NCBI GenBank assembly: GCA_032718475.1 | Contig: JAUCBJ010000844.1 | Location: forward strand, 1 to 64,000 | Origin: Nemertoderma westbladi | Lineage: Eukaryota > Animalia > Xenacoelomorpha | Length of the DNA: 64,000 bases | Reading direction: 5' to 3' | Shown: piece by piece, positions 1-64,000 of the stretch | Layout: each line of letters starts with the position of its first letter | How positions within the stretch are numbered: position 1 is the stretch's first letter | The notes under the pieces: generated by a model | What the model was told of the DNA's origin: nothing | Seen by the model: the letters and a program-made list of their open reading frames with translations, nothing else | Database searches by the model: none | Program-made: the position numbers and the translations under genes

Positions 1-913
1 TTGTTTTAGATTTTAGGGCCATATCTCCGTATTTCTAATTCAGGAAATATTCTAAGGAAATCTTGATATCACACTTCAATTGGGATTTTGGTGGATATTA
101 TTTATTATATAATACAATAACTGCTGAAAACAACGGTATGGGAGGTATGAGGGGAGGGGGTTAACTATAATATGCTGAGCCTGATATAATCTGAAATTTA
201 CAGGTACAGAGATTATAAATGCACGTTTTTGAATGGAAAATGTGCCTGTGCTAGTATTATGCACCTTAATTATTACTATAATGATTGCCAGGTGTCACGT
301 CAAAATGATTATAAAATATGAAATATCGAAGGTTTTAAATTTTGTGAAATTTAAAACTGCATATAAAAAACTTAAAAATCTGCATAGGCCGTATGGATCA
401 GTTTCTCCCCAATGATGCAGCGCAGGTTGTATTATAGTATTGATTTCACAAGTTTCAGCTTAACGTATCATAAATAACGAAACTGGAGGAGGATTTCACT
501 TTACTATTATTACTTACTCTTATTATTAACTTATAAGACAATGGGCAAATGGCAAGGCAAGCAGTAGAAGCCACCTTTGCCTCACATCTCTGATTGTAAT
601 CCCAATTATCTTTCCCCCTGCCTTTTCCGTTTGACACATGTCTGTCTGCCAGTCTATTTCTGCCAATAGACATCAATAAAATTAATTTATGAATTTAGGG
701 CCATATTTTATATTTTGATATTATAAAGGGGCCACTGTTAATAAATTTAAAGTAATTAACTGTAGATTATGAACTCAATCTAACATGGGTGTATTTTCCT
801 GGGAAGGCCATTTAATATATTTGTTTTAGGTTTTAGGGCCATTTCATATCTCTGTATTTCTAATTCAGGACATATTCTAAGGAAATCTTGATATCGCACT
901 TCACTTGGGATTT
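1..913. repeat. Dispersed ~90-bp direct repeat (1-88 and 821-913)
   Basis: ttgttttag(a/g)ttttagggcc...ctaaggaaatcttgatatc occurs twice. Confidence 0.75.
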
Positions 914-1848
914 CACTTCAGGATGGGCACTTCAGTGGATGTAGACCTATATTTTTTATTGGTACTAATTATCATCTGGTGTGTTTAAAAATGGCCAAAC
1001 CAAATAATTTAAAAAATAGGCCACAAAATGGCACTCTGCTGTGGCCAAAAGTGCCTTTTTGTGCAAATGGTATTCTGAACAAGTGTCAACATTTCTGAAC
1101 AAATTTCAAATCATTCCAGCAAAAATCGGCGGAGAAATAGCCGATTTCATGACAGAATATAATTCTTAGTTAAAGGTGTTTAATATGTCGCTCCATTTCT
1201 AAATGTAATATGTAGTCTGCGAAAATAACAATATTTCGTACGATCCATCGGTATTGTCTTATTTGCTTACATTTCATAATATCGATCTTACGATTTATAT
1301 TTTCATTGACTTTTTTTATTTTCTGAATTTATTTACTATTTCTCACTGAAAGTGGACATGTTTATTGAATTTTAATAGCAGCAAAATGGCCTACTTTAGA
1401 CCATGTACTTAAAAGGCCATTAAAAAGGATATGGCCCCTACAAAACAATGCCCCCTGTCCTAAAGGCCTGTTTACACGTGGTAACTTTTAGAGCAACTTT
1501 CTCGGCAACTAGCAATGTGTTTGGAGCAATTTAATTTAATCGCTGTTTAATGTTTACACGTGGCAACTTTACCAGCAACTTCACCAGCAAAGTGGCCGGA
1601 AACTTTTATAGCAACTTGGCTATTTTGACTGTAAAATAGTGGGTACTGGTTCAGTATGCATACACCTCTCACCAAATTAAATATTTACTAGCTAGTTTTT
1701 GATAATTTATTTTTTTTGAAATTTAGCCATTTTATTTTGAAAAAATTAATGTTCTAGAACAAATATTTTTTTAGACAAAGGCCTGGTTAGTATTTAAAAA
1801 GTACGGGATGGATATAATACGTATATAAAATGAATAAAATAACTTTTT

Positions 1849-3560
1849 AGCCCGCGTTCACACTACCGAGTCAAAGTCAAAGTTAACCCTATTAAACCTG
1901 GGGGGGAGGGGGCCAATATGACCCCCCCCCGTGGTTTTTTTATTATAATTCTGAGACAAACGCAGTTGGGAATCTGAAATTTTATGACTTTTCCTAAAAC
2001 TCTATTGTATTCCTAGTAGTGAAAACCGTTTTCAAAAATATTGGGTAGTTTTCGAGTTATAGCACCATTTTTTAACCCTACTTTTGGCACTTTTTTTGAG
2101 ACGTTTTTTAAAAATTACATTTCATCAAATATGAATTGTAACATCTCTATTTTTTATTTACACCGGTTTTTTGGTCTTAGCAATTGGATGGAATTCATAT
2201 AAATTGATTTAGAAATTTCAAACTTGTTCTTTTCGGCGGGTGCCAAATTTTGGTGCCAGCACCAAATTTTGAAATATGTCAATTTTGTAAATTGATTGTT
2301 TGAAACTTATTTTTTACGCAATTGGGGTTTTTTTGGGTTCTCATTTCGATGAAATATATACGAGTTGCACCAAGCGTATCAAACTTGTATTTTTCGGTGC
2401 TGTGTGCAAATTTTGGTGCTAGCCCGAAATTTTGAAAATCCATTCAATAGATAAAATTGCTTGTGACAATTTATTTCTTGCATTTTAGAGGTTTATGGCT
2501 GTTCTGAATTCAATGGAATATATAATTATCGAACTAGACATCTCAAACTTGTATTTTTCAGAAGTGGGTGCAAAATGTGGTGCTAGCACCAAATTTTGAA
2601 CACCATCAAATATATCAATTGTCCCATCTTGTTTCCTGCGTTATACGGGTTTGTTATGGTTCTGAATTCAATGGAAACAGTAAAAATTTCATAAGAGTTT
2701 TCAAACTTGTATTTTTCGCCGGTGGGTGAAAATTGTTGTGCCAGCACCAAATTTTGGAAAATGAGTAAATTGATCAGTAGATAGTATCATCTTGTTTCTT
2801 GCGTTATACGGGTTTATGAGGGTCCTGAATCCGATGGAATCAATAAAAACAGCACTGGACATCGCAAACTTGTACTTTTTGGTGATGGGTACGAAATTTG
2901 GTGCTAGCACCAAAATTTTTCAAATTACGCCGAAAAATACAAGTAGCAATGATCTGGCATATTTGAAATGTATTCCATTAGAATCAGCGCCCTAGAAAAC
3001 CTGAAAATGTGAATTTATAGCATCATATAAGTGAATTAAAAATTTTGTGTTCTAACTGAAAAGTGCTGGTTACTTGTTTTTTCATTTTTTTCCTACGCAG
3101 AGAGGACTAAACAGCCATTTATGGTAATCATATCATTTTTAAATATTTTCCAATGTATTTTGCGCCCCAGAAAACCTATATTGAAAAACAATTAGCCGAA
3201 AAATGTAACTTTCAAATTTTGTGAAAATTGTGCACAACTTGTAATTTTGGTGCTGCCACAATATTACCACCCCAGTAAATTCAGACGTTTTCGTTAATAT
3301 TTGTAGATTTAAGAGGGGGAGGGGTCAATATGACCCCCCCCCCCCCCCCCGGTATTTGTACAACATTTTATAGCCCGGTACTAATAAGGTATTAAAAGAC
3401 AAAATGTAAAACATATCACATGAAATTAATTTTTTCTAGAATGCCCTTATGTATTATATTAGGCCTAAATAATGTATTATTATTTATTATTGCTAGCTAG
3501 CTATATTTATTTTCTTTTGAATTTGACCTTGACTTTGACTCGGTAGTGTAAACGCGGTCT
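1849..3560. mobile_element. TIR element (PIF/Harbinger-like MITE) interrupted by a nested element
   Basis: agcccgcgttcacactaccgagtcaaagtcaa versus ttgactttgactcggtagtgtaaacgcggtct (2 mismatches); TSD not clean. Confidence 0.7.
1887..3391. mobile_element. Non-autonomous piggyBac-like element nested in the 1849-3560 element
   Basis: TTAA|CCCTATTA at the left, TAATAAGGTA|TTAA at the right; subterminal gggg(c/t)caatatgaccccc palindromes; about five internal ~160-bp repeats (aaacttgtattttt...ggtgctagcaccaaattttg). Confidence 0.65.
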
Positions 3561-4368
3561 TAAAATTTTTGAAATTTTTCAATTAAATTATCATGATATC
3601 TAGTAAAATTTATGGTAGCTAATAAATAATAAAAGCAATGATTAAAGTAATTTCAACAAGAAATTTTTTTTTTAATTTTTATTGTTTCACTAGCTAATAA
3701 AAAGTACTAGCTAACACGAAATCAAAATTTCTAGCTACAATCTTACTGTTAAAATGTCAAATGTTCTAGAATAAAAACCTCATGATAAAAGCTATTTTTC
3801 AAAAGAAAAAATTGGACTTCAGGATTTCTCTCACAAAAAAACCGCTTTATCTAATATTGTTTAATTTAATTTGAATATATTTATAAAAACCTTTAAAAAG
3901 GATTGTCCCATGCAATACAATATTCCATTGGAGCCACTAAAATTCAAAATGACCTCTATTGGACACTGTTCATAAAGGGCCACCAAAAAATGAAATGGCT
4001 CTTACAAGACATTGTCCATTAGAGCCACTTACATATGAAATATATTTCATATATATTAGGCAATTTTCCCTTAAAGCCATTCAAATCTGAAATGGCCCAT
4101 ATTGGATAGTGTCGCTTGGAGCCACTTAGCTATAATGTGGCCCGATATTAGCCAATTTTTATCAAACGCCTTTGAAAAGGCAATGGCCCATGCAAGACCA
4201 TGTTCCATTTGAGCCAAAAGTTCGAAATGGCCTTAATTAGTCACTGTTCATAAAGGGCCACTAAAAAATATAATGGTTCTTACAAGACAATGTCCCCTTG
4301 GAGCCACCCAAATGACAAATATTATTTAGATTATCTAAAAATAAAAAAAATAAAATGTTTGTTACAAT

Positions 4369-4939
4369 ATTTTGTTACATTATGTCAACTTAACAGCGTT
4401 CTGGTGAATTACTCATAACGCTGCAAAGTACTACTTTGCAGCGTTGCGGAACGTTGCAAAGTAATCAATGACATGGAAACAACTTCAATTACCGTATTCC
4501 AGAATGTATTATTTCCATTTATGTTAATGATTGCAGCTTTATTATCCAATTTGCAGTGACGGGACTAGCTACTGGATGTAAATAATTGTTTAACATGTAC
4601 TGTAATCCATTATGGCGAAGCGTCCAATAGAAGACACTAAATTAACCAAAGAAAGTGACGACAGTGTTCAGTAAAACTGTACGGACACAGACGGTGAATA
4701 AGTTTGCTTCAGTCGACTATAGTCAAGATGGATTAATGATTTATCACATCCAAGCAGGAGATAACTTCCAATAAACTTTAATTAGATTTAAATGTATAAT
4801 TAATACTGTGTACCAGTGTACCTGTTAATAAATTTCACTTATATTCGATATAGTACATGATTAAAATGTATAAATGAGTATCCATAAAATCCTTTCTTCA
4901 CAAACCGAACGCTGATAAGTTGACATAATGTAACAAAAT
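4369..4939. mobile_element. Inverted-repeat-bounded element (33-bp IR, 1 mismatch)
   Basis: attttgttacattatgtcaacttaacagcgttc versus gaacgctgataagttgacataatgtaacaaaat. Confidence 0.6.
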
Positions 4940-4943
4940 TACA

Positions 4944-5084
4944 TACATCATTGCTTGCAAAGGTCACTTTTCAGTGTTAAAGACCCTTGTTTATTGATGT
5001 AAACCTCCCTCGCTGCGCTCGCTCGGTACATAAATAAACTCGGGTCATAACGCTGCAAAGTGCTACTTTGCACACAATGATGTA
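4944..5084. repeat. Imperfect ~140-bp palindrome with a central ctcgctgcgctcgctcg motif
   Basis: tacatcattg...caatgatgta arms; the arm motif cataacgctgcaaagt also occurs at about 4414. Confidence 0.6.
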
Positions 5085-7115
5085 AATAGTTATTAGATTT
5101 AATTAATACGGGATAAAATTCACATTATATTTAATAGGCCTATAGATAATTGTTACATTAGGGTAAGAGGCAAAACGTCTACATTTATGTCTCCAATATA
5201 TGAATTACTGGTGGGGGATGGAATTCGTAGGGGTCGTAAGATGTATTTAGGCTAGTCTATAAACTAATCCCCCACCAATGACAAAATGTTAATAATGAAG
5301 TGTATAGTACGCGAAATAGTGATAAGTTATCCTTCCTAGAGGTACCGAACGGTCATACATTATTTCTTAAAAAAGCACAAATTTTAATCGCTTGTCAGTG
5401 AGAATTTATTAAAACCTGTTGTTATTTACAGTATTGTTATTTACAATTTAACATATTTTGTTTGCACAAGTTTCGATCTTCAAACGGCTGAGACATCCAA
5501 ATAGTGGCGCAAATTGACCATTAGTGAAAAGGTATTGTTTATTGTTTTGGGTAGAAAACACCGCCACTAATGTTTGAAATTTAAATAAATTAATTTTTTA
5601 AATCATCTAAAAAACACATATTTTGTGTTTCCGGTCACTTTGCGCCATTAACTCGAGAAATCACATCCGCGTTTTTGACTGTCGGTCATAAGTGATAATA
5701 ATTATCTATAACGAAAGACTTAAAATCGTCTAAAAACTACTTATTGTACAACTCATAATCAGAAATTACACAAAAGTGAATTGTATGCGTTATTGTAGAT
5801 ATATATATTTTTTAAAATATCTGCAAAGGCATTTTTGGCTGTAGAATTAAATTGATAATAAATACTATTGTTTACCGCTAGGGGTGCAAGTTAAATTCAT
5901 AAGAACTAAAGGCAATTTCCTTGTAATTGTTTATTTTGGGCCATTATGCCTAGATTGGGCCATTTTGTTCTAGGTGGGCCATATTTGCCCTAAGAGGACG
6001 TGTACCTTTTGGGCCATCGTAGTAGGATTAGGGCCATTGCTCCAAGCCCAAGGCCATTTAAGGGCCATTGGACCTTTAAAAGGTGGCCCTAATAGTGGGA
6101 AAGCTTATATATATGTATATATATATTCATATTCATATATATAGGCATTTAAGGGGGGGGGGGGGGGGGGGGGTAGCGCATTTTGTGACCAAAAATGAGA
6201 ATTTTTGAAACATATCCTATGCAGAATTTCGTGCTGAATCCAAATATGGAAACCGTTTTCCCATATCTTGCTTAGTTTTCGAGATATCATGGATAGAAGA
6301 TACTGGCTCCGATATATGGCAATATCGGTAAAGGCGATGAAGTTTGGGGTTTGCATTCAATTTCTGCAAATTTCTGTGCTCAGTCGTGCCAATTGAATGT
6401 CTCCACGAGAAAGAGCACAAAATTTTAATTGAGAAGGTATTTTTTTATGATTATTGGACCTACTTGTCAGTTTATAAGACAACTTCAAGTCTCCGGAATG
6501 AAGACATGACTCGAATAAGCGACTCGCTGTCTTTGCAGGATTACACAGAATAGACTTATCGGTCATCGGAGATCTTCAAAATGTATAATCTCCAGTTCTA
6601 GTGGTCGTACGGAGTTCGTTTTAGGCTCATTCGAAAGCTCTTTTCTTAGAGAACAAAGTTACCAACTAGAATAACGTAAGTAATACTTAATATTATACAG
6701 TTACAATACACTTACCATGCACATAGCCCATACAATACACACTCGATACATCCATACAATACACACTGTCCCCCCCCCCCCCCCCCAGAAACCCTCTGCC
6801 AATCCCGCTGCACCCCACCCACTTCCATCCCACTCTGAATCGGGAGAAACCGGACCCGCTCGCCGCATTAAGTCGCTGGTGTCACAAAGGTGCTTTTAAG
6901 CAAGGTATGGCGAAAATAATAAGTTGAGTGTAATAGTCTTCACCTGGGAAAATAACCACGAATCACGATTGAGTGGTGCACAATAACATTTGTTTAATAT
7001 TAATGCAATTTTTGAATAATTTTGACAAGATATGCCACACCATCACCCACTTCTTAGTAAAATACGAAAAGCAAGATAAAACATTCTGACTGGGAGAAAG
7101 AAAAAATAAGGAATA

Positions 7116-7470
7116 TTAGTAACCCAGCGAATTAAACCTGTTTGTTGCCTCGATAAAAGTTGCGACAGCCGAAATAAGGACAGGTGTTTTAGATGCAACG
7201 ATGCTGGGGGTGCCAGTAGGTCCATGTAAGATAACATGAACCGAAAAACGGAGGTAAAGTTGTAACATGGACTGATTAAGTACCAATCGAGGGCCAGTGT
7301 ACCGCATGCATTCCATAAAATATTGGTACACATCTTCGCAGGGATGGCCGCACCCACAAGTTCTATAACTAGGAACCTTTGCACGAAATAAGTCGTCATT
7401 TAAAGACGAACATATGCATCGCATACGAGCAAGCAGGCTTAAGAAATGGTTTCCTGTCTGCCACCTGATG
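7116..7470 (-). pseudogene. 3' fragment of a CR1-like LINE ORF2 (Cys-rich C-terminus)
   Basis: LARMRCICSSLNDDLFR...CGCGHPCEDVYQYFMECMRY...R...ILHG...AVATFIEATNRF. Confidence 0.75.
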
Positions 7471-7569
7471 TACTATTTCGTGACATGTGGACTGTGGAGT
7501 GGAGGAAAAATGTCTTTGGGTGTAAAATATGAAATGTGGCACCTATGAGGATATGTTGCTTGCATGTGA

Positions 7570-8693
7570 TGGCGGTTATGGGTCATTTGTATTTGAGTTT
7601 ACATTGGGTGAAATATAGTTGGTTCTTTTCTCACCTACATAATTAATTGGTGGTGTTGCTTCTGTGACAATATTAGAAACAGTAGGCGTATTGTTACTGG
7701 TCTTACTATTACCGAGATATGAGTTCGACCCATAGACGGAGGAATGCCATGCGGCATCTGTATCTAATTGAATTTTTATTTGATACATTAACCATTCAAG
7801 GTCGTCTATATCATTGTGTTTTATTCGCAAAACACGTAGGTAATGCTCGCATAACATGTTTATGATAATCACTTATACTCTTTTATTGTGACACCTAATA
7901 CATCCAAAGTCCATATGCTGGAGCGATAAGAATAATAAATTTTCTCCTAAGGTTATCTTTTTTCCAAATCGCTGAGTTATGTTATGCATTTCCTCAATAT
8001 GACACCTGATTATCCAACTTTCATTACCAAATTAGGTCCATTGCAATTATGTAATTGTCACCAGAAACGGGTAAGCCAGCGACAATATCCTTTGCTGGGC
8101 CTCTCAGACTTTGCATTAAGTATTGAAATTACAAATGTCAGGTAATCCCGAACCATGGACTGCTGAAACAAATGCATCATGCCACCCACTTTATTCCAAT
8201 GTATTTCCATCAAAATTTGCTGGTTTTAACTTCGGTAAAAACGAACGTGCAAATAAACTAATGTTTTCAAAAGTGAATTCTCTCGCTCGTGCAGAGCATG
8301 GGCTTACAGTGGACTTACAGTACCACTTGCCCCTACTGCACTATCTAGTCCTACTCTACTGTCTACCGCTACTGTAGAATGAGTAAGTTCATGTAAAGTT
8401 AGATATTTTTTTAATTTAGTTATTGTGTACATTAATACTACTTCATAGTCATTTGCATCTACCGAGTCATTCTTTACGAATTCTTTATGTGCTAGAGACC
8501 ATATTATATCCTCGTTTATTTGGTAGAGTTGTTGTTTGTAACCTTCAAGAGACGTTATCTTACTGTTGAGTGTTACCTCGTTGAATTTATCACTATCACC
8601 GATCTTGTCAATGGTTTTGATAATCATCGAGCGAATGCCACCACACTTATCGATTAACTTCTTGAATTCTTCTTTGTTTTGATCGTTAGCCAT
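7570..8693 (-). pseudogene. Degenerate BEL/Pao LTR-retrotransposon gag (DUF1759-like)
   Basis: LPKLKPANFDGNTLE*SGWHDAFVSAVH, then after a frameshift YLMQSLRGPAKDIVAGLPVSGDNY; contains stops and frameshifts. Confidence 0.8.
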
Positions 8694-8773
8694 AGTTGAT
8701 TTGATTATTACCTTAGTGAATGTAACGTCACGTTGTTACATTGAGTTTTGATGGCGTAACGTCACGTTGTTAT

Positions 8774-11700
8774 GTTTAATATTATATAACTTACGAGGTG
8801 GTTCAGCTGTTTAATATTATATAACTTATGAGGTGGTTCAGCTGTTTAATATTATTTAAGTTATGAGGTGGTTCAGCTGTTTAATATTATATAACTTATG
8901 AGGTGGTTCAGCTGTTTAATATTATATAACTTATGAGGTGGTTCAGCTGTTTAATATTCTATAACTTATGAGGTGGTTCAGCTGTTTAATATTATTTAAG
9001 TTATGAGGTGGTTCAGCTGTTTAATATTATTTAACTTATGAGGTGGTTCAGCTGTTTAATATTATTTAAGTTATAAGGTGATTCAGCTGTTTAATATTAT
9101 ATAACTTATGAGGTGGTTCAGCTGTTTAATATTATTTAAGTTATGAGGTGGTTCAGCTGTTTAATATTATATAACTTATGAGGTGGTTCAGCTGTTTAAT
9201 ATTCTATAACTTATGAGGTGGTTCAGCTGTTTAATATTATATAACTTACGAGGTGGTTCAGCTGTTTAATATTATATAACTTATGAGGTGGTTCAGCTGT
9301 TTAATATTATTTAAGTTATGAGGTGGTTCAGCTGTTTAATATTATATAACTTATGAGGTGGTTCAGCTGTTTAATATTATATAACTTATGAGGTGGTTCA
9401 GCTGTTTAATATTCTATAACTTATGAGGTGGTTCAGCTGTTTAATATTATTTAAGTTATGAGGTGGTTCAGCTGTTTAATATTATTTAACTTACGAGGTG
9501 GTTCAGCAGTTTAATATTATTTAACTTATGAGGTGATTCAGCTGTTTAATATTATTTAACTTACGAGGTGATTCAGCTGTTTAATATTATTTAACTTACA
9601 AGGTGGTTCAGCAGTTTAATATTATTTAACTTATGAGGTGGTTCAGCTGTTTAATATTATTTAACTTACGAGGTGATTCAGCTGTTTAATATTATTTAAG
9701 TTATGAGGTGGTTCAGCTGTTTAATATTATTTAAGTTATGAGGTGGTTCAGCTGTTTAATATTATATAACTTATGAGGTGGTTCAGCTGTTTAATATTCT
9801 ATAACTTATGAGGTGGTTCAGCTGTTTAATATTATTTAAGTTATGAGGTGGTTCAGCTGTTTAATATTATTTAACTTACAAGGTGGTTCAGCAGTTTAAT
9901 ATTATTTAACTTATGAGGTGGTTCAGCTGTTTAATATTATTTAACTTACGAGGTGATTCAGCTGTTTAATATTATTTAAGTTATGAGGTGGTTCAGCTGT
10001 TTAATATTATTTAAGTTATGAGGTGGTTCAGCTGTTTAATATTATTTAACTTACAAGGTTGTTCAGCTGTTTAATATTATTTAAGTTATGAGGTGGTTCA
10101 GCTGTTTAATATTATATAACTTATGAGGTGGTTCAGCTGTTTAATATTATTTAAGTTATGAGGTGGTTCAGCTGTTTAATATTATATAACTTATGAGGTG
10201 GTTCAGCTGTTTAATATTCTATAACTTATGAGGTGGTTCAGCTGTTTAATATTATTTAAGTTATGAGGTGGTTCAGCTGTTTAATATTATTTAAGTTATG
10301 AGGTGGTTCAGCTATTTAATATTATATAACTTATGAGGTGGTTCAGCTGTTTAATATTATTTAAGTTATGAGGTGGTTCAGCTGTTTAATATTATATAAC
10401 TTATGAGGTGGTTCAGCTGTTTAATATTCTATAACTTATGAGGTGGTTCAGCTGTTTAATATTCTATAACTTATGAGGTGGTTCAGCTGTTTAATATTAT
10501 TTAAGTTATGAGGTGGTTCAGCTGTTTAATATTATATAACTTATGAGGTGGTTCAGCTGTTTAATATTCTATAACTTATGAGGTGGTTCAGTTATTTAAT
10601 ATAATTTAACTTATGAGGTGGTTCAGCTGTTAAATATTATTTACCTTACAAGGTTGTTCACCTGTTTAATATTATTTAAGTTATGAGGTGGTTCAGCTGT
10701 TTAATATTATTTAATTTACGAGGTGGTTCAGTTATTTAATATAATTTAACTTATGAGGTGGTTCAGCTGTTAAATATTATTTAACTTACAAGGTTGTTCA
10801 CCTGTTTAATATTATTTAACTTATGAGGTGGTTCAGCTGTTTAATATTATATAACTTATGAGGTGGTTCAGCTGTTTAATATTATTTAACTTACGAGGTG
10901 GTTCAGCTGTTTAATAATATATAACTTATGAGGTGGTTCAGCTGTTTAATATTATATAACTTATGATGAGGTTCAGCTGTTTAATATTCTATAACTTATG
11001 AGGTGGTTCAGCTGTTTAATATTATTTAAGTTATGAGGTGGTTCAGCAGTTTAATATTATATAACTTATGAGGTGGTTCAGCTGTTTAATATTATTTAAA
11101 ATATGAGGTGGTTCAGCTGTTTAATATTATATAACTTATGAGGTGGTTCAGCAGTTTAATATTATATAACTTATGAGGTGGTTCAGCTGTTTAATATTAT
11201 TTAAGATATGAGGTGGTTCAGCTGTTTAATATTATATAACTTACGAGGTGGTTCAGCTGTTTAATATTATTTAACTTACGAGGTGGTTCAGCTGTTTAAT
11301 ATTATATAACTTATGAGGTGGTTCAGCTGTTTAATATTCTATAACTTATGAGGTGGTTCAGCTGTTTAATATTATATAACTTATGAGGTGGTTCAGCTGT
11401 TTAATATTATATAACTTACGAGGTGGTTCAGCTGTTTAATATTATATAACTTATGAGGTGGTTCAGCTGTTTAATATTATTTAAGTTATGAGGTGTTTCA
11501 GCTGTTTAATATTATATAACTTATGAGGTGGTTCAGCTGTTTAATATTATATAACTTATGAGGTGGTTCAGCTGTTTAATATTCTATAACTTATGAGGTG
11601 GTTCAGCTGTTTAATATTATTTAAGTTATGAGGTGGTTCAGCTGTTTAATATTATTTAACTTATGAGGTGGTTCAGCTGTTTAATATTATTTAAGTTATA

Positions 11701-14700
11701 AGGTGATTCAGCTGTTTAATATTATATAACTTATGAGGTGGTTCAGCTGTTTAATATTATTTAAGTTATGAGGTGGTTCAGCTGTTTAATATTATATAAC
11801 TTATGAGGTGGTTCAGCTGTTTAATATTCTATAACTTATGAGGTGGTTCAGCTGTGTAATATTATATAACTTACGAGGTGGTTCAGCTGTTTAATATTAT
11901 ATAACTTATGAGGTGGTTCAGCTGTTTAATATTCTATAACTTATGAGGTGGTTCAGCTGTTTAATATTATTTAAGTTATGAGGTGGTTCAGCTGTTTAAT
12001 ATTATTTAACTTACGAAGTGGTTCAGCAGTTTAATATTATTTAACTTATGAGGTGATTCAGCTGTTTAATATTATTTAACTTACGAGGTGATTCAGCTGT
12101 TTAATATTATTTAACTTACAAGGTGGTTCAGCAGTTTAATATTATTTAACTTATGAGGTGGTTCAGCTGTTTAATATTATTTAACTTACGAGGTGATTCA
12201 GCTGTTTAATATTATTTAAGTTATGAGGTGGTTCAGCTGTTTAATATTATATAACTTATGAGGTGGTTCAGCTGTTTAATATTATTTAAGTTATGAGGTG
12301 GTTCAGCTGTTTAATATTATTTAAGTTATGAGGTGGTTCAGCTGTTTAATATTATTTAATTTACAAGGTTGTTCAGCTGTTTAATATTATATAACTTATG
12401 AGGAGGTTCAGCTGTTTAATATTCTATAACTTATGAGGTGGTTCAGCTGTTTAATATTATTTAAGTTATGAGGTGGTTCAGCAGTTTAATATTATATAAC
12501 TTATGAGGTGGTTCAGCTGTTTAATATTATTTAAGTTATGAGGTGGTTCAGCTGTTTAATATTATATAACTTATGAGGTGGTTCAGCTGTTTAATATTAT
12601 TTAAGTTATGAGGTGGTTCAGCTGTTTAATATTATATAACTTATGAGGTGGTTCAGCAGTTTAATATTATATAACTTATGAGGTGGTTCAGCTGTTTAAT
12701 ATTATTTAAGTTATGAGGTGGTTCAGCTGTTTAATATTATATAACTTATGAGGTGGTTCAGCTGTTTAATATTCTATAACTTATGAGGTGGTTCAGCTGT
12801 TTAATATTATTTAAGTTATGAGGTGGTTCAGCAGTTTAATATTATATAACTTATGAGGTGGTTCAGCTGTTTAATATTATTTAAGTTATGAGGTGGTTCA
12901 GCTGTTTAATATTATATAACTTATGAGGTGGTTCAGCTGTTTAATATTCTATAACTTATGAGGTGGTTCAGCTGTTTAATATTATATAACTTACGAGGTG
13001 GTTCAGCTGTTTAATATTATATAACTTATGAGGTGGTTCAGCTGTTTAATATTATTTAAGTTATGAGGTGGTTCAGCTGTTTAATATTATATAACTTATG
13101 AGGTGGTTCAGCTGTTTAATATTATATAACTTATGAGGTGGTTCAGCTGTTTAATATTCTATAACTTATGAGGTGGTTCAGCTGTTTAATATTATTTAAG
13201 TTATGAGGTGGTTCAGCTGTTTAATATTATTTAACTTATGAGGTGGTTCAGCTGTTTAATATTATTTAAGTTATAAGGTGATTCAGCTGTTTAATATTAT
13301 ATAACTTATGAGGTGGTTCAGCTGTTTAATATTATTTAAGTTATGAGGTGGTTCAGCTGTTTAATATTATATAACTTATGAGGTGGTTCAGCTGTTTAAT
13401 ATTCTATAACTTATGAGGTGGTTCAGCTGTTTAATATTATATAACTTACGAGGTGGTTCAGCTGTTTAATATTATATAACTTATGAGGTGGTTCAGCTGT
13501 TTAATATTATTTAAGTTATGAGGTGGTTCAGCTGTTTAATATTATATAACTTATGAGGTGGTTCAGCTGTTTAATATTATATAACTTATGAGGTGGTTCA
13601 GCTGTTTAATATTCTATAACTTATGAGGTGGTTCAGCTGTTTAATATTATTTAAGTTATGAGGTGGTTCAGCTGTTTAATATTATTTAACTTACGAGGTG
13701 GTTCAGCAGTTTAATATTATTTAACTTATGAGGTGATTCAGCTGTTTAATATTATTTAACTTACGAGGTGATTCAGCTGTTTAATATTATTTAACTTACA
13801 AGGTGGTTCAGCAGTTTAATATTATTTAACTTATGAGGTGGTTCAGCTGTTTAATATTATTTAACTTACGAGGTGATTCAGCTGTTTAATATTATTTAAG
13901 TTATGAGGTGGTTCAGCTGTTTAATATTATTTAAGTTATGAGGTGGTTCAGCTGTTTAATATTATATAACTTATGAGGTGGTTCAGCTGTTTAATATTCT
14001 ATAACTTATGAGGTGGTTCAGCTGTTTAATATTATTTAAGTTATGAGGTGGTTCAGCTGTTTAATATTATTTAACTTACAAGGTGGTTCAGCAGTTTAAT
14101 ATTATTTAACTTATGAGGTGGTTCAGCTGTTTAATATTATTTAACTTACGAGGTGATTCAGCTGTTTAATATTATTTAAGTTATGAGGTGGTTCAGCTGT
14201 TTAATATTATTTAAGTTATGAGGTGGTTCAGCTGTTTAATATTATTTAACTTACAAGGTTGTTCAGCTGTTTAATATTATTTAATTTATGAGGTGGTTCA
14301 GCTGTTTAATATTATATAACTTATGAGGTGGTTCAGCTGTTTAATATTATTTAAGTTATGAGGTGGTTCAGCTGTTTAATATTATATAACTTATGAGGTG
14401 GTTCAGCTGTTTAATATTCTATAACTTATGAGGTGGTTCAGCTGTTTAATATTATTTAAGTTATGAGGTGGTTCAGCTGTTTAATATTATTTAAGTTATG
14501 AGGTGGTTCAGCTGTTTAATATTATATAACTTATGAGGTGGTTCAGCTGTTTAATATTATTTAAGTTATGAGGTGGTTCAGCTGTTTAATATTATATAAC
14601 TTATGAGGTGGTTCAGCTGTTTAATATTCTATAACTTATGAGGTGGTTCAGCTGTTTAATATTCTATAACTTATGAGGTGGTTCAGCTGTTTAATATTAT

Positions 14701-17700
14701 TTAAGTTATGAGGTGGTTCAGCTGTTTAATATTATATAACTTATGAGGTGGTTCAGCTGTTTAATATTCTATAACTTATGAGGTGGTTCAGTTATTTAAT
14801 ATAATTTAACTTATGAGGTGGTTCAGCTGTTAAATATTATTTACCTTACAAGGTTGTTCACCTGTTTAATATTATTTAAGTTATGAGGTGGTTCAGCTGT
14901 TTAATATTATTTAATTTACGAGGTGGTTCAGTTATTTAATATAATTTAACTTATGAGGTGGTTCAGCTGTTAAATATTATTTAACTTACAAGGTTGTTCA
15001 CCTGTTTAATATTATTTAACTTATGAGGTGGTTCAGCTGTTTAATATTATATAACTTATGAGGTGGTTCAGCTGTTTAATATTATTTAACTTACGAGGTG
15101 GTTCAGCTGTTTAATAATATATAACTTATGAGGTGGTTCAGCTGTTTAATATTATATAACTTATGATGAGGTTCAGCTGTTTAATATTCTATAACTTATG
15201 AGGTGGTTCAGCTGTTTAATATTATTTAAGTTATGAGGTGGTTCAGCAGTTTAATATTATATAACTTATGAGGTGGTTCAGCTGTTTAATATTATTTAAA
15301 ATATGAGGTGGTTCAGCTGTTTAATATTATATAACTTATGAGGTGGTTCAGCAGTTTAATATTATATAACTTATGAGGTGGTTCAGCTGTTTAATATTAT
15401 TTAAGATATGAGGTGGTTCAGCTGTTTAATATTATATAACTTACGAGGTGGTTCAGCTGTTTAATATTATTTAACTTACGAGGTGGTTCAGCTGTTTAAT
15501 ATTATATAACTTATGAGGTGGTTCAGCTGTTTAATATTCTATAACTTATGAGGTGGTTCAGCTGTTTAATATTATATAACTTATGAGGTGGTTCAGCTGT
15601 TTAATATTATATAACTTACGAGGTGGTTCAGCTGTTTAATATTATATAACTTATGAGGTGGTTCAGCTGTTTAATATTATTTAAGTTATGAGGTGTTTCA
15701 GCTGTTTAATATTATATAACTTATGAGGTGGTTCAGCTGTTTAATATTATATAACTTATGAGGTGGTTCAGCTGTTTAATATTCTATAACTTATGAGGTG
15801 GTTCAGCTGTTTAATATTATTTAAGTTATGAGGTGGTTCAGCTGTTTAATATTATTTAACTTATGAGGTGGTTCAGCTGTTTAATATTATTTAAGTTATA
15901 AGGTGATTCAGCTGTTTAATATTATATAACTTATGAGGTGGTTCAGCTGTTTAATATTATTTAAGTTATGAGGTGGTTCAGCTGTTTAATATTATATAAC
16001 TTATGAGGTGGTTCAGCTGTTTAATATTCTATAACTTATGAGGTGGTTCAGCTGTGTAATATTATATAACTTACGAGGTGGTTCAGCTGTTTAATATTAT
16101 ATAACTTATGAGGTGGTTCAGCTGTTTAATATTCTATAACTTATGAGGTGGTTCAGCTGTTTAATATTATTTAAGTTATGAGGTGGTTCAGCTGTTTAAT
16201 ATTATTTAACTTACGAAGTGGTTCAGCAGTTTAATATTATTTAACTTATGAGGTGATTCAGCTGTTTAATATTATTTAACTTACGAGGTGATTCAGCTGT
16301 TTAATATTATTTAACTTACAAGGTGGTTCAGCAGTTTAATATTATTTAACTTATGAGGTGGTTCAGCTGTTTAATATTATTTAACTTACGAGGTGATTCA
16401 GCTGTTTAATATTATTTAAGTTATGAGGTGGTTCAGCTGTTTAATATTATATAACTTATGAGGTGGTTCAGCTGTTTAATATTATTTAAGTTATGAGGTG
16501 GTTCAGCTGTTTAATATTATATAACTTATGAGGTGGTTCAGCTGTTTAATATTATTTAAGTTATGAGGTGTTTCAGCTGTTTAATATTATATAACTTATG
16601 AGGTGGTTCAGCTGTTTAATATTATATAACTTATGAGGTGGTTCAGCTGTTTAATATTCTATAACTTATGAGGTGGTTCAGCTGTTTAATATTATTTAAG
16701 TTATGAGGTGGTTCAGCTGTTTAATATTATTTAACTTATGAGGTGGTTCAGCTGTTTAATATTATTTAAGTTATAAGGTGATTCAGCTGTTTAATATTAT
16801 ATAACTTATGAGGTGGTTCAGCTGTTTAATATTATTTAAGTTATGAGGTGGTTCAGCTGTTTAATATTATATAACTTATGAGGTGGTTCAGCTGTTTAAT
16901 ATTCTATAACTTATGAGGTGGTTCAGCTGTGTAATATTATATAACTTACGAGGTGGTTCAGCTGTTTAATATTATATAACTTATGAGGTGGTTCAGCTGT
17001 TTAATATTCTATAACTTATGAGGTGGTTCAGCTGTTTAATATTATTTAAGTTATGAGGTGGTTCAGCTGTTTAATATTATTTAACTTACGAAGTGGTTCA
17101 GCAGTTTAATATTATTTAACTTATGAGGTGATTCAGCTGTTTAATATTATTTAACTTACGAGGTGATTCAGCTGTTTAATATTATTTAACTTACAAGGTG
17201 GTTCAGCAGTTTAATATTATTTAACTTATGAGGTGGTTCAGCTGTTTAATATTATTTAACTTACGAGGTGATTCAGCTGTTTAATATTATTTAAGTTATG
17301 AGGTGGTTCAGCTGTTTAATATTATATAACTTATGAGGTGGTTCAGCTGTTTAATATTATTTAAGTTATGAGGTGGTTCAGCTGTTTAATATTATATAAC
17401 TTATGAGGTGGTTCAGCTGTTTAATATTCTATAACTTATGAGGTGGTTCAGCTGTTTAATATTATTTAAGTTATGAGGTGGTTCAGCTGTTTAATATTAT
17501 TTAAGTTATGAGGTGGTTCAGCTGTTTAATATTATATAACTTATGAGGTGGTTCAGCTGTTTAATATTATTTAACTTACGAGGTGGTTCAGCTGTTTAAT
17601 ATTACTTAACTTACAAGGTGGTTCAGCTGTTTAATATTATTTAACTTATGAGGTGGTTCAGCTGTTTAATATTATTTAAGTTATGAGGTGGTTCAGCTGT

Positions 17701-20700
17701 TTAATATTATTTAATTTACAAGGTTGTTCAGCTGTTTAATATTATATAACTTATGAGGAGGTTCAGCTGTTTAATATTCTATAACTTATGAGGTGGTTCA
17801 GCTGTTTAATATTATTTAAGTTATGAGGTGGTTCAGCAGTTTAATATTATATAACTTATGAGGTGGTTCAGCTGTTTAATATTATTTAAGTTATGAGGTG
17901 GTTCAGCTGTTTAATATTATATAACTTATGAGGTGGTTCAGCTGTTTAATATTATTTAAGTTATGAGGTGGTTCAGCTGTTTAATATTATATAACTTATG
18001 AGGTGGTTCAGCAGTTTAATATTATATAACTTATGAGGTGGTTCAGCTGTTTAATATTATTTAAGTTATGAGGTGGTTCAGCTGTTTAATATTATATAAC
18101 TTATGAGGTGGTTCAGCTGTTTAATATTCTATAACTTATGAGGTGGTTCAGCTGTTTAATATTATTTAAGTTATGAGGTGGTTCAGCAGTTTAATATTAT
18201 ATAACTTATGAGGTGGTTCAGCTGTTTAATATTATTTAAGTTATGAGGTGGTTCAGCTGTTTAATATTATATAACTTATGAGGTGGTTCAGCTGTTTAAT
18301 ATTCTATAACTTATGAGGTGGTTCAGCTGTTTAATATTATATAACTTACGAGGTGGTTCAGCTGTTTAATATTATATAACTTATGAGGTGGTTCAGCTGT
18401 TTAATATTATTTAAGTTATGAGGTGGTTCAGCTGTTTAATATTATATAACTTATGAGGTGGTTCAGCTGTTTAATATTATATAACTTATGAGGTGGTTCA
18501 GCTGTTTAATATTCTATAACTTATGAGGTGGTTCAGCTGTTTAATATTATTTAAGTTATGAGGTGGTTCAGCTGTTTAATATTATTTAACTTATGAGGTG
18601 GTTCAGCTGTTTAATATTATTTAAGTTATAAGGTGATTCAGCTGTTTAATATTATATAACTTATGAGGTGGTTCAGCTGTTTAATATTATTTAAGTTATG
18701 AGGTGGTTCAGCTGTTTAATATTATATAACTTATGAGGTGGTTCAGCTGTTTAATATTCTATAACTTATGAGGTGGTTCAGCTGTTTAATATTATATAAC
18801 TTACGAGGTGGTTCAGCTGTTTAATATTATATAACTTATGAGGTGGTTCAGCTGTTTAATATTATTTAAGTTATGAGGTGGTTCAGCTGTTTAATATTAT
18901 ATAACTTATGAGGTGGTTCAGCTGTTTAATATTATATAACTTATGAGGTGGTTCAGCTGTTTAATATTCTATAACTTATGAGGTGGTTCAGCTGTTTAAT
19001 ATTATTTAAGTTATGAGGTGGTTCAGCTGTTTAATATTATTTAACTTACGAGGTGGTTCAGCAGTTTAATATTATTTAACTTATGAGGTGATTCAGCTGT
19101 TTAATATTATTTAACTTACGAGGTGATTCAGCTGTTTAATATTATTTAACTTACAAGGTGGTTCAGCAGTTTAATATTATTTAACTTATGAGGTGGTTCA
19201 GCTGTTTAATATTATTTAACTTACGAGGTGATTCAGCTGTTTAATATTATTTAAGTTATGAGGTGGTTCAGCTGTTTAATATTATTTAAGTTATGAGGTG
19301 GTTCAGCTGTTTAATATTATATAACTTATGAGGTGGTTCAGCTGTTTAATATTCTATAACTTATGAGGTGGTTCAGCTGTTTAATATTATTTAAGTTATG
19401 AGGTGGTTCAGCTGTTTAATATTATTTAACTTACAAGGTGGTTCAGCAGTTTAATATTATTTAACTTATGAGGTGGTTCAGCTGTTTAATATTATTTAAC
19501 TTACGAGGTGATTCAGCTGTTTAATATTATTTAAGTTATGAGGTGGTTCAGCTGTTTAATATTATTTAAGTTATGAGGTGGTTCAGCTGTTTAATATTAT
19601 TTAACTTACAAGGTTGTTCAGCTGTTTAATATTATTTAAGTTATGAGGTGGTTCAGCTGTTTAATATTATATAACTTATGAGGTGGTTCAGCTGTTTAAT
19701 ATTATTTAAGTTATGAGGTGGTTCAGCTGTTTAATATTATATAACTTATGAGGTGGTTCAGCTGTTTAATATTCTATAACTTATGAGGTGGTTCAGCTGT
19801 TTAATATTATTTAAGTTATGAGGTGGTTCAGCTGTTTAATATTATTTAAGTTATGAGGTGGTTCAGCTGTTTAATATTATATAACTTATGAGGTGGTTCA
19901 GCTGTTTAATATTATTTAAGTTATGAGGTGGTTCAGCTGTTTAATATTATATAACTTATGAGGTGGTTCAGCTGTTTAATATTCTATAACTTATGAGGTG
20001 GTTCAGCTGTTTAATATTCTATAACTTATGAGGTGGTTCAGCTGTTTAATATTATTTAAGTTATGAGGTGGTTCAGCTGTTTAATATTATATAACTTATG
20101 AGGTGGTTCAGCTGTTTAATATTCTATAACTTATGAGGTGGTTCAGCTGTTTAATATTATTTAAGTTATGAGGTGGTTCAGCTGTTTAATATTATTTAAG
20201 TTATGAGGTGGTTCAGCTGTTTAATATTATATAACTTATGAGGTGGTTCAGCTGTTTAATATTATTTAAGTTATGAGGTTGTTCAGCTGTTTAATATTAT
20301 TTAAGTTATGAGGTGGTTCAGCTGTTTAATATTATATAACTTATGAGGTGGTTCAGCTGTTTAATATTATTTAACTTACGAGGTGGTTCAGCAGTTTAAT
20401 ATTATTTAACTTATGAGGTGATTCAGCTGTTTAATATTATTTAACTTACGAGGTGATTCAGCTGTTTAATATTATTTAACTTACAAGGTGGTTCAGCAGT
20501 TTAATATTATTTAACTTATGAGGTGGTTCAGCTGTTTAATATTATTTAACTTACGAGGTGATTCAGCTGTTTAATATTATTTAAGTTATGAGGTGGTTCA
20601 GCTGTTTAATATTATTTAAGTTATGAGGTGGTTCAGCTGTTTAATATTATTTAACTTACAAGGTTGTTCAGCTGTTTAATATTATTTAAGTTATGAGGTG

Positions 20701-22828
20701 GTTCAGCTGTTTAATATTATATAACTTATGAGGTGGTTCAGCTGTTTAATATTATTTAAGTTATGAGGTGGTTCAGCTGTTTAATATTATATAACTTATG
20801 AGGTGGTTCAGCTGTTTAATATTCTATAACTTATGAGGTGGTTCAGCTGTTTAATATTATTTAAGTTATGAGGTGGTTCAGCTGTTTAATATTATTTAAG
20901 TTATGAGGTGGTTCAGCTGTTTAATATTATATAACTTATGAGGTGGTTCAGCTGTTTAATATTATTTAAGTTATGAGGTGGTTCAGCTGTTTAATATTAT
21001 ATAACTTATGAGGTGGTTCATCTGTTTAATATTCTATAACTTATGAGGTGGTTCAGCTGTTTAATATTATATAACTTATGAGGTGGTTCAGCTGTGTAAT
21101 ATTATTTAACTTACGAGGTGATTCAGCTGTTTAATATTGTATAACTTATGAGGTGGTTCAGCTGTTTAATAATATATAACTTATGAGGTGGTTCAGCTGT
21201 TTAATAATATATAACTTATGAGGTGGTTCAGCTGTTTAATATTATTTAACTTATGAGGTGGTTCAGCTGTTTAATATTATTTAACTTATGAGGTGGTTCA
21301 GCAGTTTAATATTATTTAACTTATGAGGTGGTTCAGCTGTTTAATATTATTTAACTTACGAGGTGGTTCAGCAGTTAATATTATTTAACTTATGAGGTGA
21401 TTCAGCTGTTTAATATTATTTAACTTACAAGGTGGTTCAGCAGTTTAATATTATTTAACTTATGAGGTGGTTCAGCTGTTTAATATTATTTAACTTACGA
21501 GGTGGTTCAGCTGTTTAATAATATATAACTTATGAGGTGGTTCAGCTGTTTAATATTATTTAACTTATGAGGTGGTTCAGCTGTTTGATATTATTTAACT
21601 CATGAGGTGGTTCAGCTGTTTAATATTATTTAACTTATGAGGTGGTTCAGCAGTTTAATAATATATAACTTATGAGGTGGTTCAGCTGTTTAATAATATA
21701 TAACTTATGAGGTGGTTCAGCTGTTTAATATTATTTAACTTATGAGGTGGTTCAGCAGTTTAATATTATTTAACTTATGAGGTGGTTCAGCAGTTTAATA
21801 ATATATAACTTATGAGGTGGTTCAGCTGTTTAATAATATATAACTTATGAGGTGGTTCAGCTGTTTAATATTATTTAACTTATGAGGTGGTTCAGCTGTT
21901 TAATAATATATAACTTATGAGGTGGTTCAGCTGTTTAATATTATTTAACTTATGAGGTGGTTCAGCTGTTTAATATTATTTAACTTATGAGGTGGTTCAG
22001 CAGTTTAATATTATTTAACTTATGAGGTGGTTCAGCTGTTTAATATTATTTAACTTACGAGGTGATTCAGCTGTTTAATATTGTATAACTTATGAGGTGG
22101 TTCAGCTGTTTAATAATATATAACGTATGAGGTGGTTCAGCTGTTTAATAATATATAACTTATGAGGTGGTTCAGCTGTTTAATATTATTTAACTTACGA
22201 GGTGGTTCAGCAGTTTAATATTATTTAACTTATGAGGTGATTCAGCTGTTTAATATTATTTAACTTACAAGGTGGTTCAGCAGTTTAATATTATTTAACT
22301 TATGAGGTGGTTCAGCTGTTTAATATTATTTAACTTATGAGGTGGTTCAGCTGTTTAATATTATTTAACTTATGAGGTGGTTCAGCTGTTTAATATTATT
22401 TAACTTATGAGGTGGTTCAGCTGTTTAATATTATTTAACTTACGAGGTGATTCAGCTGTTTAATATTGTATAACTTATGAGGTGGTTCAGCTATTTAATA
22501 TTATTTAACTTACGAGGTGGTTCAGCTGTTTAATATTATATAACTTATGAGGTGGTTCAGCTGTGTAATATTATTTAACTTACGAGGTGATTCAGCTGTT
22601 TAATATTGTATAACTTATGAGGTGGTTCAGCTGTTTAATAATATATAACTTATGAGGTGGTTCAGCTGTTTAATATTATTTAACTTATGAGGTGGTTCAG
22701 CTGTTTAATAATGTATAACTTATGAGGTGGTTCAGCTGTTGAATATTATTTAACTTACGAGGTGGTTCAGCTGTAACTTACAAGGTGGTTCAGCAGATTA
22801 ATATTATATAACTTACAAGGTGGTTCAG
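8774..22828 (-). repeat. 35-bp satellite, about 400 copies, derived from the exon 22817 donor junction
   Basis: Plus-strand unit ttaatattatataacttatgaggtggttcagctgt; minus strand ACAGCTGAACCACCTC(A/G)TAAGTTATATAATATTAA; higher-order periods of 4200 and 875 bp. Confidence 0.97.
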
Positions 22829-22898
22829 GTGTTGGCTCTTTTGGCGACGGGGGCGGAGGCTTTTCCTTCTTTTTTTTCTTTTTCTTCTTCTTTATTAC
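22817..22898 (-). CDS. Same gene, Lys/Pro-rich exon (VIKKKKKKKKKEKPPPPSPKEPTPEPP); probable NLS-like basic tract
   Basis: ttaactcAG|82 nt|GTAAGT; starts in phase 0, matching the phase-0 end of exon 29668-29834; ends in phase 1. Confidence 0.8.
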
Positions 22899-23261
22899 CT
22901 GAGTTAAATAAATTATTTTTTAAAGATTTTAAAGGTAAAATAATAATTAATTATTATAAATATAATCCCCCCCCCCCCCCCCCCCAAAAAAAAAACGCCA
23001 TACTGCACAGTACATTGGTTGATTGACCGGGGGGCTGCATGCCGGTTAGATCCTGCAGCTCTCTGCCTAGTCTAGTCTCTGCCAACGAATCAGCGTGTGT
23101 CGCACTGAATGCTGCTACCCCGGTTGCCGGTAGGTGGTTTTGGAGAATCAGCCTGCGGCTGCTGCCTTGTCTGGCCGGTATCGCCCACATGGAGGCGGGT
23201 GAATGGTCGATAGTGTGGGGAGCCGGTCCTACAGTATAGACCCTTTGTGTAGTACGGTACC

Positions 23262-23520
23262 TGTTTATAAAAAATTAAATCTCTTACCGCTAGACCTTCT
23301 TTACAAACACCAAATTGGTATTCTAATACCCAATTTCAACGGTTGTCACCACTGTCTACTTGACTATAATGTTTGATGTTCATAATAATATGATTCCACC
23401 TGAATCAGTTGTAGGAAATATGTTCAAAAAAGTTTCATCATGCCACACTTACAAAAAAAATAAAAAAAAGCCGGCCTTCTTGACTCACCTTAAAAAATAT
23501 CTATTGCAATCGTTATAGCT
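23262..23520 (+). pseudogene. Degenerate 3' end of a LINE ORF2
   Basis: Fragments translate as LNLLPLDLLYKHQIGIL / MFDVHNNMIPP / AFLTHLKKYLLQSL*, resembling CR1/L2 C-termini. Confidence 0.55.
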
Positions 23521-24355
23521 ATTAATATCTCAATCTGGTTCTTTTCGAACGGCAAAACCGAAACCTCCATTGAAAAATAACTTATTAATAAATCTTAACG
23601 TTACATGGCTGTTTTTGTTCGGGTCAGATTCAGACATTACCTAATTGTGTATATCGTATAGGTATGCAGTCTGAAATTTAACCAGAGGAAGAGAGAGGGT
23701 GCGTGAAGGTGTAAATAGTAGGCTTACCATGTTAGGATCACTACTACATACTGGTACCGGTACTGATATTGATATTGATTTATTAGTGACGGGACACATA
23801 ATAGATAATATTTAAGTTGGTATAGACCGTTAGCAACCATACAATTGTTATAGATACAGTACGAGATATTTTTGTTATGAATTTAAATCAGTATGGTATG
23901 AAAAATATATGAAAAGTACATCTTACGCGAGTTATATCGATGAAATTGTCACTTAATGGGATAGCCACATGAGGCGGACCTCGTTTCCATGTGGGTCCCC
24001 GCTATGTAATAATGTTTTAGGTAAAATAGTCGGGGAAGTAATAAAATTAAATTTAGGACTACAAATTAGAATACACATGAACTACTAATGAGATTGTATA
24101 ATTGTTGGGGAAGCAATAAAAATTAAATTCAAGACTACAAATAAAAATACACAAATAAAATGGTCAGTGCTTTAATCTAAAAATGGTTATAGATGGGATA
24201 ATTTAAAATTTGTTACTTAAAATTTTTCTGTCAATTTACTGTCAAAAATTCTGTCAAGTATTTAGATAAATAAAGGTAGAAAAACAAACTTAGTAAAAGA
24301 ACTGCGATGCATGTTTATGAATTAAGTGGGTTAATAGTGTGCAAGTAATTGTGAT

Positions 24356-27300
24356 TCATGCGTCGGTTAGAGTATTTAAGTAATGGCGTTTTACTTGGTG
24401 TTTAAAAGACTCTAGTGTCGTTGCCTCTGTTACACAGTTCGGTAGGGCGTTCCAGAATGCTGGGCCTCGATAGTCGAATGAGTTCTGTGCGAATTTAGTA
24501 TTGTTATGGGGGATCGATGCTTTTGTTCTCGGGGTTCGTGTTGATCGCGTGTTTTTATTGAAGTTAACCATATCTTGGATGTAACTCGGTGAGGTTCCGC
24601 ACTGGGTCTTGTACATAAGAGTTACCAGATTTTGTTGCACTCGATATTCTATTGGTAGCCAGTTTATGGTTTTGTAGTGCGATGGATAGATGTGGCTGCG
24701 GTCCTCTAAAGATAAGCAATATCGAATGCACTTCCGCTGCAGTGCCTCAAGCTTGTTGCGCCAGATTGAGCTGATTGAGTAGAACCAGGCAGCAGCAGCA
24801 TAGTCCATGAGTGGCTGTATCAGCGCGTTACATAGTAGGCGACGTAGGTTGTAGTCTAGTACCCCGGAGAATCGGTAAAGAAATTTTAATCTAGAATTCC
24901 CTTTCTTGACTATCGCGGTGATCATAGACTCTCCGTTCATTGATTGGTCTAGTTTGCAACCCAGGTATGTGACAACAGTTCGGTTCGATATGGGTTTCCC
25001 ATTACAAGTGACTGCTAGTGGTGCACTGGACGCCAAACGTTGGTTCGTTCCAAACAAGATGGTTTCTGTCTTGCCTAAGTGTAGCGTGAGTCGATTGTCT
25101 ATGAGCCAAGACTGGGTGTTTTCGAGATTTCGTGTAAGCGTTTGGGAAATTGTCTCGGCATCTTCTTCTGAAGCTACGTGAGCGAGATCGTCTGCAAACT
25201 TTGGCGTCGGACAGTCTACCGCCTGATCGGAGTCGTTTATTTGCGACAGGAATAACAATACCGGAAGGATCCCGCCCTGGGGTAAGCCATCGTCGAGTGG
25301 AAGTTCGTCGGAGGATGTACCCTGGATACTCACAACCTGGCTGCGTTTCGATAGATATGATTTAAACCAGTTGACTGATGAATTGTCCAGCCCCATGTGT
25401 TTCAGTTTCATTAGAACGATGTCATGGTTTACCGTATCAAATGCTTTCTTTAGGTCTATCAGTACCATTCCTGTCAGCTTTCCGAGATCGGCTGCGTTTT
25501 GTATGTAATTGTCTAGAAATATTAAACAGGTTTCGGTTGAGTATCCTTTTAAGAATCCTGATTGGAGCTTTGATAAAATCTTACTTGATATATAGTATGA
25601 ATAGACCTGGTTATATACCACACGTTCTAGGATTTTGGCGAGGATAGGCAGTAGGGATAGGGGGCGATGGTTTTCTCTCAATATCAGTGAGCCTTTCTTT
25701 TTGTGCACAGGTGTTACCTTAGCTAGTTTCAGGGATGATGGGAAAGTACTTGTTGCTATGGAGACGTTAACAATGTGCGTGATAGATTCCTTGTGGCCGT
25801 CTTTGTATAGTCTTGCGGGCAGTCCGTTGATTCCAGGGCTTTTATTAGTGTTCAGCTTAGACATGATATCAGATACCTCGTCGGTTGTTGTTTGTTGTAT
25901 AGTGAAACTATCTCTTTGAATTCCCATCGATTGGTAGTACCGCGCAACCGAATCTTCCCCGAACCGTCCAGATGGCGGGGGCAGCTGGTTAACTAGTTCC
26001 TTCGCAATTGACGTAAAGAATGTATTAAATGTATCAGCAATTTGTTTTGGTTCGTGTACTAGAGCTCTGCCATTGTGGATTTTTGTTATGGCCGACGACT
26101 TGGTTTTCTTTACTGGCATTCCTAGGGACATTAATGTTTTCCATAGCTTTTTGTGGTCGGTCCTGTTATTTTCGATTTGGGTCCATATGTAGGCTTTCTT
26201 AGCCTCTTTGATGGCGTTAGTGGCAACGTTCCTTTGTTTTTTGAAATCAGTTTCATTTATGACAGTGCGGTTGTGTTTCAGTTTTGAAAATGATTTGTCC
26301 CTTACTATTATCAGCTGTAGAAGTTCCGGTGTAAGCCATGGTTCCGAATGTGTCTTGATTCTTATATCCCTGTTTGGGGCTATTGAATCCAGTATTGAAG
26401 TTAGCTGAGTAGTGAGGACGTTGACGGCTGTGTCGACATCAGTAATTAGACTGATATTCGATATAGCATCGTTGCGCGCTATCACATTGGATACCGCTGC
26501 GGGGGAATATTCCTTATAGCTTCTGGCATTAATTATACGAGGAGGAACTGCATCCGGTTTGACTTTCTTTCTAGTTATATGAACTATGTAGTGGTCGCTG
26601 ATACCAACCTCAATAACACCATAGTCAGTAACCTTGTCAGCCAATGATGTAGTGTAGATGTGGTCTATGAGGGTAGCTGTTGTGTTGGTTACACGAGTGG
26701 CCTCCTTGATAATCTGTTTTGCACCAACCGAGTTGCAGTAAGAAATGACTACATTTTTGTCCCCAATCTGTCTGGGGTCATTCGATAACATATCGACGTT
26801 CACATCACCCAGAATGAAAATTTCGCGTAGTTCACCGATGCTTCCAATTCCTGTTTCTAGAGTGTTGATGAAGTGTGTAACTGAAGATGATGGTGGACGA
26901 TAAACCGAGCCGATTAGGATTCTAGGTGTTTGTGGGAGTAGGAGAAAACCAAACAGTCCTTCAATATCCAGATTATTTAGTGTATCACAGGGTTCCAGTG
27001 TTAGATTATTTTTCGTATAGATAGCTACACCTCCGTGTCCATTTTCTATTCTGTCTTTCCTTGTGACATAGTATCCGGATATTTCTATCTCATTGTCCGA
27101 CACTGAGTCATCTAACCACGTCTCAGAAACAGTAATTATGTGTAAGTTTGCCATTCTTGCTATGATCCGCAGTTCTTGTAATTTGCTTTTCAAACTTTGA
27201 ACATTTAGGTGAATTATATGGATCCCAGGGCGATTAAACTTCGTAATCCATGGGTAAAGTTCGTGACGCGGCGCGGCAGACCCAGCCGGGGTCCGGTGTG

Positions 27301-27607
27301 GTGCTACAGACCCGGCCGGGGTCCGGTGAGGCGCCACAGACCCTGCTGGGGTCCGGTGTGGCGCGACAGACCCTGCCGGGGTCCGGTGTGGTGCGGTAGA
27401 CCCTGTCGGGGTCCGTTGTGGCGCTACAGACCCTGCCAGGGTCCGGAGTGGCGCAGTAGACCCTGTCGGGGTCCGTTGTGGCGCTACAGACCCTGCCGGG
27501 GTCTGGAGTGGCACGGTAGACCCTACCAGGGTCCGGTGTGGCGCGCTAGACCCTGCCGAGGTCTGGTGTGGCGCCACAGGCCCTCCCGGGGTCCGGTGTG
27601 GCGCCAT
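24356..27607 (-). CDS. LINE ORF2: AP endonuclease plus reverse transcriptase
   Basis: HLNVQSL, SETWL, GGVAIY, GDVN, IDH, SDH (APE); QSGF, DLKKAFDTV, PQG, FADD, YLG (RT); open for 1083 aa; true start uncertain. Confidence 0.95.
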   Translation of the reverse strand: MAPHRTPGGPVAPHQTSAGSSAPHRTLVGSTVPLQTPAGSVAPQRTPTGSTAPLRTLAGSVAPQRTPTGSTAPHRTPAGSVAPHRTPAGSVAPHRTPAGSVAPHRTPAGSAAPRHELYPWITKFNRPGIHIIHLNVQSLKSKLQELRIIARMANLHIITVSETWLDDSVSDNEIEISGYYVTRKDRIENGHGGVAIYTKNNLTLEPCDTLNNLDIEGLFGFLLLPQTPRILIGSVYRPPSSSVTHFINTLETGIGSIGELREIFILGDVNVDMLSNDPRQIGDKNVVISYCNSVGAKQIIKEATRVTNTTATLIDHIYTTSLADKVTDYGVIEVGISDHYIVHITRKKVKPDAVPPRIINARSYKEYSPAAVSNVIARNDAISNISLITDVDTAVNVLTTQLTSILDSIAPNRDIRIKTHSEPWLTPELLQLIIVRDKSFSKLKHNRTVINETDFKKQRNVATNAIKEAKKAYIWTQIENNRTDHKKLWKTLMSLGMPVKKTKSSAITKIHNGRALVHEPKQIADTFNTFFTSIAKELVNQLPPPSGRFGEDSVARYYQSMGIQRDSFTIQQTTTDEVSDIMSKLNTNKSPGINGLPARLYKDGHKESITHIVNVSIATSTFPSSLKLAKVTPVHKKKGSLILRENHRPLSLLPILAKILERVVYNQVYSYYISSKILSKLQSGFLKGYSTETCLIFLDNYIQNAADLGKLTGMVLIDLKKAFDTVNHDIVLMKLKHMGLDNSSVNWFKSYLSKRSQVVSIQGTSSDELPLDDGLPQGGILPVLLFLSQINDSDQAVDCPTPKFADDLAHVASEEDAETISQTLTRNLENTQSWLIDNRLTLHLGKTETILFGTNQRLASSAPLAVTCNGKPISNRTVVTYLGCKLDQSMNGESMITAIVKKGNSRLKFLYRFSGVLDYNLRRLLCNALIQPLMDYAAAAWFYSISSIWRNKLEALQRKCIRYCLSLEDRSHIYPSHYKTINWLPIEYRVQQNLVTLMYKTQCGTSPSYIQDMVNFNKNTRSTRTPRTKASIPHNNTKFAQNSFDYRGPAFWNALPNCVTEATTLESFKHQVKRHYLNTLTDA

Positions 27608-27692
27608 AGACCCAGCCGGGGTCCGGTGTGGCGTGACAGACCCAGCCGGGGTCCGCTGTGGCGCGACAGACCCAGCAGTGGTCTGGTGCGGA
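27270..27692 (-). repeat. GC-rich 30-bp tandem repeat (about 14 copies) between LINE ORF1 and the APE domain, encoding TPAGSVAPHR
   Basis: Plus-strand unit ccctgccggggtccggtgtggcgctacaga. Confidence 0.93.
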
Positions 27693-27697
27693 CATAG

Positions 27698-28897
27698 TCA
27701 GTATGTGTCTCTGGTGGATACAGATCTACTCGTTGATCTGCTGCGAGGTTCGAGGGACTGTGTTGGGGTAACTTCTGTACCATCGGAGTCAGTAGGCTGT
27801 GTGTGACCAGGTTGGGTTAGAGGCACTCCTTCAACGACGTGGCCGTGGTGGATAATCCATCGTTTTTCTGGTCTTGTCGCTTGCATAGTACGTCGTTCTT
27901 TGCGCAGTTCAAACTGTAGCCGACTTTCCTCTGGGGTGTAGTCCGGCGAGATGTAAAGGTTTTTGAGGTGCTCGATTTGGCGTAGTTCGCGGGCTTTCCG
28001 CAGGAGAATACTTCGTTTCTCATGCGGTATTGTGACTACTAGTGGTTGTGGCTGGTTGGTTTGTTGTTTTCCAACACGTCTTGTTGTTATCTCGTCGCGG
28101 TTCAATGAAACACCCAGTGTGTCAGCGATATCGATTACCACTTTCTTGTCATCTACGTCAGTTGATCCTTTTATGACAATGTTGCATTTCCTTTTATTCT
28201 GTTCCGCCTCTTCATGTTTTAATTGTCTCGTTAGAACAGCTAGGTTTGTTGGTTGACTCGTCTTTTTGGCCTTGGATGCGTAGGTTGTCCACTCCCCTGA
28301 GTCGTTGCCAGGTTCAACGTTTGCAACTGCTGCGACTGATTCTTCTATTTTTGTTTGTAGCTCTTCAACATTGTTTTCGATGTCCACTCGCAGTTCTTTG
28401 AGCCTGGTGGCCGTAGCTTGTTTGTTGTCCTTCGTATTTTTCTCAAGTTGTGTAATACCCAACTCAAGCTTGTTTGATTTTGTTCCAGCTACATCTAGTT
28501 GTTGTTGGAGTAGCTGAATTTTCTCGTTTAGTCGCGATTCGACGTTCTCGAGGTCTTTCGAGGCTCGGGACAATCGTTTACCAACGCATCGGCCACAGTA
28601 AAAATCTATCTGCCCAAAGTCTGTTCCAGTCGCTGCAATGCATATCATTGCGATTGTACAGTTTCCTCCGGAGCAATATACTTCGATTTCATCGTGGCCG
28701 TCGTTCCGTAGTGGACCAGTGGCGGTTTGTTTGGGCAGCTGTTTTTATGGCGGAAAGTCGGAATTAGTTGTTTTGTTTTCCCTTTTTTCCGTCGCCGAGT
28801 TGCTTGTTGAGCCGGGAGAAGTTAGTCGGCGATTGGCGACAGCATTAATGCTCTGGCGACGCCTACCACTTCCGGCCGGTTGTGACGTCGATGACAT
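27698..28897 (-). CDS. LINE ORF1 (coiled coil plus RRM-like region), probably starting at ATG 28897 with a premature TAA at 28745-28747
   Basis: RKCNIVIKG...RRVGK...LVVT...LYISPDYTPEE motifs typical of CR1/L2 ORF1; Cys-rich FYCGRC remnant; upstream ATG is in frame. Confidence 0.8.
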
Positions 28898-29071
28898 GTT
28901 TATCTCGTAGATTATCAGTTGCCGTTCCAGTAGTTCCGGAATATCGTTTTAAGCATACAAAGTTCCACTCCAGGCATAAAACTAAAACTGTTCTGTTTAT
29001 TAGCCAATATTTAAATAATGGATGGTTGAAACGTAAGAGACTGGTATGTAAGCTAACCTATATCTAACTAA

Positions 29072-29155
29072 ACTACTACATACCGGTACCGGTACTACTA
29101 CATACCGGTACCGGTACTACTACATACCAGTACCGGTACTACTACATACCGGTAC
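29072..29155. repeat. 22-bp minisatellite actactacataccggtaccggt (about 4 copies) at the LINE insertion site
   Basis: Directly visible; a matching copy lies at the other end of the LINE (23740-23764). Confidence 0.85.
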
Positions 29156-29236
29156 ATTCCCGAATAGCTGTTGTTGGACCTATTTTTAAATATTCTATTG
29201 TTCTCGTTTGAATTATTTTATTGATTGATAATTTTG

Positions 29237-29271
29237 CCACTGAAGACGCGCGGAAAGCGCGAAATGCCTGG
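29237..29271 (+). ncRNA. Decayed minimal hammerhead ribozyme motif of Penelope-like-element type
   Basis: cca CTGAAGA c GCGC ggaaa GCGC GAAA tgcc tgg; the expected GAAACGTC is altered to GAAATGCC. Confidence 0.5.
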
Positions 29272-29667
29272 ACTATTTCATATATTTTATATTTTTATTA
29301 CGCGGTAAAGACCCTTTGTCATACAACAACAATTAACTGAATAACATGTACACGTCGCTCTTTTCATCTACTTAACTATATGAACAGGAGTGGGTGGCCG
29401 TGGCACCGACACTGGGTTTGTGTGAATCAGGGATGATATTACACGCATGCGGTATAATTCAATGCTGTCATCGCTTGGCGGGTCTGCTCTGCATTGGTGT
29501 TTAGACCCACATAAGGCGGAAATCGGCAGATGTAAACCCTACACTGGAAATTGTGGTGCTGTAGACTCGGAAGAGGGGAGGGGCACTCTGAAGGTGGGAT
29601 GCAGAATTGCAGAATCTCTCTTTCTCGAGGGCAATCCAGCCCTTATAAATATATACCGGGAACTAAC

Positions 29668-29834
29668 CGGTGGAGGTTCGTGTACTTTCATATGATCTGT
29701 TAACTCCTCAGCAGTATAAAAGATTTCGTCGCATTTATTACACCTGTGTTGGGGTCCGTGTACCGAATTCCAATGAGTGTCTAATTCATCTTTGGTAGCG
29801 AATCTCTGGTCGCATTTATCGCAGGGGAATGGAA
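29668..29834 (-). CDS. C2H2 zinc-finger gene, internal exon (2 fingers: CDKC..HWNSVH, CNKC..HMKVH, then EPPP)
   Basis: tttttAG|167 nt|GTTAGT; phase 1 to 0; overlaps ORF 29539..29850. Confidence 0.9.
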
Positions 29835-30055
29835 CTAAAAATTTAAACAATTAATAATTTTATTTAAAAGTTTTAACTCATCTTGTAGTATCAAGAAGTG
29901 ATATTTTGTAACGTTTCGATAAATCAACTATAATTTATACAGGTAGCCGTACTACAATACCATTATTAATACCAGTACTATAATACCATAATCTGCACCA
30001 GTACTACATACAAGTACTGGTATAAAGTATAGTATTATATATATTGTATATTGTA

Positions 30056-33000
30056 TTATACTTACTGTAATAGCAAACTTTATACTTACTATAATAGCAA
30101 ACTTTATACTTACTGTAATAGCAAACTTTATACTTACTATAATAGCAAACTTTAGACTTACTGTAATAGCAAACTTTATACTTACTATAATAGCAAACTT
30201 TATACTTACTGTAATAGCAAACTTTATACTTACTGTAATAGCAAACTTTATACTTACTGTAATAGCAAACTTTATACTTACTATAATAGCAAACTTTATA
30301 CTTACTATAATAGCAAACTTTAGACTTACTGTAATAGCAAACTTTATACTTACTGTAATAGCAAACTTTATACTTACTGTAATAGCAAACTTTATACTTA
30401 CTATAATAGCAAACTTTATACTTACTGTAATAGCAAACTTTATACTTACAGTAACAGCAAACCTTATACTTACTGTAATAGCAAACCTTATACGTACTGT
30501 AATAGCAAACTTTATACTTACTGTAATAGCAAACTTTATACTTACTGTAATAGCAAACCTTATACTTACTGCAATAGCAAACTTTATACTTACTGCAATA
30601 GCAAACTTTATACTTACTATAATAGCAAACTTTATACTTACTGTAATAGCAAACTATACTTACTATAATAGCAAACTTTATACTTACTGTAATAGCAAAC
30701 TTTATACTTACTGTAATAGCAAACTTTATACTTACTGTAATAGCAAACTTTATACTTACTGTAATAGCAAACTTTATACTTACTGTAATAGCAAACTTTA
30801 TACTTACTGTAATAGCAAACTTTATACTTACTATAATAGCAAACTTTATACTTACTGTAATAGCAAACTTTATACTTACTATAATAGCAAACTTTATACT
30901 TACTGTAATAGCAAACTTTATACTTACTGTAATAGCAAACTTTACAATTACTGAATAGCAAACTTTATACTTACTGTAATAGCAAACTTTATACTTACTG
31001 TAATAGCAAACCTTATACTTGCTGTAATAGCAAACTTTATACTTACTGTAATAGCAAACTTTATACTTACTGTAATAGCAAACTTTATACTTACTATAAT
31101 AGCAAACTTTATACTTACTGTAATAGCAAACTTTATACTTACTATAATAGCAAACTTTATACTTACTGTAATAGCAAACCTTATACTTACTGCAATAGCA
31201 AACTTTATACTTACTGCAATAGCAAACTTTATACTTACTATAATAGCAAACTTTATACTTACTGTAATAGCAAACTATACTTACTATAATAGCAAACTTT
31301 ATACTTACTGTAATAGCAAACTTTATACTTACTGTAATAGCAAACTTTATACTTACTGTAATAGCAAACTTTATACTTACTGTAATAGCAAACTTTATAC
31401 TTACTGTAATAGCAAACTTTATACTTACTGTAATAGCAAACTTTATACTTACTATAATAGCAAACTTTATACTTACTGTAATAGCAAACTTTATACTTAC
31501 TATAATAGCAAACTTTATACTTACTGTAATAGCAAACTTTATACTTACTGTAATAGCAAACTTTACACTTACTGAATAGCAAACTTTATACTTACTGTAA
31601 TAGCAAACTTTATACTTACTGTAATAGCAAACCTTATACTTGCTGTAATAGCAAACTTTATACTTACTGTAATAGCAAACTTTATACTTACTGTAATAGC
31701 AAACTTTATACTTACTATAATAGCAAACTTTATACTTACTGTAATAGCAAACTTTATACTTACTGTATTAGCAAATTTTATACTTACTGTAATAGCAAAC
31801 TTTATACTTACTGTAATAGCAAACTTTATACTTACTGTATTAGCAAATTTTATACTTACTGTAATAGCAAACTTTACACTTACTGAATAGCAAACTTTAT
31901 ACTTACTGTAATAGCAAACTTTATACTTACTGTAATAGCAAACCTTATACTTGCTGTAATAGCAAACTTTATACTTTATACTTACTGTAATAGCAAACTT
32001 TATACTTACTGTAATAGCAAACTTTATACTTACTATAATAGCAAACTTTATACTTACTGTAATAGCAAACTTTATACTTACTATAATAGCAAACTTTATA
32101 CTTACTGTAATAGCAAACTTTATACTTACTGTAATAGCAAACCTTATACTTGCTGTAATAGCAAACTTTATACTTACTGTAATAGCAAACTTTATACTTA
32201 CTGTAATAGCAAACTTTATACTTACAGTAATAGCAAACCTTATACTTACTGTAATAGCAAACTTTATACTTACTGTAATAGCAAACCTTATACTTGCTGT
32301 AATAGCAAACTTTATACTTACTGTAATAGCAAACTTTATACTTACAGTAATAGCAAACTTTATACTTACTGTAATAGCAAACTTTATACTTACTATAATA
32401 GCAAACTTTATACTTACTGTAATAGCAAACTTTATACTTACAGTAATAGCAAACCTTATACTTACTGTAATAGCAAACTTTATACTTACTGTAATAGCAA
32501 ACTTTATACTTACTGCAATAGCAAACTTTATACTTACTGTAATAGCAAACTTTATACTTACAGTAATAGCAAACTTTATACTTACTGTAATAGCAAACCT
32601 TATACTTACTGTAATAGCAAACTTTATACTTACTGTAATAGCAAACTTTATACTTACTGCAATAGCAAACTTTATACTTACTGTAATAGCAAACTTTATA
32701 CTTACAGTAATAGCAAACTTTATACTTACTGTAATAGCAAACTTTATACTTACTATAATAGCAAACTTTATACTTACTGTAATAGCAAACTTTATACTTA
32801 CTGTAATAGCAAACTTTATACTTACTGTAATAGCAAACTTTATACTTACTGTAATAGCAAACTTTATACTTACTGTAATAGCAAACTTTATACTTACTAT
32901 AATAGCAAACCTTATACTTACTGTAATAGTAAACTTTATACTTACTGTAATAGCAAACTTTATACTTACTGTAATAGCAAACTTTATACTTACTATAATA

Positions 33001-36000
33001 GCAAACTTTATACTTACTGTAATAGCAAACTTTATACTTACTATAATAGCAAACCTTATACTTACTGTAATAGCAAACTTTATACTTACTGTAATAGCAA
33101 ACTTTATACTTACTGTAATAGCAAACTTTATACTTACTGTAATAGCAAACTTTATACTTACTGTAATAGCAAACTTTATACTTACTATAATAGCAAACCT
33201 TATACGTACTGTAATAGCAAACTTTATACTTACTGTAATAGCAAACTTTATACTTACTGTAATAGCAAACTTTATACTTACTGTAATAGCAAACTTTATA
33301 CTTACTGTAATAGCAAACTTTATACTTACTGTAATAGCAAACTTTATACTTACTGTAATAGCAAACTTTATACTTACTATAATAGCAAACCTTATACGTA
33401 CTGTAATAGCAAACTTTATACTTACTGTAATAGCAAACTTTATACTTACTGTAATAGCAAACTTTATACTTACTGTAATAGCAAACTTTATACTTACAGT
33501 AATAGCAAACTTTATACTTACTGTAATAGCAAACTTTAGACTTACTGTAATAGCAAACTTTATACTTACTGTAATAGCAAACTTTATACTTACTGTAATA
33601 GCAAACCTTATACTTGCTGTAATAGCAAACTTTATACTTACTGTATTAGCAAATTTTATACTTACTGTAATAGCAAACTTTACACTTACTGAATAGCAAA
33701 CTTTATACTTACTGTAATAGCAAACTTTATACTTACTGTAATAGCAAACTTTATACTTACTGTAATAGCAAACTTTATACGTACTGTAATAGCAAACCTT
33801 ATACTTACAGTAATAGCAAACTTTATACTTACTGTAATAGCAAACTTTAGACTTACTGTAATAGCAAACTTTATACTTACTGTAATAGCAAACTTTATAC
33901 TTACTGTAATAGCAAACTTTATACTTACTGTAATAGCAAACTTTATACTTACTATAATAGCAAACTTTATACTTACTGTAATAGCAAACTTTATACTTAC
34001 TATAATAGCAAACTTTATACTTACTGTAATAGCAAACTTTATACTTACTGTAATAGCAAACTTTACAATTACTGAATAGCAAACTTTATACTTACTGTAA
34101 TAGCAAACTTTATACTTACTGTAATAGCAAACCTTATACTTGCTGTAATAGCAAACTTTATACTTACTGTAATAGCAAACTTTATACTTACTGTAATAGC
34201 AAACTTTATACTTACTATAATAGCAAACTTTATACTTACTGTAATAGCAAACTTTATACTTACTATAATAGCAAACTTTATACTTACTGTAATAGCAAAC
34301 CTTATACTTACTGCAATAGCAAACTTTATACTTACTGCAATAGCAAACTTTATACTTACTATAATAGCAAACTTTATACTTACTGTAATAGCAAACTATA
34401 CTTACTATAATAGCAAACTTTATACTTACTGTAATAGCAAACTTTATACTTACTGTAATAGCAAACTTTATACTTACTGTAATAGCAAACTTTATACTTA
34501 CTGTAATAGCAAACTTTATACTTACTGTAATAGCAAACTTTATACTTACTGTAATAGCAAACTTTATACTTACTATAATAGCAAACTTTATACTTACTGT
34601 AATAGCAAACTTTATACTTACTATAATAGCAAACTTTATACTTACTGTAATAGCAAACTTTATACTTACTGTAATAGCAAACTTTACACTTACTGAATAG
34701 CAAACTTTATACTTACTGTAATAGCAAACTTTATACTTACTGTAATAGCAAACCTTATACTTGCTGTAATAGCAAACTTTATACTTACTGTAATAGCAAA
34801 CTTTATACTTACTGTAATAGCAAACTTTATACTTACTATAATAGCAAACTTTATACTTACTGTAATAGCAAACTTTATACTTACTGTATTAGCAAATTTT
34901 ATACTTACTGTAATAGCAAACTTTATACTTACTGTAATAGCAAACTTTATACTTACTGTATTAGCAAATTTTATACTTACTGTAATAGCAAACTTTACAC
35001 TTACTGAATAGCAAACTTTATACTTACTGTAATAGCAAACTTTATACTTACTGTAATAGCAAACCTTATACTTGCTGTAATAGCAAACTTTATACTTTAT
35101 ACTTACTGTAATAGCAAACTTTATACTTACTGTAATAGCAAACTTTATACTTACTATAATAGCAAACTTTATACTTACTGTAATAGCAAACTTTATACTT
35201 ACTATAATAGCAAACTTTATACTTACTGTAATAGCAAACTTTATACTTACTGTAATAGCAAACCTTATACTTGCTGTAATAGCAAACTTTATACTTACTG
35301 TAATAGCAAACTTTATACTTACTGTAATAGCAAACTTTATACTTACAGTAATAGCAAACCTTATACTTACTGTAATAGCAAACTTTATACTTACTGTAAT
35401 AGCAAACCTTATACTTGCTGTAATAGCAAACTTTATACTTACTGTAATAGCAAACTTTATACTTACAGTAATAGCAAACTTTATACTTACTGTAATAGCA
35501 AACTTTATACTTACTATAATAGCAAACTTTATACTTACTGTAATAGCAAACTTTATACTTACAGTAATAGCAAACCTTATACTTACTGTAATAGCAAACT
35601 TTATACTTACTGTAATAGCAAACTTTATACTTACTGCAATAGCAAACTTTATACTTACTGTAATAGCAAACTTTATACTTACAGTAATAGCAAACTTTAT
35701 ACTTACTGTAATAGCAAACCTTATACTTACTGTAATAGCAAACTTTATACTTACTGTAATAGCAAACTTTATACTTACTGCAATAGCAAACTTTATACTT
35801 ACTGTAATAGCAAACTTTATACTTACAGTAATAGCAAACTTTATACTTACTGTAATAGCAAACTTTATACTTACTATAATAGCAAACTTTATACTTACTG
35901 TAATAGCAAACTTTATACTTACTGTAATAGCAAACTTTATACTTACTGTAATAGCAAACTTTATACTTACTGTAATAGCAAACTTTATACTTACTGTAAT

Positions 36001-39000
36001 AGCAAACTTTATACTTACTATAATAGCAAACCTTATACTTACTGTAATAGTAAACTTTATACTTACTGTAATAGCAAACTTTATACTTACTGTAATAGCA
36101 AACTTTATACTTACTATAATAGCAAACTTTATACTTACTGTAATAGCAAACTTTATACTTACTATAATAGCAAACCTTATACTTACTGTAATAGCAAACT
36201 TTATACTTACTGTAATAGCAAACTTTATACTTACTGTAATAGCAAACTTTATACTTACTGTAATAGCAAACTTTATACTTACTGTAATAGCAAACTTTAT
36301 ACTTACTATAATAGCAAACCTTATACGTACTGTAATAGCAAACTTTATACTTACTGTAATAGCAAACTTTATACTTACTGTAATAGCAAACTTTATACTT
36401 ACTGTAATAGCAAACTTTATACTTACTGTAATAGCAAACTTTATACTTACTGTAATAGCAAACTTTATACTTACTGTAATAGCAAACTTTATACTTACTA
36501 TAATAGCAAACCTTATACGTACTGTAATAGCAAACTTTATACTTACTGTAATAGCAAACTTTATACTTACTGTAATAGCAAACTTTATACTTACTGTAAT
36601 AGCAAACTTTATACTTACAGTAATAGCAAACTTTATACTTACTGTAATAGCAAACTTTAGACTTACTGTAATAGCAAACTTTATACTTACTGTAATAGCA
36701 AACTTTATACTTACTGTAATAGCAAACCTTATACTTGCTGTAATAGCAAACTTTATACTTACTGTATTAGCAAATTTTATACTTACTGTAATAGCAAACT
36801 TTACACTTACTGAATAGCAAACTTTATACTTACTGTAATAGCAAACTTTATACTTACTGTAATAGCAAACTTTATACTTACTGTAATAGCAAACTTTATA
36901 CGTACTGTAATAGCAAACCTTATACTTACTGTAATAGCAAACCTTATACTTGCTGTAATAGCAAACTTTATACTTACTGTAATAGCAAACTTTATACTTA
37001 CAGTAATAGCAAACTTTATACTTACTGTAATAGCAAACTTTATACTTACTGTAATAGCAAACTTTATACTTACAGTAATAGCAAACCTTATACTTACTGT
37101 AATAGCAAACTTTATACTTACAGTAATAGCAAACTTTATACTTACAGTAATAGCAAACTTTATACTTACTGCAATAGCAAACTTTATACTTACTGTAATA
37201 GCAAACTTTATACTTACTGTAATAGCAAACTTTATACTTACTGTATTAGCAAATTTTATACTTACTGTAATAGCAAACTTTATACTTACTGTAATAGCAA
37301 ACTTTATACTTACAGTAATAGCAAACTTTATACTTACAGTAATAGCAAACTTTATACTTACTGTAATAGTAAACTTTATACTTACTGTAATAGCAAACTT
37401 TATACTTACTATAATAGCAAACTTTATACTTACAGTAATAGCAAACCTTATACTTACTGTAATAGCAAACTTTATACTTACAGTAATAGCAAACTTTATA
37501 CTTACAGTAATAGCAAACTTTATACTTACTGCAATAGCAAACTTTATACTTTCTGTAATAGCAAACTTTATACTTACTGTAATAGCAAACTTTATACTTA
37601 CTGTATTAGCAAATTTTATACTTACTGTAATAGCAAACTTTATACTTACTGTAATAGCAAACTTTATACTTACAGTAATAGCAAACTTTATACTTACAGT
37701 AATAGCAAACTTTATACTTACTGTAATAGTAAACTTTATACTTACTGTAATAGCAAACTTTATACTTACTATAATAGCAAACTTTATACTTACTATAATA
37801 GCAAATTTTATACTTACTGTAATAGCAAACTTTATACTTACTGTAATAGCAAACTTTATACTTACAGTAATAGCAAACTTTATACTTACAGTAATAGCAA
37901 ACTTTATACTTACTGTAATAGCAAACTTTAGACTTACTGTAATAGCAAACTTTATACTTACTGTAATAGCAAACTTTATACTTACTATAATAGCAAATTT
38001 TATACTTACTGTAATAGCAAACTTTATACTTACTGTAATAGCAAACTTTATACTTACTGTAATAGCAAACTTTATACTTACTGTAATAGCAAACTTTATA
38101 CTTACTGTAATAGCAAACCTTATACTTACTGCAATAGCAAACTTTATACTTACTGTAATAGCAAACTTTATACTTACAGTAATAGCAAACTTTATACTTA
38201 CTGTAATAGCAAACCTTATACTTACTGTAATAGCAAACTTTATACTTACTGTAATAGCAAACTTTATACTTACTGCAATAGCAAACTTTATACTTACTGT
38301 AATAGCAAACTTTATACTTACAGTAATAGCAAACTTTATACTTACTGTAATAGCAAACTTTATACTTACTATAATAGCAAACTTTATACTTACTGTAATA
38401 GCAAACTTTATACTTACTGTAATAGCAAACTTTATACTTACTGTAATAGCAAACTTTATACTTACTGTAATAGCAAACTTTATACTTACTGTAATAGCAA
38501 ACTTTATACTTACTATAATAGCAAACCTTATACTTACTGTAATAGTAAACTTTATACTTACTGTAATAGCAAACTTTATACTTACTGTAATAGCAAACTT
38601 TATACTTACTATAATAGCAAACTTTATACTTACTGTAATAGCAAACTTTATACTTACTATAATAGCAAACCTTATACTTACTGTAATAGCAAACTTTATA
38701 CTTACTGTAATAGCAAACTTTATACTTACTGTAATAGCAAACTTTATACTTACTGTAATAGCAAACTTTATACTTACTGTAATAGCAAACTTTATACTTA
38801 CTATAATAGCAAACCTTATACGTACTGTAATAGCAAACTTTATACTTACTGTAATAGCAAACTTTATACTTACTGTAATAGCAAACTTTATACTTACTGT
38901 AATAGCAAACTTTATACTTACTGTAATAGCAAACTTTATACTTACTGTAATAGCAAACTTTATACTTACTGTAATAGCAAACTTTATACTTACTATAATA

Positions 39001-42000
39001 GCAAACCTTATACGTACTGTAATAGCAAACTTTATACTTACTGTAATAGCAAACTTTATACTTACTGTAATAGCAAACTTTATACTTACTGTAATAGCAA
39101 ACTTTATACTTACAGTAATAGCAAACTTTATACTTACTGTAATAGCAAACTTTAGACTTACTGTAATAGCAAACTTTATACTTACTGTAATAGCAAACTT
39201 TATACTTACTGTAATAGCAAACCTTATACTTGCTGTAATAGCAAACTTTATACTTACTGTATTAGCAAATTTTATACTTACTGTAATAGCAAACTTTACA
39301 CTTACTGAATAGCAAACTTTATACTTACTGTAATAGCAAACTTTATACTTACTGTAATAGCAAACTTTATACTTACTGTAATAGCAAACTTTATACGTAC
39401 TGTAATAGCAAACCTTATACTTACTGTAATAGCAAACCTTATACTTGCTGTAATAGCAAACTTTATACTTACTGTAATAGCAAACTTTATACTTACAGTA
39501 ATAGCAAACTTTATACTTACTGTAATAGCAAACTTTATACTTACTGTAATAGCAAACTTTATACTTACAGTAATAGCAAACCTTATACTTACTGTAATAG
39601 CAAACTTTATACTTACAGTAATAGCAAACTTTATACTTACAGTAATAGCAAACTTTATACTTACTGCAATAGCAAACTTTATACTTACTGTAATAGCAAA
39701 CTTTATACTTACTGTAATAGCAAACTTTATACTTACTGTATTAGCAAATTTTATACTTACTGTAATAGCAAACTTTATACTTACTGTAATAGCAAACTTT
39801 ATACTTACAGTAATAGCAAACTTTATACTTACAGTAATAGCAAACTTTATACTTACTGTAATAGTAAACTTTATACTTACTGTAATAGCAAACTTTATAC
39901 TTACTATAATAGCAAACTTTATACTTACAGTAATAGCAAACCTTATACTTACTGTAATAGCAAACTTTATACTTACAGTAATAGCAAACTTTATACTTAC
40001 AGTAATAGCAAACTTTATACTTACTGCAATAGCAAACTTTATACTTTCTGTAATAGCAAACTTTATACTTACTGTAATAGCAAACTTTATACTTACTGTA
40101 TTAGCAAATTTTATACTTACTGTAATAGCAAACTTTATACTTACTGTAATAGCAAACTTTATACTTACAGTAATAGCAAACTTTATACTTACAGTAATAG
40201 CAAACTTTATACTTACTGTAATAGTAAACTTTATACTTACTGTAATAGCAAACTTTATACTTACTATAATAGCAAACTTTATACTTACTATAATAGCAAA
40301 TTTTATACTTACTGTAATAGCAAACTTTATACTTACTGTAATAGCAAACTTTATACTTACAGTAATAGCAAACTTTATACTTACAGTAATAGCAAACTTT
40401 ATACTTACTGTAATAGCAAACTTTAGACTTACTGTAATAGCAAACTTTATACTTACTGTAATAGCAAACTTTATACTTACTGTAATAGCAAACTTTATAC
40501 TTACTGTAATAGCAAACTTTATACTTACTGTAATAGCAAACTTTATACTTACAGTAATAGCAAACTTTATACTTACAGTAATAGCAAACTTTATACTTAC
40601 TGTAATAGCAAACTTTATACTTACTGTAATAGCAAACTTTATACTTACTATAATAGCAAATTTTATACTTACTGTAATAGCAAACTTTATACTTACTGTA
40701 ATAGCAAACTTTATACTTACTGTAATAGCAAACTTTATACTTACTGTAATAGCAAACTTTTTACTTACTGTAATAGCAAACCTTATACTTACTGTAATAG
40801 CAAACTTTAGACTTACTGTAATAGCAAACTTTATACTTACTGTAATAGCAAACTTTATACTTACTGTAATAGCAAACTTTATACTTACTGTAATAGCAAA
40901 CTTTATACTTACTGTAATATCAAACTTTATACTTACTGTAATAGCAAACTTTATACTTACTGTAATAGCAAACTTTATACTTGCGGTTATAGTAAACTTT
41001 ATACTTACTGTAATAGCAAACTTTAGACTTACTGTAATAGCAAACTTTATACTTACAGTAATAGCAAACTTTATACTTACTGTAATAGCAAACTTTATAC
41101 TTACTGTAATAGCAAACTTTATACTTACGGTAATAGTAAACTTCATACTTTCAGTAATAGCAAACTTTATACTTACTGTAATAGCAAACTTTAGACTTAC
41201 TGTAATAGCAAACTTTATACTTACTGTAATAGCAAACCTTATACTTACTGTAATAGCAAACTTTATACTTACTGTAATAGCAAACTTTATACTTACTGTA
41301 ATAGCAAACTTTATACTTACTGTAATAGCAAACTTTATACTTACTGTAATAGCAAACTTTATACTTACTGTAATAGCAAACTTTATACTTACTGTAATAT
41401 CAAACTTTATACTTACTGTAATAGCAAACTTTATACTTACTGTATTAGCAAATTTTATACTTACTGTAATAGCAAACTTTATACTTACTGTAATAGCAAA
41501 CTTTATACTTACTGTAATAGCAAACTTTATACTTACTGTAATAGCAAACTTTATACTTACTGTAATAGCAAACTTTATACTTACTATAATAGCAAACCTT
41601 ATACTTACTGTAATAGCAAACTTTATACTTACTGTAATAGCAAACTTTATACTTACTGTAATAGCAAACTTTATACTTACTGTAATAGCAAACTTTATAC
41701 TTACTGTAATAGCAAACTTTATACTTACAGTAATAGCAAACTTTATACTTACTGTAATAGCAAACTTTATACTTACTGTAATAGCAAACTTTATACTTAC
41801 GGTTATAGTAAACTTTATACTTACTGTAATAGCAAACTTTAGACTTACTGTAATAGCAAACTTTATACTTACTATAATAGCAAACTTTATACTTACTATA
41901 ATAGCAAACTTTATACTTACTGTAATAGCAAACTTTATACTTACGGTAATAGTAAACTTTATACTTTCAGTTATAGCAAACTTTATACTTACTGTAATAG

Positions 42001-45000
42001 CAAACTTTAGACTTACTGTAATAGCAAACTTTATACTTACTGTAATAGCAAACCTTATACTTACTGTAATAGCAAACTTTATACTTACTGTAATAGCAAA
42101 CTTTATACTTACTGTAATAGCAAACTTTATACTTACTGCAATAGCAAACTTTATACTTACTGTAATAGCAAACTTTATACTTACGGTAATAGTAAACTTT
42201 ATACTTTCAGTAATAGCAAACTTTATACTTACTGTAATAGCAAACTTTAGACTTACTGTAATAGCAAACTTTATACTTACTGTAATAGCAAACCTTATAC
42301 TTACTGTAATAGCAAACTTTATACTTACTGTAATAGCAAACTTTATACTTACTGTAATAGCAAACTTTATACTTACTGCAATAGCAAACTTTATACTTAC
42401 TGTAATAGCAAACTTTATACTTACAGTAATAGCAAACTTTATACTTACTGTAATAGCAAACTTTATACTTACTGCAATAGCAAACTTTATACTTTCAGTA
42501 ATAGCAAACTTTATACTTACAGTAATAGCAAACTTTATACTTACTGTAATAGCAAACTTTATACTTACTGTAATAGCAAACTTTATACTTACTATAATAG
42601 CAAACTTTATACTTACAGTAATAGCAAACTTTATACTTACTGTAATAGCAAACTTTATACTTACTGTAATAGCAAACTTTATACTTACTGTAATAGCAAA
42701 CTTTATACTTACTGTAATAGCAAACTTTATACTTACTGTAATAGCAAACTTTATACTTACTGTAATAGCAAACTTTATACTTACTGTAATAGCAAACTTT
42801 ATACTTACTGTAATAGCAAACTTTATACTTACTGTAATAGCAAACTTTATACTTACAGTAATAGCAAACTTTATACTTACTGTAATAGCAAACTTTATAC
42901 TTACTGTAATAGCAAACTTTATACTTAACTGTAATAGCAAACTTTATACTTACTGTAATAGCAAACTTTATACTTACTGTAATAGCAAACTTTATACTTA
43001 CTGTAATAGCAAACTTTATACTTACTGTAATATCAAACTTTATACTTACTGTAATAGCAAACTTTATACTTACTGTATTAGCAAATTTTATACTTACTGT
43101 AATGAGCAAACTTTATACTTACTGTAATAGCAAACTTTATACTTACTGTAATAGCAAACTTTATACTTACTGCAATAGCAAACTTTATACTTACTGTAAT
43201 AGCAAACTTTATACTTACTGTAATAGCAAACTTTATACTTACTGTAATAGCAAACTTTATACTTACTGTAATAGCAACCTTTATACTTACTGTAATAGCA
43301 AACTTTATACTTACTGTAATAGCAAACTTTATACTTACTGTAATAGCAAACTTTATACTTACTGTAATAGCAAACTTTATACTTACTGTAATAGCAAACT
43401 TTATACTTACTGTAATAGCAACCTTTATACTTACTGTAATAGCAAACTTTATACTTACTGTAATAGCAAACTTTATACTTACTGTAATAGCAAACTTTAT
43501 ACTTACTGTAATAGCAACCTTTATACTTACTGTAATAGCAAACTTTATACTTACTGTAATAGCAAACTTTATACTTACTGTAATAGCAAACTTTATACTT
43601 ACTGTAATAGCAAACTTTATACTTACTGTAATAGCAAACTTTATACTTACTGCAATAGCAAACTTTATACTTACTGTAATAGCAAACTTTATACTTACTG
43701 TAATAGCAAACTTTATACTTACTGTAATAGCAAACTTTATACTTACTGTAATAGCAACCTTTATACTTACTGTAATAGCAAACTTTATACTTACTGTAAT
43801 AGCAAACTTTATCCTTACTGTAATAGCAAACTTTATACTTACTGTAATAGCAAACTTTATACGTACTGTAATAGCAAACTTTATACTTACAGTAATAGCA
43901 AACTTTATACTTACTGTAATAGCAAACTTTAGACTTACTGTAATAGCAAACTTTATACGTACTGTAATAGCAAACTTTATACTTACTGTAATGAGCAAAC
44001 ATTATACTTACTGTAATAGCAAACTTTATACGTACTGTAATAGCAAACTTTATACTTACAGTAATAGCAAACTTTATACTTACTGTAATAGCAAACTTTA
44101 TACTTACTGTAATAGCAAACTTTATACTTACTGTAATTGCAAACTTTATACTTACTGTAATAGCAAACTTTATACTTACTGTAATAGCAAACTTTATACT
44201 TACTGTAATAGCAAACTTTATACTTACAGTAATAGCAAACTTTATACTTACTGTAATAGCAAGCTTTAGACTTACTGTAATAGCAAACTTTATACTTACA
44301 GTAATAGCAAACTTTATACTTACAGTAATAGCAAACTTTAGACTTACTGTAATAGCAAGCTTTAGACTTACTGTAATAGCAAACTTTATACTTACAGTAA
44401 TAGCAAACTTTATACTTACTGTAATAGCAAACTTTAGACTTACTGTAATAGCAAACTTTATACTTACAGTAATAGCAAACTTTATACTTACTGTAATAGC
44501 AAACTTTATACTTACAGTAATAGCAAACTTTATACTTACTGTAATAGCAAACTTTAGACTTACTGTAATAGCAAACTTTATACTTACAGTAATAGCAAAC
44601 TTTATACTTACTGTAATAGCAAACTTTATACTTACTGTAATAGCAAACTTTATACTTACAGTAATAGCAAACTTTATACTTACTGTAATAGCAAACTTTA
44701 TACTTACTGTAATAGCAAACTTTATACTTACTGTAATAGCAAACTTTATACTTACTGTAATAGCAAACTTTATACTTACTGTAATAGCAAACCTTATACT
44801 TAATGTAATAGCAAACTTTATACTTACTGTAATAGCAAACTTTATACTTACTGTAATAGCAAACTTTATACTTACGGTAATAGTAAACTTTATACTTACT
44901 GTAATAGCAAACTTTAGACTTACTGTAATAGCAACCTTTATACTTACTGTAATAGCAAACTTTAGACTTACTGTAATAGCAAACTTTATACTTACTGTAA

Positions 45001-48000
45001 TAGCAAACTTTATACTTACGGTAATAGTAAACTTTATACTTACTGTAATAGCAAACTTTAGACTTACTGTAATAGCAAACTTTATACTTACTGTAATGAG
45101 CAAACATTATACTTACTGTAATAGCAAACTTTATACGTACTGTAATAGCAAACTTTATACTTACAGTAATAGCAAACTTTATACTTACTGTAATAGCAAA
45201 CTTTATACTTACTGTAATAGCAAACTTTATACTTACTGTAATAGCAAACTTTATACTTACTGTAATAGCAAACTTTATACTTACTGTAATAGCAAACTTT
45301 ATACTTACTGTAATAGCAAACTTTATACTTACAGTAATAGCAAACTTTATACTTACTGTAATAGCAAGCTTTAGACTTACTGTAATAGCAAACTTTATAC
45401 TTACAGTAATAGCAAACTTTATACTTACAGTAATAGCAAACTTTAGACTTACTGTAATAGCAAGCTTTAGACTTACTGTAATAGCAAACTTTATACTTAC
45501 AGTAATAGCAAACTTTATACTTACTGTAATAGCAAACTTTAGACTTACTGTAATAGCAAACTTTATACTTACAGTAATAGCAAACTTTATACTTACTGTA
45601 ATAGCAAACTTTATACTTACAGTAATAGCAAACTTTATACTTACTGTAATAGCAAACTTTAGACTTACTGTAATAGCAAACTTTATACTTACAGTAATAG
45701 CAAACTTTATACTTACTGTAATAGCAAACTTTATACTTACTGTAATAGCAAACTTTATACTTACAGTAATAGCAAACTTTATACTTACTGTAATAGCAAA
45801 CTTTATACTTACTGTAATAGCAAACTTTATACTTACTGTAATAGCAAACTTTATACTTACTGTAATAGCAAACTTTATACTTACTGTAATAGCAAACCTT
45901 ATACTTAATGTAATAGCAAACTTTATACTTACTGTAATAGCAAACTTTATACTTACTGTAATAGCAAACTTTATACTTACGGTAATAGTAAACTTTATAC
46001 TTACTGTAATAGCAAACTTTAGACTTACTGTAATAGCAACCTTTATACTTACTGTAATAGCAAACTTTAGACTTACTGTAATAGCAAACTTTATACTTAC
46101 TGTAATAGCAAACTTTATACTTACGGTAATAGTAAACTTTATACTTACTGTAATAGCAAACTTTAGACTTACTGTAATAGCAAACTTTATACTTACTGTA
46201 ATAGCAAACTTTATACTTACGGTAATAGTAAACTTTATACTTACAGTAATAGCAAACTTTATACTTACTGTAATAGCAAACTTTAGACTTACTGTAATAG
46301 CAAACTTTATACTTACTGTAATAGCAAACTTTATACTTACTGTAATAGCAAACTTTATACTTACGGTAATAGTAAACTTTATACTTACAGTAATAGCAAA
46401 CTTTATACTTACTGTAATAGCAAACTTTAGACTTACTGTAATAGCAAACTTTATACTTACTGTAATAGCAAACTTTAGACTTACTGTAATAGCAAACTTT
46501 ATACTTACTGTAATAGCAAACTTTATACTTACGGTAATAGTAAACTTTATACTTACTGTAATAGCAAACTTTAGACTTACTGTAATAGCAAACTTTATAC
46601 TTACTGTAATAGCAAACTTTAGACTTACTGTAATAGCAAACTTTATACTTACTGTAATAGCAAACTTTATACTTACGGTAATAGTAAACTTTATACTTAC
46701 TGTAATAGCAAACTTTAGACTTACTGTAATATCAAACTTTATACTTACTGTAATAGCAAACTTTATACTTACGGTAATAGTAAACTTTATACTTACAGTA
46801 ATAGCAAACTTTATACTTACTGTAATAGCAAACTTTAGACTTACTGTAATAGCAAACTTTATACTTACTGTAATAGCAAACCTTATACTTACTGTAATAG
46901 CAAACTTTATACTTACTGTAATAGCAAACTTTATACTTACTGTAATAGCAAACTTTATACTTACTGTAATAGCAAACTTTATACTTACTGTAATAGCAAA
47001 CTTTATACTTACTGTATTAGCAAATTTTATACTTACTGTATTAGCAAATTTTATACTTACTGTAATGAGCAAACTTTATACTTACTGTAATAGCAAACTT
47101 TATACTTACTGTAATAGCAAACTTTATACTTACGGTAATAGTAAACTTTATACTTACAGTAATAGCAAACTTTATACTTACTGTAATAGCAAACTTTATA
47201 CTTACTGTAATAGCAAACTTTATACTTACTGTAATAGCAAACTTTATACTTACTGTAATAGTAAACTTTATACTTACTATAATAGCAAACTTTATACTTA
47301 CTGTAATAGCAAACTTTATACTTACTGTAATAGCAAACCTTATACTTACTGTAATAGCAAACTTTATACTTACTGTAATACCAAACTTTATACTTACTGT
47401 AATAGCAAACTTTATACTTACTGTAATAGCAAACTTTATACTTACTGTAATAGCAAACCTTATACTTACTGTAATAGCAAACTTTATACTTACTGTAATA
47501 GCAAACTTTATACTTACTATAATAGCAAACCTTATACTTACTGTAATAGCAAACTTTATACTTACTGTAATAGCAAACTTTATACTTACTATAATAGCAA
47601 ACCTTATACTTACTGTAATAGTAAACTTTATACTTACTGTAATAGCAAACCTTATACTTACTGTAATAGCAAACTTTATACTTACTGTAATAGCAAACTT
47701 TATACTTACTGTAATAGCAAACCTTATACTTACTGTAATAGCAAACTTTATACTTACTGTAATAGCAAACTTTATACTTACTATAATAGCAAACCTTATA
47801 CTTACAGTAATAGCAAACTTTATACTTACTGTAATAGCAAACTTTATACTTACAGTAATAGCAAACTTTATACTTACAGTAATAGCAAACTTTATACTTA
47901 CTGTAATAGCAAACTTTATACTTACTGTAATAGCAAACTTTATACTTACTGCAATAGCAAACTTTAGACTTACTGTAATAGCAAACTTTATACTTACTGT

Positions 48001-51000
48001 AATAGCAAACTTTATACTTACAGTAATAGCAAACTTTAGACTTACTGTAATAGCAAACTTTATACGTACTGTAATAGCAAACTTTATACTTACTGTAATA
48101 GCAAACTTTATACTTACTGCAATAGCAAACTTTAGACTTACTGTAATAGCAAACTTTATACTTACTGTAATAGCAAACTTTATACTTACAGTAATAGCAA
48201 ACTTTATACTTACTGTAATAGCAAACTTTATATTTACTGTAATAGCAAACTTTATACTTACTGTAATAGCAAACTTTATACTTACTGTAATAGCAAACTT
48301 TATACTTACTGTATTAGCAAATTTTATACTTACTGTAATAGCAAACTTTATACTTACTATAATAGCAAATTTTATACTTACTGTAATAGCAAACTTTATA
48401 CTTACAGTAATAGCAAACTTTATACTTACTGTAATAGCAAACTTTATACTTACAGTAATAGCAAACTTTATACTTACTGTAATAGCAAACTTTATACTTA
48501 CAGTAATAGCAAACTTTATACTTACAGTAATAGCAAACTTTATACTTACTGTAATAGCAAACTTTATACTTACAGTAATAGCAAACTTTATACTTACTGT
48601 AATAGCAAACTTTATACTTACAGTAATAGCAAACTTTATACTTACAGTAATAGCAAACTTTATACTTACTGTAATAGCAAACTTTATACTTACAGTAATA
48701 GCAAACTTTATACTTACAGTAATAGCAAACTTTATACTTACTGTAATAGCAAACTTTATACTTACGGTAATAGTAAACTTTATACTTACTGTAATAGCAA
48801 ACTTTAGACTTACTGTAATAGCAAACTTTATACTTACTGTAATAGCAAACTTTATACTTCGGTAATAGTAAACTTTATACTTACAGTAATAGCAAACTTT
48901 ATACTTGCTGTAATAGCAAACCTTATACTTACTGTAATAGCAAACTTTATACTTACTGTAATAGCAAACTTTATACTTACTGCAATAGCAAACTTTATAC
49001 TTACAGTAATAGCAAACTTTATACTTACTGTAATAGCAAACTTTATACTTACTGTAATAGCAAACTTTATACTTACTGTAATAGCAAACTTTATACTTAC
49101 AGTAATAGCAAACTTTATACTTACAGTAATAGCAAACTTTATACTTACTGTAATAGCAAACTTTAGACTTACTGTAATAGCAAACTTTATACTTACTGCA
49201 ATAGCAAACTTTAGACTTACTGTAATAGCAAACTTTATACTTACTGTAATAGCAAACTTTATACTTACAGTAATAGCAAACTTTAGACTTACTGTAATAG
49301 CAAACTTTATACGTACTGTAATAGCAAACTTTATACTTACTGTAATAGCAAACTTTATACTTACTGCAATAGCAAACTTTAGACTTACTGTAATAGCAAA
49401 CTTTATACTTACTGTAATAGCAAACTTTATACTTACAGTAATAGCAAACTTTATACTTACTGTAATACCAAACTTTATATTTACTGTAATAGCAAACTTT
49501 ATACTTACTGTAATAGCAAACTTTATACTTACTGTAATAGCAAACTTTATACTTACTGTATTAGCAAATTTTATACTTACTGTAATAGCAAACTTTATAC
49601 TTACTATAATAGCAAATTTTATACTTACTGTAATAGCAAACTTTATACTTACAGTAATAGCAAACTTTATACTTACTGTAATAGCAAACTTTATACTTAC
49701 AGTAATAGCAAACTTTATACTTACTGTAATAGCAAACTTTATACTTACAGTAATAGCAAACTTTATACTTACAGTAATAGCAAACTTTATACTTACTGTA
49801 ATAGCAAACTTTATACTTACAGTAATAGCAAACTTTATACTTACTGTAATAGCAAACTTTATACTTACAGTAATAGCAAACTTTATACTTACAGTAATAG
49901 CAAACTTTATACTTACTGTAATAGCAAACTTTATACTTACAGTAATAGCAAACTTTATACTTACAGTAATAGCAAACTTTATACTTACTGTAATAGCAAA
50001 CTTTATACTTACTGTAATAGCAAACTTTATACTTACTGTAATAGCAAACTTTATACTTACGGTAATAGTAAACTTTATACTTACTGTAATAGCAAACTTT
50101 AGACTTACTGTAATAGCAACCTTTATACTTACTGTAATAGCAAACTTTAGACTTACTGTAATAGCAAACTTTATACTTACTGTAATAGCAAACTTTATAC
50201 TTACGGTAATAGTAAACTTTATACTTACTGTAATAGCAAACTTTAGACTTACTGTAATAGCAAACTTTATACTTACTGTAATGAGCAAACATTATACTTA
50301 CTGTAATAGCAAACTTTATACGTACTGTAATAGCAAACTTTATACTTACAGTAATAGCAAACTTTATACTTACTGTAATAGCAAACTTTATACTTACTGT
50401 AATAGCAAACTTTATACTTACTGTAATAGCAAACTTTATACTTACTGTAATAGCAAACTTTATACTTACTGTAATAGCAAACTTTATACTTACTGTAATA
50501 GCAAACTTTATACTTACAGTAATAGCAAACTTTATACTTACTGTAATAGCAAGCTTTAGACTTACTGTAATAGCAAACTTTATACTTACAGTAATAGCAA
50601 ACTTTATACTTACAGTAATAGCAAACTTTAGACTTACTGTAATAGCAAGCTTTAGACTTACTGTAATAGCAAACTTTATACTTACAGTAATAGCAAACTT
50701 TATACTTACTGTAATAGCAAACTTTAGACTTACTGTAATAGCAAACTTTATACTTACAGTAATAGCAAACTTTATACTTACTGTAATAGCAAACTTTATA
50801 CTTACAGTAATAGCAAACTTTATACTTACTGTAATAGCAAACTTTAGACTTACTGTAATAGCAAACTTTATACTTACAGTAATAGCAAACTTTATACTTA
50901 CTGTAATAGCAAACTTTATACTTACTGTAATAGCAAACTTTATACTTACAGTAATAGCAAACTTTATACTTACTGTAATAGCAAACTTTATACTTACTGT

Positions 51001-54000
51001 AATAGCAAACTTTATACTTACTGTAATAGCAAACTTTATACTTACTGTAATAGCAAACTTTATACTTACTGTAATAGCAAACCTTATACTTAATGTAATA
51101 GCAAACTTTATACTTACTGTAATAGCAAACTTTATACTTACTGTAATAGCAAACTTTATACTTACGGTAATAGTAAACTTTATACTTACTGTAATAGCAA
51201 ACTTTAGACTTACTGTAATAGCAACCTTTATACTTACTGTAATAGCAAACTTTAGACTTACTGTAATAGCAAACTTTATACTTACTGTAATAGCAAACTT
51301 TATACTTACGGTAATAGTAAACTTTATACTTACTGTAATAGCAAACTTTAGACTTACTGTAATAGCAAACTTTATACTTACTGTAATAGCAAACTTTATA
51401 CTTACGGTAATAGTAAACTTTATACTTACAGTAATAGCAAACTTTATACTTACTGTAATAGCAAACTTTAGACTTACTGTAATAGCAAACTTTATACTTA
51501 CTGTAATAGCAAACTTTATACTTACTGTAATAGCAAACTTTATACTTACGGTAATAGTAAACTTTATACTTACAGTAATAGCAAACTTTATACTTACTGT
51601 AATAGCAAACTTTAGACTTACTGTAATAGCAAACTTTATACTTACTGTAATAGCAAACTTTAGACTTACTGTAATAGCAAACTTTATACTTACTGTAATA
51701 GCAAACTTTATACTTACGGTAATAGTAAACTTTATACTTACTGTAATAGCAAACTTTAGACTTACTGTAATAGCAAACTTTATACTTACTGTAATAGCAA
51801 ACTTTAGACTTACTGTAATAGCAAACTTTATACTTACTGTAATAGCAAACTTTATACTTACGGTAATAGTAAACTTTATACTTACTGTAATAGCAAACTT
51901 TAGACTTACTGTAATAGCAAACTTTATACTTACTGTAATAGCAAACTTTATACTTACGGTAATAGTAAACTTTATACTTACAGTAATAGCAAACTTTATA
52001 CTTACTGTAATAGCAAACTTTAGACTTACTGTAATAGCAAACTTTATACTTACTGTAATAGCAAACCTTATACTTACTGTAATAGCAAACTTTATACTTA
52101 CTGTAATAGCAAACTTTATACTTACTGTAATAGCAAACTTTATACTTACTGTAATAGCAAACTTTATACTTACTGTAATAGCAAACTTTATACTTACTGT
52201 ATTAGCAAATTTTATACTTACTGTATTAGCAAATTTTATACTTACTGTAATGAGCAAACTTTATACTTACTGTAATAGCAAACTTTATACTTACTGTAAT
52301 AGCAAACTTTATACTTACGGTAATAGTAAACTTTATACTTACAGTAATAGCAAACTTTATACTTACTGTAATAGCAAACTTTATACTTACTGTAATAGCA
52401 AACTTTATACTTACTGTAATAGCAAACTTTATACTTACTGTAATAGTAAACTTTATACTTACTATAATAGCAAACTTTATACTTACTGTAATAGCAAACT
52501 TTATACTTACTGTAATAGCAAACCTTATACTTACTGTAATAGCAAACTTTATACTTACTGTAATACCAAACTTTATACTTACTGTAATAGCAAACTTTAT
52601 ACTTACTGTAATAGCAAACTTTATACTTACTGTAATAGCAAACCTTATACTTACTGTAATAGCAAACTTTATACTTACTGTAATAGCAAACTTTATACTT
52701 ACTATAATAGCAAACCTTATACTTACTGTAATAGCAAACTTTATACTTACTGTAATAGCAAACTTTATACTTACTATAATAGCAAACCTTATACTTACTG
52801 TAATAGTAAACTTTATACTTACTGTAATAGCAAACCTTATACTTACTGTAATAGCAAACTTTATACTTACTGTAATAGCAAACTTTATACTTACTGTAAT
52901 AGCAAACCTTATACTTACTGTAATAGCAAACTTTATACTTACTGTAATAGCAAACTTTATACTTACTATAATAGCAAACCTTATACTTACAGTAATAGCA
53001 AACTTTATACTTACTGTAATAGCAAACTTTATACTTACAGTAATAGCAAACTTTATACTTACAGTAATAGCAAACTTTATACTTACTGTAATAGCAAACT
53101 TTATACTTACTGTAATAGCAAACTTTATACTTACTGCAATAGCAAACTTTAGACTTACTGTAATAGCAAACTTTATACTTACTGTAATAGCAAACTTTAT
53201 ACTTACAGTAATAGCAAACTTTAGACTTACTGTAATAGCAAACTTTATACGTACTGTAATAGCAAACTTTATACTTACTGTAATAGCAAACTTTATACTT
53301 ACTGCAATAGCAAACTTTAGACTTACTGTAATAGCAAACTTTATACTTACTGTAATAGCAAACTTTATACTTACAGTAATAGCAAACTTTATACTTACTG
53401 TAATAGCAAACTTTATATTTACTGTAATAGCAAACTTTATACTTACTGTAATAGCAAACTTTATACTTACTGTAATAGCAAACTTTATACTTACTGTATT
53501 AGCAAATTTTATACTTACTGTAATAGCAAACTTTATACTTACTATAATAGCAAATTTTATACTTACTGTAATAGCAAACTTTATACTTACAGTAATAGCA
53601 AACTTTATACTTACTGTAATAGCAAACTTTATACTTACAGTAATAGCAAACTTTATACTTACTGTAATAGCAAACTTTATACTTACAGTAATAGCAAACT
53701 TTATACTTACAGTAATAGCAAACTTTATACTTACTGTAATAGCAAACTTTATACTTACAGTAATAGCAAACTTTATACTTACTGTAATAGCAAACTTTAT
53801 ACTTACAGTAATAGCAAACTTTATACTTACAGTAATAGCAAACTTTATACTTACTGTAATAGCAAACTTTATACTTACAGTAATAGCAAACTTTATACTT
53901 ACAGTAATAGCAAACTTTATACTTACTGTAATAGCAAACTTTATACTTACGGTAATAGTAAACTTTATACTTACTGTAATAGCAAACTTTAGACTTACTG

Positions 54001-56060
54001 TAATAGCAAACTTTATACTTACTGTAATAGCAAACTTTATACTTCGGTAATAGTAAACTTTATACTTACAGTAATAGCAAACTTTATACTTGCTGTAATA
54101 GCAAACCTTATACTTACTGTAATAGCAAACTTTATACTTACTGTAATAGCAAACTTTATACTTACTGCAATAGCAAACTTTATACTTACAGTAATAGCAA
54201 ACTTTATACTTACTGTAATAGCAAACTTTATACTTACTGTAATAGCAAACTTTATACTTACTGTAATAGCAAACTTTATACTTACAGTAATAGCAAACTT
54301 TATACTTACAGTAATAGCAAACTTTATACTTACTGTAATAGCAAACTTTATACTTACTGTAATAGCAAACTTTATACTTACTGCAATAGCAAACTTTAGA
54401 CTTACTGTAATAGCAAACTTTATACTTACTGTAATAGCAAACTTTATACTTACAGTAATAGCAAACTTTAGACTTACTGTAATAGCAAACTTTATACGTA
54501 CTGTAATAGCAAACTTTATACTTACTGTAATAGCAAACTTTATACTTACTGCAATAGCAAACTTTAGACTTACTGTAATAGCAAACTTTATACTTACTGT
54601 AATAGCAAACTTTATACTTACAGTAATAGCAAACTTTATACTTACTGTAATAGCAAACTTTATATTTACTGTAATAGCAAACTTTATACTTACTGTAATA
54701 GCAAACTTTATACTTACTGTAATAGCAAACTTTATACTTACTGTATTAGCAAATTTTATACTTACTGTAATAGCAAACTTTATACTTACTATAATAGCAA
54801 ATTTTATACTTACTGTAATAGCAAACTTTATACTTACAGTAATAGCAAACTTTATACTTACTGTAATAGCAAACTTTATACTTACAGTAATAGCAAACTT
54901 TATACTTACTGTAATAGCAAACTTTATACTTACAGTAATAGCAAACTTTATACTTACAGTAATAGCAAACTTTATACTTACTGTAATAGCAAACTTTATA
55001 CTTACAGTAATAGCAAACTTTATACTTACTGTAATAGCAAACTTTATACTTACAGTAATAGCAAACTTTATACTTACAGTAATAGCAAACTTTATACTTA
55101 CTGTAATAGCAAACTTTATACTTACAGTAATAGCAAACTTTATACTTACAGTAATAGCAAACTTTATACTTACTGTAATAGCAAACTTTATACTTACGGT
55201 AATAGTAAACTTTATACTTACTGTAATAGCAAACTTTAGACTTACTGTAATAGCAAACTTTATACTTACTGTAATAGCAAACTTTATACTTCGGTAATAG
55301 TAAACTTTATACTTACAGTAATAGCAAACTTTATACTTGCTGTAATAGCAAACCTTATACTTACTGTAATAGCAAACTTTATACTTACTGTAATAGCAAA
55401 CTTTATACTTACTGCAATAGCAAACTTTATACTTACAGTAATAGCAAACTTTATACTTACTGTAATAGCAAACTTTATACTTACTGTAATAGCAAACTTT
55501 ATACTTACTGCAATAGCAAACTTTATACTTACAGTAATAGCAAACTTTATACTTACTGTAATAGCAAACCTTATACTTACTGTAATAGCAAACTTTATAC
55601 TTACTGTAATAGCAAACTTTATACTTACTGCAATAGCAAACTTTATACTTACAGTAATAGCAAACTTTATACTTACTATAATAGCAAATTTTATACTTAC
55701 TGTAATAGCAAACCTTATACTTACTGTAATAGCAAACTTTATACTTACTGTAATAGCAAACTTTATACTTACTGTAATAGCAAACTTTATACTTACTGTA
55801 ATAGCAAACCTTATACTTACTGTAATAGCAAACTTTATACTTACTGTAATAGCAAACTTTATACTTACTGTAATAGCAAACCTTATACTTACTGCAATAG
55901 CAAACTTTATACTTACTGTAATAGCAAACTTTATACTTACTGTAATAGCAAACTTTATACTTACTGTAATAGCAAACTTTATACTTACTGTAATAGCAAA
56001 CTTTATACTTACTGTAATAGCAAACTTTATACTTACTGTAATAGCAAACTTTATACTTAC
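30056..56060 (-). repeat. 24-bp satellite, about 1080 copies (26 kb), equal to the first 24 nt of the intron after exon 56061
   Basis: Minus-strand unit GTAAGTATAAAGTTTGCTATTACA; begins exactly at the donor; higher-order periods of 621, 1105, 3121 and 5185 bp. Confidence 0.97.
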
Positions 56061-56138
56061 AATGAATAAGTTTATGTTCTTCCATAGCTGAATTCGATTC
56101 AAATACTTCATCGCACAAAGGACAGGGAAACTTTGGCG
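56061..56138 (-). CDS. C2H2 zinc-finger gene, internal exon (PKFPCPLCDEVFESNSAMEEHKLIH)
   Basis: ttttcAG|78 nt|GTAAGT; phase 1-1; starts with the same CGCCAAAGTTT as exon 56232-56309, suggesting exon duplication. Confidence 0.9.
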
Positions 56139-56231
56139 CTGAAAATTTGCAATAAAGTAGAAAATTAATATATTACGAAGCAATAAACCTATTAATCAAT
56201 CTAAATTATAATTGCTACTTGTTGAACTCAC

Positions 56232-56309
56232 CATGTATTTTATTGTGTACTTCCACTTCAGGTTTAGTGTGAAATCTTTCATCGCACTTTGGACATTTAA
56301 ACTTTGGCG
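56232..56309 (-). CDS. C2H2 zinc-finger gene, internal exon (PKFKCPKCDERFHTKPEVEVHNKIH)
   Basis: atttcAG|78 nt|GTGAGT; phase 1-1. Confidence 0.9.
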
Positions 56310-56614
56310 CTGAAATATAATAAATTTAGGTTTTGATTAAGATAATTACAGTACTATGTAATACTATTAGAAAAATGCAGGGGGGGGGTGGTTGGGGGGT
56401 GGGACTGGACGCAAATCCCCTCTCGGCGAATTAATATTTTGCAACAATTTTTGATGATAAATTCAGGAAAAGGAACAGGTTACGGGCACGTTATATTAAC
56501 CAAAACAATAAACTAAAGTGAATGGGACAGGTCACAGTTTATTTTTGGGAGTAAACTCTATGTTATTTTCTTCGATTTTCCCCTGGAGAGGGACGAATAT
56601 CGTTTGCGTCGAAT

Positions 56615-59183
56615 GTGAGTTTCACAATAACTTATTAATATTATTAACTTACGGTGTTTCTCGTGAGTATGTTTGACAATAACTTATTAATATTATTAAA
56701 TTAACTTACGGTGTTTCTCGTGAGTATGTTTGACAATAACTTATTAATATTATTAAATAAACTTACGGTGTTTCTCGTGAGTATGTTTGACAATAACTTA
56801 TTAATATTAAATAAACTTACGGTGTTTCTCGTGAGTATGTTTGACAATAACTTATTAATATTATTAAATAAACTTACGGTGTTTCTCGTGAGTATGTTTC
56901 ACAATAACTTATTAATATTAAATAAACTTACGGTGTTTCTCGTGAGTATGTTTGACAATAACTTATTAATATTATTAAATAAACTTACGGTGTTTCTCGT
57001 GAGTATGTTTCACAATAACTTATTAATATTAAATAAACTTACGGTGTTTCTCGTGAGTATGTTTGACAATAACTTATTAATATTATTAAATAAACTTACG
57101 GTGTTTCTCGTGAGTATGTTTGACAATAACTTATTAATATTATTAAATAAACTTACGGTGTTTCTCGTGAGTATGTTTGACAATAACTTATTAATATTAT
57201 TAAATAAACTTACGGTGTTTCTCGTGAGTATGTTTGACAATAACTTATTAATATTATTAAATAAACTTACGGTGTTTCTCGTGAGTATGTTTGACAATAA
57301 CTTATTAATATTATTAAATAAACTTACGGTGTTTCTCGTGAGTATGTTTAACAATAACTTATTAATATTATTAAATAAACTTACGGTGTTTCTCGTGAGT
57401 ATGTTTGACAATAACTTATTAATATTATTAAATAAACTTACGGTGTTTCTCGTGAGTATGTTTGACAATAACTTATTAATATTGTTAAATAAACTTACGG
57501 TGTTTCTCGTGAGTATGTTTGACAATAACTTATCAATATTATTAAATAAACTTACGGTGTTTCTCGTGAGTATGTTTGACAATAACTTATTAATATTATT
57601 AAATAAACTTACGGTGTTTCTCGTGAGTATGTTTGACAATAACTTATTAATATTATTAAATAAACTTACGGTGTTTCTCGTGAGTATGTTTGACAATAAC
57701 TTATTAATATTATTAAATAAACTTACGGTGTTTCTCGTGAGTATGTTTGACAATAACTTATTAATATTATTAAATAAACTTACGGTGTTTCTCGTGAGTA
57801 TGTTTGACAATAACTTATTAATATTAAATAAACTTACGGTGTTTCTCGTGAGTATGTTTGACAATAACTTATTAATATTAAATAAACTTACGGTGTTTCT
57901 CGTGAGTATGTTTGACAATAACTTATTAATATTATTAAATAAACTTACGGTGTTTCTCGTGAGTATGTTTGACAATAACTTATTAATATTAAATAAACTT
58001 ACGGTGTTTCTCGTGAGTATGTTTGACAATAACTTATTAATATTGTTAAATAAACTTACGGTGTTTCTCGTGAGTATGTTTGACAATAACTTATTAATAT
58101 TATTAAATAAACTTACGGTGTTTCTCGTGAGTATGTTTGACAATAACTTATTAATATTATTAAATAAACTTACGGTGTTTCTCGTGAGTATGTTTGACAA
58201 TAACTTATTAATATTATTAAATAAACTTACGGTGTTTCTCGTGAGTATGTTTGACAATAACTTATTAATATTAAATAAACTTACGGTGTTTCTCGTGAGT
58301 ATGTTTGACAATAACTTATTAATATTAAATAAACTTACGGTGTTTCTCGTGAGTATGTTTGACAATAACTTATTAATATTATTAAATAAACTTACGGTGT
58401 TTCTCGTGAGTATGTTTCACAATAACTTATTAATATTATTAAATAAACTTACGGTGTTTCTCGTGAGTATGTTTGACAATAACTTATTAATATTATTAAA
58501 TAAACTTACGGTGTTTCTCGTGAGTATGTTTGACAATAACTTATTAATATTAAATAAACTTACGGTGTTTCTCGTGAGTATGTTTGACAATAACTTATTA
58601 ATATTAAATAAACTTACGGTGTTTCTCGTGAGTATGTTTGACAATAACTTATTAATAAGAAATAAACTTACGGTGTTTCTCGTGAGTATGTTTGACAATA
58701 ACTTATTAATATTAAATAAACTTACGGTGTTTCTCGTGAGTATGTTTCACAATAACTTATTAATACTAAATAAACTTACGGTGTTTCTCGTGAGTATGTT
58801 TGACAATAACTTATTAATATTAAATAAACTTACGGTGTTTCTTGTGAGTATGTTTGACAATAACTTATTAATATTAAATAAACTTACGGTGTTTCTAGTG
58901 AGTATGTTTGACAATAACTTATTAATATTAAATAAACTTACGGTGTTTCTCGTGAGTATGTTTGACAATAACTTATTAATATTAAATAAACTTACGGTGT
59001 TTCTCGTGAGTATGTTTGACAATAACTTATTAATATTAAATAAACTTACGGTGTTTCTCGTGAGTATGTTTGACAATAACTTATTAATATTATTAAATAA
59101 ACTTACGGTGTTTCTCGTGAGTATGTTTGACAATAACTTATTAATACTAAATAAACTTACGGTGTTTCTCGTGAGTATGTTTG
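56615..59183 (-). repeat. 54/57-bp minisatellite, about 45 copies, derived from the exon 59161 donor junction
   Basis: Minus-strand unit CAAACATACTCACGAGAAACACC|GTAAGTTTATTTAAT(AAT)ATTAATAAGTTATTGT. Confidence 0.97.
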
Positions 59184-59241
59184 TCGAGCTCTTCTTGAGT
59201 AAAGAATTTCGCTTTACATTTTGAACAACAGAAATGGGGAA
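59161..59241 (-). CDS. C2H2 zinc-finger gene, internal exon (PHFCCSKCKAKFFTQEELDKHTHEKH)
   Basis: tccttAG|81 nt|GTAAGT; phase 1-1. Confidence 0.88.
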
Positions 59242-59384
59242 CTAAGGATAAAGTAGAAGAAATCATTTAAGCCGAGATATGATAATGAATAAAAGATAAC
59301 GAATAAATACCATTAAACTTTAAACAACTATAGAATCATAGTTTCTCAATGGCTAAAATTATATATTCTATTTTATATTCTCAC

Positions 59385-59498
59385 TTGGTTTATGTACGCT
59401 ATTCCAATGTTCTTCCAATTCTTCTGTTGTTTCAAACTTTGGTGGTTTATACCCCGTCTCATCGCCATGTTCAGCAATACAAGCATCGCAAGGAAATC
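59385..59498 (-). CDS. C2H2 zinc-finger gene, internal exon (finger with insertion: FPCDACIAEHGDETGYKPPKFETTEELEEHWNSVHKP)
   Basis: tttcttAG|114 nt|GTGAGA; phase 1-1; open frame; the HWNSVH ending also occurs in exon 29668-29834. Confidence 0.85.
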
Positions 59499-59847
59499 CT
59501 AAGAAATACACTAATTACGAATTACATTCAAATAAACTTGCCGAGTTTTGTTTAACCCTATAGTCACCTAGTAAGTCCATCTTTCTTCGAAACCAACAAA
59601 CCCCTACAGCCTACAAGGTTGAGGAATAACCAGGTACTGGAGCAATATCGATGGAGACATTTTTTAAGCGTTTGTTATGAGCGGCCAGTTTCTACACCAA
59701 CAAACATCCATCAAGTTTGTTTCCATAATCTAGAACAGATTGGGGCTGTTGTCTCCTAAATTGCCAAACTGGCCGCTCAGGGCCACCATAGTTTGTAGAT
59801 AAAGTTTGAAAGCGAATAAAACTTCTGACTAACAACTAAGAATTCTA

Positions 59848-60255
59848 CAGTGGCTGATTGCGGCCAATTATTTCCATTTTTTAAAACCTTTTCCACCCGG
59901 GTGTAAAACATTTATCATCCGGGTGAAAAACATTTATAACCAAAAACATCAGGACTCTGAACACATGTGTTAGTTTCCTTATAAATAATATCGAAAGATC
60001 ATTTTAATCCATTTTGGCGAATTAATATCTCGACTAATGTTAAAAATCAATTACGGGTAAGGATCAGGTTACAGTGGCATGTTGTATATAAATATAAATA
60101 TGTTATATAAATTTAAACAATAAACGAAAGTCAATAGTTAAACATTTAAATGTTTTTCACCCGCGTGATAAATGTTTTTCACCCGGGTGATAAATGTTTT
60201 TCACCCGGGTGAAAAACATTAAAAAATGAAAATAATTGGCCGCAATCAGCCACAG
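59848..60255. mobile_element. MITE, Tc1/mariner-like (TA TSD)
   Basis: TA|cagtggctgattgcggccaattattt ... aaataattggccgcaatcagccacag|TA; subterminal cacccgggtg repeats. Confidence 0.8.
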
Positions 60256-60400
60256 TAGAATTCCGAAGGTAAAACTATCTCTGTTTCCTATTTCATACAA
60301 TCGGGGGGGGGGGGGGGGGGGGGGGGATCACTGTTTGAGAAGCTAACTAGGTATGCCATGACTTTCACCCCTATCGATACTGATACAATTATAAACCCAC

Positions 60401-60631
60401 CGTGGCCATCCATGTGTTCATCTAATTCATCTTGTGTCTCGAACGACTGGCCACATTTCCGACATTTATGCCAGTGTTTGCCGTGGTCGTGTTCCAACAA
60501 ATCTTCCTCGGAATGGAACGCCTCCGAACATTTGGAACAAATAAACTTTGGATCGTGGATTTTCAGATGTTCTTTAAGTTCCGCTTGAGTGTCGACTAGT
60601 TCTCCACACACCCAGCAACCAAGTTGTGGTT
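60401..60631 (-). CDS. C2H2 zinc-finger gene, internal exon (3 fingers: CWVC..HLKIH, CSKC..HDHGKH, CRKC..HMDGH)
   Basis: gttctAG|231 nt|GTGGGT; phase 1-1; overlaps ORF 60288..60611. Confidence 0.9.
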
Positions 60632-60793
60632 CTAGAACGTAAACAGTTTATGTGTACTTGTAACCATAGTTCAAAATTAACTTAATTGTGTATTGTATAC
60701 GGGACAGTGTTGACTTATTGCGTACAATGATACACTTACAATGTACACTTACTGATACTGAGATGAGTTAATGATGGTTGTTGCATGATATTA

Positions 60794-63054
60794 TAAATGT
60801 AATTAAGTTTATTGCGAGAAATTATATTGCGGTGATTCATCAGATAAGTTTAACTAATAATAAGGATACACGTACGATACAGAAGAATAAAAGCGTGGTA
60901 AAATACAGATAGAAATACGATTGTTGATGTTAGGTTGTTACAACTTATAATAATATTGATACAGCGGTACTCAGGCAGTCTGACTATTTTAGTACAATAT
61001 AACAGTAATTACACGGTAATTACAGGAATAATGGTAAGTAGCGTCATAATAGCTTCATAAAAGACATCCTATGCTCCGATGATTTTTGGCCTCATGGGAT
61101 CTCTTGCCGCGAACAGCACAGTCTAAAAATACTGGGGATCTCTGGTCCAGGACGGCCCCAACTAAGCATGATGGTGGATCCGATCCTAGGATTACCTATT
61201 CATACTCACATCCACATACAGTGAATCATAACCGGACTAGGAAGCGGGTTTAACACTGATGTCCCACCCCAGCAACACAGGTCTACTACGCCTGACAACA
61301 TAGACTTACGCACTACTACTTTCAATTGCAATGGATTTAGTTCCAACAGCGACTACGTTTCAAACCTACTGTCTTCTTGTGACGTACTCGGATTGCAAGG
61401 ACACTGGCTAGATTCAATCGAAAGCAAAGAATCTAACTGTAACAATGAATTTGAATGCGTCTACACAGTCAGCTCTTTAATGAACAACCCCAATAGAGTA
61501 CGCGGCGCTGGTGGTGTCGGATTATGGTTTAGAAGGGAAAAGTAGTATAATGCTTCAGTTGTTGCATCTGGTGATAACATTGTAGGGGTCAGGGTAAATT
61601 TGATTGGTTACAATACCCCCCTTCTTATTCTTTCATGCTATGCACCTGATGCTGGGAAAGACATTAGCTGTTTTGAAGACTTCCTAGGTAGATTATCAAC
61701 AACAATCTTGAGCCACAATGATGCAATTACAATTATCTTATCTGATATCAATGCTGACGTAGGTCCCTTACAAGGCCCACGTTTCTCTCGGGACGCAGCT
61801 ACACCACGGGACTTGCGACTAGATGACTTCCTACATGATAATGGACTTCAATTACTTGACATGACACGGAAAACAGTTGGCCCCATGACCACATATCGTG
61901 GGCATTGGGGGAACTCCTACATAGAACATGTAGTTACCTCATTTGCGGGAGCTACATACTTCAGGAATGGGTCAGTTATGGACATAAATCAACTGAACTT
62001 GTCAGATCACGTACCAGTATCCTCTACTTTTCTGTTCCCTCTGCAGGGTAATGTGAGTCACAAACGGACGTACCAGGTAAACCTATTCATACTGTCCCAC
62101 TTGCCTGGCAAAGGGCCACTGCAGAACAGCTATCTAACTACACTGCAACTTTGGAGTTGGATATACACAAATTAAACATGTTATCACCCACACATATTCA
62201 TCCACTTCATTGGACACACATGGACCTAGACTGTATTGCCAACCAGTTACAGGGCATCATTTATGGATCTGCTAGGAGGGAAATACCTATTGCAAAAAAT
62301 CGCGAGTTAACTAAGAACCTCAGAATACGGTCAGCCGCTATAAGTAAACTCTCTCTAACTACAAGGAATTTATATAAGGTTTGGGCGAAAGTGGGAAAAC
62401 CATTAGACAGTGAGATAGGTGATTCATATAAAGAATCAAAGAGATCACTGCGGCGTACGCGAAACTGGCTATCTAAGAATCTGGTTGCTAACCAAGTAAA
62501 TCGTAATTCTGGTTTACTCAAGACTAACCCTAAGTAATTCTGGAAGTCATTCACTTCAAAGAACTACCACAACATCCCATCATTAGTTCAGAATAAAGTT
62601 AAAGACAACTTTATCAAAACCAGCAATAACACGGGTGACATACTTATCAAGAAGCTCAAAGAGGACTTGGAGAAGGACTGTAGGACATCGAGACCCCCTA
62701 TAATCTCCCCCATAGCTATCCAACGCGCAATAAAATCGCTGCTTTGGGCAAATCGCCTGATCTCCACTCTCTGGTCATCGAACACATACTGAATATTAAT
62801 CCAGACGTTATCTGTTACTCCATTAATATCAATTTTATTTGATTAAAGACAATAATGAATGAATGAATATACTACATCAATATGGTTAGCGTAGGCCTAC
62901 TATGATTATACTGATAGGCTATAGGCGATAAGGTAGTGTTACAGATTGTATGTTAACTACATATAAATACTATTTTTTGTGTCCTAAATTAATAAAAAAT
63001 CGAAATATATTATAATATTTGAATACTTTCTCGCAATAAACTTAATTACATTTA
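60794..63054. mobile_element. TIR-bounded element (perfect 28-bp inverted repeat) enclosing the LINE remnant
   Basis: taaatgtaattaagtttattgcgagaaa (60794-60821) and its exact reverse complement (63027-63054). Confidence 0.65.
61290..62870 (+). pseudogene. Degenerate non-LTR retrotransposon (APE endonuclease; RT largely deleted)
   Basis: TTFNCNGF, GLQGHWL, GAGGVGL, LSCYAP, SDINAD, LSDHVPV with stops and frameshifts; (tgaa)n tail near 62855. Confidence 0.8.
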
Positions 63055-63060
63055 AGGTAT

Positions 63061-63149
63061 AACTTACTGTGTATGTGTTGGGGTGTATGTGTGTATGTTA
63101 ACTTACTGTGTAGGTGTTAACGTGTATGTGTGTATATTAACTTACTGTG
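63061..63149 (-). repeat. 39-bp repeat with 3 donor copies at the exon 63146 junction
   Basis: CACA|GTAAGTTA recurs three times at 39-bp spacing (plus-strand aacttactgtg at about 63061, 63100 and 63139). Confidence 0.85.
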
Positions 63150-63235
63150 CACATTGGCCATGTGAAGGTCCAGTTCTTCTTGGGTTGAGAAAGTCGCGTG
63201 GTGGCAATGCATCTCTTCGCAGAGGTAGGCAGGGG
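63146..63235 (-). CDS. C2H2 zinc-finger gene, internal exon (1 finger: PAYLCEEMHCHHATFSTQEELDLHMANVH)
   Basis: Minus strand reads ccttacAG|90 nt|GTAAGT; phase 1-1; C-x4-C...F...L..H-x4-H pattern; in frame with the next exon. Confidence 0.85.
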
Positions 63236-63308
63236 CTGTAAGGTAATATATATAATTTAATACTCATAAGTAAAGGATAGTGAAAACATATATATATATA
63301 GATATATA

Positions 63309-64000
63309 CAAACTAACCGTGTTCAACGTGAGTGTGGGATTCTAGCTCATCAGCTGTTAGCAAATGTTCATCAATATCAACAAACTAACCGTGTTCAAAG
63401 TGAGTGTGGGATTCTAGCTCATCGGCTGTTAGGAAATGTTCATCAATATCAACAAACTAACCGTGTTCAAAGTGAGTGTGGGATTCTAGCTCATCAGCTG
63501 TTAGGAAATGTTCATCAATATCAACAAACTAACCGTGTTCAAAGTGAGTGTGGGATTCTAGCTCATCAGCTGTTAGGAAATGTTCATCAATATCAACAAA
63601 CTAACCGTGTTCAACGTGAGTGTGGGATTCTAGCTCATCAGCTGTTAGGAAATGTTCATCAATATCAACAAACTAACCGTGTTCAAAGTGAGTGTGGGAT
63701 TCTAGCTCATCAGCTGTTAGGAAATGTTCATCAATATCAACAAACTAACCGTGTTCAAAGTGAGTGTGGGATTCTAGCTCATCAGCTGTTAGGAAATGTT
63801 CATCAATATCAACAAACTAACCGTGTTCAAAGTGAGTGTGGGATTCTAGCTCATCAGCTGTTAGGAAATGTTCATCAATATCAACAAACTAACCGTGTTC
63901 AAAGTGAGTGTGGGATTCTAGCTCATCAGCTGTTAGGAAATGTTCATTAATATCAACAAACTAACCGTGTTCAAAGTGAGTGTGGGATTCCAGCTCATCA
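63309..64000 (-). repeat. 72-bp minisatellite (at least 9.5 copies, runs off the window) made of a half zinc-finger exon plus donor
   Basis: Minus-strand unit GATGAACATTTCCTAACAGCTGATGAGCTAGAATCCCACACTCACTTTGAACACG|GTTAGTTTGTTGATATT translates as DEHFLTADELESHTHFEH. Confidence 0.95.

Follow-up and report, generated by a model that had tools for sequence, protein, structure and literature searches.

We analysed a window of 64,000 nucleotides of Nemertoderma westbladi (contig JAUCBJ010000844.1), the minus strand of which carries a C2H2 zinc-finger gene (Table 1). Eight whole exons (b to i) have AG..GT ends, and when joined they form 921 nt that encode 306 amino acids without a stop and contain 10 C2H2-like motifs. 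Pfam zf-C2H2 families matched six of the seven finger exons scanned; exon b gave no Pfam match in that scan. Nine donors and eight acceptors were considered in this gene. Tandem arrays detected with TRF lie at five of the nine donors, with units of 72, 39, 54/57, 24, and 35 bp, and the five arrays make up 68% of the window. All three arrays longer than 2 kb in the window sit at donors. With the arrays removed, several introns of the gene measure 82 to 343 nt. The largest whole intron in the window is 26.2 kb; the one that follows exon i continues past the window edge and spans 22.8 kb or more.

Table 1. Exons and donor arrays of the zinc-finger gene, in order of transcription
Feature	Positions	Strand	Content	Basis
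72-bp array	63308..64000	-	At least 9.6 copies, cut by window edge	TRF
Exon b	63146..63235	-	90 nt, one C2H2-like finger, donor GTAAGT	Sequence
39-bp array	63060..63149	-	2.3 copies by TRF; three donor copies at 63145, 63106, 63067	TRF
Exon c	60401..60631	-	231 nt, three fingers, donor GTGGGT, without array	Pfam
Exon d	59385..59498	-	114 nt, one atypical finger, donor GTGAGA, without array	Pfam
Exon e	59161..59241	-	81 nt, one finger, donor GTAAGT, first donor used	Pfam, spliced contig
54/57-bp array	56619..59183	-	46 units (57 bp x 46)	TRF
Exon f	56232..56309	-	78 nt, one finger, donor GTGAGT, without array	Pfam, splicing observed
Exon g	56061..56138	-	78 nt, one finger, donor ATT/GTAAGT, first donor used	Pfam, spliced contig
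24-bp satellite	30056..56060	-	1,084 units, 26 kb (24 bp x 1083)	TRF
Exon h	29668..29834	-	167 nt, two fingers, donor GTTAGT, without array	Pfam
Exon i	22817..22898	-	82 nt, Lys/Pro-rich linker, donor GTAAGT	Sequence
35-bp satellite	8773..22832	-	About 400 units, 14 kb (35 bp x 400 by TRF at 8773..22774)	TRF

An exhaustive protein search returned generic C2H2 proteins, with a best identity of 42% among the 150 matches listed, and a word-index search with exon c as query gave no match. LINE relatives reached 45 to 51% identity at best. The acoel protein XP_063716250.1 (Symsagittifera roscoffensis LOC134843867, uncharacterised) resembles the zinc-finger gene in its run of acidic C2H2 fingers and its Lys/Pro-rich linker; identity to this protein is 64% for exon f, 46% for exon h, and 40% for exon c. 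A linker similar to exon i follows its finger run, a likeness of sequence that does not imply orthology. The N- and C-terminal parts of the acoel protein had no match in the window, and a query of positions 1 to 8773 with the C-terminal part found no next exon after exon i. When a 29-nt word of the high-copy repeat was used as a query, no metagenome contigs matched.

Unit anatomy and turnover of the arrays

TRF placement and unit anatomy agree that each of the five arrays consists of copies of its own donor junction in gene-sense orientation, as a preliminary description of this DNA had claimed. The 54/57-bp unit combines 23 nt of the exon e tail (23 of 23 positions matching) with 31 to 34 nt of intron, and the 35-bp unit combines 16 nt of the exon i tail (14 of 16 matching) with 19 nt of intron, both as described beforehand. 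The 24-bp array begins at intron position +1 and its unit is literally the first 24 nt of the intron, which is how it had been presented, but agreement with the unique flank behind the array is limited to the first 10 nt; the 3' part of the unit fits the tail of exon g best of eight exon tails, a weak fit (p = 0.08 versus shuffles). All three donor copies ascribed to the 39-bp array were found, and the unit has only 4 nt in common with the tail of exon b. For the 72-bp unit, the division into about 55 nt of finger-exon tail and about 17 nt of intron head was borne out, but its donor is GTTAGT rather than GTAAGT and the seed exon lies beyond the window. The last donor copy of this array is at 63317. 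As read from the unit, the putative seed exon (a) would end in the C-terminal half of a finger, followed by GT and an in-frame TAG.

The intron fraction of the units ranges from 0.21 to 0.58, without a fixed breakpoint offset from the donor, and unit anatomy across the arrays thus rules out a fixed breakpoint distance. Microhomologies of 4 nt are present at the unit joints of the 35-bp array (AACA) and the 54/57-bp array (AAAC). A common ancestor of the units was rejected, because every exon part matches its own exon alone. To this extent the units are independent, as proposed earlier, but some share short words beyond the donor hexamer (ATAATATTAA, AACAGCTGA; p of about 0.01 each, which falls short of significance when 10 pairs are compared).

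Many, though not all, units keep the splice signal: 46 of 46 in the 54/57-bp array, all of which begin with GTAAGT; 1,052 of 1,084 in the 24-bp satellite, where 1,026 begin with GTAAGT; 77 of 402 in the 35-bp satellite; and 3 of 3 in the 39-bp array. The majority of 35-bp units begin with ATAAGT. GT has been lost from 81% of them, mostly by a change from CCTC/GTAA to CCTC/ATAA (308 versus 49), so array copies need not remain donors; up to 23 units (about 800 bp) lie between successive GTAAGT copies.

Higher-order blocks occur at lags of 52, 104, 130, and 216 units in the 24-bp satellite and at lags of 120 and 153 units in the 35-bp satellite, and 46 to 49 distinct unit types are arranged in nested higher-order blocks. 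Divergence is even along the arrays, at 2 to 3% (24-bp) and 5 to 7% (35-bp). Odd units stand at array edges, namely the first units of the 35-bp array, which are unlike the bulk, and the last units of the 54/57-bp array. The arrays therefore display the pattern of concerted evolution with divergent edge units. The 39-bp units are the most diverged (5 of 39 nt differ between units). The earlier idea that the copy numbers represent stages of one process, a time series, was abandoned, because the array with three copies is the most diverged and has kept almost no exon tail; it is better regarded as old and shrunken than as young.

Splicing at the array-bearing donors

The splicing evidence covers junctions e-f and f-g as well as the donor of exon g, and it comes from one contig of one run, X4. 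The type of this run was guessed as "DNA?" from its record, yet a spliced contig is present in it (record 25; 2,306 nt, depth 150). The contig joins exons f and g across a GT..AG intron and exits exon g at 56061 with no mismatch; the exon side of this donor is poor (ATT/GT). It also connects exon f with precisely those 23 nt that exon e shares with the repeat unit of the 54/57-bp array; had a later donor been used, the match would extend beyond 23 nt, so the first donor of exon e is the one used. Normal splicing at the authentic first donor is thus observed at exons e and g, which carry two of the five arrays, and this supports the earlier proposal with regard to these junctions. Because contigs drop rare variants, minor use of inner donors is possible. 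In X4, depth on the 24-bp array was zero, and 0.24 of the sampled words of 59150 to 60640 were present, where 0.23 is expected if only exons c, d, and e are included.

It seems unlikely that the gene ends with exon i and that the 35-bp array forms its 3' UTR, because the X4 contig runs 1,425 nt beyond exon g and exons h and i together account for 249 nt. A recursive-splicing (ratchet) chain was rejected on the count of the joined acceptor-donor motif YAG/GTRAG, which is zero in all five arrays. We also rejected RNA structure that masks the inner donors (nine stretches, z from -1.33 to +2.6). Tandem exon duplication was ruled out, given that the 72-bp unit has an in-frame TAG just after the donor and no AG before its exon part.

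It is extremely unlikely that the assembler created or lengthened these arrays. The lengths of 14 and 26 kb are those of the assembly, and the support from run contigs concerns the 24- and 54/57-bp arrays. Against an artefact stand the nested blocks of distinct unit types, a DNA contig of run X2 that crosses from exon g 41 nt into the 24-bp array, and a unit contig of the 54/57-bp array found in runs X1 and X2. The depth of the 57-bp unit contig is 573 versus 23.3 for single-copy sequence in X1 and 306 versus 19.1 in X2; the resulting ratios of about 25 and about 16 compare with 26 57-bp units in the window, contig depth being different from copy number.

Why the arrays lie at donors

Within the window, the tandem-copy score was at least 28 at five of the nine donors and 3 to 5 at the other four, while all eight acceptors scored 6 or less; the statement that no acceptor bears an array is therefore correct (0 of 8). 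Scores of at least 15 were found at 3.4% of 1,500 random intronic positions and at none of 40 non-donor GT[AGT]AG sites, which gives a binomial p of 5e-6 for the donor arrays against this background. About 1.3 such windows are expected among 250,000, so one window cannot prove a genome-wide rule. A literature search, with subscription journals outside its reach, found no genome-wide count of arrays at donors versus acceptors, and the available parts of PMC2812944, PMC10078293, and PMC12783039 contain no such count.

We consider it probable that separate short duplications of donors were tolerated through use of the first donor and that ordinary satellite turnover then enlarged three of them to 2.5, 14, and 26 kb. 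Seeding would have occurred when slippage or microhomology-guided repair copied 24 to 72 bp across a donor. The first copy, still attached to the intact exon, would remain in use, as observed at exons e and g and as may hold at exons a, b, and i; where it is used, all later copies are spliced out. A large share of the harmless duplications of this size would overlap a donor, because several introns without their arrays are short and hold the branch point and acceptor at their 3' ends. In a toy model, this overlap was 33 to 100% for introns of 82 to 93 nt, 6 to 34% for introns of 231 to 343 nt, and a few percent for introns of kilobase size. Two array-bearing introns are long today (2.4 kb between exons b and c, and more than 8.7 kb after exon i), so neutral seeding needs the assumption that they were short ancestrally. 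Growth would have followed through duplication of nested blocks and through homogenisation, which other satellites also undergo and whose signature these arrays carry. The arrays are most likely passengers without function. Neutral duplication and turnover do not predict that arrays occur at four of four GTAAGT donors versus one of five other donors (p = 0.04, post hoc), and they do not predict the contrast between sense and antisense strands at unused GTAAGT sites (p = 0.002).

Both observations speak for a mutation process targeted to donors, in which U1, once bound to a newly transcribed 5' splice site, would tether it to Pol II, and pausing or an R-loop would cause short duplications at strong donors, followed by growth; we regard this as possible, if unlikely. 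The excess at donors over acceptors (5 of 9 versus 0 of 8, p = 0.02) points the same way. Short-duplication scores at unused GTAAGT sites were higher in sense (n = 8) than in antisense (n = 5), reaching 8 or more at four and none of them, respectively; two of 984 hexamers tested alike were equally extreme in strand contrast, GTAAGT itself among them, and the contrast for GT[AGT]AG (43 sense versus 40 antisense sites) had p = 0.009. According to 10.1101/2020.10.19.344200, the RNA exit of Pol II is where U1 keeps the 5' splice site, and all five human cases named in PMC1557585 are donor arrays. However, the counts are tiny and the strand test was designed after the pattern had been noticed; two of the eight sense GTAAGT sites form a single pair, and some of the eight may serve exons that escaped recognition. 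Moreover, breakpoints lack a fixed offset from the donor, the RNA folding of arrays and donor regions is ordinary (none of nine stretches below z = -1.4), and acceptor arrays occur in amphioxus BflGb6 (PMC3087553). The post hoc support for a donor-targeted process is weak. We think it quite unlikely that, in this lineage, U1 on consensus GTAAGT promotes short duplication that is confined to the transcribed strand and extends to unused sites, with first-donor splicing hiding the damage while seeds grow into satellites of 10 to 30 kb.

U1 suppresses premature polyadenylation (telescripting). If any intronic repeat can start, selection might license only arrays with U1 sites to reach tens of kilobases, since U1 would protect them in this way and aid elongation through AT-rich DNA; we find this explanation highly doubtful. 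Every array longer than 2 kb in the window is a donor array, GT persists in nearly all 24-bp units and in all 54/57-bp units, and the poly(A)-like hexamers in sense (391 ATTAAA in the 35-bp array and 917 TATAAA in the 24-bp array) suggest that protection may be needed. Yet the 35-bp array, with the stronger poly(A)-like signal, is the one that lacks GT in most units and has gaps of up to about 800 bp between GTAAGT copies. Among the 1,059 full-length units of the 24-bp array, 28 differ at the T of GT, which makes this T more variable than most positions. Licensing also leaves the small arrays unexplained.

Comparison with published donor arrays

Arrays of donor copies are a class that has already been described, and this locus is likely an unusually large and dense case of it. 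The mirages of amphioxus were reportedly defined by Canestro et al. in 2002. Mirages are known in Adh3, the globins BflGb6 and BflGb9, troponin C, and PGBD5, and they leave splicing in lancelets undisturbed (PMC3087553, PMC3902484); PMC3087553 calls their origin unclear. Like the zinc-finger arrays, they repeat in tandem a stretch where an exon of their host gene meets an intron, more than one can occur in one gene (PGBD5), and the splice signal persists in many units but not in every one. The Adh3 units of 10 to 72 bp overlap the 24 to 72 bp found here, which is in the minisatellite range (10 to 160 bp in published mirage cases, PMC3087553). Mirages and the zinc-finger arrays both have a homogenised interior and odd edge units, and our nested higher-order repeats and odd edge units agree with the turnover described for BflGb6 (PMC3087553). 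In contrast, the mirages compared have 2 to 7 copies, whereas the zinc-finger arrays reach about 400 and 1,084 copies (14 and 26 kb) with higher-order structure, and mirages occur at both boundaries in lancelets, whereas all five arrays here are at donors.

Use of the first donor was demonstrated experimentally for the 37-bp VNTR of human F7 intron 7, which PMC1557585 groups with IFI6-16, CBS, LMNB2, and PDGF as human donor arrays. As in the zinc-finger gene, the F7 repeat begins with a unit that straddles the border of exon and intron, further donor copies follow along the intron, and splicing takes the copy that lies furthest upstream; the 39-bp unit with its 4 nt of exon is also as in F7. 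IFI6-16 and CBS use the next one or two donor copies as well (PMC1557585). Human cases have 5 to 26 copies and one array per gene, whereas the zinc-finger gene has five arrays and up to 1,084 copies.

The gigantic introns of the Drosophila Y chromosome are filled with satellites, and these repeats are not known to be copies of the host genes' own donors. Introns of this kind have been described in Y-linked genes (PMC11207136). Tandem repeats account for intron size in both systems, but the Drosophila introns measure hundreds of kilobases to megabases, a range that the largest whole intron here does not reach.

Among the published donor arrays compared, the zinc-finger locus is the largest and densest case, a single expressed gene in which five independent arrays stand beside four donors that lack one. 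With over 1,000 perfect copies of GTAAGT following an ATT/GT donor, it is a hard natural test of first-donor choice, and it illustrates how a slip of 24 bp can lead to a satellite intron of 26 kb. Without confirmation of donor targeting, the locus would be a striking but ordinary mirage. Should targeting hold across the genome, splicing would be tied directly to mutation and to the birth of satellites, and if consensus GTAAGT sites are indeed hot spots, splicing would write satellite DNA into its own introns.

The zinc-finger gene and its donor arrays

The window carries part of a minus-strand gene, with eight whole exons (b to i, in gene order). Joined, these exons form a single open frame of 306 amino acids with 10 C2H2-like motifs, and of seven finger exons scanned, six match Pfam zf-C2H2 families. 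A ninth donor, read from the 72-bp unit, would belong to an exon a outside the window edge. The closest named protein among the matches listed, the uncharacterised acoel protein XP_063716250.1, shares with the product of 22817-60631 (minus strand) a plan in which acidic fingers precede a Lys/Pro linker; the C-terminal region of the acoel protein is weakly matched by two crinoid proteins. Together with LINE elements in the introns, this similarity suggests that the host is an invertebrate animal.

The preliminary description had located five tandem arrays along this gene, and TRF, which returned 21 rows for the window, found all five in those places. Jointly they make up 68% of the window, and every array begins at or overlaps a donor. 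Tandem-copy scores are at least 28 at donors a, b, e, g, and i (the 72-bp, 39-bp, 54/57-bp, 24-bp, and 35-bp arrays, respectively) and 3 to 5 at donors c, d, f, and h. All eight acceptors in the window score 6 or less, which upholds the earlier statement that no array sits at an acceptor. A score of at least 15 was reached by 3.4% of 1,500 random intron positions and by 0 of 40 non-donor GT[AGT]AG sites in the window. The donor-array association is far from chance inside the window (p = 5e-6); because the window was selected from about 250,000, a general bias is not provable from it alone.

Positions of exons and other features in the window
Feature	Position	Strand	Description
Exon b	63146-63235	-	AG/GT ends
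Exon c	60401-60631	-	AG/GT ends
Exon d	59385-59498	-	AG/GT ends
Exon e	59161-59241	-	AG/GT ends
Exon f	56232-56309	-	AG/GT ends
Exon g	56061-56138	-	AG/GT ends
Exon h	29668-29834	-	AG/GT ends
Exon i	22817-22898	-	AG/GT ends
35-bp array	8773-22688	-
LINE	23764-29118	-	intron h-i, gene-sense
LINE ORF1	27698-28744	-	348 aa stop to stop
LINE ORF2	24356-27697	-	1,113 aa, no stop; RVT_1 and Exo_endo_phos
Unused sense GTAAGT	60752, 8318, 6715, 517	-	11-13 bp imperfect duplications
Interspersed repeat	56385-56615		very high-copy
End of 35-bp array	8304-8775	-	143-aa open frame
MITE-like element	59840-60263		intron c-d
Broken open frames	61225-62792	+	intron b-c, opposite gene strand
Degenerate tandem repeat	2123-2944		unit about 160 bp, 72% matches

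Unit anatomy and splicing

The exon part of the 54/57-bp unit matches exon e at 23 of 23 nt and that of the 35-bp unit matches exon i at 14 of 16 nt; neither fits any other exon, so these two units originated independently, and the separate origin previously claimed for the arrays is borne out for both. Only 10 nt of the 24-bp unit match the unique flank, the remainder being weakly like the tail of exon g (p = 0.08), and the 39-bp unit retains 4 nt of exon. The donor GT is kept in all 46 units of the 54/57-bp array, 1,052 of 1,084 units of the 24-bp array, and all three units of the 39-bp array, and in just 77 of the 402 units of the 35-bp array. There, CCTC/ATAA outnumbers CCTC/GTAA, 308 to 49. 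Judged from the sequence, this main GT loss looks like CpG decay by deamination, which would suggest gene-body methylation.

Five of six sequencing runs contain the window or part of it, none of them recorded as RNA, and contigs of four were aligned to 55990-56720. One of these runs, X4, acts like a transcriptome. Its 2,306-nt contig (depth 150) carries exons f and g with zero mismatches, omits the 93-nt intron between them at GT..AG, and departs from exon g at 56061, with zero depth over the 24-bp array. The contig's upstream match is confined to the 23 nt common to exon e and the 54/57-bp unit; because a later donor would lengthen this match, the first donor is used at the 54/57-bp array. 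In this one contig from one run, rare forms being hidden in contigs, both the 54/57-bp and 24-bp arrays are spliced from their first donor, and the e-f and f-g junctions and exon g donor are present. X4 contains 0.24 of the words of 59150-60640, and the expected value is 0.23 if exons c, d, and e are all that it carries there. The gene is expressed. Recursive splicing was ruled out on sequence.

The arrays are real. In run X2, a DNA contig that covers exon g continues for 41 nt within the 24-bp array; a contig of run X1 aligns 10 nt beyond this donor only and is not counted as bridging. The 57-bp unit, present in 26 copies in the window, has a depth of about 25x single-copy in X1 and 16x in X2, depth not equalling copy number, and either sample may itself be the assembly source. 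Inflation by the assembler is argued against by nested higher-order blocks (lags of 52, 104, 130, and 216 units in the 24-bp array and 120 and 153 in the 35-bp array); the full array lengths are provisional.

Other elements in the window

The LINE looks young and full-length, lies between direct repeats of 25 bp that differ at one position, and has 14 30-bp repeats at the start of its ORF2 frame. The interspersed repeat adjoining the last 54/57-bp unit reaches a summed contig depth of up to about 10,000x single copy, and a 29-nt word of it has no match among metagenome contigs. The 35-bp array ends at a duplicated near-palindromic 20-mer and an open frame, a region reminiscent of a decayed BEL/Pao-type gag; a Pfam scan of it gave one weak unrelated match only. 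The MITE-like element is bounded by inverted 101-bp ends that are 90% identical and has 22-bp repeats inside, the frames in intron b-c look like the start of a decayed LINE endonuclease/RT, and the degenerate tandem repeat is tied to no exon found.

Origin of the arrays and relation to mirages

We propose that each array was most likely seeded by a short local duplication across a donor; in two arrays, 4-nt microhomologies mark the joints between units. First-donor use, shown at two arrays, makes such duplications tolerable there, with experimental precedent in human F7, where, of five to nine identical donors, splicing is reported to use just the one farthest upstream (PMC1557585). Growth would proceed by block duplication and homogenisation, to which the higher-order pattern and odd edge units point. 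In a toy model of harmless duplications, in which the last 30 nt of the intron are spared, the donor is covered by 33 to 100% of them when introns measure 82-93 nt and by 6 to 34% when they measure 231-343 nt; in kb-size introns the share is a few percent. Of the eight whole introns, five have lengths of 82-343 nt once arrays are removed. Intron geometry may thus contribute to donor preference, and may be insufficient. Copy numbers had been read as stages of one process; the three-copy array is the most diverged, so they form no time series.

That U1 and Pol II make the DNA at strong donors duplication-prone seems to us unlikely. Arrays occur at four of four GTAAGT donors versus one of five others (p = 0.04), and unused sense GTAAGT sites are followed by short imperfect duplications (score at least 8 in four of eight, versus none of five antisense; p = 0.002) in a test designed after the pattern was noticed, with two of the eight sites forming one pair. 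The arrays and the four array-free donors were excluded from this count, as were a 163-bp repeat and the LINE's 30-bp repeat; among 984 hexamers put through the same test, 2 are equally extreme, GTAAGT being one of them. The duplication-bearing sites could be seeds of mirages (tandem minisatellites copied from the host gene's exon-intron boundary) or donors of unseen small exons. U1 is reported (10.1101/2020.10.19.344200) to keep the 5' splice site at Pol II; a step from there to DNA duplication would be hypothetical. The idea is opposed by breakpoints with no fixed offset from the donor, a donor-acceptor contrast of just p = 0.02, and acceptor mirages reported in amphioxus (PMC3087553). The bolder idea that consensus donors act as duplication hot spots on one strand only is slightly less probable again. 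Less likely still is that U1 sites in the units permit large arrays, an explanation that the 35-bp array weakens: sense ATTAAA occurs in 391 of its units, though most of its GTs are gone.

The term mirage, for a tandem duplication of an exon-intron boundary, was introduced with lancelet Adh3, and mirages are reported too in globins, troponin C, and PGBD5; in lancelets they are described as leaving splicing undisturbed, their origin being termed unclear (PMC3087553, PMC3902484). Donor arrays of 5 to 26 copies are reported in human F7, IFI6-16, CBS, LMNB2, and PDGF (PMC1557585). The locus shows those mirage features that could be assessed and is set apart by scale and density, not kind: with its five arrays, it belongs to an already known class, at extreme size.
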